DNA from: Schmidtea polychroa
Taxonomy: Eukaryota
DNA: 64,000 nt
Direction: 5' to 3'
NCBI GenBank assembly: GCA_044892525.1
Contig: CM097888.1
Coordinates: 34,162,001-34,226,000 of the forward strand
Part shown: positions 1 to 64,000 of the stretch, piece by piece
How positions within the stretch are numbered: the first letter of the stretch is position 1
Layout: every line of letters begins with the position of its first letter
Made by a program: the position numbers and the translations under genes
The notes under the pieces: model-generated
The model's input: only the letters and a program-made list of their open reading frames with translations
Told to the model about the DNA's origin: nothing
Database searches by the model: none

Positions 1-717
1 CTTAGCGGTTGAAGTAGCAATATCTAGCATTGGAATCTCCCAACTTACACTCTCATTTTCGATTAACAGTCTTTCTGATTCTTCATCCGGTTTCTGTATA
101 GGAACTATTTCTTCGACAATTTCAACAGTTTCACATTCAACTGTGCAGCAACTCAATTCAAACATCGACGACTCATCTATCACTTTCACTCCTACTGTCA
201 TTACACCGACTTCTACAGTTTCTATCATTTGATCTACTTGACTGTCTTCCATACTTATTGTATATTCACTTGAACATTCTACAATCACACTTCTGAATTC
301 TGATCCGACCTCGACTGCCTTAGAACCAACATGACTCCAACTTTCTTCAATTGATTTACATTCAAAACTGCTTTCACTATCAACTGTCTCACACATGAAC
401 TCAGTCATTGTTTCTTGGAATTTTCCTACAGCTTCATGACTTGTTAATGTATCAATGAATACAATATGCTTTTCTCCGAATGTTTCGCTTCCTACTTCAA
501 TCAATTTACTCTCTACACTACTACCGAAGTCAACTGTGTCTTTGAGTTTTTCGAAAGAAACTTCTGCAATTTCACTATCTTTCACTGATTCACTACTCAT
601 ATCTATAGCCTCTGCTTTATAGTCAGTTAACTTATTTGAAGCCTTTGTATCTTTTTCCAAGCTCGTATGTGTCAATTCGATTATTCCAGTTTCAGTTGCA
701 ATGTTTTCAGATTTGAT
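1..717 (-). CDS. Repeat exon U0 (partial, runs off window start)
   Basis: Acceptor AG at 719-718; 717 nt = 239 open codons, IKSENIATETGIIELTHTS...DIATSTAK. Confidence 0.8.
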   Translation of the reverse strand, partial: MKSENIATETGIIELTHTSLEKDTKASNKLTDYKAEAIDMSSESVKDSEIAEVSFEKLKDTVDFGSSVESKLIEVGSETFGEKHIVFIDTLTSHEAVGKFQETMTEFMCETVDSESSFECKSIEESWSHVGSKAVEVGSEFRSVIVECSSEYTISMEDSQVDQMIETVEVGVMTVGVKVIDESSMFELSCCTVECETVEIVEEIVPIQKPDEESERLLIENESVSWEIPMLDIATSTAK

Positions 718-3700
718 CTAAACACGAGAAAACATTTCTTAAAAATGTCCAAAATGTTTTGTAGTTTTTTTAAACGATAATTTATTATTATAAAATGTAA
801 TTAAAAGAAATGAATAAAAAATATGTTTAATGAAAATTTAATAAATATCATGATAAATGTATCAAACATTGCTTTAGTGCTATAAATTGTAGAAAAAAAT
901 TAATTTTATTTACCTCTATTTCACTGAAACATTCTTCCATTGTTGATTTCATTTCGTAGCCAGATTCCATGTTGTGAGTCTTTGTTTCTTCGAATTGTAT
1001 TTCAACGGTGCAATATTTAATGTCTTCATCTGATGATATGATGGTTGTTGAATAAACTGATTTTTCTGTTTCAAACATTTCGCTTTCATGCTTAATCTCT
1101 CGACACCATTCTCCACTATATTCAACATGCTCAATTACATTTTCTATGCTAATATCCTCTATTGTCGGCTTAGCGGTTGAAGTAGCAATATCTAGCATTG
1201 GAATCTCCCAACTTACACTCTCATTTTCGATTAACAGTCTTTCTGATTCTTCATCCGGTTTCTGTATAGGAACTATTTCTTCGACAATTTCAACAGTTTC
1301 ACATTCAACTGTGCAGCAACTCAATTCAAACATCGACAACTCATCTATCACTTTCACTCCTACTGTCATTACACCGACTTCTACAGTTTCTATCATTTGA
1401 TCTACTTGACTGTCTTCCATACTTATTGTATATTCACTTGAACATTCTACAATCACACTTCTGAATTCTGATCCGACCTCGACTGCCTTAGAACCAACAT
1501 GACTCCAACTTTCTTCAATTGATTTACATTCAAAACTGCTTTCACTATCAACTGTCTCACACATGAACTCAGTCATTGTTTCTTGGAATTTTCCTACAGC
1601 TTCATGACTTGTTAATGTATCAATGAATACAATATGCTTTTCTCCGAATGTTTCGCTTCCTACTTCAATCAATTTACTCTCTACACTACTACCGAAGTCA
1701 ACTGTGTCTTTGAGTTTTTCGAAAGAAACTTCTGCAATTTCACTATCTTTCACTGATTCACTACTCATATCTATAGCCTCTGCTTTATAGTCAGTTAACT
1801 TATTTGAAGCCTTTGTATCTTTTTCCAAGCTCGTATGTGTCAATTCGATTATTCCAGTTTCAGTTGCAATGTTTTCAGATTTGATCTAAACACGAGAAAA
1901 CATTTCTTAAAAATGTCCAAAATGTTTTGTAGATTTTTTAAACGATAATTTATTATTATAAAAAGTAATTAAAAGAAATGAATAAAAAATATGTTTAATG
2001 AAAATTTAATAAATATCATGATAAATGTATCAAACATTGCTTTAGTGCTATAAATTGTAGAAAAAAATTAATTTTATTTACCTCTATTTCACTGAAACAT
2101 TCTTCCATTGTTGATTTCATTTCGTAGCCAGATTCCATGTTGTGAGTCTTTGTTTCTTCGAATTGTATTTCAACGGTGCAATATTTAATGTCTTCATCTG
2201 ATGATATGATGGTTGTTGAATAAACTGATTTTTCTGTTTCAAACATTTCGCTTTCATGCTTATTCTCTCGACACCATTCTCCACTATATTCAACATGCTC
2301 AATTACATTTTCTATGCTAATATCCTCTATTGTCGGCTTAGCTGTTGAAGTAGCAATATCTAGCATTGGAATCTCCCAACTTACACTCTCATTTTCGATT
2401 AACAGTCTTTCTGATTCTTCATCCGGTTTCTGTATAGGAACTATTTCTTCGACAATTTCAACAGTTTCACATTCAACTGTGCAGCAACTCAATTCAAACA
2501 TCGACGACTCATCTATCACTTTCACTCCTACTGTCATTACACCGACTTCTACAGTTTCTATCATTTGATCTACTTGACTGTCTTCCATACTTATTGTATA
2601 TTCACTTGAACATTCTACAATCACACTTCTGAATTCTGATCCGACCTCGACTGCCTTAGAACCAACATGACTCCAACTTTCTTCAATTGATTTACATTCA
2701 AAACTGCTTTCACTATCAACTGTCTCACACATGAACTCAGTCATTGTTTCTTGGAATTTTCCTACAGCTTCATGACTTGTTAATGTATCAATGAATACAA
2801 TATGCTTTTCTCCGAATGTTTCGCTTCCTACTTCAATCAATTTACTCTCTACACTACTACCGAAGTCAACTGTGTCTTTGAGTTTTTCGAAAGAAACATC
2901 TGCAATTTCACTATCTTTCACTGATTCACTACTCATATCTATAGCCTCTGCTTTATAGTCAGTTAACTTATTTGAAGCCTTTGTATCTTTTTCCAAGCTC
3001 GTATGTGTCAATTCGATTATTCCAGTTTCAGTTGCAATGTTTTCAGATTTGATCTAAACACGAGAAAACATTTCTTAAAAATGTCCAAAATGTTTTGTAG
3101 TTTTTTTAAACGATAATTTATTATTATAAAAAGTAATTAAAAGAAATGAATAAAAAATATGTTTAATGAAAATTTAATAAATATCATGATAAATGTATCA
3201 AACATTGCTTTAGTGCTATAAATTGTAGAAAAAAATTAATTTTATTTACCTCTATTTCACTGAAACATTCTTCCATTGTTGATTTCATTTCGTAGCCAGA
3301 TTCCATGTTGTGAGTCTTTGTTTCTTCGAATTGTATTTCAACGGTGCAATATTTAATGTCTTCATCTGATGATATGATGGTTGTTGAATAAACTGATTTT
3401 TCTGTTTCAAACATTTCGCTTTCATGCTTAATCTCTCGACACCATTCTCCACTATATTCAACATGCTCAATTACATTTTCTATGCTAATATCCTCTATTG
3501 TCGGCTTAGCTGTTGAAGTAGCAATATCTAGCATTGGAATCTCCCAACTTACACTCTCATTATTGATTAACAGTCTTTCTGATTCTTCATCCGGTTTCTG
3601 TATAGGAACTATTTCTTCGACAATTTCAACAGTTTCACATTCAACTGTGCAGCAACTCAATTCAAACATCGACGACTCATCTATCACTTTCACTCCTACT

Positions 3701-6700
3701 GTCATTACATCGACTTCTACAGTTTCTATCATTTGATCTACTTGACTGTCTTCCATACTTATTGTATATTCACTTGAACATTCTACAATCACACTTCTGA
3801 ATTCTGATCCGACCTCGACTGCCTTAGAACCAACATGACTCCAACTTTCTTCAATTGATTTACATTCAAAACTGCTTTCACTATCAACTGTCTCACACAT
3901 GAACTCAGTCATTGTTTCTTGGAATTTTCCTACAGCTTCATGACTTGTTAATGTATCAATGAATACAATATGCTTTTCTCCGAATGTTTCGCTTCCTACT
4001 TCAATCAATTTACTCTCTACACTACTACCGAAGTCAACTGTGTCTTTGAGTTTTTCGAAAGAAACTTCTGCAATTTCACTATCTTTCACTGATTCACTAC
4101 TCATATCTATAGCCTCTGCTTTATAGTCAGTTAACTTATTTGAAGCCTTTGTATCTTTTTCCAAGCTCGTATGTGTCAATTCGATTATTCCAGTTTCAGT
4201 TGCAATGTTTTCAGATTTGATCTAAACACGAGAAAACATTTCTTAAAAATGTCCAAAATGTTTTGTAGTTTTTTTAAACGATAATTTATTATTATAAAAA
4301 GTAATTAAAAGAAATGAATAAAAAATATGTTTAATGAAAATTTAATAAATATCATGATAAATGTATCAAACATTGCTTTAGTGCTATAAATTGTAGAAAA
4401 AAATTAATTTTATTTACCTCTATTTCACTGAAACATTCTTCCATTGTTGATTTCATTTCGTAGCCAGATTCCATGTTGTGAGTCTTTGTTTCTTCGAATT
4501 GTATTTCAACGGTGCAATATTTAATGTCTTCATCTGATGATATGATGGTTGTTGAATAAACTGATTTTTCTGTTTCAAACATTTCGCTTTCATGCTTATT
4601 CTCTCGACACCATTCTCCACTATATTCAACATGCTCAATTACATTTTCTATGCTAATATCCTCTATTGTCGGCTTAGCTGTTGAAGTAGCAATATCTAGC
4701 ATTGGAATCTCCCAACTTACACTCTCATTTTCGATTAACAGTCTTTCTGATTCTTCATCCGGTTTCTGTATAGGAACTATTTCTTCGACAATTTCAACAG
4801 TTTCACATTCAACTGTGCAGCAACTCAATTCAAACATCGACGACTCATCTATCACTTTCACTCCTACTGTCATTACACCGACTTCTACAGTTTCTATCAT
4901 TTGATCTACTTGACTGTCTTCCATACTTATTGTATATTCACTTGAACATTCTACAATCACACTTCTGAATTCTGATCCGACCTCGACTGCCTTAGAACCA
5001 ACATGACTCCAACTTTCTTCAATTGATTTACATTCAAAACTGCTTTCACTATCAACTGTCTCACACATGAACTCAGTCATTGTTTCTTGGAATTTTCCTA
5101 CAGCTTCATGACTTGTTAATGTATCAATGAATACAATATGCTTTTCTCCGAATGTTTCGCTTCCTACTTCAATCAATTTACTCTCTACACTACTACCGAA
5201 GTCAACTGTGTCTTTGAGTTTTTCGAAAGAAACATCTGCAATTTCACTATCTTTCACTGATTCACTACTCATATCTATAGCCTCTGCTTTATAGTCAGTT
5301 AACTTATTTGAAGCCTTTGTATCTTTTTCCAAGCTCGTATGTGTCAATTCGATTATTCCAGTTTCAGTTGCAATGTTTTCAGATTTGATCTAAACACGAG
5401 AAAACATTTCTTAAAAATGTCCAAAATGTTTTGTAGTTTTTTTAAACGATAATTTATTATTATAAAAAGTAATTAAAAGAAATGAATAAAAAATATGTTT
5501 AATGAAAATTTAATAAATATCATGATAAATGTATCAAACATTGCTTTAGTGCTATAAATTGTAGAAAAAAATTAATTTTATTTACCTCTATTTCACTGAA
5601 ACATTCTTCCATTGTTGATTTCATTTCGTAGCCAGATTCCATGTTGTGAGTCTTTGTTTCTTCGAATTGTATTTCAACGGTGCAATATTTAATGTCTTCA
5701 TCTGATGATATGATGGTTGTTGAATAAACTGATTTTTCTGTTTCAAACATTTCGCTTTCATGCTTAATCTCTCGACACCATTCTCCACTATATTCAACAT
5801 GCTCAATTACATTTTCTATGCTAATATCCTCTATTGTCGGCTTAGCTGTTGAAGTAGCAATATCTAGCATTGGAATCTCCCAACTTACACTCTCATTATT
5901 GATTAACAGTCTTTCTGATTCTTCATCCGGTTTCTGTATAGGAACTATTTCTTCGACAATTTCAACAGTTTCACATTCAACTGTGCAGCAACTCAATTCA
6001 AACATCGACGACTCATCTATCACTTTCACTCCTACTGTCATTACATCGACTTCTACAGTTTCTATCATTTGATCTACTTGACTGTCTTCCATACTTATTG
6101 TATATTCACTTGAACATTCTACAATCACACTTCTGAATTCTGATCCGACCTCGACTGCCTTAGAACCAACATGACTCCAACTTTCTTCAATTGATTTACA
6201 TTCAAAACTGCTTTCACTATCAACTGTCTCACACATGAACTCAGTCATTGTTTCTTGGAATTTTCCTACAGCTTCATGACTTGTTAATGTATCAATGAAT
6301 ACAATATGCTTTTCTCCGAATGTTTCGCTTCCTACTTCAATCAATTTACTCTCTACACTACTACCGAAGTCAACTGTGTCTTTGAGTTTTTCGAAAGAAA
6401 CATCTGCAATTTCACTATCTTTCACTGATTCACTACTCATATCTATAGCCTCTGCTTTATAGTCAGTTAACTTATTTGAAGCCTTTGTATCTTTTTCCAA
6501 GCTCGTATGTGTCAATTCGATTATTCCAGTTTCAGTTGCAATGTTTTCAGATTTGATCTAAACAAGAGAAAACATTTCTTAAAAATGTCCAAAATGTTTT
6601 GTAGTTTTTTTAAACGATAATTTATTATTATAAAAAGTAATTAAAAGAAATGAATAAAAAATATGTTTAATGAAAATTTAATAAATATCATGATAAATGT

Positions 6701-9700
6701 ATCAAACATTGCTTTAGTGCTATAAATTGTAGAAAAAAATTAATTTTATTTACCTCTATTTCACTGAAACATTCTTCCATTGTTGATTTCATTTCGTAGC
6801 CAGATTCCATGTTGTGAGTCTTTGTTTCTTCGAATTGTATTTCAACGGTGCAATATTTAATGTCTTCATCTGATGATATGATGGTTGTTGAATAAACTGA
6901 TTTTTCTGTTTCAAACATTTCGCTTTCATGCTTAATCTCTCGACACCATTCTCCACTATATTCAACATGCTCAATTACATTTTCTATGCTAATATCCTCT
7001 ATTGTCGGCTTAGCTGTTGAAGTAGCAATATCTAGCATTGGAATCTCCCAACTTACACTCTCATTATTGATTAACAGTCTTTCTGATTCTTCATCCGGTT
7101 TCTGTAGAGGAACTATTTCTTCGACAATTTCAACAGTTTCACATTCAACTGTGCAGCAACTCAATTCAAACATCGACGACTCATCTATCACTTTCACTCC
7201 TACTGTCATTACATCGACTTCTACAGTTTCTATCATTTGATCTACTTGACTGTCTTCCATACTTATTGTATATTCACTTGAACATTCTACAATCACACTT
7301 CTGAATTCTGATCCGACCTCGACTGCCTTAGAACCAACATGACTCCAACTTTCTTCAATTGATTTACATTCAAAACTGCTTTCACTATCAACTGTCTCAC
7401 ACATGAACTCAGTCATTGTTTCTTGGAATTTTCCTACAGCTTCATGACTTGTTAATGTATCAATGAATACAATATGCTTTTCTCCGAATGTTTCGCTTCC
7501 TACTTCAATCAATTTACTCTCTACACTACTACCGAAGTCAACTGTGTCTTTGAGTTTTTCGAAAGAAACATCTGCAATTTCACTATCTTTCACTGATTCA
7601 CTACTCATATCTATAGCCTCTGCTTTATAGTCAGTTAACTTATTTGAAGCCTTTGTATCTTTTTCCAAGCTCGTATGTGTCAATTCGATTATTCCAGTTT
7701 CAGTTGCAATGTTTTCAGATTTGATCTAAACACGAGAAAACATTTCTTAAAAATGTCCAAAATGTTTTGTAGTTTTTTTAAACGATAATTTATTATTATA
7801 AAAAGTAATTAAAAGAAATGAATAAAAAATATGTTTAATGAAAATTTAATAAATATCATGATAAATGTATCAAACATTGCTTTAGTGCTATAAATTGTAG
7901 AAAAAAATTAATTTTATTTACCTCTATTTCACTGAAACATTCTTCCATTGTTGATTTCATTTCGTAGCCAGATTCCATGTTGCGAGTCTTTGTTTCTTCG
8001 AATTGTATTTCAACGGTGCAATATTTAATGTCTTCATCTGATGATATGATGGTTGTTGAATAAACTGATTTTTCTGTTTCAAACATTTCGCTTTCATGCT
8101 TAATCTCTCGACACCATTCTCCACTATATTCAACATGCTCAATTACATTTTCTATGCAAATATCCTCTATTGTCGGCTTAGCTGTTGAAGTAGCAATATC
8201 TAGCATTGGAATCTCCCAACTTACACTCTCATTTTCGATTAACAGTCTTTCTGATTCTTCATCCGGTTTCTGTATAGGAACTATTTCTTCGACAATTTCA
8301 ACAGTTTCACATTCAACTGTGCAGCAACTCAATTCAAACATCGACGACTCATCTATCACTTTCACTCCTACTGTCATTACACCGACTTCTACAGTTTCTA
8401 TCATTTGATCTACTTGACTGTCTTCCATACTTATTGTATATTCACTTGAACATTCTACAATCACACTTCTGAATTCTGATCCGACCTCGACTGCCTTAGG
8501 ACCAACATGACTCCAACTTTCTTCAATTGACTTACATTCAAAACTGCTTTCACTAACAACTGTCTCACACATGAACTCAGTCATTGTTTCTTGGAATTTT
8601 CCTACAGCTTCATGACTTGTTAATGTATCAATGAATACAATATGCTTTTCTCCGAATGTTTCGCTTCCTACTTCAATCAATTTACTCTCTACACTACTAC
8701 CGAAGTCAACTGTGTCTTTGAGTTTTTCGAAAGAAACATCTGCAATTTCACTATCTTTCACTGATTCACTACTCATATCTATAGCCTCTGCTTTATAGTC
8801 AGTTAACTTATTTGAAGCCTTTGTATCTTTTTCCAAGCTCGTATGTGTCAATTCGATTATTCCAGTTTCAGTTGCAATGTTTTCAGATTTGATCTAAACA
8901 CGAGAAAACATTTCTTAAAAATGTCCAAAATGTTTTGTAGTTTTTTTAAACGATAATTTATTATTATAAAAAGTAATTAAAAGAAATGAATAAAAAATAT
9001 GTTTAATGAAAATTTAATAAATATCATGATAAATGTATCAAATATTGCTTTAGTGCTATAAATTGTAGAAAAAAATTAATTTTATTTACCTCTATTTCAC
9101 TGAAACATTCTTCCATTGTTGATTTCATTTCGTAGCCAGATTCCATGTTGTGAGTCTTTGTTTCTTCGAATTGTATTTCAACGGTGCAATATTTAATGTC
9201 TTCATCTGATGATATGATGGTTGTTGAATAAACTGATTTTTCTGTTTCAAACATTTCGCTTTCATGCTTAATCTCTCGACACCATTCTCCACTATATTCA
9301 ACATGCTCAATTACATTTTCTATGCTAATATCCTCTATTGTCGGCTTAGCTGTTGAAGTAGCAATATCTAGCATTGGAATCTCCCAACTTACACTCTCAT
9401 TTTCGATTAACAGTCTTTCTGATTCTTCATCCGGTTTCTGTATAGGAACTATTTCTTCGACAATTTCAACAGTTTCACATTCAACTGTGCAGCAACTCAA
9501 TTCAAACATCGACGACTCATCTATCACTTTCACTCCTACTGTCATTACACCGACTTCTACAGTTTCTATCATTTGATCTACTTGACTGTCTTCCATACTT
9601 ATTGTATATTCACTTGAACATTCTACAATCACACTTCTGAATTCTGATCCGACCTCGACTGCCTTAGAACCAACATGACTCCAACTTTCTTCAATTGATT

Positions 9701-12700
9701 TACATTCAAAACTGCTTTCACTATCAACTGTCTCACACATGAACTCAGTCATTGTTTCTTGGAATTTTCCTACAGCTTCATGACTTGTTAATGTATCAAT
9801 GAATACAATATGCTTTTCTCCGAATGTTTCGCTTCCTACTTCAATCAATTTACTCTCTACACTACTACCGAAGTCAACTGTGTCTTTGAGTTTTTCGAAA
9901 GAAACATCTGCAATTTCACTATCTTTCACTGATTCACTACTCATATCTATAGCCTCTGCTTTATAGTCAGTTAACTTATTTGAAGCCTTTGTATCTTTTT
10001 CCAAGCTCGTATGTGTCAATTCGATTATTCCAGTTTCAGTTGCAATGTTTTCAGATTTGATCTAAACACGAGAAAACATTTCTTAAAAGTGTTCAAAATG
10101 TTTTGTATAAACGATAATTTGTTTAAACGATAATTTATCATTATAAAAAGTGATTTAAAGAAATGAATAAAAAATATGTTTAATGAAAATTTAATAAATA
10201 TCATGATAAATGAATCAAACATTGCTTTAGTGCTATAAATTGTAGGAAAAAAATTAATTTTATTTACCTCTATTTCACTGAAACATTCTTCCATTGTTGA
10301 TTTCATTTCGTAGCCAGATTCCATGTTGCGAGTCTTTGTTTCTTCGAATTGTATTTCAACTGTGCAATATTTAATGTCTTCATCTGATGATATGATGGTT
10401 GTTGAATAAACTGATTTTTCTGTTTCAAACATTTCGCTTTCATGCTTAATCTCTCGACACCATTCTCCACTATATTCAACATGCTCAATTACATTTTCTA
10501 TGCTAATATCCTCTATTGTCGGCTTAGCTGTTGAAGTAGCAATATCTAGCATTGGAATCTCCCAACTTACACTCTCATTTTCGATTAACAGTCTTTCTGA
10601 TTCTTCATCCGGTTTCTGTATAGGAACTATTTCTTCGACAATTTCAACAGTTTCACATTCAACTGTGCAGCAACTCAATTCAAACATCGACAACTCATCT
10701 ATCACTTTCACTCCTACTGTCATTACACCGACTTCTACAGTTTCTATCATTTGATCTACTTGACTGTCTTCCATACTTATTGTATATTCACTTGAACATT
10801 CTACAATCACACTTCTGAATTCTGATCCGACCTCGACTGCCTTAGAACCAACATGACTCCAACTTTCTTCAATTGACTTACATTCAAAACTGCTTTCACT
10901 ATCAACTGTCTCACACATGAACTCAGTCATTGTTTCTTGGAATTTTCCTACAGCTTCATGACTTGTTAATGTATCAATGAATACATTATGCTTTTCTCCG
11001 AATGTTTCGCTTCCTACTTCAATCAATTTACTCTCTACACTACTACCGAAGTCAACTGTGTCTTTGAGTTTTTCGAAAGAAACATCTGCAATTTCACTAT
11101 CTTTCACTGATTCACTACTCATATCTATAGCCTCTGCTTTATAGTCAGTTAACTTATTTGAAGCCTTTGTATCTTTTTCCAAGCTCGTATGTGTCAATTC
11201 GATTATTCCAGTTTCAGTTGCAATGTTTTCAGATTTGATCTAAACACGAGAAAACATTTCTTAAAAGTGTTCAAAATGTTTTGTAGATTTGTTTAAACGA
11301 TAATTTATCATTATAAAAAGTGATTTAAAGAAATGAATAAAAAATATGTTTAATGAAAATTTAATAAATATCATGATAAATGAATCAAACATTGCTTTAG
11401 TGCTATAAATTGTAGGAAAAAAATTAATTTTATTTACCTCTATTTCACTGAAACATTCTTCCATTGTTGATTTCATTTCGTAGCCAGATTCCATGTTGCG
11501 AGTCTTTGTTTCTTCGAATTGTATTTCAACTGTGCAATATTTAATGTCTTCATCTGATGATATGATGGTTGTTGAATAAACTGATTTTTCTGTTTCAAAC
11601 ATTTCGCTTTCATGCTTAATCTCTCGACACCATTCTCCACTATATTCAACATGCTCAATTACATTTTCTATGCTAATATCCTCTATTGTCGGCTTAGCTG
11701 TTGAAGTAGCAATATCTAGCATTGGAATCTCCCAACTTACACTCTCATTTTCGATTAACAGTCTTTCTGATTCTTCATCCGGTTTCTGTATAGGAACTAT
11801 TTCTTCGACAATTTCAACAGTTTCACATTCAACTGTGCAGCAACTCAATTCAAACATCGACGACTTATCTATCACTTTCACTCCTACTGTCATTACACCG
11901 ACTTCTACAGTTTCTATCATTTGATCTACTTGACTGTCTTCCATACTTATTGTATATTCACTTGAACATTCTACAATCACACTTCTGAATTCTGATCCGA
12001 CCTCGACTGCCTTAGAACCAACATGACTCAAGCTTTCTTCTATTGATATACATTCAAAACTGCTTTCACTATCAACTATCTCACACATGAACTCAGTCAT
12101 TGTTTCTTGGAATTTTCCTACAGCTTCATGACTTGTTAGAGTATCAATGAATACAATATCCTTTTCTCCGAATGTTTCGCTTCCTACTTCAATCAATTTA
12201 CTCTCTACACTACTACCGAAGTCAACTGTGTCTTTTACTTTTTCGAAAGAAACATCTACAATTTCACTATCTTTCACTGATTCACTACTCATATCTATAG
12301 CCTCTGCTTTATAGTCAGTTAACTTATTTGAAGCCTTTGTATCTTTTTCCAAGCTCGTATGTGTCAATTCGATTATTCCAGTTTCAGTTGCAATGTTTTC
12401 AGATTTGATCTAAACACGAGAAAACATTTCTTAAAAGTGTTCAAAATGTTTTGTAGATTTGTTTAAACGATAATTTATCATTATAAAAAGTGATTTAAAG
12501 AAATGAATAAAAAATATGTTTAATGAAAATTTAATAAATATCATGATAAATGAATCAAACATTGCTTTAGTGCTATAAATTGTAGGAAAAAAATTAATTT
12601 TATTTACCTCTATTTCACTGAAACATTCTTCCATTGTTGATTTCATTTCGTAGCCAGATTCCATGTTGCGAGTCTTTGTTTCTTCGAATTGTATTTCAAC

Positions 12701-15700
12701 TGTGCAATATTTAATGTCTTCATCTGATGATATGATGGTTGTTGAATAAACTGATTTTTCTGTTTCAAACATTTCGCTTTCATGCTTAATCTCTCGACAC
12801 CATTCTCCACTATATTCAACATGCTCAATTACATTTTCTATGCTAATATCCTCTATTGTCGGCTTAGCGGTTGAAGTAGCAATATCTAGCATTGGAATCT
12901 CCCAACTTACACTCTCATTTTCGATTAACAGTCTTTCTGATTCTTCATCCGGTTTCTGTATAGGAACTATTTCTTCGACAATTTCAACAGTTTCACATTC
13001 AACTGTGCAGCAACTCAATTCAAACATCGACGACTTATCTATCACTTTCACTCCTACTGTCATTACACCGACTTCTACAGTTTCTATCATTTGATCTACT
13101 TGACTGTCTTCCATACTTATTGTATATTCACTTGAACATTCTACAATCACACTTCTGAATTCTGATCCGACCTCGACTGCCTTAGAACCAACATGACTCA
13201 AGCTTTCTTCTATTGATATACATTCAAAACTGCTTTCACTATCAACTATCTCACACATGAACTCAGTCATTGTTTCTTGGAATTTTCCTACAGCTTCATG
13301 ACTTGTTAGAGTATCAATGAATACAATATCCTTTTCTCCGAATGTTTCGCTTCCTACTTCAATCAATTTACTCTCTACACTACTACCGAAGTCAACTGTG
13401 TCTTTTAGTTTTTCGAAAGAAACATCTGCAATTTCACTATCTTTCACTGATTCACTACTCATATCTATAGCCTCTGCTTTATAGTCAGTTAACTTATTTG
13501 AAGCCTTTGTATCTTTTTCCAAGCTCGTATGTGTCAATTCGATTATTCCAGTTTCAGTTGCAATGTTTTCAGATTTGATCTAAACACGAGAAAACATTTC
13601 TTTAAAGTGTTCAAAATGTTTTGTAGATTTGTTTAAACGATAATTTATCATTATAAAAAGTGATTTAAAGAAATGAATAAAAAATATGTTTAATGAAAAT
13701 TTAATAAATATCATGAAAAATGAATCAAACATTGCTTTAGTGCTATAAATTGTAGGAAAAAAATTAATTTTATTTACCTCTATTTCACTGAAACATTCTT
13801 CCATTGTTGATTTCATTTCGTAGCCAGATTCCATGTTGCGAGTCTTTGTTTCTTCGAATTGTATTTCAACTGTGCAATATTTAATGTCTTCATCTGATGA
13901 TATGATGGTTGTTGAATAAACTGATTTTTCTGTTTCAAACATTTCGCTTTCATGCTTAATCTCTCGACACCATTCTCCACTATATTCAACATGCTCAATT
14001 ACATTTTCTATGCTAATATCCTCTATTGTCGGCTTAGCTGTTGAAGTAGCAATATCTAGCATTGGAATCTCCCAACTTACACTCTCATTTTCGATTAACA
14101 GTCTTTCTGATTCTTCATCCGGTTTCTGTATAGGAACTATTTCTTCGACAATTTCAACAGTTTCACATTCAACTGTGCAGCAACTCAATTCAAACATCGA
14201 CGACTTATCTATCACTTTCACTCCTACTGTCATTACACCGACTTCTACAGTTTCTATCATTTGATCTACTTGACTGTCTTCCATACTTATTGTATATTCA
14301 CTTGAACATTCTACAATCACACTTCTGAATTCTGATCCGACCTCGACTGCCTTAGAACCAACATGACTCAAGCTTTCTTCTATTGATATACATTCAAAAC
14401 TGCTTTCACTATCAACTATCTCACACATGAACTCAGTCATTGTTTCTTGGAATTTTCCTACAGCTTCATGACTTGTTAGAGTATCAATGAATACAATATC
14501 CTTTTCTCCGAATGTTTCGCTTCCTACTTCAATCAATTTACTCTCTACACTACTACCGAAGTCAACTGTGTCTTTTACTTTTTCGAAAGAAACATCTACA
14601 ATTTCACTATCTTTCACTGATTCACTACTCATATCTATAGCCTCTGCTTTATAGTCAGTTAACTTATTTGAAGCCTTTGTATCTTTTTCCAAGCTCGTAT
14701 GTGTCAATTCGATTATTCCAGTTTCAGTTGCAATGTTTTCAGATTTGATCTAAACACGAGAAAACATTTCTTAAAAGTGTTCAAAATGTTTTGTAGATTT
14801 GTTTAAACGATAATTTATCATTATAAAAAGTGATTTAAAGAAATGAATAAAAAATATGTTTAATGAAAATTTAATAAATATCATGATAAATGAATCAAAC
14901 ATTGCTTTAGTGCTATAAATTGTAGGAAAAAAATTAATTTTATTTACCTCTATTTCACTGAAACATTCTTCCATTGTTGATTTCATTTCGTAGCCAGATT
15001 CCATGTTGCGAGTCTTTGTTTCTTCGAATTGTATTTCAACTGTGCAATATTTAATGTCTTCATCTGATGATATGATGGTTGTTGAATAAACTGATTTTTC
15101 TGTTTCAAACATTTCGCTTTCATGCTTAATCTCTCGACACCATTCTCCACTATATTCAACATGCTCAATTACATTTTCTATGCTAATATCCTCTATTGTC
15201 GGCTTAGCGGTTGAAGTAGCAATATCTAGCATTGGAATCTCCCAACTTACACTCTCATTTTCGATTAACAGTCTTTCTGATTCTTCATCCGGTTTCTGTA
15301 TAGGAACTATTTCTTCGACAATTTCAACAGTTTCACATTCAACTGTGCAGCAACTCAATTCAAACATCGACGACTTATCTATCACTTTCACTCCTACTGT
15401 CATTACACCGACTTCTACAGTTTCTATCATTTGATCTACTTGACTGTCTTCCATACTTATTGTATATTCACTTGAACATTCTACAATCACACTTCTGAAT
15501 TCTGATCCGACCTCGACTGCCTTAGAACCAACATGACTCAAGCTTTCTTCTATTGATATACATTCAAAACTGCTTTCACTATCAACTATCTCACACATGA
15601 ACTCAGTCATTGTTTCTTGGAATTTTCCTACAGCTTCATGACTTGTTAGAGTATCAATGAATACAATATCCTTTTCTCCGAATGTTTCGCTTCCTACTTC

Positions 15701-18700
15701 AATCAATTTACTCTCTACACTACTACCGAAGTCAACTGTGTCTTTTAGTTTTTCGAAAGAAACATCTGCAATTTCACTATCTTTCACTGATTCACTACTC
15801 ATATCTATAGCCTCTGCTTTATAGTCAGTTAACTTATTTGAAGCCTTTGTATCTTTTTCCAAGCTCGTATGTGTCAATTCGATTATTCCAGTTTCAGTTG
15901 CAATGTTTTCAGATTTGATCTAAACACGAGAAAACATTTCTTTAAAGTGTTCAAAATGTTTTGTAGATTTGTTTAAACGATAATTTATCATTATAAAAAG
16001 TGATTTAAAGAAATGAATAAAAAATATGTTTAATGAAAATTTAATAAATATCATGAAAAATGAATCAAACATTGCTTTAGTGCTATAAATTGTAGGAAAA
16101 AAATTAATTTTATTTACCTCTATTTCACTGAAACATTCTTCCATTGTTGATTTCATTTCGTAGCCAGATTCCATGTTGCGAGTCTTTGTTTCTTCGAATT
16201 GTATTTCAACTGTGCAATATTTAATGTCTTCATCTGATGATATGATGGTTGTTGAATAAACTGATTTTTCTGTTTCAAACATTTCGCTTTCATGCTTAAT
16301 CTCTCGACACCATTCTCCACTATATTCAACATGCTCAATTACATTTTCTATGCTAATATCCTCTATTGTCGGCTTAGCTGTTGAAGTAGCAATATCTAGC
16401 ATTGGAATCTCCCAACTTACACTCTCATTTTCGATTAACAGTCTTTCTGATTCTTCATCCGGTTTCTGTATAGGAACTATTTCTTCGACAATTTCAACAG
16501 TTTCACATTCAACTGTGCAGCAACTCAATTCAAACATCGACGACTTATCTATCACTTTCACTCCTACTGTCATTACACCGACTTCTACAGTTTCTATCAT
16601 TTGATCTACTTGACTGTCTTCCATACTTATTGTATATTCACTTGAACATTCTACAATCACACTTCTGAATTCTGATCCGACCTCGACTGCCTTAGAACCA
16701 ACATGACTCAAGCTTTCTTCTATTGATATACATTCAAAACTGCTTTCACTATCAACTATCTCACACATGAACTCAGTCATTGTTTCTTGGAATTTTCCTA
16801 CAGCTTCATGACTTGTTAGAGTATCAATGAATACAATATCCTTTTCTCCGAATGTTTCGCTTCCTACTTCAATCAATTTACTCTCTACACTACTACCGAA
16901 GTCAACTGTGTCTTTTAGTTTTTCGAAAGAAACATCTACAATTTCACTATCTTTCACTGATTCACTACTCATATCTATAGCCTCTGCTTTATAGTCAGTT
17001 AACTTATTTGAAGCCTTTGTATCTTTTTCCAAGCTCGTATGTGTCAATTCGATTATTCCAGTTTCAGTTGCAATTTTTTCAGATTTGATCTAAACACGAG
17101 AAAACATTTCTTAAAAGTGTTCAAAATGTTTTGTAGATTTGTTTAAACGATAATTTATCATTATAAAAAGTGATTTAAAGAAATGAATAAAAAATATGTT
17201 TAATGAAAATTTAATAAATATCATGATAAATGAATCAAACATTGCTTTAGTGCTATAAATTGTAGGAAAAAAATTAATTTTATTTACCTCTATTTCACTG
17301 AAACATTCTTCCATTGTTGATTTCATTTCGTAGCCAGATTCCACGTTGCGAGTCTTTGTTTCTTCGAATTGTATTTCAACTGTGCAATATTTAATGTCTT
17401 CATCTGATGATATGAAGGTTGTTGAATAAACTGATTTTTCTGTTTCAAACATTTCGCTTTCATGCTTAATCTCTCGACACCATTCTCCACTATATTCAAC
17501 ATGCTCAATTACATTTTCTATGCTAATATCCTCTATTGTCGGCTTAGCTGTTGAAGTAGCAATATCTAGCATTGGAATCTCCCAACTTACACTCTCATTT
17601 TCGATTAACAGTCTTTCTGATTCTTCATCCGGTTTCTGTATAGGAACTATTTCTTCGACAATTTCAACAGTTTCACATTCAACTGTGCAGCAACTCAATT
17701 CAAACATCGACGACTCATCTATCACTTTCACTCCTACTGTCATTACACCGACTTCTACAGTTTCTATCATTTGATCTACTTGACTGTCTTCCATACTTAT
17801 TGTATATTCACTTGAACATTCTACAATCACACTTCTGAATTCTGATCCGACCTCGACTGCCTTAGAACCAACATGACTCAAGCTTTCTTCTATTGATATA
17901 CATTCAAAACTGCTTTCACTATCAACTATCTCACACATGAACTCAGTCATTGTTTCTTGGAATTTTCCTACAGCTTCATGACTTGTTAGAGTATCAATGA
18001 ATACAATATCCTTTTCTCCGAATGTTTCGCTTCCTACTTCAATCAATTTACTCTCTACACTACTACCGAAGTCAACTGTGTCTTTTAGTTTTTCGAAAGA
18101 AACATCTACAATTTCACTGTCTTTCACTGATTCACTACTCATATCTATAGCCTCTGCTTTATAGTCAGTTAACTTATTTGAAGCCTTTGTATCTTTTTCC
18201 AAGCTCGTATGTGTCAATTCGATTATTCCAGTTTCAGTTGCAATGTTTTCAGATTTGATCTAAACACGAGAAAACATTTCTTAAAAATGTCCAAAATGTT
18301 TTGTAGTTTTTTTAAACGATAATTTATTATTATAAAAAGTAATTAAAAGAAATGAATAAAAAATATGTTTAATGAAAATTTAATAAATATCATGATAAAT
18401 GTATCAAACATTGCTTTAGTGTTATAAATTGTAGGAAAAAAATTAATTTTATTTACCTCTATTTCACTGAAACATTCTTCCATTGTTGATTTCATTTCGT
18501 AGCCAGATTCCATGTTGCGAGTCTTTGTTTCTTCGAATTGTATTTCAACGGTGCAATATTTAATGTCTTCATCTGATGATATGATGGTTGTTGAATAAAC
18601 TGATTTTTCTGTTTCAAACATTTCGCTTTCATGCTTAATCTCTCGACACCATTCTCCACTATATTCAACATGCTCAATTACATTTTCTATGCTAATATCC

Positions 18701-21700
18701 TCTATTGTCGGCTTAGCTGTTGAAGTAGCAATATCTAGCATTGGAATCTCCCAACTTACACTCTCATTTTCGATTAACAGTCTTTCTGATTCTTCATCCG
18801 GTTTCTGTATAGGAACTATTTCTTCGACAATTTCAATAGTTTCACATTCAACTGTGCAGCAACTCAATTCAAACATCGACGACTCATCTATCACTTTCAC
18901 TCCTACTGTCATTACACCGACTTCTACAGTTTCTATCATTTGATCTACTTGACTGTCTTCCATACTTATTGTATATTCACTTGAACATTCTACAATCACA
19001 CTTCTGAATTCTGATCCGACCTCGACTGCCTTAGAACCAACATGACTCAAGCTTTCTTCTATTGATTTACATTCAAAACTGCTTTCACTATCAACTGTCT
19101 CACACATGAACTCAGTCATTGTTTCTTGGAATTTTCCTACAGCTTCATGACTTGTTAGTGTATCAATGAATACAATATGCTTTTCTCCGAATGTTTCGCT
19201 TCCTACTTCAATCAATTTACTCTCTACACTACTACCGAAGTCAACTGTGTCTTTTAGTTTTTCGAAAGAAACCTCTACAATTTCACTATCTTTCACTGAT
19301 TCACTACTCATATCTATAGCCTCTGCTTTATAGTCAGTTAACTTATTTGAAGCCTTTGTATCTTTTTCCAAGCTCGTATGTGTCAATTCGATTATTCCAG
19401 TTTCAGTTGCAATGTTTTCAGATTTGATCTAAACACGAGAAAACATTTCTTAAAAATGTCCAAAATGTTTTGTAGTTTTTTTAAACGATAATTTATTATT
19501 ATAAAAAGTAATTAAAAGAAATGAATAAAAAATATGTTTAATGAAAATTTAATAAATATCATGATAAATGTATCAAACATTGCTTTAGTGCTATAAATTG
19601 TAGGAAAAAAATTAATTTTATTTACCTCTATTTCACTGAAACATTCTTCCATTGTTGATTTCATTTCGTAGCCAGATTCCATGTTGCGAGTCTTTGTTTC
19701 TTCGAATTGTATTTCAACGGTGCAATATTTAATGTCTTCATCTGATGATATGATGGTTGTTGAATAAACTGATTTTTCTGTTTCAAACATTTCGCTTTCA
19801 TGCTTAATCTCTCGACACCATTCTCCACTATATTCAACATGCTCAATTACATTTTCTATGCTAATATCCTCTATTGTCGGCTTAGCTGTTGAAGTAGCAA
19901 TATCTAGCATTGGAATCTCCCAACTTACACTCTCATTTTCGATTAGTAGTCTTTCTGACTCTTCATCCGATTTCTGTATAGGAACTATTTCTTCGACAAT
20001 TTCAACAGTTTCACATTCAACTGTGCAGCAACTCAATTCAAACATCGACGACTCATCTATCACTTTCACTCCTACTGTCATTACACCGACTTCTACAGTT
20101 TCTATCATTTGATCTACTTGACTGTCTTCCATACTTATTGTATATTCACTTGAACATTCTACAATCACACTTCTGAATTCTGATCCGACCTCGACTGCCT
20201 TAGAACCAACATGACTCAAGCTTTCTTCTATTGATATACATTCAAAACTGCTTTCACTATCAACTATCTCACACATGAACTCAGTCATTGTTTCTTGGAA
20301 TTTTCCTACAGCTTCATGACTTGTTAGAGTATCAATGAATACAATATCCTTTTCTCCGAATGTTTCGCTTCCTACTTCAATCAATTTACTCTCTACACTA
20401 CTACCGAAGTCAACTGTGTCTTTTAGTTTTTCGAAAGAAACATCTACAATTTCACTGTCTTTCACTGATTCACTACTCATATCTATAGCCTCTGCTTTAT
20501 AGTCAGTTAACTTATTTGAAGCCTTTGTATCTTTTTCCAAGCTCGTATGTGTCAATTCGATTATTCCAGTTTCAGTTGCAATGTTTTCAGATTTGATCTA
20601 AACACGAGAAAACATTTCTTAAAAATGTCCAAAATGTTTTGTAGTTTTTTTAAACGATAATTTATTATTATAAAAAGTAATTAAAAGAAATGAATAAAAA
20701 ATATGTTTAATGAAAATTTAATAAATATCATGATAAATGTATCAAACATTGCTTTAGTGTTATAAATTGTAGGAAAAAAATTAATTTTATTTACCTCTAT
20801 TTCACTGAAACATTCTTCCATTGTTGATTTCATTTCGTAGCCAGATTCCATGTTGCGAGTCTTTGTTTCTTCGAATTGTATTTCAACGGTGCAATATTTA
20901 ATGTCTTCATCTGATGATATGATGGTTGTTGAATAAACTGATTTTTCTGTTTCAAACATTTCGCTTTCATGCTTAATCTCTCGACACCATTCTCCACTAT
21001 ATTCAACATGCTCAATTACATTTTCTATGCTAATATCCTCTATTGTCGGCTTAGCTGTTGAAGTAGCAATATCTAGCATTGGAATCTCCCAACTTACACT
21101 CTCATTTTCGATTAACAGTCTTTCTGATTCTTCATCCGGTTTCTGTATAGGAACTATTTCTTCGACAATTTCAATAGTTTCACATTCAACTGTGCAGCAA
21201 CTCAATTCAAACATCGACGACTCATCTATCACTTTCACTCCTACTGTCATTACACCGACTTCTACAGTTTCTATCATTTGATCTACTTGACTGTCTTCCA
21301 TACTTATTGTATATTCACTTGAACATTCTACAATCACACTTCTGAATTCTGATCCGACCTCGACTGCCTTAGAACCAACATGACTCAAGCTTTCTTCTAT
21401 TGATTTACATTCAAAACTGCTTTCACTATCAACTGTCTCACACATGAACTCAGTCATTGTTTCTTGGAATTTTCCTACAGCTTCATGACTTGTTAGTGTA
21501 TCAATGAATACAATATGCTTTTCTCCGAATGTTTCGCTTCCTACTTCAATCAATTTACTCTCTACACTACTACCGAAGTCAACTGTGTCTTTTAGTTTTT
21601 CGAAAGAAACCTCTACAATTTCACTATCTTTCACTGATTCACTACTCATATCTATAGCCTCTGCTTTATAGTCAGTTAACTTATTTGAAGCCTTTGTATC

Positions 21701-24700
21701 TTTTTCCAAGCTCGTATGTGTCAATTCGATTATTCCAGTTTCAGTTGCAATGTTTTCAGATTTGATCTAAACACGAGAAAACATTTCTTAAAAATGTCCA
21801 AAATGTTTTGTAGTTTTTTTAAACGATAATTTATTATTATAAAAAGTAATTAAAAGAAATGAATAAAAAATATGTTTAATGAAAATTTAATAAATATCAT
21901 GATAAATGTATCAAACATTGCTTTAGTGCTATAAATTGTAGGAAAAAAATTAATTTTATTTACCTCTATTTCACTGAAACATTCTTCCATTGTTGATTTC
22001 ATTTCGTAGCCAGATTCCATGTTGCGAGTCTTTGTTTCTTCGAATTGTATTTCAACGGTGCAATATTTAATGTCTTCATCTGATGATATGATGGTTGTTG
22101 AATAAACTGATTTTTCTGTTTCAAACATTTCGCTTTCATGCTTAATCTCTCGACACCATTCTCCACTATATTCAACATGCTCAATTACATTTTCTATGCT
22201 AATATCCTCTATTGTCGGCTTAGCTGTTGAAGTAGCAATATCTAGCATTGGAATCTCCCAACTTACACTCTCATTTTCGATTAGTAGTCTTTCTGACTCT
22301 TCATCCGATTTCTGTATAGGAACTATTTCTTCGACAATTTCAACAGTTTCACATTCAACTGTGCAGCAACTCAATTCAAACATCGACGACTCATCTATCA
22401 CTTTCACTCCTACTGTCATTACACCGAATTCTACAGTTTCTATCATTTGATCTACTTGACTGTCTTCCATACTTATTGTATATTCACTTGAACATTCTAC
22501 AATCACACTTCTGAATTCTGATCCGACCTCAACTGCCTTAGAACCAACATGACTCAAGCTTTCTTCTATTGATTTACATTCAAAACTGCTTTCACTATCA
22601 ACTGTCTCACACATGAACTCAGTCATTGTTTCTTGGAATTTTCCTACAGCTTCATGACTTGTTAGTGTATCAATGAATACAATATGCTTTTCTCCGAATG
22701 TTTCGCTTCCTACTTCAATCAATTTACTCTCTACACTACTACCGAAGTCAACTGTGTCTTTTAGTTTTTCGAAAGAAACATCTACAATTTCACTGTCTTT
22801 CACTGATTCACTACTCATATCTATAGCCTCTGCTTTATAGTCAGTTAACTTATTTGAAGCCTTTGTATCTTTTTCCAAGCTCGTATGTGTCAATTCGATT
22901 ATTCCAGTTTCAGTTGCAATGTTTTCAGATTTGATCTAAACACGAGAAAACATTTCTTAAAAATGTCCAAAATGTTTTGTAGTTTTTTTAAACGATAATT
23001 TATTATTATAAAAAGTAATTAAAAGAAATGAATAAAAAATATGTTTAATGAAAATTTAATAAATATCATGATAAATGTATCAAACATTGCTTTAGTGTTA
23101 TAAATTGTAGGAAAAAAATTAATTTTATTTACCTCTATTTCACTGAAACATTCTTCCATTGTTGATTTCATTTCGTAGCCAGATTCCATGTTGCGAGTCT
23201 TTGTTTCTTCGAATTGTATTTCAACTGTGCAATATTTAATGTCTTCATCTGATGATATGATGGTTGTTGAATAAACTGATTTTTCTGTTTCAAACATTTC
23301 GCTTTCATGCTTAATCTCTCGACACCATTCTCCACTATATTCAACATGCTCAATTACATTTTCTATGCTAATATCCTCTATTGTCGGCTTAGCTGTTGAA
23401 GTAGCAATATCTAGCATTGGAATCTCCCAACTTACACTCTCATTTTCGATTAACAGTCTTTCTGATTCTTCATCCGGTTTCTGTATAGGAACTATTTCTT
23501 CGACAATTTCAACAGTTTCACATTCAACTGTGCAGCAACTCAAATCAAACATCGACAACTCATCTATCACTTTCACTCCTACTGTCATTACACCGACTTC
23601 TACAGTTTCTATCATTTGATCTACTTGACTGTCTTCCATACTTATTGTATATTCACTTGAACATTCTACAATCACACTTCTGAATTCTGATCCGACCTCG
23701 ACTGCCTTAGAACCAACATGACTCAAGCTTTCTTCTATTGATTTACATTCAAAACTGCTTTCACTATCAACTGTCTCACACATGAACTCAGTCATTGTTT
23801 CTTGGAATTTTCCTACAGCTTCATGACTTGTTAATGTATCAATGAATACAATATGCTTTTCTCCGAATGTTTCGCTTCCTACTTCAATCAATTTACTCTC
23901 TACACTACTACCGAAGTCAAATGTGTCTTTTAGTTTTTCGAAAGAAACATCTACAATTTCACTGTCTTTCACTGATTCACTACTCATATCTATAGCCTCT
24001 GCTTTATAGTCAGTTAACTTATTTGAAGCCTTTGTATCTTTTTCCAAGCTCGTATGTGTCAATTTAATTATTCCAGTTTCAGTTGCAATGTTTTCAGATT
24101 TGATCTAAACACAAGAAAACATTTCTTAAAAATGTCCAAAATGTTTTGTAGTTTTTTTAAACGATAATTTATTATTATAAAATGTAATTAAAAGAAATGA
24201 ATAAAAAATATGTGTAATGAAAATTTAATAAATATCATGATAAATGTATCAAACATTGCTTTAGTGTTATAAATTGTAGGAAAAAAATTAATTTTATTTA
24301 CCTCTATTTCACTGAAACATTCTTCCATTGTTGATTTCATTTCGTAGCCAGATTCCATGTTGCGAGTCTTTGTTTCTTCGAATTGTATTTCAACGGTGCA
24401 ATATTTAATGTCTTCATCTGATGATATGATGGTTGTTGAATAAACTGATTTTTCTGTTTCAAACATTTCGCTTTCATGCTTAATCTCTCGACACCATTCT
24501 CCACTATATTCAACATGCTCAATTACATTTTCTATGCTAATATCCTCTATTGTCGGCTTAGCTGTTGAAGTAGCAATATCTAGCATTGGAATCTCCCAAC
24601 TTACACTCTCATTTTCGATTAGTAGTCTTTCTGACTCTTCATCCGATTTCTGTATAGGAACTATTTCTTCGACAATTTCAACAGTTTCACATTCAACTGT

Positions 24701-27700
24701 GCAGCAACTCAAATCAAACATCGACGACTCATCTATCACATTTACTCCTACTGTCATTACACCGACTTCTACAGTTTCTATCATTTGATCTACTTGACTG
24801 TCTTCCATACTTATTGTATATTCACTTGAACATTCTACAATCACACTTCTGAATTCTGATCCGACCTCGACTGCCTTAGAACCAACATGACTCAAGCTTT
24901 CTTCTATTGATTTACATTCAAAACTGCTTTCACTATCAACTGTCTCACACATGAACTCAGTCATTGTTTCTTGGAATTTTCCTACAGCTTCATGACTTGT
25001 TAGTGTATCAATGAATACAATATGCTTTTCTCCGAATGTTTCGCTTCCTATTTCAATCAATTTACTCTCTACACTACTACCGAAGTCAACTGTGTCTTTT
25101 AGTTTTTCGAAAGAAACATCTACAATTTCACTGTCTTTCACTGATTCACTACTCATATCTATAGCCTCTGCTTTATAGTCAGTTAACTTATTTGAAGCCT
25201 TTGTATCTTTTTCCAAGCTCGTATGTGTCAATTTAATTATTCCAGTTTCAGTTGCAATGTTTTCAGATTTGATCTAAACACAAGAAAACATTTCTTAAAA
25301 ATGTCCAAAATGTTTTGTAGTTTTTTTAAACGATAATTTATTATTATAAAATGTAATTAAAAGAAATGAATAAAAAATATGTGTAATGAAAATTTAATAA
25401 ATATCATGATAAATGTATCAAACATTGCTTTAGTGCTATAAATTGTAGGAAAAAAATTAATTTTATTTACCTCTATTTCACTGAAACATTCTTCCATTGT
25501 TGATTTCATCTCGTAGCCAGATTCCATGTTGCGAGTCTTTGTTTCTTCGAATTGTATTTCAACTGTGCAATATTTAATGTCTTCATCTGATGATATGATG
25601 GTTGTTGAATAAACTGATTTTTCTGTTTCAAACATTTCGCTTTCATGCTTAATCTCTCGACACCATTCTCCACTATATTCAACATGCTCAATTACATTTT
25701 CTATGCTAATATCCTCTATTGTCGGCTTAGCTGTTGAAGTAGCAATATCTAGCATTGGAATCTCCCAACTTACACTCTCATTTTCGATTAACAGTCTTTC
25801 TGATTCTTCATCCGGTTTCTGTATAGGAACTATTTCTTCGACAATTTCAACAGTTTCACATTCAACTGTGCAGCAACTCAATTCAAACATCGACGACTCA
25901 TCTATCACTTTCACTCCTACTGTCATTACACCGACTTCTACAGTTTCTATCATTTGATCTACTTGACTGTCTTCCATACTTATTGTATATTCACTTGAAC
26001 ATTCTACAATCACACTTCTGAATTCTGATCCGACCTCGACTGCCTTAGAACCAACATGACTCAAGCTTTCTTCTATTGATTTACATTCAAAACTGCTTTC
26101 ACTATCAACTGTCTCACACATGAACTCAGTCATTGTTTCTTGGAATTTTCCTACAGCTTCATGACTTGTTAGTGTATCAATGAATACAATATGCTTTTCT
26201 CCGAATGTTTCGCTTCCTACTTCAATCAATTTACTCTCTACACTACTACCGAAGTCAACTGTGTCTTTTAGTTTTTCGAAAGAAACATCTACAATTTCAC
26301 TGTCTTTCACTGATTCACTACTCATATCTATAGCCTCTGCTTTATAGTCAGTTAACTTATTTGAAGCCTTTGTATCTTTTTCCAAGCTCGTATGTGTCAA
26401 TTCGATTATTCCAGTTTCAGTTGCAATGTTTTCAGATTTGATCTAAACACAAGAAAACATTTCTTAAAAATGTCCAAAATGTTTTGTAGTTTTTTTAAAC
26501 GATAATTTATTATTATAAAATGTAATTAAAAGAAATGAATAAAAAATATGTGTAATGAAAATTTAATAAATATCATGATAAATGTATCAAACATTGCTTT
26601 AGTGCTATAAATTGTAGGAAAAAAATTAATTTTATTTACCTCTATTTCACTGAAACATTCTTCCATTGTTGATTTCATTTCGTAGCCAGATTCCATGTTG
26701 CGAGTCTTTGTTTCTTCGAATTGTATTTCAACTGTGCAATATTTAATGTCTTCATCTGATGATATGATGGTTGTTGAATAAACTGATTTTTCTGTTTCAA
26801 ACATTTCGCTTTCATGCTTAATCTCTCGACACCATTCTCCACTATATTCAACATGCTCAATTACATTTTCTATGCTAATATCCTCTATTGTCGGCTTAGC
26901 TGTTGAAGTAGCAATATCTAGCATTGGAATCTCCCAACTTACACTCTCATTTTCGATTAACAGTCTTTCTGATTCTTCATCCGGTTTCTGTATAGGAACT
27001 ATTTCTTCGACAATTTCAACAGTTTCACATTCAACTGTGCAGCAACTCAATTCAAACATCGACGACTCATCTATCACTTTCACTCCTACTGTCATTACAC
27101 CGACTTCTACAGTTTCTATCATTTGATCTACTTGACTGTCTTCCATACTTATTGTATATTCACTTGAACATTCTACAATCACACTTCTGAATTCTGATCC
27201 GACCTCGACTGCCTTAGAACCAACATGACTCAAGCTTTCTTCTATTGATTTACATTCAAAACTGCTTTCATTATCAACTGTCTCACACATGAACTCAGTC
27301 ATTGTTTCTTGGAATTTTCCTACAGCTTCATGACTTGTTAGTGTATCAATGAATACAATATGCTTTTCTCCGAATGTTTCGCTTCCTACTTCAATCAATT
27401 TACTCTCTACACTACTACCGAAGTCAACTGTGTCTTTTAGTTTTTCGAAAGAAACCTCTACAATTTCACTATCTTTCACTGATTCACTACTCATATCTAT
27501 AGCCTCTGCTTTATAGTCAGTTAACTTATTTGAAGCCTTTGTATCTTTTTCCAAGCTCGTATGTGTCAATTCGATTATTCCAGTTTCAGTTGCAATGTTT
27601 TCAGATTTGATCTAAACACGAGAAAACATTTCTTAAAAATGTCCAAAATGTTTTGTAGTTTTTTTAAACGTTAATTTATTATTATAAAAAGTAATTAAAA

Positions 27701-30700
27701 GAAATGAATAAAAAATATGTTTAATGAAAATTTAATAAATATCATGATAAATGTATCAAACATTGCTTTAGTGCTATAAATTGTAGGAAAAAAATTAATT
27801 TTATTTACCTCTATTTCACTGAAACATTCTTCCATTGTTGATTTCATTTCGTAGCCAGATTCCATGTTGCGAGTCTTTGTTTCTTCGAATTGTATTTCAA
27901 CGGTGCAATATTTAATGTCTTCATCTGATGATATGATGGTTGTTGAATAAACTGATTTTTCTGTTTCAAACATTTCGCTTTCATGCTTAATCTCTCGACA
28001 CCATTCTCCACTATATTCAACATGCTCAATTACATTTTCTATGCTAATATCCTCTATTGTCGGCTTAGCTGTTGAAGTAGCAATATCTAGCATTGGAATC
28101 TCCCAACTTACACTCTCATTTTCGATTAGTAGTCTTTCTGACTCTTCATCCGATTTCTGTATAGGAACTATTTCTTCGACAATTTCAACAGTTTCACATT
28201 CAACTGTGCAGCAACTCAAATCAAACATCGACGACTCATCTATCACATTTACTCCTACTGTCATTACACCGACTTCTACAGTTTCTATCATTTGATCTAC
28301 TTGACTGTCTTCCATACTTATTGTATATTCACTTGAACATTCTACAATCACACTTCTGAATTCTGATCCGACCTCGACTGCCTTAGAACCAACATGACTC
28401 AAGCTTTCTTCTATTGATTTACATTCAAAACTGCTTTCATTATCAACTGTCTCACACATGAACTCAGTCATTGTTTCTTGGAATTTTCCTACAGCTTCAT
28501 GACTTGTTAGTGTATCAATGAATACAATATGCTTTTCTCCGAATGTTTCGCTTCCTACTTCAATCAATTTACTCTCTACACTACTACCGAAGTCAACTGT
28601 GTCTTTTAGTTTTTCGAAAGAAACATCTACAATTTCACTGTCTTTCACTGATTCACTACTCATATCTATAGCCTCTGCTTTATAGTCAGTTAACTTATTT
28701 GAAGCCTTTGTATCTTTTTCCAAGCTCGTATGTGTCAATTCGATTATTCCAGTTTCAGTTGCAATGTTTTCAGATTTGATCTAAACACAAGAAAACATTT
28801 CTTAAAAATGTCCAAAATGTTTTGTAGTTTTTTTAAACGATAATTTATTATTATAAAATGTAATTAAAAGAAATGAATAAAAAATATGTGTAATGAAAAT
28901 TTAATAAATATCATGATAAATGTATCAAACATTGCTTTAGTGCTATAAATTGTAGGAAAAAAATTAATTTTATTTACCTCTATTTCACTGAAACATTCTT
29001 CCATTGTTGATTTCATTTCGTAGCCAGATTCCATGTTGCGAGTCTTTGTTTCTTCGAATTGTATTTCAACTGTGCAATATTTAATGTCTTCATCTGATGA
29101 TATGATGGTTGTTGAATAAACTGATTTTTCTGTTTCAAACATTTCGCTTTCATGCTTAATCTCTCGACACCATTCTCCACTATATTCAACATGCTCAATT
29201 ACATTTTCTATGCTAATATCCTCTATTGTCGGCTTAGCTGTTGAAGTAGCAATATCTAGCATTGGAATCTCCCAACTTACACTCTCATTTTCGATTAACA
29301 GTCTTTCTGATTCTTCATCCGGTTTCTGTATAGGAACTATTTCTTCGACAATTTCAACAGTTTCACATTCAACTGTGCAGCAACTCAATTCAAACATCGA
29401 CGACTCATCTATCACTTTCACTCCTACTGTCATTACACCGACTTCTACAGTTTCTATCATTTGATCTACTTGACTGTCTTCCATACTTATTGTATATTCA
29501 CTTGAACATTCTACAATCACACTTCTGAATTCTGATCCGACCTCGACTGCCTTAGAACCAACATGACTCAAGCTTTCTTCTATTGATTTACATTCAAAAC
29601 TGCTTTCATTATCAACTGTCTCACACATGAACTCAGTCATTGTTTCTTGGAATTTTCCTACAGCTTCATGACTTGTTAGTGTATCAATGAATACAATATG
29701 CTTTTCTCCGAATGTTTCGCTTCCTACTTCAATCAATTTACTCTCTACACTACTACCGAAGTCAACTGTGTCTTTTAGTTTTTCGAAAGAAACCTCTACA
29801 ATTTCACTATCTTTCACTGATTCACTACTCATATCTATAGCCTCTGCTTTATAGTCAGTTAACTTATTTGAAGCCTTTGTATCTTTTTCCAAGCTCGTAT
29901 GTGTCAATTCGATTATTCCAGTTTCAGTTGCAATGTTTTCAGATTTGATCTAAACACGAGAAAACATTTCTTAAAAATGTCCAAAATGTTTTGTAGTTTT
30001 TTTAAACGTTAATTTATTATTATAAAAAGTAATTAAAAGAAATGAATAAAAAATATGTTTAATGAAAATTTAATAAATATCATGATAAATGTATCAAACA
30101 TTGCTTTAGTGCTATAAATTGTAGGAAAAAAATTAATTTTATTTACCTCTATTTCACTGAAACATTCTTCCATTGTTGATTTCATTTCGTAGCCAGATTC
30201 CATGTTGCGAGTCTTTGTTTCTTCGAATTGTATTTCAACGGTGCAATATTTAATGTCTTCATCTGATGATATGATGGTTGTTGAATAAACTGATTTTTCT
30301 GTTTCAAACATTTCGCTTTCATGCTTAATCTCTCGACACCATTCTCCACTATATTCAACATGCTCAATTACATTTTCTATGCTAATATCCTCTATTGTCG
30401 GCTTAGCTGTTGAAGTAGCAATATCTAGCATTGGAATCTCCCAACTTACACTCTCATTTTCGATTAACAGTCTTTCTGATTCTTCATCCGGTTTCTGTAT
30501 AGGAACTATTTCTTCGACAATTTCAACAGTTTCACATTCAACTGTGCAGCAACTCAATTCAAACATCGACGACTCATCTATCACTTTCACTCCTACTGTC
30601 ATTACACCGACTTCTACAGTTTCTATCATTTGATCTACTTGACTGTCTTCCATACTTATTGTATATTCACTTGAACATTCTACAATCACACTTCTGAATT

Positions 30701-33700
30701 CTGATCCGACCTCGACTGCCTTAGAACCAACATGACTCAAGCTTTCTTCTATTGATTTACATTCAAAACTGCTTTCACTATCAACTGTCTCACACATGAA
30801 CTCAGTCATTGTTTCTTGGAATTTTCCTACAGCTTCATGACTTGTTAGTGTATCAATGAATACAATATGCTTTTCTCCGAATGTTTCGCTTCCTATTTCA
30901 ATCAATTTACTCTCTACACTACAACCGAAGTCAACTGTGTCTTTTAGTTTTTCGAAAGAAACATCTACAATTTCACTGTCTTTCACTGATTCACTACTCA
31001 TATCTATAGCCTCTGCTTTATAGTCAGTTAACTTATTTGAAGCCTTTGTATCTTTTTCCAAGCTCGTATGTGTCAATTCGATTATTCCAGTTTCAGTTGC
31101 AATGTTTTCAGATTTGATCTAAACACGAGAAAACATTTCTTAAAAATGTCCAAAATGTTTTGTAGTTTTTTTAAACGATAATTTATTATTATAAAATGTA
31201 ATTAAAAGAAATGAATAAAAAATATGTGTAATGAAAATTTAATAAATATCATGATAAATGTATCAAACATTGCTTTAGTGCTATAAATTGTAGGAAAAAA
31301 ATTAATTTTATTTACCTCTATTGCACTGAAACATTCTTCCATTGTTGATTTCATTTCGTGGCCAGATTCCATGTTGCGAGTCTTTGTTTCTTTGAATTGA
31401 ATTTCAACTGTGCAATATTTAATGTCTTCATCTGATGATATGATGGTTGTTGAATAAACTGATTTTTCTGTTTCAAACATTTCGCTTTCATGCTTAATCT
31501 CTCGACACCATTCTCCACTATATTCAACATGCTCAATTACATTTTCTATGCTAATATCCTCTATTGTCGGCTTAGCTGTTGAAGTAGCAATATCTAGCAT
31601 TGGAATCTCCCAACTTACACTCTCATTTTCGATTAATAGTCTTTCTGACTCTTCATCCGATTTCTGTATAGGAACTATTTCTTCGACAATTTCAACAGTT
31701 TCACATTCAACTGTGCAGCAACTCAAATCAAACATCGACGACTCATCTATCACATTTACTCCTACTGTCATTACACCGACTTCTACAGTTTCTATCATTT
31801 GATCTACTTGACTGTCTTCCATACTTATTGTATATTCACTTGAACATTCTACAATCACACTTCTGAATTCTGATCCGACCTCGACTGCCTTAGAACCAAC
31901 ATGACTCAAGCTTTCTTCTATTGATTTACATTCAAAACTGCTTTCACTATCAACTGTCTCACACATGAACTCAGTCATTGTTTCTTGGAATTTTCCTACA
32001 GCTTCATGACTTGTTAGTGTATCAATGAATACAATATGCTTTTCTCCGAATGTTTCGCTTCCTACTTCAATCAATTTACTCTCTACACTACTACCGAAGT
32101 CAACTGTGTCTTTTAGTTTTTCGAAAGAAACCTCTACAATTTCATTATCTTTCACTGATTCACTACTCATATCTATAGCCTCTGCTTTATAGTCAGTTAA
32201 CTTATTTGAAGCCTTTGTATCTTTTTCCAAGCTCGTATGTGTCAATTCGATTATTCCAGTTTCAGTTGCAATGTTTTCAGATTTGATCTAAACACGAGAA
32301 AACATTTCTTAAAAATGTCCAAAATGTTTTGTAGTTTTTTTAAACGTTAATTTATTATTATAAAAAGTAATTAAAAGAAATGAATAAAAAATATGTTTAA
32401 TGAAAATTTAATAAATATCATGATAAATGTATCAAACATTGCTTTAGTGCTATAAATTGTAGGAAAAAAATTAATTTTATTTACCTCTATTTCACTGAAA
32501 CATTCTTCCATTGTTGATTTCATTTCGTAGCCAGATTCCATGTTGCGAGTCTTTGTTTCTTCGAATTGTATTTCAACTGTGCAATATTTAATGTCTTCAT
32601 CTGATGATATGATGGTTGTTGAATAAACTGATTTTTCTGTTTCAAACATTTCGCTTTCATGCTTAATCTCTCGACACCATTCTCCACTATATTCAACATG
32701 CTCAATTACATTTTCTATGCTAATATCCTCTATTGTCGGCTTAGCTGTTGAAGTAGCAATATCTAGCATTGGAATCTCCCAACTTACACTCTCATTTTCG
32801 ATTAACAGTCTTTCTGATTCTTCATCCGGTTTCTGTATAGGAACTATTTCTTCGACAATTTCAACAGTTTCACATTCAACTGTGCAGCAACTCAAATCAA
32901 ACATCGACGACTCATCTATCACATTTACTCCTACTGTCATTACACCGACTTCTACAGTTTCTATCATTTGATCTACTTGACTGTCTTCCATACTTATTGT
33001 ATATTCACTTGAACATTCTACAATCACACTTCTGAATTCTGATCCGACCTCGACTGCCTTAGAACCAACATGACTCAAGCTTTCTTCTATTGATTTACAT
33101 TCAAAACTGCTTTCACTATCAACTGTCTCACACATGAACTCAGTCATTGTTTCTTGGAATTTTCCTACAGCTTCATGACTTGTTAGTGTATCAATGAATA
33201 CAATATGCTTTTCTCCGAATGTTTCGCTTCCTACTTCAATCAATTTACTCTCTACACTACTACCGAAGTCAACTGTGTCTTTTAGTTTTTCGAAAGAAAC
33301 CTCTACAATTTCATTATCTTTCACTGATTCACTACTCATATCTATAGCCTCTGCTTTATAGTCAGTTAACTTATTTGAAGCCTTTGTATCTTTTTCCAAG
33401 CTCGTATGTGTCAATTCGATTATTCCAGTTTCAGTTGCAATGTTTTCAGATTTGATCTAAACACGAGAAAACATTTCTTAAAAATGTCCAAAATGTTTTG
33501 TAGTTTTTTTAAACGATAATTTATTATTATAAAAAGTAATTAAAAGAAATGAATAAAAAATATGTTTAATGAAAATTTAATAAATATCATGATAAATGTA
33601 TCAAACATTGCTTTAGTGCTATAAATTGTAGGAAAAAAATTAATTTTATTTACCTCTATTTCACTGAAACATTCTTCCATTGTTGATTTCATTTCGTAGC

Positions 33701-36700
33701 CAGATTCCATGTTGCGAGTCTTTGTTTCTTCGAATTGTATTTCAACGGTGCAATATTTAATGTCTTCATCTGATGATATGATGGTTGTTGAATAAACTGA
33801 TTTTTCTGTTTCAAACATTTCGTTTTCATGCTTAATCTCTCGACACCATTCTCCACTATATTCAACATGCTCAATTACATTTTCTATGCTAATATCCTCT
33901 ATTGTCGGCTTAGCTGTTGAAGTAGCAATATCTAGCATTGGAATCTCCCAACTTACACTCTCATTTTCGATTAATAGTCTTTCTGACTCTTCATCCGATT
34001 TCTGTATAGGAACTATTTCTTCGACAATTTCAACAGTTTCACATTCAACTGTGCAGCAACTCAAATCAAACATCGACGACTCATCTATCACATTTACTCC
34101 TACTGTCATTACACCGACTTCTACAGTTTCTATCATTTGATCTACTTGACTGTCTTCCATACTTATTGTATATTCACTTGAACATTCTACAATCACACTT
34201 CTGAATTCTGATCCGACCTCGACTGCCTTAGAACCAACATGACTCAAGCTTTCTTCTATTGATTTACATTCAAAACTGCTTTCACTATCAACTGTCTCAC
34301 ACATGAACTCAGTCATTGTTTCTTGGAATTTTCCTACAGCTTCATGACTTGTTAGTGTATCAATGAATACAATATGCTTTTCTCCGAATGTTTCGCTTCC
34401 TATTTCAATCAATTTACTCTCTACACTACTACCGAAGTCAACTGTGTCTTTTAGTTTTTCGAAAGAAACATCTACAATTTCACTGTCTTTCACTGATTCA
34501 CTACTCATATCTATAGCCTCTGCTTTATAGTCAGTTAACTTATTTGAAGCCTTTGTATCTTTTTCCAAGCTCGTATGTGTCAATTCGATTATTCCAGTTT
34601 CAGTTGCAATGTTTTCAGATTTGATCTAAACACGAGAAAACATTTCTTAAAAATGTCCAAAATGTTTTGTAGTTTTTTTAAACGATAATTTATTATTATA
34701 AAATGTAATTAAAAGAAATGAATAAAAAATATGTGTAATGAAAATTTAATAAATATCATGATAAATGTATCAAACATTGCTTTAGTGCTATAAATTGTAG
34801 GAAAAAAATTAATTTTATTTACCTCTATTTCACTGAAACATTCTTCCATTGTTGATTTCATTTCGTGGCCAGATTCCATGTTGCGAGTCTTTGTTTCTTC
34901 GAATTGTATTTCAACTGTGCAATATTTAATGTCTTCATCTGATGATATGATGGTTGTTGAATAAACTGATTTTTCTGTTTCAAACATTTCGCTTTCATGC
35001 TTAATCTCTCGACACCATTCTCCACTATATTCAACATGCTCAATTACATTTTCTATGCTAATATCCTCTATTGTCGGCTTAGCTGTTGAAGTAGCAATAT
35101 CTAGCATTGGAATCTCCCAACTTACACTCTCATTTTCGATTAATAGTCTTTCTGACTCTTCATCCGATTTCTGTATAGGAACTATTTCTTCGACAATTTC
35201 AACAGTTTCACATTCAACTGTGCAGCAACTCAAATCAAACATCGACGACTCATCTATCACATTTACTCCTACTGTCATTACACCGACTTCTACAGTTTCT
35301 ATCATTTGATCTACTTGACTGTCTTCCATACTTATTGTATATTCACTTGAACATTCTACAATCACACTTCTGAATTCTGATCCGACCTCGACTGCCTTAG
35401 AACCAACATGACTCAAGCTTTCTTCTATTGATTTACATTCAAAACTGCTTTCACTATCAACTGTCTCACACATGAACTCAGTCATTGTTTCTTGGAATTT
35501 TCCTACAGCTTCATGACTTGTTAGTGTATCAATGAATACAATATGCTTTTCTCCGAATGTTTCGCTTCCTACTTCAATCAATTTACTCTCTACACTACTA
35601 CCGAAGTCAACTGTGTCTTTTAGTTTTTCGAAAGAAACCTCTACAATTTCATTATCTTTCACTGATTCACTACTCATATCTATAGCCTCTGCTTTATAGT
35701 CAGTTAACTTATTTGAAGCCTTTGTATCTTTTTCCAAGCTCGTATGTGTCAATTCGATTATTCCAGTTTCAGTTGCAATGTTTTCAGATTTGATCTAAAC
35801 ACGAGAAAACATTTCTTAAAAATGTCCAAAATGTTTTGTAGTTTTTTTAAACGATAATTTATTATTATAAAAAGTAATTAAAAGAAATGAATAAAAAATA
35901 TGTTTAATGAAAATTTAATAAATATCATGATAAATGTATCAAACATTGCTTTAGTGCTATAAATTGTAGGAAAAAAATTAATTTTATTTACCTCTATTTC
36001 ACTGAAACATTCTTCCATTGTTGATTTCATTTCGTAGCCAGATTCCATGTTGCGAGTCTTTGTTTCTTCGAATTGTATTTCAACTGTGCAATATTTAATG
36101 TCTTCATCTGATGATATGATGGTTGTTGAATAAACTGATTTTTCTGTTTCAAACATTTCGTTTTCATGCTTAATCTCTCGACACCATTCTCCACTATATT
36201 CAACATGCTCAATTACATTTTCTATGCTAATATCCTCTATTGTCGGCTTAGCTGTTGAAGTAGCAATATCTAGCATTGGAATCTCCCAACTTACACTCTC
36301 ATTTTCGATTAATAGTCTTTCTGACTCTTCATCCGATTTCTGTATAGGAACTATTTCTTCGACAATTTCAACAGTTTCACATTCAACTGTGCAGCAACTC
36401 AAATCAAACATCGACGACTCATCTATCACATTTACTCCTACTGTCATTACACCGACTTCTACAGTTTCTATCATTTGATCTACTTGACTGTCTTCCATAC
36501 TTATTGTATATTCACTTGAACATTCTACAATCACACTTCTGAATTCTGATCCGACCTCGACTGCCTTAGAACCAACATGACTCAAGCTTTCTTCTATTGA
36601 TTTACATTCAAAACTGCTTTCACTATCAACTGTCTCACACATGAACTCAGTCATTGTTTCTTGGAATTTTCCTACAGCTTCATGACTTGTTAGTGTATCA

Positions 36701-39700
36701 ATGAATACAATATGCTTTTCTCCGAATGTTTCGCTTCCTACTTCAATCAATTTACTCTCTACACTACTACCGAAGTCAACTGTGTCTTTTAGTTTTTCGA
36801 AAGAAACATCTACAATTTCACTGTCTTTCACTGATTCACTACTCATATCTATAGCCTCTGCTTTATAGTCAGTTAACTTATTTGAAGCCTTTGTATCTTT
36901 TTCCAAGCTCGTATGTGTCAATTCGATTATTCCAGTTTCAGTTGCAATGTTTTCAGATTTGATCTAAACACAAGAAAACAATTCTTAAAAATGTCCAAAA
37001 TGTTTTGTAGTTTTTTTAAACGATAATTTATTATTATAAAATGTAATTAAAAGAAATGAATAAAAAATATGTGTAATGAAAATTTAATAAATATCATGAT
37101 AAATGTATCAAACATTGCTTTAGTGCTATAAATTGTAGGAAAAAAATTAATTTTATTTACCTCTATTTCACTGAAACATTCTTCCATTGTTGATTTCATT
37201 TCGTAGCCAGATTCCATGTTGCGAGTCTTTGTTTCTTCGAATTGTATTTCAACTGTGCAATATTTAATGTCTTCATCTGATGATATGATGGTTGTTGAAT
37301 AAACTGATTTTTCTGTTTCAAACATTTCGCTTTCATGCTTAATCTCTCGACACCATTCTCCACTATATTCAACATGCTCAATTACATTTTCTATGCTAAT
37401 ATCCTCTATTGTCGGCTTAGCTGTTGAAGTAGCAATATCTAGCATTGGAATCTCCCAACTTACACTCTCATTTTCGATTAACAGTCTTTCTGATTCTTCA
37501 TCCGGTTTCTGTATAGGAACTATTTCTTCGACAATTTCAACAGTTTCACATTCAACTGTGCAGCAACTCAAATCAAACATCGACGACTCATCTATCACAT
37601 TTACTCCTACTGTCATTACACCGACTTCTACAGTTTCTATCATTTGATCTACTTGACTGTCTTCCATACTTATTGTATATTCACTTGAACATTCTACAAT
37701 CACACTTCTGAATTCTGATCCGACCTCGACTGCCTTAGAACCAACATGACTCAAGCTTTCTTCTATTGATTTACATTCAAAACTGCTTTCACTATCAACT
37801 GTCTCACACATGAACTCAGTCATTGTTTCTTGGAATTTTCCTACAGCTTCATGACTTGTTAGTGTATCAATGAATACAATATGCTTTTCTCCGAATGTTT
37901 CGCTTCCTACTTCAATCAATTTACTCTCTACACTACTACCGAAGTCAACTGTGTCTTTTAGTTTTTCGAAAGAAACCTCTACAATTTCATTATCTTTCAC
38001 TGATTCACTACTCATATCTATAGCCTCTGCTTTATAGTCAGTTAACTTATTTGAAGCCTTTGTATCTTTTTCCAAGCTCGTATGTGTCAATTCGATTATT
38101 CCAGTTTCAGTTGCAATGTTTTCAGATTTGATCTAAACACGAGAAAACATTTCTTAAAAATGTCCAAAATGTTTTGTAGTTTTTTTAAACGATAATTTAT
38201 TATTATAAAAAGTAATTAAAAGAAATGAATAAAAAATATGTTTAATGAAAATTTAATAAATATCATGATAAATGTATCAAACATTGCTTTAGTGCTATAA
38301 ATTGTAGGAAAAAAATTAATTTTATTTACCTCTATTTCACTGAAACATTCTTCCATTGTTGATTTCATTTCGTAGCCAGATTCCATGTTGCGAGTCTTTG
38401 TTTCTTCGAATTGTATTTCAACTGTGCAATATTTAATGTCTTCATCTGATGATATGATGGTTGTTGAATAAACTGATTTTTCTGTTTCAAACATTTCGTT
38501 TTCATGCTTAATCTCTCGACACCATTCTCCACTATATTCAACATGCTCAATTACATTTTCTATGCTAATATCCTCTATTGTCGGCTTAGCTGTTGAAGTA
38601 GCAATATCTAGCATTGGAATCTCCCAACTTACACTCTCATTTTCGATTAATAGTCTTTCTGACTCTTCATCCGATTTCTGTATAGGAACTATTTCTTCGA
38701 CAATTTCAACAGTTTCACATTCAACTGTGCAGCAACTCAAATCAAACATCGACGACTCATCTATCACATTTACTCCTACTGTCATTACACCGACTTCTAC
38801 AGTTTCTATCATTTGATCTACTTGACTGTCTTCCATACTTATTGTATATTCACTTGAACATTCTACAATCACACTTCTGAATTCTGATCCGACCTCGACT
38901 GCCTTAGAACCAACATGACTCAAGCTTTCTTCTATTGATTTACATTCAAAACTGCTTTCACTATCAACTGTCTCACACATGAACTCAGTCATTGTTTCTT
39001 GGAATTTTCCTACAGCTTCATGACTTGTTAGTGTATCAATGAATACAATATGCTTTTCTCCGAATGTTTCGCTTCCTACTTCAATCAATTTACTCTCTAC
39101 ACTACTACCGAAGTCAACTGTGTCTTTTAGTTTTTCGAAAGAAACATCTACAATTTCACTGTCTTTCACTGATTCACTACTCATATCTATAGCCTCTGCT
39201 TTATAGTCAGTTAACTTATTTGAAGCCTTTGTATCTTTTTCCAAGCTCGTATGTGTCAATTCGATTATTCCAGTTTCAGTTGCAATGTTTTCAGATTTGA
39301 TCTAAACACAAGAAAACAATTCTTAAAAATGTCCAAAATGTTTTGTAGTTTTTTTAAACGATAATTTATTATTATAAAATGTAATTAAAAGAAATGAATA
39401 AAAAATATGTGTAATGAAAATTTAATAAATATCATGATAAATGTATCAAACATTGCTTTAGTGCTATAAATTGTAGGAAAAAAATTAATTTTATTTACCT
39501 CTATTTCACTGAAACATTCTTCCATTGTTGATTTCATTTCGTAGCCAGATTCCATGTTGCGAGTCTTTGTTTCTTCGAATTGTATTTCAACTGTGCAATA
39601 TTTAATGTCTTCATCTGATGATATGATGGTTGTTGAATAAACTGATTTTTCTGTTTCAAACATTTCGCTTTCATGCTTAATCTCTCGACACCATTCTCCA

Positions 39701-42700
39701 CTATATTCAACATGCTCAATTACATTTTCTATGCTAATATCCTCTATTGTCGGCTTAGCTGTTGAAGTAGCAATATCTAGCATTGGAATCTCCCAACTTA
39801 CACTCTCATTTTCGATTAACAGTCTTTCTGATTCTTCATCCGGTTTCTGTATAGGAACTATTTCTTCGACAATTTCAACAGTTTCACATTCAACTGTGCA
39901 GCAACTCAATTCAAACATCGACGACTCATCTATCACTTTCACTCCTACTGTCATTACACCGACTTCTACAGTTTCTATCATTTGATCTACTTGACTGTCT
40001 TCCATACTTATTGTATATTCACTTGAACATTCTACAATCACACTTCTGAATTCTGATCCGACCTCGACTGCCTTAGAACCAACATGACTCAAGCTTTCTT
40101 CTATTGATTTACATTCAAAACTGCTTTCACTATCAACTGTCTCACACATGAACTCAGTCATTGTTTCTTGGAATTTTCCTACAGCTTCATGACTTGTTAG
40201 TGTATCAATGAATACAATATGCTTTTCTCCGAATGTTTCGCTTCCTACTTCAATCAATTTACTCTCTACACTACTACCGAAGTCAACTGTGTCTTTTAGT
40301 TTTTCGAAAGAAACCTCTACAATTTCACTATCTTTCACTGATTCACTACTCATATCTATAGCCTCTGCTTTATAGTCAGTTAACTTATTTGAAGCCTTTG
40401 TATCTTTTTCCAAGCTCGTATGTGTCAATTCGATTATTCCAGTTTCAGTTGCAATGTTTTCAGATTTGATCTAAACACGAGAAAACATTTCTTAAAAATG
40501 TCCAAAATGTTTTGTAGTTTTTTTAAACGTTAATTTATTATTATAAAAAGTAATTAAAAGAAATGAATAAAAAATATGTTTAATGAAAATTTAATAAATA
40601 TCATGATAAATGTATCAAACATTGCTTTAGTGTTATAAATTGTAGGAAAAAAATTAATTTTATTTACCTCTATTTCACTGAAACATTCTTCCATTGTTGA
40701 TTTCATTTCGTAGCCAGATTCCATGTTGCGAGTCTTTGTTTCTTCGAATTGTATTTCAACGGTGCAATATTTAATGTCTTCATCTGATGATATGATGGTT
40801 GTTGAATAAACTGATTTTTCTGTTTCAAACATTTCGCTTTCATGCTTAATCTCTCGACACCATTCTCCACTATATTCAACATGCTCAATTACATTTTCTA
40901 TGCTAATATCCTCTATTGTCGGCTTAGATGTTGAAGTAGCAATATCTAGCATTGGAATCTCCCAACTTACACTCTCATTTTCGATTAACAGTCTTTCTGA
41001 TTCTTCATCCGGTTTCTGTATAGGAACTATTTCTTCGACAATTTCAACAGTTTCACATTCAACTGTGCAGCAACTCAATTCAAACATCGACGACTCATCT
41101 ATCACTTTCACTCCTACTGTCATTACACCGACTTCTACAGTTTCTATCATTTGATCTACTTGACTGTCTTCCATACTTATTGTATATTCACTTGAACATT
41201 CTACAATCACACTTCTGAATTCTGATCCGACCTCGACTGCCTTAGAACCAACATGACTCAAGCTTTCTTCTATTGATTTACATTCAAAACTGCTTTCACT
41301 ATCAACTGTCTCACACATGAACTCAGTCATTGTTTCTTGGAATTTTCCTACAGCTTCATGACTTGTTAGTGTATCAATGAATACAATATGTTTTTCTCCG
41401 AATGTTTCGCTACCTATTTCAATCAATTTACTCTCTACACTACTACCGAAGTCAACTGTGTCTTTTAGTTTTTCGAAAGAAACCTCTACAATTTCATTAT
41501 CTTTCACTGATTCACTACTCATATCTATAGCCTCTGCTTTATAGTCAGTTAACTTATTTGAAGCCTTTGTATCTTTTTCCAAGCTCGTATGTGTCAATTC
41601 GATTATTCCAGTTTCAGTTGCAATGTTTTCAGATTTGATCTAAACACGAGAAAACATTTCTTAAAAATGTCCAAAATGTTTTGTAGTTTTTTTAAACGAT
41701 AATTTATTATTATAAAAAGTAATTAAAAGAAATGAATAAAAAATATGTTTAATGAAAATTTAATAAATATCATGATAAATGTATCAAACATTGCTTTAGT
41801 GCTATAAATTGTAGGAAAAAAATTAATTTTATTTACCTCTATTTCACTGAAACATTCTTCCATTGTTGATTTCATTTCGTAGCCAGATTCCATGTTGCGA
41901 GTCTTTGTTTCTTCGAATTGTATTTCAACGGGGCAATATTTAATGTCTTCATCTGATGATATGATGGTTGTTGAATAAACTGATTTTTCTGTTTCAAACA
42001 TTTCGCTTTCATGCTTAATCTCTCGACACCATTCTCCACTATATTCAACATGCTCAATTACATTTTCTATGCTAATATCCTCTATTGTCGGCTTAGATGT
42101 TGAAGTAGCAATATCTAGCATTGGAATCTCCCAACTTACACTCTCATTTTCGATTAATAGTCTTTCTGATTCTTCATCCGGTTTCTGTATAGGAACTATT
42201 TCTTCGACAATTTCAACAGTTTCACATTCAACTGTGCAGCAACTCAATTCAAACATCGACGACTCATCTATCACTTTCACTCCTACTGTCATTACACCGA
42301 CTTCTACAGTTTCTATCATTTGATCTACTTGACTGTCTTCCATACTTATTGTATATTCACTTGAACATTCTACAATCACACTTCTGAATTCTGATCCGAC
42401 CTCGACTGCCTTAGAACCAACATGACTCAAGCTTTCTTCTATTGATTTACATTCAAAACTGCTTTCACTATCAACTGTCTCACACATGAACTCAGTCATT
42501 GTTTCTTGGAATTTTCCTACAGCTTCATGACTTGTTAGTGTATCAATGAATACAATATGCTTTTCTCCGAATGTTTCGCTTCCTACTTCAATCAATTTAC
42601 TCTCTACACTACTACCGAAGTCAACTGTGTCTTTTAGTTTTTCGAAAGAAACCTCTACAATTTCACTATCTTTCACTGATTCACTACTCATATCTATAGC

Positions 42701-45700
42701 CTCTGCTTTATAGTCAGTTAACTTATTTGAAGCCTTTGTATCTTTTTCCAAGCTCGTATGTGTCAATTCGATTATTCCAGTTTCAGTTGCAATGTTTTCA
42801 GATTTGATCTAAACACGAGAAAACATTTCTTAAAAATGTCCAAAATGTTTTGTAGTTTTTTTAAACGTTAATTTATTATTATAAAAAGTAATTAAAAGAA
42901 ATGAATAAAAAATATGTTTAATGAAAATTTAATAAATATCATGATAAATGTATCAAACATTGCTTTAGTGCTATAAATTGTAGGAAAAAAATTAATTTTA
43001 TTTACCTCTATTTCACTGAAACATTCTTCCATTGTTGATTTCATTTCGTAGCCAGATTCCATGTTGCGAGTCTTTGTTTCTTCGAATTGTATTTCAACGG
43101 TGCAATATTTAATGTCTTCATCTGATGATATGATGGTTGTTGAATAAACTGATTTTTCTGTTTCAAACATTTCGCTTTCATGCTTAATCTCTCGACACCA
43201 TTCTCCACTATATTCAACATGCTCAATTACATTTTCTATGCTAATATCCTCTATTGTCGGCTTAGCTGTTGAAGTAGCAATATCTAGCATTGGAATCTCC
43301 CAACTTACACTCTCATTTTCGATTAACAGTCTTTCTGATTCTTCATCCGGTTTCTGTATAGGAACTATTTCTTCGACAATTTCAACAGTTTCACATTCAA
43401 CTGTGCAGCAACTCAATTCAAACATCGACGACTCATCTATCACTTTCACTCCTACTGTCATTACACCGACTTCTACAGTTTCTATCATTTGATCTACTTG
43501 ACTGTCTTCCATACTTATTGTATATTCACTTGAACATTCTACAATCACACTTCTGAATTCTGATCCGACCTCGACTGCCTTAGAACCAACATGACTCAAG
43601 CTTTCTTCTATTGATTTACATTCAAAACTGCTTTCACTATCAACTGTCTCACACATGAACTCAGTCATTGTTTCTTGGAATTTTCCTACAGCTTCATGAC
43701 TTGTTAGTGTATCAATGAATACAATATGCTTTTCTCCGAATGTTTCGCTTCCTACTTCAATCAATTTACTCTCTACACTACTACCGAAGTCAACTGTGTC
43801 TTTTAGTTTTTCGAAAGAAACCTCTACAATTTCATTATCTTTCACTGATTCACTACTCATATCTATAGCCTCTGCTTTATAGTCAGTTAACTTATTTGAA
43901 GCCTTTGTATCTTTTTCCAAGCTCGTATGTGTCAATTCGATTATTCCAGTTTCAGTTGCAATGTTTTCAGATTTGATCTAAACACGAGAAAACATTTCTT
44001 AAAAATGTCCAAAATGTTTTGTAGTTTTTTTAAACGATAATTTATTATTATAAAAAGTAATTAAAAGAAATGAATAAAAAATATGTTTAATGAAAATTTA
44101 ATAAATATCATGATAAATGTATCAAACATTGCTTTAGTGCTATAAATTGTAGGAAAAAAATTAATTTTATTTACCTCTATTTCACTGAAACATTCTTCCA
44201 TTGTTGATTTCATTTCGTAGCCAGATTCCATGTTGCGAGTCTTTGTTTCTTCGAATTGTATTTCAACGGGGCAATATTTAATGTCTTCATCTGATGATAT
44301 GATGGTTGTTGAATAAACTGATTTTTCTGTTTCAAACATTTCGCTTTCATGCTTAATCTCTCGACACCATTCTCCACTATATTCAACATGCTCAATTACA
44401 TTTTCTATGCTAATATCCTCTATTGTCGGCTTAGATGTTGAAGTAGCAATATCTAGCATTGGAATCTCCCAACTTACACTCTCATTTTCGATTAATAGTC
44501 TTTCTGATTCTTCATCCGGTTTCTGTATAGGAACTATTTCTTCGACAATTTCAACAGTTTCACATTCAACTGTGCAGCAACTCAATTCAAACATCGACGA
44601 CTCATCTATCACTTTCACTCCTACTGTCATTACACCGACTTCTACAGTTTCTATCATTTGATCTACTTGACTGTCTTCCATACTTATTGTATATTCACTT
44701 GAACATTCTACAATCACACTTCTGAATTCTGATCCGACCTCGACTGCCTTAGAACCAACATGACTCAAGCTTTCTTCTATTGATTTACATTCAAAACTGC
44801 TTTCACTATCAACTGTCTCACACATGAACTCAGTCATTGTTTCTTGGAATTTTCCTACAGCTTCATGACTTGTTAGTGTATCAATGAATACAATATGCTT
44901 TTCTCCGAATGTTTCGCTTCCTACTTCAATCAATTTACTCTCTACACTACTACCGAAGTCAACTGTGTCTTTTAGTTTTTCGAAAGAAACCTCTACAATT
45001 TCACTATCTTTCACTGATTCACTACTCATATCTATAGCCTCTGCTTTATAGTCAGTTAACTTATTTGAAGCCTTTGTATCTTTTTCCAAGCTCGTATGTG
45101 TCAATTCGATTATTCCAGTTTCAGTTGCAATGTTTTCAGATTTGATCTAAACACGAGAAAACATTTCTTAAAAATGTCCAAAATGTTTTGTAGTTTTTTT
45201 AAACGTTAATTTATTATTATAAAAAGTAATTAAAAGAAATGAATAAAAAATATGTTTAATGAAAATTTAATAAATATCATGATAAATGTATCAAACATTG
45301 CTTTAGTGCTATAAATTGTAGGAAAAAAATTAATTTTATTTACCTCTATTTCACTGAAACATTCTTCCATTGTTGATTTCATTTCGTAGCCAGATTCCAT
45401 GTTGCGAGTCTTTGTTTCTTCGAATTGTATTTCAACGGTGCAATATTTAATGTCTTCATCTGATGATATGATGGTTGTTGAATAAACTGATTTTTCTGTT
45501 TCAAACATTTCGCTTTCATGCTTAATCTCTCGACACCATTCTCCACTATATTCAACATGCTCAATTACATTTTCTATGCTAATATCCTCTATTGTCGGCT
45601 TAGCTGTTGAAGTAGCAATATCTAGCATTGGAATCTCCCAACTTACACTCTCATTTTCGATTAACAGTCTTTCTGATTCTTCATCCGGTTTCTGTATAGG

Positions 45701-48700
45701 AACTATTTCTTCGACAATTTCAACAGTTTCACATTCAACTGTGCAGCAACTCAATTCAAACATCGACGACTCATCTATCACTTTCACTCCTACTGTCATT
45801 ACACCGACTTCTACAGTTTCTATCATTTGATCTACTTGACTGTCTTCCATACTTATTGTATATTCACTTGAACATTCTACAATCACACTTCTGAATTCTG
45901 ATCCGACCTCGACTGCCTTAGAACCAACATGACTCAAGCTTTCTTCTATTGATTTACATTCAAAACTGCTTTCACTATCAACTGTCTCACACATGAACTC
46001 AGTCATTGTTTCTTGGAATTTTCCTACAGCTTCATGACTTGTTAGTGTATCAATGAATACAATATGCTTTTCTCCGAATGTTTCGCTTCCTACTTCAATC
46101 AATTTACTCTCTACACTACTACCGAAGTCAACTGTGTCTTTTAGTTTTTCGAAAGAAACATCTACAATTTCACTGTCTTTCACTGATTCACTACTCATAT
46201 CTATAGCCTCTGCTTTATAGTCAGTTAACTTATTTGAAGCCTTTGTATCTTTTTCCAAGCTCGTATGTGTCAATTCGATTATTCCAGTTTCAGTTGCAAT
46301 GTTTTCAGATTTGATCTAAACACGAGAAAACATTTCTTAAAAATGTCCAAAATGTTTTGTAGTTTTTTTAAACGATAATTTATTATTATAAAATGTAATT
46401 AAAAGAAATGAATAAAAAATATGTGTAATGAAAATTTAATAAATATCATGATAAATGTATCAAACATTGCTTTAGTGCTATAAATTGTAGGAAAAAAATT
46501 AATTTTATTTACCTCTATTTCACTGAAACATTCTTCCATTGTTGATTTCATTTCGTGGCCAGATTCCATGTTGCGAGTCTTTGTTTCTTCGAATTGTATT
46601 TCAACTGTGCAATATTTAATGTCTTCATCTGATGATATGATGGTTGTTGAATAAACTGATTTTTCTGTTTCAAACATTTCGCTTTCATGCTTAATCTCTC
46701 GACACCATTCTCCACTATATTCAACATGCTCAATTACATTTTCTATGCTAATATCCTCTATTGTCGGCTTAGCTGTTGAAGTAGCAATATCTAGCATTGG
46801 AATCTCCCAACTTACACTCTCATTTTCGATTAATAGTCTTTCTGACTCTTCATCCGATTTCTGTATAGGAACTATTTCTTCGACAATTTCAACAGTTTCA
46901 CATTCAACTGTGCAGCAACTCAAATCAAACATCGACGACTCATCTATCACATTTACTCCTACTGTCATTACACCGACTTCTACAGTTTCTATCATTTGAT
47001 CTACTTGACTGTCTTCCATACTTATTGTATATTCACTTGAACATTCTACAATCACACTTCTGAATTCTGATCCGACCTCGACTGCCTTAGAACCAACATG
47101 ACTCAAGCTTTCTTCTATTGATTTACATTCAAAACTGCTTTCACTATCAACTGTCTCACACATGAACTCAGTCATTGTTTCTTGGCATTTTCCTACAGCT
47201 TCATGACTTGTTAGTGTATCAATGAATACAATATGCTTTTCTCCGAATGTTTCGCTTCCTACTTCAATCAATTTACTCTCTACACTACTACCGAAGTCAA
47301 CTGTGTCTTTTAGTTTTTCGAAAGAAACCTCTACAATTTCACTATCTTTCACTGATTCACTACTCATATCTATAGCCTCTGCTTTATAGTCAGTTAACTT
47401 ATTTGAAGCCTTTGTATCTTTTTCCAAGCTCGTATGTGTCAATTCGATTATTCCAGTTTCAGTTGCAATGTTTTCAGATTTGATCTAAACACGAGAAAAC
47501 ATTTCTTAAAAATGTCCAAAATGTTTTGTAGTTTTTTTAAACGTTAATTTATTATTATAAAAAGTAATTAAAAGAAATGAATAAAAAATATGTTTAATGA
47601 AAATTTAATAAATATCATGATAAATGTATCAAACATTGCTTTAGTGCTATAAATTGTAGGAAAAAAATTAATTTTATTTACCTCTATTTCACTGAAACAT
47701 TCTTCCATTGTTGATTTCATTTCGTAGCCAGATTCCATGTTGCGAGTCTTTGTTTCTTCGAATTGTATTTCAACGGTGCAATATTTAATGTCTTCATCTG
47801 ATGATATGATGGTTGTTGAATAAACTGATTTTTCTGTTTCAAACATTTCGCTTTCATGCTTAATCTCTCGACACCATTCTCCACTATATTCAACATGCTC
47901 AATTACATTTTCTATGCTAATATCCTCTATTGTCGGCTTAGCTGTTGAAGTAGCAATATCTAGCATTGGAATCTCCCAACTTACACTCTCATTTTCGATT
48001 AGTAGTCTTTCTGACTCTTCATCCGATTTCTGTATAGGAACTATTTCTTCGACAATTTCAACAGTTTCACATTCAACTGTGCAGCAACTCAAATCAAACA
48101 TCGACGACTCATCTATCACATTTACTCCTACTGTCATTACACCGACTTCTACAGTTTCTATCATTTGATCTACTTGACTGTCTTCCATACTTATTGTATA
48201 TTCACTTGAACATTCTACAATCACACTTCTGAATTCTGATCCGACCTCGACTGCCTTAGAACCAACATGACTCAAGCTTTCTTCTATTGATTTACATTCA
48301 AAACTGCTTTCATTATCAACTGTCTCACACATGAACTCAGTCATTGTTTCTTGGAATTTTCCTACAGCTTCATGACTTGTTAGTGTATCAATGAATACAA
48401 TATGCTTTTCTCCGAATGTTTCGCTTCCTACTTCAATCAATTTACTCTCTACACTACTACCGAAGTCAACTGTGTCTTTTAGTTTTTCGAAAGAAACATC
48501 TACAATTTCACTGTCTTTCACTGATTCACTACTCATATCTATAGCCTCTGCTTTATAGTCAGTTAACTTATTTGAAGCCTTTGTATCTTTTTCCAAGCTC
48601 GTATGTGTCAATTCGATTATTCCAGTTTCAGTTGCAATGTTTTCAGATTTGATCTAAACACAAGAAAACATTTCTTAAAAATGTCCAAAATGTTTTGTAG

Positions 48701-51700
48701 TTTTTTTAAACGATAATTTATTATTATAAAATGTAATTAAAAGAAATGAATAAAAAATATGTGTAATGAAAATTTAATAAATATCATGATAAATGTATCA
48801 AACATTGCTTTAGTGCTATAAATTGTAGGAAAAAAATTAATTTTATTTACCTCTATTTCACTGAAACATTCTTCCATTGTTGATTTCATTTCGTAGCCAG
48901 ATTCCATGTTGCGAGTCTTTGTTTCTTCGAATTGTATTTCAACTGTGCAATATTTAATGTCTTCATCTGATGATATGATGGTTGTTGAATAAACTGATTT
49001 TTCTGTTTCAAACATTTCGCTTTCATGCTTAATCTCTCGACACCATTCTCCACTATATTCAACATGCTCAATTACATTTTCTATGCTAATATCCTCTATT
49101 GTCGGCTTAGCTGTTGAAGTAGCAATATCTAGCATTGGAATCTCCCAACTTACACTCTCATTTTCGATTAACAGTCTTTCTGATTCTTCATCCGGTTTCT
49201 GTATAGGAACTATTTCTTCGACAATTTCAACAGTTTCACATTCAACTGTGCAGCAACTCAATTCAAACATCGACGACTCATCTATCACTTTCACTCCTAC
49301 TGTCATTACACCGACTTCTACAGTTTCTATCATTTGATCTACTTGACTGTCTTCCATACTTATTGTATATTCACTTGAACATTCTACAATCACACTTCTG
49401 AATTCTGATCCGACCTCGACTGCCTTAGAACCAACATGACTCAAGCTTTCTTCTATTGATTTACATTCAAAACTGCTTTCACTATCAACTGTCTCACACA
49501 TGAACTCAGTCATTGTTTCTTGGAATTTTCCTACAGCTTCATGACTTGTTAGTGTATCAATGAATACAATATGCTTTTCTCCGAATGTTTCGCTTCCTAC
49601 TTCAATCAATTTACTCTCTACACTACTACCGAAGTCAACTGTGTCTTTTAGTTTTTCGAAAGAAACCTCTACAATTTCATTATCTTTCACTGATTCACTA
49701 CTCATATCTATAGCCTCTGCTTTATAGTCAGTTAACTTATTTGAAGCCTTTGTATCTTTTTCCAAGCTCGTATGTGTCAATTCGATTATTCCAGTTTCAG
49801 TTGCAATGTTTTCAGATTTGATCTAAACACGAGAAAACATTTCTTAAAAATGTCCAAAATGTTTTGTAGTTTTTTTAAACGATAATTTATTATTATAAAA
49901 AGTAATTAAAAGAAATGAATAAAAAATATGTTTAATGAAAATTTAATAAATATCATGATAAATGTATCAAACATTGCTTTAGTGCTATAAATTGTAGGAA
50001 AAAAATTAATTTTATTTACCTCTATTTCACTGAAACATTCTTCCATTGTTGATTTCATTTCGTAGCCAGATTCCATGTTGCGAGTCTTTGTTTCTTCGAA
50101 TTGTATTTCAACGGGGCAATATTTAATGTCTTCATCTGATGATATGATGGTTGTTGAATAAACTGATTTTTCTGTTTCAAACATTTCGCTTTCATGCTTA
50201 ATCTCTCGACACCATTCTCCACTATATTCAACATGCTCAATTACATTTTCTATGCTAATATCCTCTATTGTCGGCTTAGATGTTGAAGTAGCAATATCTA
50301 GCATTGGAATCTCCCAACTTACACTCTCATTTTCGATTAACAGTCTTTCTGATTCTTCATCCGGTTTCTGTATAGGAACTATTTCTTCGACAATTTCAAC
50401 AGTTTCACATTCAACTGTGCAGCAACTCAATTCAAACATCGACGACTCATCTATCACTTTCACTCCTACTGTCATTACACCGACTTCTACAGTTTCTATC
50501 ATTTGATCTACTTGACTGTCTTCCATACTTATTGTATATTCACTTGAACATTCTACAATCACACTTCTGAATTCTGATCCGACCTCGACTGCCTTAGAAC
50601 CAACATGACTCAAGCTTTCTTCTATTGATTTACATTCAAAACTGCTTTCACTATCAACTGTCTCACACATGAACTCAGTCATTGTTTCTTGGAATTTTCC
50701 TACAGCTTCATGACTTGTTAGTGTATCAATGAATACAATATGCTTTTCTCCGAATGTTTCGCTACCTATTTCAATCAATTTACTCTCTACACTACTACCG
50801 AAGTCAACTGTGTCTTTTAGTTTTTCGAAAGAAACATCTACAATTTCACTGTCTTTCACTGATTCACTACTCATATCTATAGCCTCTGCTTTATAGTCAG
50901 TTAACTTATTTGAAGCCTTTGTATCTTTTTCCAAGCTCGTATGTGTCAATTCGATTATTCCAGTTTCAGTTGCAATGTTTTCAGATTTGATCTAAACACG
51001 AGAAAACATTTCTTAAAAATGTCCAAAATGTTTTGTAGTTTTTTTAAACGATAATTTATTATTATAAAATGTAATTAAAAGAAATGAATAAAAAATATGT
51101 GTAATGAAAATTTAATAAATATCATGATAAATGTATCAAACATTGCTTTAGTGCTATAAATTGTAGGAAAAAAATTAATTTTATTTACCTCTATTTCACT
51201 GAAACATTCTTCCATTGTTGATTTCATTTCGTGGCCAGATTCCATGTTGCGAGTCTTTGTTTCTTCGAATTGTATTTCAACTGTGCAATATTTAATGTCT
51301 TCATCTGATGATATGATGGTTGTTGAATAAACTGATTTTTCTGTTTCAAACATTTCGCTTTCATGCTTAATCTCTCGACACCATTCTCCACTATATTCAA
51401 CATGCTCAATTACATTTTCTCTGCTAATATCCTCTATTGTCGGCTTAGCTGTTGAAGTAGCAATATCTAGCATTGGAATCTCCCAACTTACACTCTCATT
51501 TTCGATTAATAGTCTTTCTGACTCTTCATCCGATTTCTGTATAGGAACTATTTCTTCGACAATTTCAACAGTTTCACATTCAACTGTGCAGCAACTCAAA
51601 TCAAACATCGACGACTCATCTATCACATTTACTCCTACTGTCATTACACCGACTTCTACAGTTTCTATCATTTGATCTACTTGACTGTCTTCCATACTTA

Positions 51701-54700
51701 TTGTATATTCACTTGAACATTCTACAATCACACTTCTGAATTCTGATCCGACCTCGACTGCCTTAGAACCAACATGACTCAAGCTTTCTTCTATTGATTT
51801 ACATTCAAAACTGCTTTCACTATCAACTGTCTCACACATGAACTCAGTCATTGTTTCTTGGAATTTTCCTACAGCTTCATGACTTGTTAGTGTATCAATG
51901 AATACAATATGCTTTTCTCCGAATGTTTCGCTTCCTACTTCAATCAATTTACTCTCTACACTACTACCGAAGTCAACTGTGTCTTTTAGTTTTTCGAAAG
52001 AAACCTCTACAATTTCACTATCTTTCACTGATTCACTACTCATATCTATAGCCTCTGCTTTATAGTCAGTTAACTTATTTGAAGCCTTTGTATCTTTTTC
52101 CAAGCTCGTATGTGTCAATTCGATTATTCCAGTTTCAGTTGCAATGTTTTCAGATTTGATCTAAACACGAGAAAACATTTCTTAAAAATGTCCAAAATGT
52201 TTTGTAGTTTTTTTAAACGTTAATTTATTATTATAAAAAGTAATTAAAAGAAATGAATAAAAAATATGTTTAATGAAAATTTAATAAATATCATGATAAA
52301 TGTATCAAACATTGCTTTAGTGCTATAAATTGTAGGAAAAAAATTAATTTTATTTACCTCTATTTCACTGAAACATTCTTCCATTGTTGATTTCATTTCG
52401 TAGCCAGATTCCATGTTGCGAGTCTTTGTTTCTTCGAATTGTATTTCAACGGTGCAATATTTAATGTCTTCATCTGATGATATGATGGTTGTTGAATAAA
52501 CTGATTTTTCTGTTTCAAACATTTCGCTTTCATGCTTAATCTCTCGACACCATTCTCCACTATATTCAACATGCTCAATTACATTTTCTATGCTAATATC
52601 CTCTATTGTCGGCTTAGCTGTTGAAGTAGCAATATCTAGCATTGGAATCTCCCAACTTACACTCTCATTTTCGATTAGTAGTCTTTCTGACTCTTCATCC
52701 GATTTCTGTATAGGAACTATTTCTTCGACAATTTCAACAGTTTCACATTCAACTGTGCAGCAACTCAAATCAAACATCGACGACTCATCTATCACATTTA
52801 CTCCTACTGTCATTACACCGACTTCTACAGTTTCTATCATTTGATCTACTTGACTGTCTTCCATACTTATTGTATATTCACTTGAACATTCTACAATCAC
52901 ACTTCTGAATTCTGATCCGACCTCGACTGCCTTAGAACCAACATGACTCAAGCTTTCTTCTATTGATTTACATTCAAAACTGCTTTCATTATCAACTGTC
53001 TCACACATGAACTCAGTCATTGTTTCTTGGAATTTTCCTACAGCTTCATGACTTGTTAGTGTATCAATGAATACAATATGCTTTTCTCCGAATGTTTCGC
53101 TTCCTACTTCAATCAATTTACTCTCTACACTACTACCGAAGTCAACTGTGTCTTTTAGTTTTTCGAAAGAAACATCTACAATTTCACTGTCTTTCACTGA
53201 TTCACTACTCATATCTATAGCCTCTGCTTTATAGTCAGTTAACTTATTTGAAGCCTTTGTATCTTTTTCCAAGCTCGTATGTGTCAATTCGATTATTCCA
53301 GTTTCAGTTGCAATGTTTTCAGATTTGATCTAAACACAAGAAAACATTTCTTAAAAATGTCCAAAATGTTTTGTAGTTTTTTTAAACGATAATTTATTAT
53401 TATAAAATGTAATTAAAAGAAATGAATAAAAAATATGTGTAATGAAAATTTAATAAATATCATGATAAATGTATCAAACATTGCTTTAGTGCTATAAATT
53501 GTAGGAAAAAAATTAATTTTATTTACCTCTATTTCACTGAAACATTCTTCCATTGTTGATTTCATTTCGTAGCCAGATTCCATGTTGCGAGTCTTTGTTT
53601 CTTCGAATTGTATTTCAACTGTGCAATATTTAATGTCTTCATCTGATGATATGATGGTTGTTGAATAAACTGATTTTTCTGTTTCAAACATTTCGCTTTC
53701 ATGCTTAATCTCTCGACACCATTCTCCACTATATTCAACATGCTCAATTACATTTTCTATGCTAATATCCTCTATTGTCGGCTTAGCTGTTGAAGTAGCA
53801 ATATCTAGCATTGGAATCTCCCAACTTACACTCTCATTTTCGATTAACAGTCTTTCTGATTCTTCATCCGGTTTCTGTATAGGAACTATTTCTTCGACAA
53901 TTTCAACAGTTTCACATTCAACTGTGCAGCAACTCAATTCAAACATCGACGACTCATCTATCACTTTCACTCCTACTGTCATTACACCGACTTCTACAGT
54001 TTCTATCATTTGATCTACTTGACTGTCTTCCATACTTATTGTATATTCACTTGAACATTCTACAATCACACTTCTGAATTCTGATCCGACCTCGACTGCC
54101 TTAGAACCAACATGACTCAAGCTTTCTTCTATTGATTTACATTCAAAACTGCTTTCACTATCAACTGTCTCACACATGAACTCAGTCATTGTTTCTTGGA
54201 ATTTTCCTACAGCTTCATGACTTGTTAGTGTATCAATGAATACAATATGCTTTTCTCCGAATGTTTCGCTTCCTACTTCAATCAATTTACTCTCTACACT
54301 ACTACCGAAGTCAACTGTGTCTTTTAGTTTTTCGAAAGAAACCTCTACAATTTCACTATCTTTCACTGATTCACTACTCATATCTATAGCCTCTGCTTTA
54401 TAGTCAGTTAACTTATTTGAAGCCTTTGTATCTTTTTCCAAGCTCGTATGTGTCAATTCGATTATTCCAGTTTCAGTTGCAATGTTTTCAGATTTGATCT
54501 AAACACGAGAAAACATTTCTTAAAAATGTCCAAAATGTTTTGTAGTTTTTTTAAACGTTAATTTATTATTATAAAAAGTAATTAAAAGAAATGAATAAAA
54601 AATATGTTTAATGAAAATTTAATAAATATCATGATAAATGTATCAAACATTGCTTTAGTGCTATAAATTGTAGGAAAAAAATTAATTTTATTTACCTCTA

Positions 54701-57700
54701 TTTCACTGAAACATTCTTCCATTGTTGATTTCATTTCGTAGCCAGATTCCATGTTGCGAGTCTTTGTTTCTTCGAATTGTATTTCAACGGTGCAATATTT
54801 AATGTCTTCATCTGATGATATGATGGTTGTTGAATAAACTGATTTTTCTGTTTCAAACATTTCGCTTTCATGCTTAATCTCTCGACACCATTCTCCACTA
54901 TATTCAACATGCTCAATTACATTTTCTATGCTAATATCCTCTATTGTCGGCTTAGCTGTTGAAGTAGCAATATCTAGCATTGGAATCTCCCAACTTACAC
55001 TCTCATTTTCGATTAGTAGTCTTTCTGACTCTTCATCCGATTTCTGTATAGGAACTATTTCTTCGACAATTTCAACAGTTTCACATTCAACTGTGCAGCA
55101 ACTCAAATCAAACATCGACGACTCATCTATCACATTTACTCCTACTGTCATTACACCGACTTCTACAGTTTCTATCATTTGATCTACTTGACTGTCTTCC
55201 ATACTTATTGTATATTCACTTGAACATTCTACAATCACACTTCTGAATTCTGATCCGACCTCGACTGCCTTAGAACCAACATGACTCAAGCTTTCTTCTA
55301 TTGATTTACATTCAAAACTGCTTTCATTATCAACTGTCTCACACATGAACTCAGTCATTGTTTCTTGGAATTTTCCTACAGCTTCATGACTTGTTAGTGT
55401 ATCAATGAATACAATATGCTTTTCTCCGAATGTTTCGCTTCCTACTTCAATCAATTTACTCTCTACACTACTACCGAAGTCAACTGTGTCTTTTAGTTTT
55501 TCGAAAGAAACATCTACAATTTCACTGTCTTTCACTGATTCACTACTCATATCTATAGCCTCTGCTTTATAGTCAGTTAACTTATTTGAAGCCTTTGTAT
55601 CTTTTTCCAAGCTCGTATGTGTCAATTCGATTATTCCAGTTTCAGTTGCAATGTTTTCAGATTTGATCTAAACACAAGAAAACATTTCTTAAAAATGTCC
55701 AAAATGTTTTGTAGTTTTTTTAAACGATAATTTATTATTATAAAATGTAATTAAAAGAAATGAATAAAAAATATGTGTAATGAAAATTTAATAAATATCA
55801 TGATAAATGTATCAAACATTGCTTTAGTGCTATAAATTGTAGGAAAAAAATTAATTTTATTTACCTCTATTTCACTGAAACATTCTTCCATTGTTGATTT
55901 CATTTCGTAGCCAGATTCCATGTTGCGAGTCTTTGTTTCTTCGAATTGTATTTCAACTGTGCAATATTTAATGTCTTCATCTGATGATATGATGGTTGTT
56001 GAATAAACTGATTTTTCTGTTTCAAACATTTCGCTTTCATGCTTAATCTCTCGACACCATTCTCCACTATATTCAACATGCTCAATTACATTTTCTATGC
56101 TAATATCCTCTATTGTCGGCTTAGCTGTTGAAGTAGCAATATCTAGCATTGGAATCTCCCAACTTACACTCTCATTTTCGATTAACAGTCTTTCTGATTC
56201 TTCATCCGGTTTCTGTATAGGAACTATTTCTTCGACAATTTCAACAGTTTCACATTCAACTGTGCAGCAACTCAATTCAAACATCGACGACTCATCTATC
56301 ACTTTCACTCCTACTGTCATTACACCGACTTCTACAGTTTCTATCATTTGATCTACTTGACTGTCTTCCATACTTATTGTATATTCACTTGAACATTCTA
56401 CAATCACACTTCTGAATTCTGATCCGACCTCGACTGCCTTAGAACCAACATGACTCAAGCTTTCTTCTATTGATTTACATTCAAAACTGCTTTCACTATC
56501 AACTGTCTCACACATGAACTCAGTCATTGTTTCTTGGAATTTTCCTACAGCTTCATGACTTGTTAGTGTATCAATGAATACAATATGCTTTTCTCCGAAT
56601 GTTTCGCTTCCTACTTCAATCAATTTACTCTCTACACTACTACCGAAGTCAACTGTGTCTTTTAGTTTTTCGAAAGAAACCTCTACAATTTCACTATCTT
56701 TCACTGATTCACTACTCATATCTATAGCCTCTGCTTTATAGTCAGTTAACTTATTTGAAGCCTTTGTATCTTTTTCCAAGCTCGTATGTGTCAATTCGAT
56801 TATTCCAGTTTCAGTTGCAATGTTTTCAGATTTGATCTAAACACGAGAAAACATTTCTTAAAAATGTCCAAAATGTTTTGTAGTTTTTTTAAACGTTAAT
56901 TTATTATTATAAAAAGTAATTAAAAGAAATGAATAAAAAATATGTTTAATGAAAATTTAATAAATATCATGATAAATGTATCAAACATTGCTTTAGTGCT
57001 ATAAATTGTAGGAAAAAAATTAATTTTATTTACCTCTATTTCACTGAAACATTCTTCCATTGTTGATTTCATTTCGTAGCCAGATTCCATGTTGCGAGTC
57101 TTTGTTTCTTCGAATTGTATTTCAACGGTGCAATATTTAATGTCTTCATCTGATGATATGATGGTTGTTGAATAAACTGATTTTTCTGTTTCAAACATTT
57201 CGCTTTCATGCTTAATCTCTCGACACCATTCTCCACTATATTCAACATGCTCAATTACATTTTCTATGCTAATATCCTCTATTGTCGGCTTAGCTGTTGA
57301 AGTAGCAATATCTAGCATTGGAATCTCCCAACTTACACTCTCATTTTCGATTAGTAGTCTTTCTGACTCTTCATCCGATTTCTGTATAGGAACTATTTCT
57401 TCGACAATTTCAACAGTTTCACATTCAACTGTGCAGCAACTCAAATCAAACATCGACGACTCATCTATCACATTTACTCCTACTGTCATTACACCGACTT
57501 CTACAGTTTCTATCATTTGATCTACTTGACTGTCTTCCATACTTATTGTATATTCACTTGAACATTCTACAATCACACTTCTGAATTCTGATCCGACCTC
57601 GACTGCCTTAGAACCAACATGACTCAAGCTTTCTTCTATTGATTTACATTCAAAACTGCTTTCATTATCAACTGTCTCACACATGAACTCAGTCATTGTT

Positions 57701-60700
57701 TCTTGGAATTTTCCTACAGCTTCATGACTTGTTAGTGTATCAATGAATACAATATGCTTTTCTCCGAATGTTTCGCTTCCTACTTCAATCAATTTACTCT
57801 CTACACTACTACCGAAGTCAACTGTGTCTTTTAGTTTTTCGAAAGAAACATCTACAATTTCACTGTCTTTCACTGATTCACTACTCATATCTATAGCCTC
57901 TGCTTTATAGTCAGTTAACTTATTTGAAGCCTTTGTATCTTTTTCCAAGCTCGTATGTGTCAATTCGATTATTCCAGTTTCAGTTGCAATGTTTTCAGAT
58001 TTGATCTAAACACAAGAAAACATTTCTTAAAAATGTCCAAAATGTTTTGTAGTTTTTTTAAACGATAATTTATTATTATAAAATGTAATTAAAAGAAATG
58101 AATAAAAAATATGTGTAATGAAAATTTAATAAATATCATGATAAATGTATCAAACATTGCTTTAGTGCTATAAATTGTAGGAAAAAAATTAATTTTATTT
58201 ACCTCTATTTCACTGAAACATTCTTCCATTGTTGATTTCATTTCGTAGCCAGATTCCATGTTGCGAGTCTTTGTTTCTTCGAATTGTATTTCAACTGTGC
58301 AATATTTAATGTCTTCATCTGATGATATGATGGTTGTTGAATAAACTGATTTTTCTGTTTCAAACATTTCGCTTTCATGCTTAATCTCTCGACACCATTC
58401 TCCACTATATTCAACATGCTCAATTACATTTTCTATGCTAATATCCTCTATTGTCGGCTTAGCTGTTGAAGTAGCAATATCTAGCATTGGAATCTCCCAA
58501 CTTACACTCTCATTTTCGATTAACAGTCTTTCTGATTCTTCATCCGGTTTCTGTATAGGAACTATTTCTTCGACAATTTCAACAGTTTCACATTCAACTG
58601 TGCAGCAACTCAATTCAAACATCGACGACTCATCTATCACTTTCACTCCTACTGTCATTACACCGACTTCTACAGTTTCTATCATTTGATCTACTTGACT
58701 GTCTTCCATACTTATTGTATATTCACTTGAACATTCTACAATCACACTTCTGAATTCTGATCCGACCTCGACTGCCTTAGAACCAACATGACTCAAGCTT
58801 TCTTCTATTGATTTACATTCAAAACTGCTTTCACTATCAACTGTCTCACACATGAACTCAGTCATTGTTTCTTGGAATTTTCCTACAGCTTCATGACTTG
58901 TTAGTGTATCAATGAATACAATATGCTTTTCTCCGAATGTTTCGCTTCCTATTTCAATCAATTTACTCTCTACACTACTACCGAAGTCAACTGTGTCTTT
59001 TAGTTTTTCGAAAGAAACATCTACAATTTCACTGTCTTTCACTGATTCACTACTCATATCTATAGCCTCTGCTTTATAGTCAGTTAACTTATTTGAAGCC
59101 TTTGTATCTTTTTCCAAGCTCGTATGTGTCAATTCGATTATTCCAGTTTCAGTTGCAATGTTTTCAGATTTGATCTAAACACGAGAAAACATTTCTTAAA
59201 AATGTCCAAAATGTTTTGTAGTTTTTTTAAACGATAATTTATTATTATAAAATGTAATTAAAAGAAATGAATAAAAAATATGTGTAATGAAAATTTAATA
59301 AATATCATGATAAATGTATCAAACATTGCTTTAGTGCTATAAATTGTAGGAAAAAAATTAATTTTATTTACCTCTATTTCACTGAAACATTCTTCCATTG
59401 TTGATTTCATTTCGTGGCCAGATTCCATGTTGCGAGTCTTTGTTTCTTCGAATTGTATTTCAACTGTGCAATATTTAATGTCTTCATCTGATGATATGAT
59501 GGTTGTTGAATAAACTGATTTTTCTGTTTCAAACATTTCGCTTTCATGCTTAATCTCTCGACACCATTCTCCACTATATTCAACATGCTCAATTACATTT
59601 TCTATGCTAATATCCTCTATTGTCGGCTTAGCTGTTGAAGTAGCAATATCTAGCATTGGAATCTCCCAACTTACACTCTCATTTTCGATTAATAGTCTTT
59701 CTGACTCTTCATCCGATTTCTGTATAGGAACTATTTCTTCGACAATTTCAACAGTTTCACATTCAACTGTGCAGCAACTCAATTCAAACATCGACGACTC
59801 ATCTATCACATTTACTCCTACTGTCATTACACCGACTTCTACAGTTTCTATCATTTGATCTACTTGACTGTCTTCCATACTTATTGTATATTCACTTGAA
59901 CATTCTACAATCACACTTCTGAATTCTGATCCGACCTCGACTGCCTTAGAACCAACATGACTCAAGCTTTCTTCTATTGATTTACATTCAAAACTGCTTT
60001 CACTATCAACTGTCTCACACATGAACTCAGTCATTGTTTCTTGGAATTTTCCTACAGCTTCATGACTTGTTAGTGTATCAATGAATACAATATGCTTTTC
60101 TCCGAATGTTTCGCTTCCTACTTCAATCAATTTACTCTCTACACTACTACCGAAGTCAACTGTGTCTTTTAGTTTTTCGAAAGAAACCTCTACAATTTCA
60201 TTATCTTTCACTGATTCACTACTCATATCTATAGCCTCTGCTTTATAGTCAGTTAACTTATTTGAAGCCTTTGTATCTTTTTCCAAGCTCGTATGTGTCA
60301 ATTCGATTATTCCAGTTTCAGTTGCAATGTTTTCAGATTTGATCTAAACACGAGAAAACATTTCTTAAAAATGTCCAAAATGTTTTGTAGTTTTTTTAAA
60401 CGATAATTTATTATTATAAAAAGTAATTAAAAGAAATGAATAAAAAATATGTTTAATGAAAATTTAATAAATATCATGATAAATGTATCAAACATTGCTT
60501 TAGTGCTATAAATTGTAGGAAAAAAATTAATTTTATTTACCTCTATTTCACTGAAACATTCTTCCATTGTTGATTTCATTTCGTAGCCAGATTCCATGTT
60601 GCGAGTCTTTGTTTCTTCGAATTGTATTTCAACTGTGCAATATTTAATGTCTTCATCTGATGATATGATGGTTGTTGAATAAACTGATTTTTCTGTTTCA

Positions 60701-63700
60701 AACATTTCGCTTTCATGCTTAATCTCTCGACACCATTCTCCACTATATTCAACATGCTCAATTACATTTTCTATGCTAATATCCTCTATTGTCGGCTTAG
60801 CTGTTGAAGTAGCAATATCTAGCATTGGAATCTCCCAACTTACACTCTCATTTTCGATTAACAGTCTTTCTGATTCTTCATCCGGTTTCTGTATAGGAAC
60901 TATTTCTTCGACAATTTCAACAGTTTCACATTCAACTGTGCAGCAACTCAATTCAAACATCGACGACTCATCTATCACTTTCACTCCTACTGTCATTACA
61001 CCGACTTCTACAGTTTCTATCATTTGATCTACTTGACTGTCTTCCATACTTATTGTATATTCACTTGAACATTCTACAATCACACTTCTGAATTCTGATC
61101 CGACCTCGACTGCCTTAGAACCAACATGACTCAAGCTTTCTTCTATTGATTTACATTCAAAACTGCTTTCACTATCAACTGTCTCACACATGAACTCAGT
61201 CATTGTTTCTTGGAATTTTCCTACAGCTTCATGACTTGTTAGTGTATCAATGAATACAATATGCTTTTCTCCGAATGTTTCGCTTCCTACTTCAATCAAT
61301 TTACTCTCTACACTACTACCGAAGTCAACTGTGTCTTTTAGTTTTTCGAAAGAAACCTCTACAATTTCATTATCTTTCACTGATTCACTACTCATATCTA
61401 TAGCCTCTGCTTTATAGTCAGTTAACTTATTTGAAGCCTTTGTATCTTTTTCCAAGCTCGTATGTGTCAATTCGATTATTCCAGTTTCAGTTGCAATGTT
61501 TTCAGATTTGATCTAAACACGAGAAAACATTTCTTAAAAATGTCCAAAATGTTTTGTAGTTTTTTTAAACGATAATTTATTATTATAAAAAGTAATTAAA
61601 AGAAATGAATAAAAAATATGTTTAATGAAAATTTAATAAATATCATGATAAATGTATCAAACATTGCTTTAGTGCTATAAATTGTAGGAAAAAAATTAAT
61701 TTTATTTACCTCTATTTCACTGAAACATTCTTCCATTGTTGATTTCATTTCGTAGCCAGATTCCATGTTGCGAGTCTTTGTTTCTTCGAATTGTATTTCA
61801 ACTGTGCAATATTTAATGTCTTCATCTGATGATATGATGGTTGTTGAATAAACTGATTTTTCTGTTTCAAACATTTCGCTTTCATGCTTAATCTCTCGAC
61901 ACCATTCTCCACTATATTCAACATGCTCAATTACATTTTCTATGCTAATATCCTCTATTGTCGGCTTAGCTGTTGAAGTAGCAATATCTAGCATTGGAAT
62001 CTCCCAACTTACACTCTCATTTTCGATTAACAGTCTTTCTGATTCTTCATCCGGTTTCTGTATAGGAACTATTTCTTCGACAATTTCAACAGTTTCACAT
62101 TCAACTGTGCAGCAACTCAATTCAAACATCGACGACTCATCTATCACTTTCACTCCTACTGTCATTACACCGACTTCTACAGTTTCTATCATTTGATCTA
62201 CTTGACTGTCTTCCATACTTATTGTATATTCACTTGAACATTCTACAATCACACTTCTGAATTCTGATCCGACCTCGACTGCCTTAGAACCAACATGACT
62301 CAAGCTTTCTTCTATTGATTTACATTCAAAACTGCTTTCACTATCAACTGTCTCACACATGAACTCAGTCATTGTTTCTTGGAATTTTCCTACAGCTTCA
62401 TGACTTGTTAGTGTATCAATGAATACAATATGCTTTTCTCCGAATGTTTCGCTTCCTACTTCAATCAATTTACTCTCTACACTACTACCGAAGTCAACTG
62501 TGTCTTTTAGTTTTTCGAAAGAAACCTCTACAATTTCATTATCTTTCACTGATTCACTACTCATATCTATAGCCTCTGCTTTATAGTCAGTTAACTTATT
62601 TGAAGCCTTTGTATCTTTTTCCAAGCTCGTATGTGTCAATTCGATTATTCCAGTTTCAGTTGCAATGTTTTCAGATTTGATCTAAACACGAGAAAACATT
62701 TCTTAAAAATGTCCAAAATGTTTTGTAGTTTTTTTAAACGATAATTTATTATTATAAAAAGTAATTAAAAGAAATGAATAAAAAATATGTTTAATGAAAA
62801 TTTAATAAATATCATGATAAATGTATCAAACATTGCTTTAGTGCTATAAATTGTAGGAAAAAAATTAATTTTATTTACCTCTATTTCACTGAAACATTCT
62901 TCCATTGTTGATTTCATTTCGTAGCCAGATTCCATGTTGCGAGTCTTTGTTTCTTCGAATTGTATTTCAACGGTGCAATATTTAATGTCTTCATCTGATG
63001 ATATGATGGTTGTTGAATAAACTGATTTTTCTGTTTCAAACATTTCGTTTTCATGCTTAATCTCTCGACACCATTCTCCACTATATTCAACATGCTCAAT
63101 TACATTTTCTATGCTAATATCCTCTATTGTCGGCTTAGCTGTTGAAGTAGCAATATCTAGCATTGGAATCTCCCAACTTACACTCTCATTTTCGATTAAT
63201 AGTCTTTCTGACTCTTCATCCGATTTCTGTATAGGAACTATTTCTTCGACAATTTCAACAGTTTCACATTCAACTGTGCAGCAACTCAAATCAAACATCG
63301 ACGACTCATCTATCACATTTACTCCTACTGTCATTACACCGACTTCTACAGTTTCTATCATTTGATCTACTTGACTGTCTTCCATACTTATTGTATATTC
63401 ACTTGAACATTCTACAATCACACTTCTGAATTCTGATCCGACCTCGACTGCCTTAGAACCAACATGACTCAAGCTTTCTTCTATTGATTTACATTCAAAA
63501 CTGCTTTCACTATCAACTGTCTCACACATGAACTCAGTCATTGTTTCTTGGAATTTTCCTACAGCTTCATGACTTGTTAGTGTATCAATGAATACAATAT
63601 GCTTTTCTCCGAATGTTTCGCTTCCTACTTCAATCAATTTACTCTCTACACTACTACCGAAGTCAACTGTGTCTTTTAGTTTTTCGAAAGAAACATCTAC

Positions 63701-63850
63701 AATTTCACTGTCTTTCACTGATTCACTACTCATATCTATAGCCTCTGCTTTATAGTCAGTTAACTTATTTGAAGCCTTTGTATCTTTTTCCAAGCTCGTA
63801 TGTGTCAATTCGATTATTCCAGTTTCAGTTGCAATGTTTTCAGATTTGAT
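1..63850 (-). CDS. Internal part of one giant multi-exon gene: 54 full 972-nt exons + 1 partial, encoding tandem 324-aa acidic E/S/T/V/I-rich repeats (17,735 codons in window; family not recognised)
   Basis: Minus-strand acceptor TGTTTTCTCGTGTTTAG|ATC AAA TCT GAA and donor GAA ATA GAG|GTAAAT recur in every unit. Joining them gives in-frame ...CFSEIE|IKSENIATETGIIELTHTSLEK... No exonic stop or frameshift seen; all length variation is intronic. Confidence 0.85.
718..913 (-). other. GT-AG intron, A-type, 196 nt (representative of 8 introns: 718, 1886, 3054, 4222, 5390, 6558, 7726, 8894)
   Basis: Minus strand begins GTAAATAAAATT at 913 and ends TGTTTTCTCGTGTTTAG at 718; much more AT-rich than the exon; contains in-frame stops. 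Confidence 0.85.
914..1885 (-). CDS. Repeat exon U1 (block A)
   Basis: 972 nt, AG|ATC...GAG|GT, phase 0/0; markers AEV, W113, DELS. Confidence 0.85.
2082..3053 (-). CDS. Repeat exon U2 (block A)
   Basis: 972 nt, phase 0/0; markers ADV, RENK. Confidence 0.85.
3250..4221 (-). CDS. Repeat exon U3 (block A)
   Basis: 972 nt, phase 0/0; markers AEV, VEVDV, LINNE. Confidence 0.85.
4418..5389 (-). CDS. Repeat exon U4 (block A)
   Basis: 972 nt, phase 0/0; same protein as U2 (RENK). Confidence 0.85.
5586..6557 (-). CDS. Repeat exon U5 (block A)
   Basis: 972 nt, phase 0/0; ADV, VEVDV, LINNE. Confidence 0.85.
6754..7725 (-). CDS. Repeat exon U6 (block A)
   Basis: 972 nt, phase 0/0; VEVDV, VPLQ, LINNE. 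Confidence 0.85.
7922..8893 (-). CDS. Repeat exon U7 (block A)
   Basis: 972 nt, phase 0/0; TVVS, VGPK, DICIE, TRN. Confidence 0.85.
9090..10061 (-). CDS. Repeat exon U8 (block A)
   Basis: 972 nt, phase 0/0; ADV, THN. Confidence 0.85.
10062..10267 (-). other. GT-AG intron, unique 206-nt B-type variant with 13-bp direct repeat
   Basis: Same splice signals; taaacgataattt at 10108-10120 and 10124-10136. Confidence 0.85.
10268..11239 (-). CDS. Repeat exon U9 (A/B mosaic)
   Basis: 972 nt, phase 0/0; A-type W113/ADV with TRN, flanked by B-type introns. Confidence 0.85.
11240..11437 (-). other. GT-AG intron, B-type, 198 nt (representative of 6 introns: 11240, 12410, 13580, 14750, 15920, 17090)
   Basis: Same splice signals; diagnostic aaaagtgttc, gtagatttgttt, tatca, gtgattt, tgaatc (plus strand). 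Confidence 0.85.
11438..12409 (-). CDS. Repeat exon U10 (block B)
   Basis: 972 nt, phase 0/0; VDV, KVK, EKD, CEIVD, CISIE, DKSS. Confidence 0.85.
12608..13579 (-). CDS. Repeat exon U11 (block B)
   Basis: 972 nt, phase 0/0; ADV, KLK, B markers. Confidence 0.85.
13778..14749 (-). CDS. Repeat exon U12 (block B)
   Basis: 972 nt, phase 0/0; as U10. Confidence 0.85.
14948..15919 (-). CDS. Repeat exon U13 (block B)
   Basis: 972 nt, phase 0/0; as U11. Confidence 0.85.
16118..17089 (-). CDS. Repeat exon U14 (block B)
   Basis: 972 nt, phase 0/0; VDV, KLK; N>K in the fifth exon codon (17075). Confidence 0.85.
17288..18259 (-). CDS. Repeat exon U15 (block B edge)
   Basis: 972 nt, phase 0/0; DESS, TFISS, RNVES. 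Confidence 0.85.
18260..18456 (-). other. GT-AG intron, C-type, 197 nt (representative of all introns from U15/U16 to U53/U54)
   Basis: Same splice signals; differs from A-type mainly by one extra G (gtaggaaaaaaa). Confidence 0.85.
18457..19428 (-). CDS. Repeat exon U16 (block C)
   Basis: 972 nt, phase 0/0; VEV, ETIE. Confidence 0.85.
19626..20597 (-). CDS. Repeat exon U17 (B/C chimera)
   Basis: 972 nt, phase 0/0; B-type EKD/CEIVD/CISIE with C-type QKSDE. Confidence 0.85.
20795..21766 (-). CDS. Repeat exon U18 (block C)
   Basis: 972 nt, phase 0/0; as U16. Confidence 0.85.
21964..22935 (-). CDS. Repeat exon U19 (block C)
   Basis: 972 nt, phase 0/0; VEFGV, QKSDE. Confidence 0.85.
23133..24104 (-). 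CDS. Repeat exon U20 (block C)
   Basis: 972 nt, phase 0/0; TFDF, DELS, FDL; GIIE>GIIK. Confidence 0.85.
24302..25273 (-). CDS. Repeat exon U21 (block C)
   Basis: 972 nt, phase 0/0; IEIG, VNV, FDL, QKS; GIIE>GIIK. Confidence 0.85.
25471..26442 (-). CDS. Repeat exon U22 (block C)
   Basis: 972 nt, phase 0/0; VDV, QKP. Confidence 0.85.
26640..27611 (-). CDS. Repeat exon U23 (block C)
   Basis: 972 nt, phase 0/0; VEV, DNES, QKP. Confidence 0.85.
27809..28780 (-). CDS. Repeat exon U24 (block C)
   Basis: 972 nt, phase 0/0; VDV, DNES, VNV, FDL, QKS. Confidence 0.85.
28978..29949 (-). CDS. Repeat exon U25 (block C)
   Basis: 972 nt, phase 0/0; as U23. Confidence 0.85.
30147..31118 (-). CDS. Repeat exon U26 (block C)
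   Basis: 972 nt, phase 0/0; FGCS, IEIG. Confidence 0.85.
31316..32287 (-). CDS. Repeat exon U27 (block C)
   Basis: 972 nt, phase 0/0; KDN, VNV, QKS, QFK, SGHE, SAIE. Confidence 0.85.
32485..33456 (-). CDS. Repeat exon U28 (block C)
   Basis: 972 nt, phase 0/0; KDN, VNV, QKP. Confidence 0.85.
33654..34625 (-). CDS. Repeat exon U29 (block C)
   Basis: 972 nt, phase 0/0; IEIG, VNV, QKS, HENE. Confidence 0.85.
34823..35794 (-). CDS. Repeat exon U30 (block C)
   Basis: 972 nt, phase 0/0; KDN, VNV, QKS, SGHE. Confidence 0.85.
35992..36963 (-). CDS. Repeat exon U31 (block C)
   Basis: 972 nt, phase 0/0; VDV, VNV, QKS, HENE. Confidence 0.85.
37161..38132 (-). CDS. Repeat exon U32 (block C)
   Basis: 972 nt, phase 0/0; KDN, VNV, QKP. 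Confidence 0.85.
38330..39301 (-). CDS. Repeat exon U33 (block C)
   Basis: 972 nt, phase 0/0; as U31. Confidence 0.85.
39499..40470 (-). CDS. Repeat exon U34 (block C)
   Basis: 972 nt, phase 0/0; VEV, VKV, QKP. Confidence 0.85.
40668..41639 (-). CDS. Repeat exon U35 (block C)
   Basis: 972 nt, phase 0/0; KDN, IEIG, TSK. Confidence 0.85.
41837..42808 (-). CDS. Repeat exon U36 (block C)
   Basis: 972 nt, phase 0/0; TSK, YCPV. Confidence 0.85.
43006..43977 (-). CDS. Repeat exon U37 (block C)
   Basis: 972 nt, phase 0/0; KDN, QKP. Confidence 0.85.
44175..45146 (-). CDS. Repeat exon U38 (block C)
   Basis: 972 nt, phase 0/0; as U36. Confidence 0.85.
45344..46315 (-). CDS. Repeat exon U39 (block C)
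   Basis: 972 nt, phase 0/0; VDV, QKP. Confidence 0.85.
46513..47484 (-). CDS. Repeat exon U40 (block C)
   Basis: 972 nt, phase 0/0; GKCQ, VNV, QKS, SGHE. Confidence 0.85.
47682..48653 (-). CDS. Repeat exon U41 (block C)
   Basis: 972 nt, phase 0/0; as U24. Confidence 0.85.
48851..49822 (-). CDS. Repeat exon U42 (block C)
   Basis: 972 nt, phase 0/0; KDN, QKP. Confidence 0.85.
50020..50991 (-). CDS. Repeat exon U43 (block C)
   Basis: 972 nt, phase 0/0; IEIG, TSK, YCPV. Confidence 0.85.
51189..52160 (-). CDS. Repeat exon U44 (block C)
   Basis: 972 nt, phase 0/0; VNV, QKS, ISRE, SGHE. Confidence 0.85.
52358..53329 (-). CDS. Repeat exon U45 (block C)
   Basis: 972 nt, phase 0/0; as U24/U41. 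Confidence 0.85.
53527..54498 (-). CDS. Repeat exon U46 (block C)
   Basis: 972 nt, phase 0/0; VEV, VKV, QKP. Confidence 0.85.
54696..55667 (-). CDS. Repeat exon U47 (block C)
   Basis: 972 nt, phase 0/0; as U45. Confidence 0.85.
55865..56836 (-). CDS. Repeat exon U48 (block C)
   Basis: 972 nt, phase 0/0; as U46. Confidence 0.85.
57034..58005 (-). CDS. Repeat exon U49 (block C)
   Basis: 972 nt, phase 0/0; as U45. Confidence 0.85.
58203..59174 (-). CDS. Repeat exon U50 (block C)
   Basis: 972 nt, phase 0/0; VDV, IEIG, QKP. Confidence 0.85.
59372..60343 (-). CDS. Repeat exon U51 (block C)
   Basis: 972 nt, phase 0/0; KDN, VNV, FEL, QKS, SGHE. Confidence 0.85.
60541..61512 (-). CDS. Repeat exon U52 (block C)
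   Basis: 972 nt, phase 0/0; KDN, QKP. Confidence 0.85.
61710..62681 (-). CDS. Repeat exon U53 (block C)
   Basis: 972 nt, phase 0/0; as U52. Confidence 0.85.
62879..63850 (-). CDS. Repeat exon U54 (block C)
   Basis: 972 nt, phase 0/0; VDV, VNV, QKS, HENE. Confidence 0.85.
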
Positions 63851-64000
63851 CTAAACACAAGAAAACATTTCTTAAAAATGTCCAAAATGTTTTGTAGTTT
63901 TTTTAAACGATAATTTATTATTATAAATGTAATTAAAAGAAATGAATAAAAAATATGTGTAATGAAAATTTAATAAATATCATGATAAATGTATCAAACA
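63851..64000 (-). other. Partial intron upstream of U54 (runs off window end)
   Basis: Acceptor AG at 63852-63851; C-type with a private 1-bp deletion (ttataaatgt vs ttataaaatgt near 63925). Confidence 0.8.

What the first reader, a model, noticed from the sequence alone, without database searches (positions are those of the whole stretch)
1..63850. The apparent satellite/54-gene cluster is one titin-scale gene built from a repeated exon+intron module
Seen: each unit has donor GAG|GTAAAT right after codon E310 and acceptor TTTAG|ATC exactly 14 codons upstream of the track's TTG 'start'. The upstream 14 codons (IKSENIATETGIIE) are open in every unit I read. Exon length is 972 nt throughout and splicing is in frame, giving 17,735 continuous codons with neither start nor stop in view. 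Inference: the middle of a protein of at least ~2 MDa made of 55 or more near-identical 324-aa repeats. I do not recognise the repeat. With only 3-4 Pro it is not PEVK, and I see no Ig/Fn3/spectrin signature. Prokaryote-style ORF callers or repeat maskers would mis-annotate or hide it.
Basis: partly seen in the sequence, partly recalled or inferred. Interest (0 to 1): 0.9.

Follow-up and report, generated by a model that had tools for sequence, protein, structure and literature searches.

The report
Giant gene of repeated exon-intron modules
What looks like a 64-kb satellite is the middle of one very large, expressed and spliced animal gene: at least 55 near-identical 324-residue acidic units of an undescribed protein family, about 2 MDa in this window alone, and public protein sets hold only a 1003-residue fragment of it.

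Summary

**Structure.** The whole window is a minus-strand array with a 1169-bp period. It holds 54 complete and 2 partial units. Each unit is a stop-free 972-nt segment bounded by TTTAG|ATC and GAG|GTAAAT, followed by a 196-206-nt spacer of 17% GC.

**Splicing.** Contigs from two RNA runs skip exactly one spacer (197 nt, GT..AG on the minus strand). They give no depth on the spacer, and one closes into a 972-nt cycle. A DNA-like run covers the spacer and shows no joint.

**Conservation.**
- Eight relatives from metagenomes keep exon lengths of 969-978 nt, all multiples of 3.
- They keep the same splice borders and tandem layout, while their introns (197-849 nt) cannot be aligned.
- dN/dS between species is 0.15-0.25.
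- A public 1003-residue fragment carries the predicted junction ...ECFSEIE|IKSENIATE... and continues into a unique 539-residue tail.

**The protein.** The unit has a net charge of about -52. It has no Pfam or PDB match and no confident AlphaFold fold. Only about 17 relatives exist, all unnamed.

**Extent.** The scan also flagged this array in the adjoining window (s1-198507, unchecked). If that holds, the array is at least 126 kb, about 107 units, about 35,000 residues.

**Function** is inferred only. The likeliest role is a polyanionic structural spacer or spring, possibly within a neighbouring plakin gene (unchecked lead).

The parts
1..64000 (-). Interior of one tandem array of exon+intron modules, period 1169 bp (1168-1178): 54 complete exons, one partial exon and one partial intron. 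Neither array end is in view.
   Evidence: All 54 exon coordinates are listed (u0 62879-63850 to u53 914-1885).
63851..64000 (-). 3' part of a further array-type intron ending in TTTAG. The array therefore continues 5' of the window by at least one module.
   Evidence: (leading 150 nt of the reverse complement), compared with the intron sequences printed.
62879..63850 (-). Exon u0, the first complete 972-nt exon (5'-most in the window).
45344..46315 (-). Exon u15. Its translation equals the 324-residue consensus unit and was used as the query for all protein searches.
45147..45343 (-). Intron between u15 and u16 (197 nt, 17% GC, GTAAAT...TTTAG). RNA contigs show it is removed.
   Evidence: (joint 45146/45344, 'skips 197', zero RNA depth, DNA depth 430).
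44175..45146 (-). Exon u16, joined to u15 in the RNA contigs.
20795..63850 (-). Unit block u0-u36, the 5' variant group. Mean difference is 7.8 nt per 972-nt exon, with runs of alternating unit types (two-unit higher-order repeat).
11438..20597 (-). Unit block u37-u44, marked by H84D, T111I and K121I. Introns are 198 nt from u39 onward.
914..11239 (-). Unit block u45-u53, marked by V51A and L127W, and R304H in most. Introns are 196 nt.
10062..10267 (-). The single 206-nt intron, which carries a short internal duplication (16-nt period, 2.2 copies at 10102-10136).
1..717 (-). Partial exon (first 239 codons of a unit), cut by the window start. The array continues 3' of the window.

Best explanation
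The window is the interior of a single very large protein-coding gene on the minus strand. SHOWN: it is built from a tandemly duplicated module of one 972-nt phase-0/phase-0 exon plus one intron of about 197 nt and 17% GC. The introns are removed at GAG|GTAAAT...TTTAG|ATC. Successive exons then join in frame into an uninterrupted ORF of at least 17,735 codons (about 2.0 MDa) with no start or stop in view. The product is a chain of at least 55 near-identical 324-residue units. Each unit is strongly acidic (60 Glu, 17 Asp, 21 Lys, 4 Arg; net about -52), rich in Ser, Ile, Val and Thr, and carries 9 Cys. The units belong to a small, unnamed, lineage-restricted protein family under purifying selection. 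INFERRED from the variant pattern: the array is kept uniform by concerted evolution (unequal exchange or conversion in one- and two-unit steps), which homogenises introns as much as exons within a genome. Between species only the exons, their length modulo 3 and the splice signals are kept. INFERRED, about 0.35-0.45: the repeat region is a long polyanionic structural element, a spacer, spring or ruler whose length is set by unit number, probably inside a giant cytoskeletal linker. The cytoskeletal setting rests only on unchecked scan notes that place plakin-type exons 5-35 kb on the 5' side. The confidence given below is for the gene structure, not the function.
For: Periodicity, exon length, open frame and splice words. 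Splicing. RNA runs X1 and X3 have contigs that skip exactly 45147-45343 with GT..AG on the minus strand, intron depth 0 against exon depth 551 and about 4500-5900, and X1's contig is 1002 nt = 972 + 30, a closed cycle. The 'goes back 1101, 68 letters between' joint equals the missing 68 nt of one 972-nt exon. DNA-like run X15 covers the intron with no joint. Comparative: homologues at 35-71% identity. Eight relatives have exons of 969, 969, 969, 972, 975, 975, 978 and 978 nt, all stop-free, with YAG|AT and |GTAA or |GTAT borders. Their contigs close on themselves, which indicates tandem arrays. Introns range from 197 to 849 nt and align no better than shuffled sequence. In L002 adjacent exons are 90-95% identical but adjacent introns only about 70%, against 63% for shuffles. 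dN/dS is 0.25 (window vs L007), 0.21 (L009 vs L011) and 0.15 (L002 vs L010). P0011 (UniParc UPI000600EB6D, 1003 residues) contains ...ECFSEIE|IKSENIATE... and then 539 unique residues. Within the array, exon diversity 0.0109 is close to intron diversity 0.0106, with 19 synonymous and 41 nonsynonymous variants (omega about 0.5). There are 38 distinct exon sequences and 10 identical pairs at lag 2 against 1 at lag 1. Composition and mass. No giant protein carrying this repeat is in a library of 1.84 billion representatives.
Against: The RNA evidence comes from short-read contigs in which all units collapse. It shows donor-to-acceptor joining but not how many units sit in one molecule, and it cannot tell forward splicing from back-splicing. 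The library type of the runs is guessed ('RNA?'). Start, stop, promoter and signal peptide are out of view. No fold, domain or named relative was found, so the function has no direct support. The link to a plakin gene and the extension into the neighbouring window come from unchecked first-stage notes. The within-array omega of about 0.5 is only weakly below 1.
Confidence: 0.85

Rival explanations
1. The gene is real and spliced, but the mature products are much smaller or variable. Because every exon is symmetric and near-identical, exon skipping, internal promoters or internal poly(A) sites could give mRNAs with few or variable numbers of units. The genomic 17,735 codons would then overstate the size of the protein.
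For: One search shows only unit-to-unit joining in collapsed contigs. No molecule spanning many units was seen. Any exon can be skipped without breaking the frame.
Against: No contig branching to a UTR-like or poly(A) sequence was laid on the stretch at comparable depth. X1 gave one closed-cycle contig only. No unit has a conserved start codon at its beginning and none has a stop. Maintaining 54 or more open, splice-competent units under selection is hard to explain if few are used.
Confidence: 0.12
2. Same gene structure, different function: a secreted structural or matrix protein (adhesive, egg or capsule coat, or mineral-binding acidic phosphoprotein) rather than an intracellular cytoskeletal element.
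For: Extreme acidity, 9 Cys per unit of which C195 is nearly invariant, and mild excess of S-x-E motifs (13 observed against 8.0 expected, P = 0.04). Iterated exon-intron modules are best known from secreted silk genes (PMC1885213). Absolute RNA word depth is high.
Against: No signal peptide is in view. There are no furin-type sites at unit borders and only one N-x-S/T site per unit. The neighbouring exons are said to be plakin-like, which would be cytoplasmic, but that note is unchecked. The RNA depth is summed over 55 or more collapsed copies and cannot be normalised.
Confidence: 0.3
3. A non-coding satellite, or a cluster of 54 separate small genes, as a prokaryote-style ORF track would suggest.
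For: The mechanical ORF list shows one 347-residue TTG ORF per unit. The near-identical 1169-bp period resembles a satellite.
Against: The spacer is spliced out of RNA. The frame is open across both exon borders, and the exon begins 14 codons upstream of the TTG. Exon length stays a multiple of 3 in eight relatives while introns drift freely. dN/dS is 0.15-0.25. P0011 joins the units.
Confidence: 0.02
4. The array length is an assembly artefact: the true locus has far fewer units, or a different number.
For: Long near-identical arrays are prone to mis-assembly. Short-read assemblies of relatives collapse them to one or two units. The older public model holds only 1.4 units.
Against: The 54 units comprise 38 distinct exon sequences and 43 distinct full units. 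They fall into three ordered blocks with a two-unit higher-order pattern and block-specific intron lengths. That pattern is expected of a resolved long-read assembly, not of artificial expansion. DNA run X15 shows very high word depth (430-1380) on the unit.
Confidence: 0.07

Closest known systems
Spider silk genes with iterated exon-intron modules (Nephila Flag, Argiope MaSp2)
   Same: A large structural gene made of repeated exon+intron modules, in which successive introns are as alike as successive exons. This is taken as evidence of intragenic recombination and concerted evolution (PMC1885213). Here exon diversity 0.0109 is close to intron diversity 0.0106.
   Different: There is no sequence relation. 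The unit is acidic and rich in Glu, Ser, Ile, Val and Thr, not built from Gly/Ala/Pro motifs. It has a fixed length of 324 residues with almost no length variation. This window alone holds 54 modules, far more than I recall for Flag (13 exons by my recollection, not checked here). No spidroin terminal domains are in view. Secretion is unknown.
Titin/connectin and other giant muscle proteins
   Same: The scale: about 2 MDa in this window, and about 3.9 MDa if the adjoining window is as noted. Many symmetric exons, and a plausible spring or ruler role.
   Different: No Ig, Fn3 or kinase domains (Pfam none). Pro is 1.2%, so it is not PEVK. The units are more than 97% identical to one another, whereas titin's domains are diverged.
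Human LPA kringle IV-2 array and nebulin super-repeats (own knowledge)
   Same: Coding tandem arrays in which whole exon+intron cassettes are duplicated in frame, and copy number sets protein length.
   Different: Those cassettes encode known folds (a kringle; actin-binding simple repeats). They have two or more exons per cassette and tens of copies at most. Here the cassette is one exon encoding an unrecognised unit, in 55 or more copies.
Plakin/spectraplakin cytolinkers
   Same: Giant repeat-built cytoskeletal proteins. First-stage notes place plakin-type exons and a second array of 14 symmetric exons 4.8-35 kb on the 5' side of this array.
   Different: The 324-residue unit matches no plakin, spectrin or plectin-repeat model. 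Whether the neighbouring exons lie on the same strand and in the same transcript was not testable.
Acidic disordered repeat proteins (FSCB, KNL1 MELT region, fibronectin-binding repeats)
   Same: They are the nearest language-model look-alikes (scores 0.74 or less, below the level that counts as more than a lead). AlphaFold gives no confident fold (pLDDT 31-32).
   Different: No homology. Unlike typical disordered regions, the unit length is held to within 3 codons (323-326 residues). With 20 invariant columns and omega of 0.15-0.25, this points to a defined structure or defined spacing.

Membership tests
Giant gene built of iterated exon-intron modules (Flag-silk-type architecture) | Successive exons near-identical and in frame (symmetric phase) | tested here: met
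   54 exons of exactly 972 nt, no stops, at most 24 nt differences between any two.
Giant gene built of iterated exon-intron modules (Flag-silk-type architecture) | Successive introns near-identical (homogenised together with the exons) | tested here: met
   Intron diversity 0.0106 against exon diversity 0.0109. Intron lengths 196-206 nt.
Giant gene built of iterated exon-intron modules (Flag-silk-type architecture) | Introns actually removed, exons joined in mRNA | tested here: met
   RNA contigs of X1 and X3 skip 45147-45343. A closed 972-nt cycle is seen. The DNA-like run has no joint. P0011 carries the junction.
Giant gene built of iterated exon-intron modules (Flag-silk-type architecture) | All modules present in one transcript or one polypeptide | not testable with these tools
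   Only collapsed short-read contigs were available. Long-read RNA is needed.
Titin/connectin family | Ig and Fn3 domains, PEVK segment, kinase | tested here: not met
   Pfam finds nothing in the unit or in any of 16 family members. Pro is 4 of 324 residues.
Plakin/spectraplakin family | Plakin domain, spectrin repeats or plectin repeats within the sequence | tested here: not met
   No Pfam match for the unit or for the P0011 tail.
Plakin/spectraplakin family | Same transcript as the plakin-type exons noted 5' of the window | not testable with these tools
   Known only from unchecked notes s1-196413 and s1-196485. The flanks cannot be read.
Non-coding satellite DNA | No protein-level constraint and no splicing of the unit | tested here: not met
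   omega of 0.15-0.25 between species. Exon-only conservation. Splicing shown.
Secreted acidic S-x-E phosphoproteins | Signal peptide; dense S-x-E motifs | tested here: inconclusive
   The N-terminus is out of view. S-x-E count is 13 against 8.0 expected, P = 0.04.

The most novel reading that the evidence does not exclude
The array runs on through the adjoining window (at least 126 kb, about 107 units), and all units are spliced into one mRNA of about 105 kb. The product would be a single polypeptide of about 35,000 residues and about 3.9 MDa, at or above titin's size. It would be built from a previously undescribed 324-residue acidic domain, and its N-terminal part would be a plakin-type cytolinker. 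That would be a new class of length-tunable giant cytoskeletal spring or ruler in a non-vertebrate animal.
Probability: 0.3. Interest if true: 0.85.

Novelty: new variant of a known kind. Interest (0 to 1): 0.7.

Why it matters
- **Annotation gap.** A locus that repeat maskers would hide and ORF callers would split into 54 'genes' is a transcribed, spliced and selectively constrained gene. It encodes one of the largest proteins predictable from any animal genome.
- **Missing from public data.** Public protein collections hold only a 1003-residue fragment and unnamed single-unit pieces.
- **A model for concerted evolution.** Within a genome, exons and introns are homogenised together. Between species, only the exons, their length modulo 3 and the splice signals are kept.
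- **An open structural question.** It is unknown what a 2-4 MDa chain of identical, highly acidic, fixed-length units does. Unit copy number could tune a physical length.
- **General caution.** Long-read assemblies may hide more giant genes inside apparent satellites.

Tried and rejected
**Domain and fold searches, all blank**
- Pfam on the unit, on 16 family members and on the P0011 tail.
- Profile search of PDB sequences.
- Two AlphaFold runs, with 11- and 16-sequence alignments: pLDDT 32 and 31. No fold search was run because the models are meaningless.
- ESM Atlas on the unit and on the tail: only sub-threshold acidic, disordered look-alikes.
- Rfam on two units, both strands: nothing.

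**Searches for more relatives or flanking sequence**
- Metagenome scan for more loci: only one locus, already known.
- Alignment-based protein search: one new relative, P0017.
- Homologue search for the P0011 tail: only itself.
- Exact look-up of P0011's contig: not on record.
- Scan notes by sequence and by further words: blank.

**Literature**
- Searches found no description of this gene.

**Readings rejected**
- Bacterial context of P0008: L001 is a chimeric scaffold in which an AT-rich animal exon fragment abuts GC-rich bacterial genes.
- My first idea that the transcript makes up several percent of the RNA runs. The 'million letters' figure is contig size, not read count, so depth cannot be normalised.
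- Furin-type polyprotein processing: there are no RxxR sites at the unit borders.

**Weak lead only**
- hhalign of the family against itself suggests three cryptic sub-repeats of about 100-108 residues, with a recurring [IV][ED]x[SG]SE[FYW]-like motif. Probabilities are 31-61% and composition bias is possible.


Full report
**1. What is in the sequence**

The window is 32% GC with a constant negative GC skew. The default tandem-repeat finder misses the long period. On the minus strand, however, GAGGTAAAT occurs 54 times and TTTAGATC 55 times, spaced 1168-1178 nt apart, and 1169 nt in 39 units.

- Between each acceptor and the next donor lie exactly 972 nt in all 54 complete units. None has a stop codon.
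- The spacers are 196 nt (7), 197 (39), 198 (6) and 206 (1).
- The low-coordinate end holds 717 nt of a further exon (window 1-717). The high-coordinate end (63851-64000) is the 3' part of a further array-type intron.
- The mechanical ORF track shows a 347-residue TTG ORF per unit.

The open frame is not chance. It has 0 stops, against 39 and 43 in the other sense frames. Shuffled exons average 27.8 stops, with a minimum of 13 in 5000 shuffles. P(no stop) from composition is about 3e-13. Exons are 35% GC and spacers 17%.

**2. Splicing is shown**

I laid four public runs on a 1101-nt stretch spanning one spacer, kept shorter than one period to avoid self-repeats.

- RNA-type runs X1 and X3 each have a contig that joins 45344 directly to 45146. 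It skips 197 nt whose ends are CT..AC on the + strand, which is GT..AG on the minus strand.
- Word depth over the spacer is 0. On the exons it is 551 (X1) and about 4500-5900 (X3).
- X1's only contig is 1002 nt, which is 972 + 30 and is the signature of a closed 972-nt cycle at k = 31.
- The 'goes back 1101, 68 letters between' joint equals the 68 nt of exon not included in my stretch.
- Run X15 behaves like DNA. It covers the spacer at 430x with no joint.

So the predicted junction exists in RNA, is absent from DNA, and fixes the transcribed strand as minus.

Limits of this evidence:
- These are assembler contigs with all units collapsed.
- The library type is guessed.
- Depth is summed over 55 or more copies and cannot be normalised.
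- Forward splicing cannot formally be told from back-splicing.

**3. Comparative evidence**

The consensus unit finds no Pfam family. It finds 10 proteins at 35-71% identity, all unnamed and all on contigs of about 1.2-2.6 kb. An exhaustive HMMER scan of 1.84 billion representatives adds four more, and a profile search adds one.

I fetched the contigs of eight relatives.

- **Exons.** Each has one stop-free exon of 969, 969, 969, 972, 975, 975, 978 or 978 nt. All are multiples of 3, bounded by YAG|AT... and ...|GTAA or GTAT.
- **Tandem layout.** Six contigs end in an exact overlap with their own start, 22-141 nt long (four of them 55 nt or more). They are collapsed tandem arrays with implied periods of about 1192-1315 nt. 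One has a period of 1818 nt and one is a two-unit cycle of 2499 nt.
- **Introns.** Intron length ranges from 197 to 849 nt.
- **Exon versus intron identity.** Against the closest relative (L007), exons are 81% identical in nucleotides. Introns score 64%, the same as shuffled sequence at 62%.
- **Within relative L002.** Adjacent exons are 90-95% identical, but adjacent introns only about 70%, against 63% for shuffles.
- **Selection.** Nei-Gojobori dN/dS for the unsaturated pairs is 0.25, 0.21 and 0.15.

The ORF calls in the relatives run into 'EVNF...', which is the translated GTAAAT(T), and start in 'FHSIQ|I...', which is the translated polypyrimidine tract plus CAG. So the same splice positions are visible in the protein alignment.

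**4. A public fragment joins the units**

P0011 (UniParc UPI000600EB6D, 1003 residues) starts at an internal Met of a unit. It runs through ...ECFSEIE|IKSENIATE... into a full unit that is 90-91% identical to the window's consensus. It then continues for 539 residues of unique, acidic, Ser/Thr-rich sequence. That tail has no Pfam match, no homologues and no similarity to the unit.

P0011's own 1.4 units differ from each other at one residue but from this window's units at about 10%. Either it is a sister taxon with its own homogenised variant, or it represents the diverged 3'-terminal units of this locus. In both cases the array exits by ordinary splicing into unique coding sequence.

No larger protein with this repeat exists in the library, so the giant gene appears to be unannotated.

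**5. Array dynamics**

- The 54 exons comprise 38 distinct sequences and differ at 24 of 972 nt at most.
- They form three ordered blocks: u0-u36, u37-u44 and u45-u53. Each block has its own marker substitutions, and intron length changes from 197 nt through 198 nt (from u39) to 196 nt towards the 3' end.
- Identical exon pairs are ten times commoner at lag 2 than at lag 1, which indicates a two-unit higher-order repeat. Relative L002 also shows one.
- Exon and intron diversity are equal (0.0109 and 0.0106).
- Distinct codon variants are 19 synonymous and 41 nonsynonymous, giving omega of about 0.5.

This is concerted evolution of whole modules, with purifying selection visible mainly between species. 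The structured variation argues against an assembly artefact.

**6. The protein**

- One unit is 36.5 kDa, with pI 4.2, 60 Glu, 17 Asp, 21 Lys, 4 Arg, 43 Ser, 30 Ile, 30 Val, 28 Thr, 9 Cys and 4 Pro.
- The in-window part is about 2.0 MDa.
- Charge is evenly negative along the unit.
- AlphaFold gives pLDDT 31-32 with 11 or 16 sequences, showing only low-confidence beta hairpins and no helices.
- PDB profile search finds nothing.
- The Atlas offers only acidic disordered look-alikes below the lead threshold.

Against simple disorder, three features suggest a defined structure or defined spacing:
- Unit length is held to 323-326 residues.
- There are 20 invariant and 29 nearly invariant columns, including W260 (invariant) and C195 (nearly invariant).
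- omega is low.

Self-comparison hints at three sub-repeats of about 100-108 residues with a recurring hydrophobic-acidic-SSE-aromatic motif. This is weak. S-x-E motifs and hydrophobic/polar alternation are mildly enriched, at P of about 0.04-0.05.

**7. Context from the scan (unchecked leads)**

- Note s1-198507 describes the same array filling the window that starts 62 kb lower. If so, the array is at least 126 kb, about 107 units and about 35,000 residues (about 3.9 MDa).
- Notes s1-196413 and s1-196485 place a 22-kb array of 14 symmetric exons 'inside a plakin gene' 4.8 kb beyond the window end, and more plakin-type sequence 26.6 kb beyond it. That is the 5' side of this gene.
- At most about four more units therefore fit on the 5' side.

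I could not read the flanks, so strand and transcript continuity are untested.

**8. Interpretation**

- **Gene structure: about 0.85.** One gene, iterated phase-0 exons, spliced, translated and under selection.
- **Function: inference only.** I favour a polyanionic structural spacer, spring or ruler within a giant cytoskeletal linker, at about 0.35-0.45. A secreted structural or matrix protein is the main functional rival, at about 0.3.
- **Structural rivals.** Variable or short isoforms by exon skipping: about 0.12. Mis-assembled copy number: about 0.07. Satellite or separate genes: about 0.02.

**9. Comparison with known systems**

The architecture matches the iterated exon-intron organisation described for Nephila Flag and Argiope MaSp2 silk genes (PMC1885213). 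From my own knowledge it also resembles the LPA KIV-2 and nebulin cassette arrays. The scale is titin-like.

By sequence it belongs to none of these. It is an orphan, lineage-restricted family. Literature searches found no description of it.

I rate it a new variant of a known kind: a known architecture, with a new domain family and extreme copy number and uniformity.

Noticed in passing
L001:1-800 versus L001:800-4966: This metagenome scaffold is chimeric. An AT-rich fragment of a homologous animal exon (P0008, 55% identity) abuts GC-rich bacterial genes (Wzy_C, polysaccharide deacetylase). The apparent bacterial context of this family is an assembly artefact.
   Followed up: partly
window 10062-10267 (TRF hit 10102-10136): One intron is 206 nt instead of 196-198 nt, because of a short internal duplication (16-nt period, 2.2 copies). 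It lies at the boundary between unit blocks u37-u44 and u45-u53.
   Followed up: partly
window 20795-63850 and 11438-17089; L002: Two-unit higher-order periodicity: identical exons recur at lag 2 (10 pairs) far more often than at lag 1 (1 pair). A relative's contig closes as a two-unit cycle of 2499 nt. Duplication or conversion seems to proceed in dimer steps in more than one species.
   Followed up: partly
unit residues about 37-58, 133-153 and 241-261 (e.g. window 45344-46315, minus strand): There is weak evidence that the 324-residue unit is itself three cryptic sub-repeats of about 100-108 residues, sharing a motif like [IV][ED]x[SG]SE[FYW]. hhalign self-hits have 31-61% probability.
   Followed up: partly
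L003:1446-1959 and 1-476: In the most distant relative the intron is 849 nt (21% GC) instead of about 200 nt, while the exon stays at 969 nt. Intron size is free while exon size is fixed.
   Followed up: yes
other pieces of the same genome (scan notes): First-stage notes report several other giant genes with near-identical long repeats in this genome: 332-residue coiled-coil repeats, 330-residue repeats behind a kinesin motor, and 61 or more 99-residue plectin-like units. This animal may be generally prone to repeat-built giant proteins. All of these notes are unchecked.
   Followed up: no
P0011:465-1003: The unique tail following the last unit in the public fragment is itself an orphan. It is acidic and Ser/Thr-rich, has no Pfam match, and has no homologue in 5.8 billion proteins.
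   Followed up: partly
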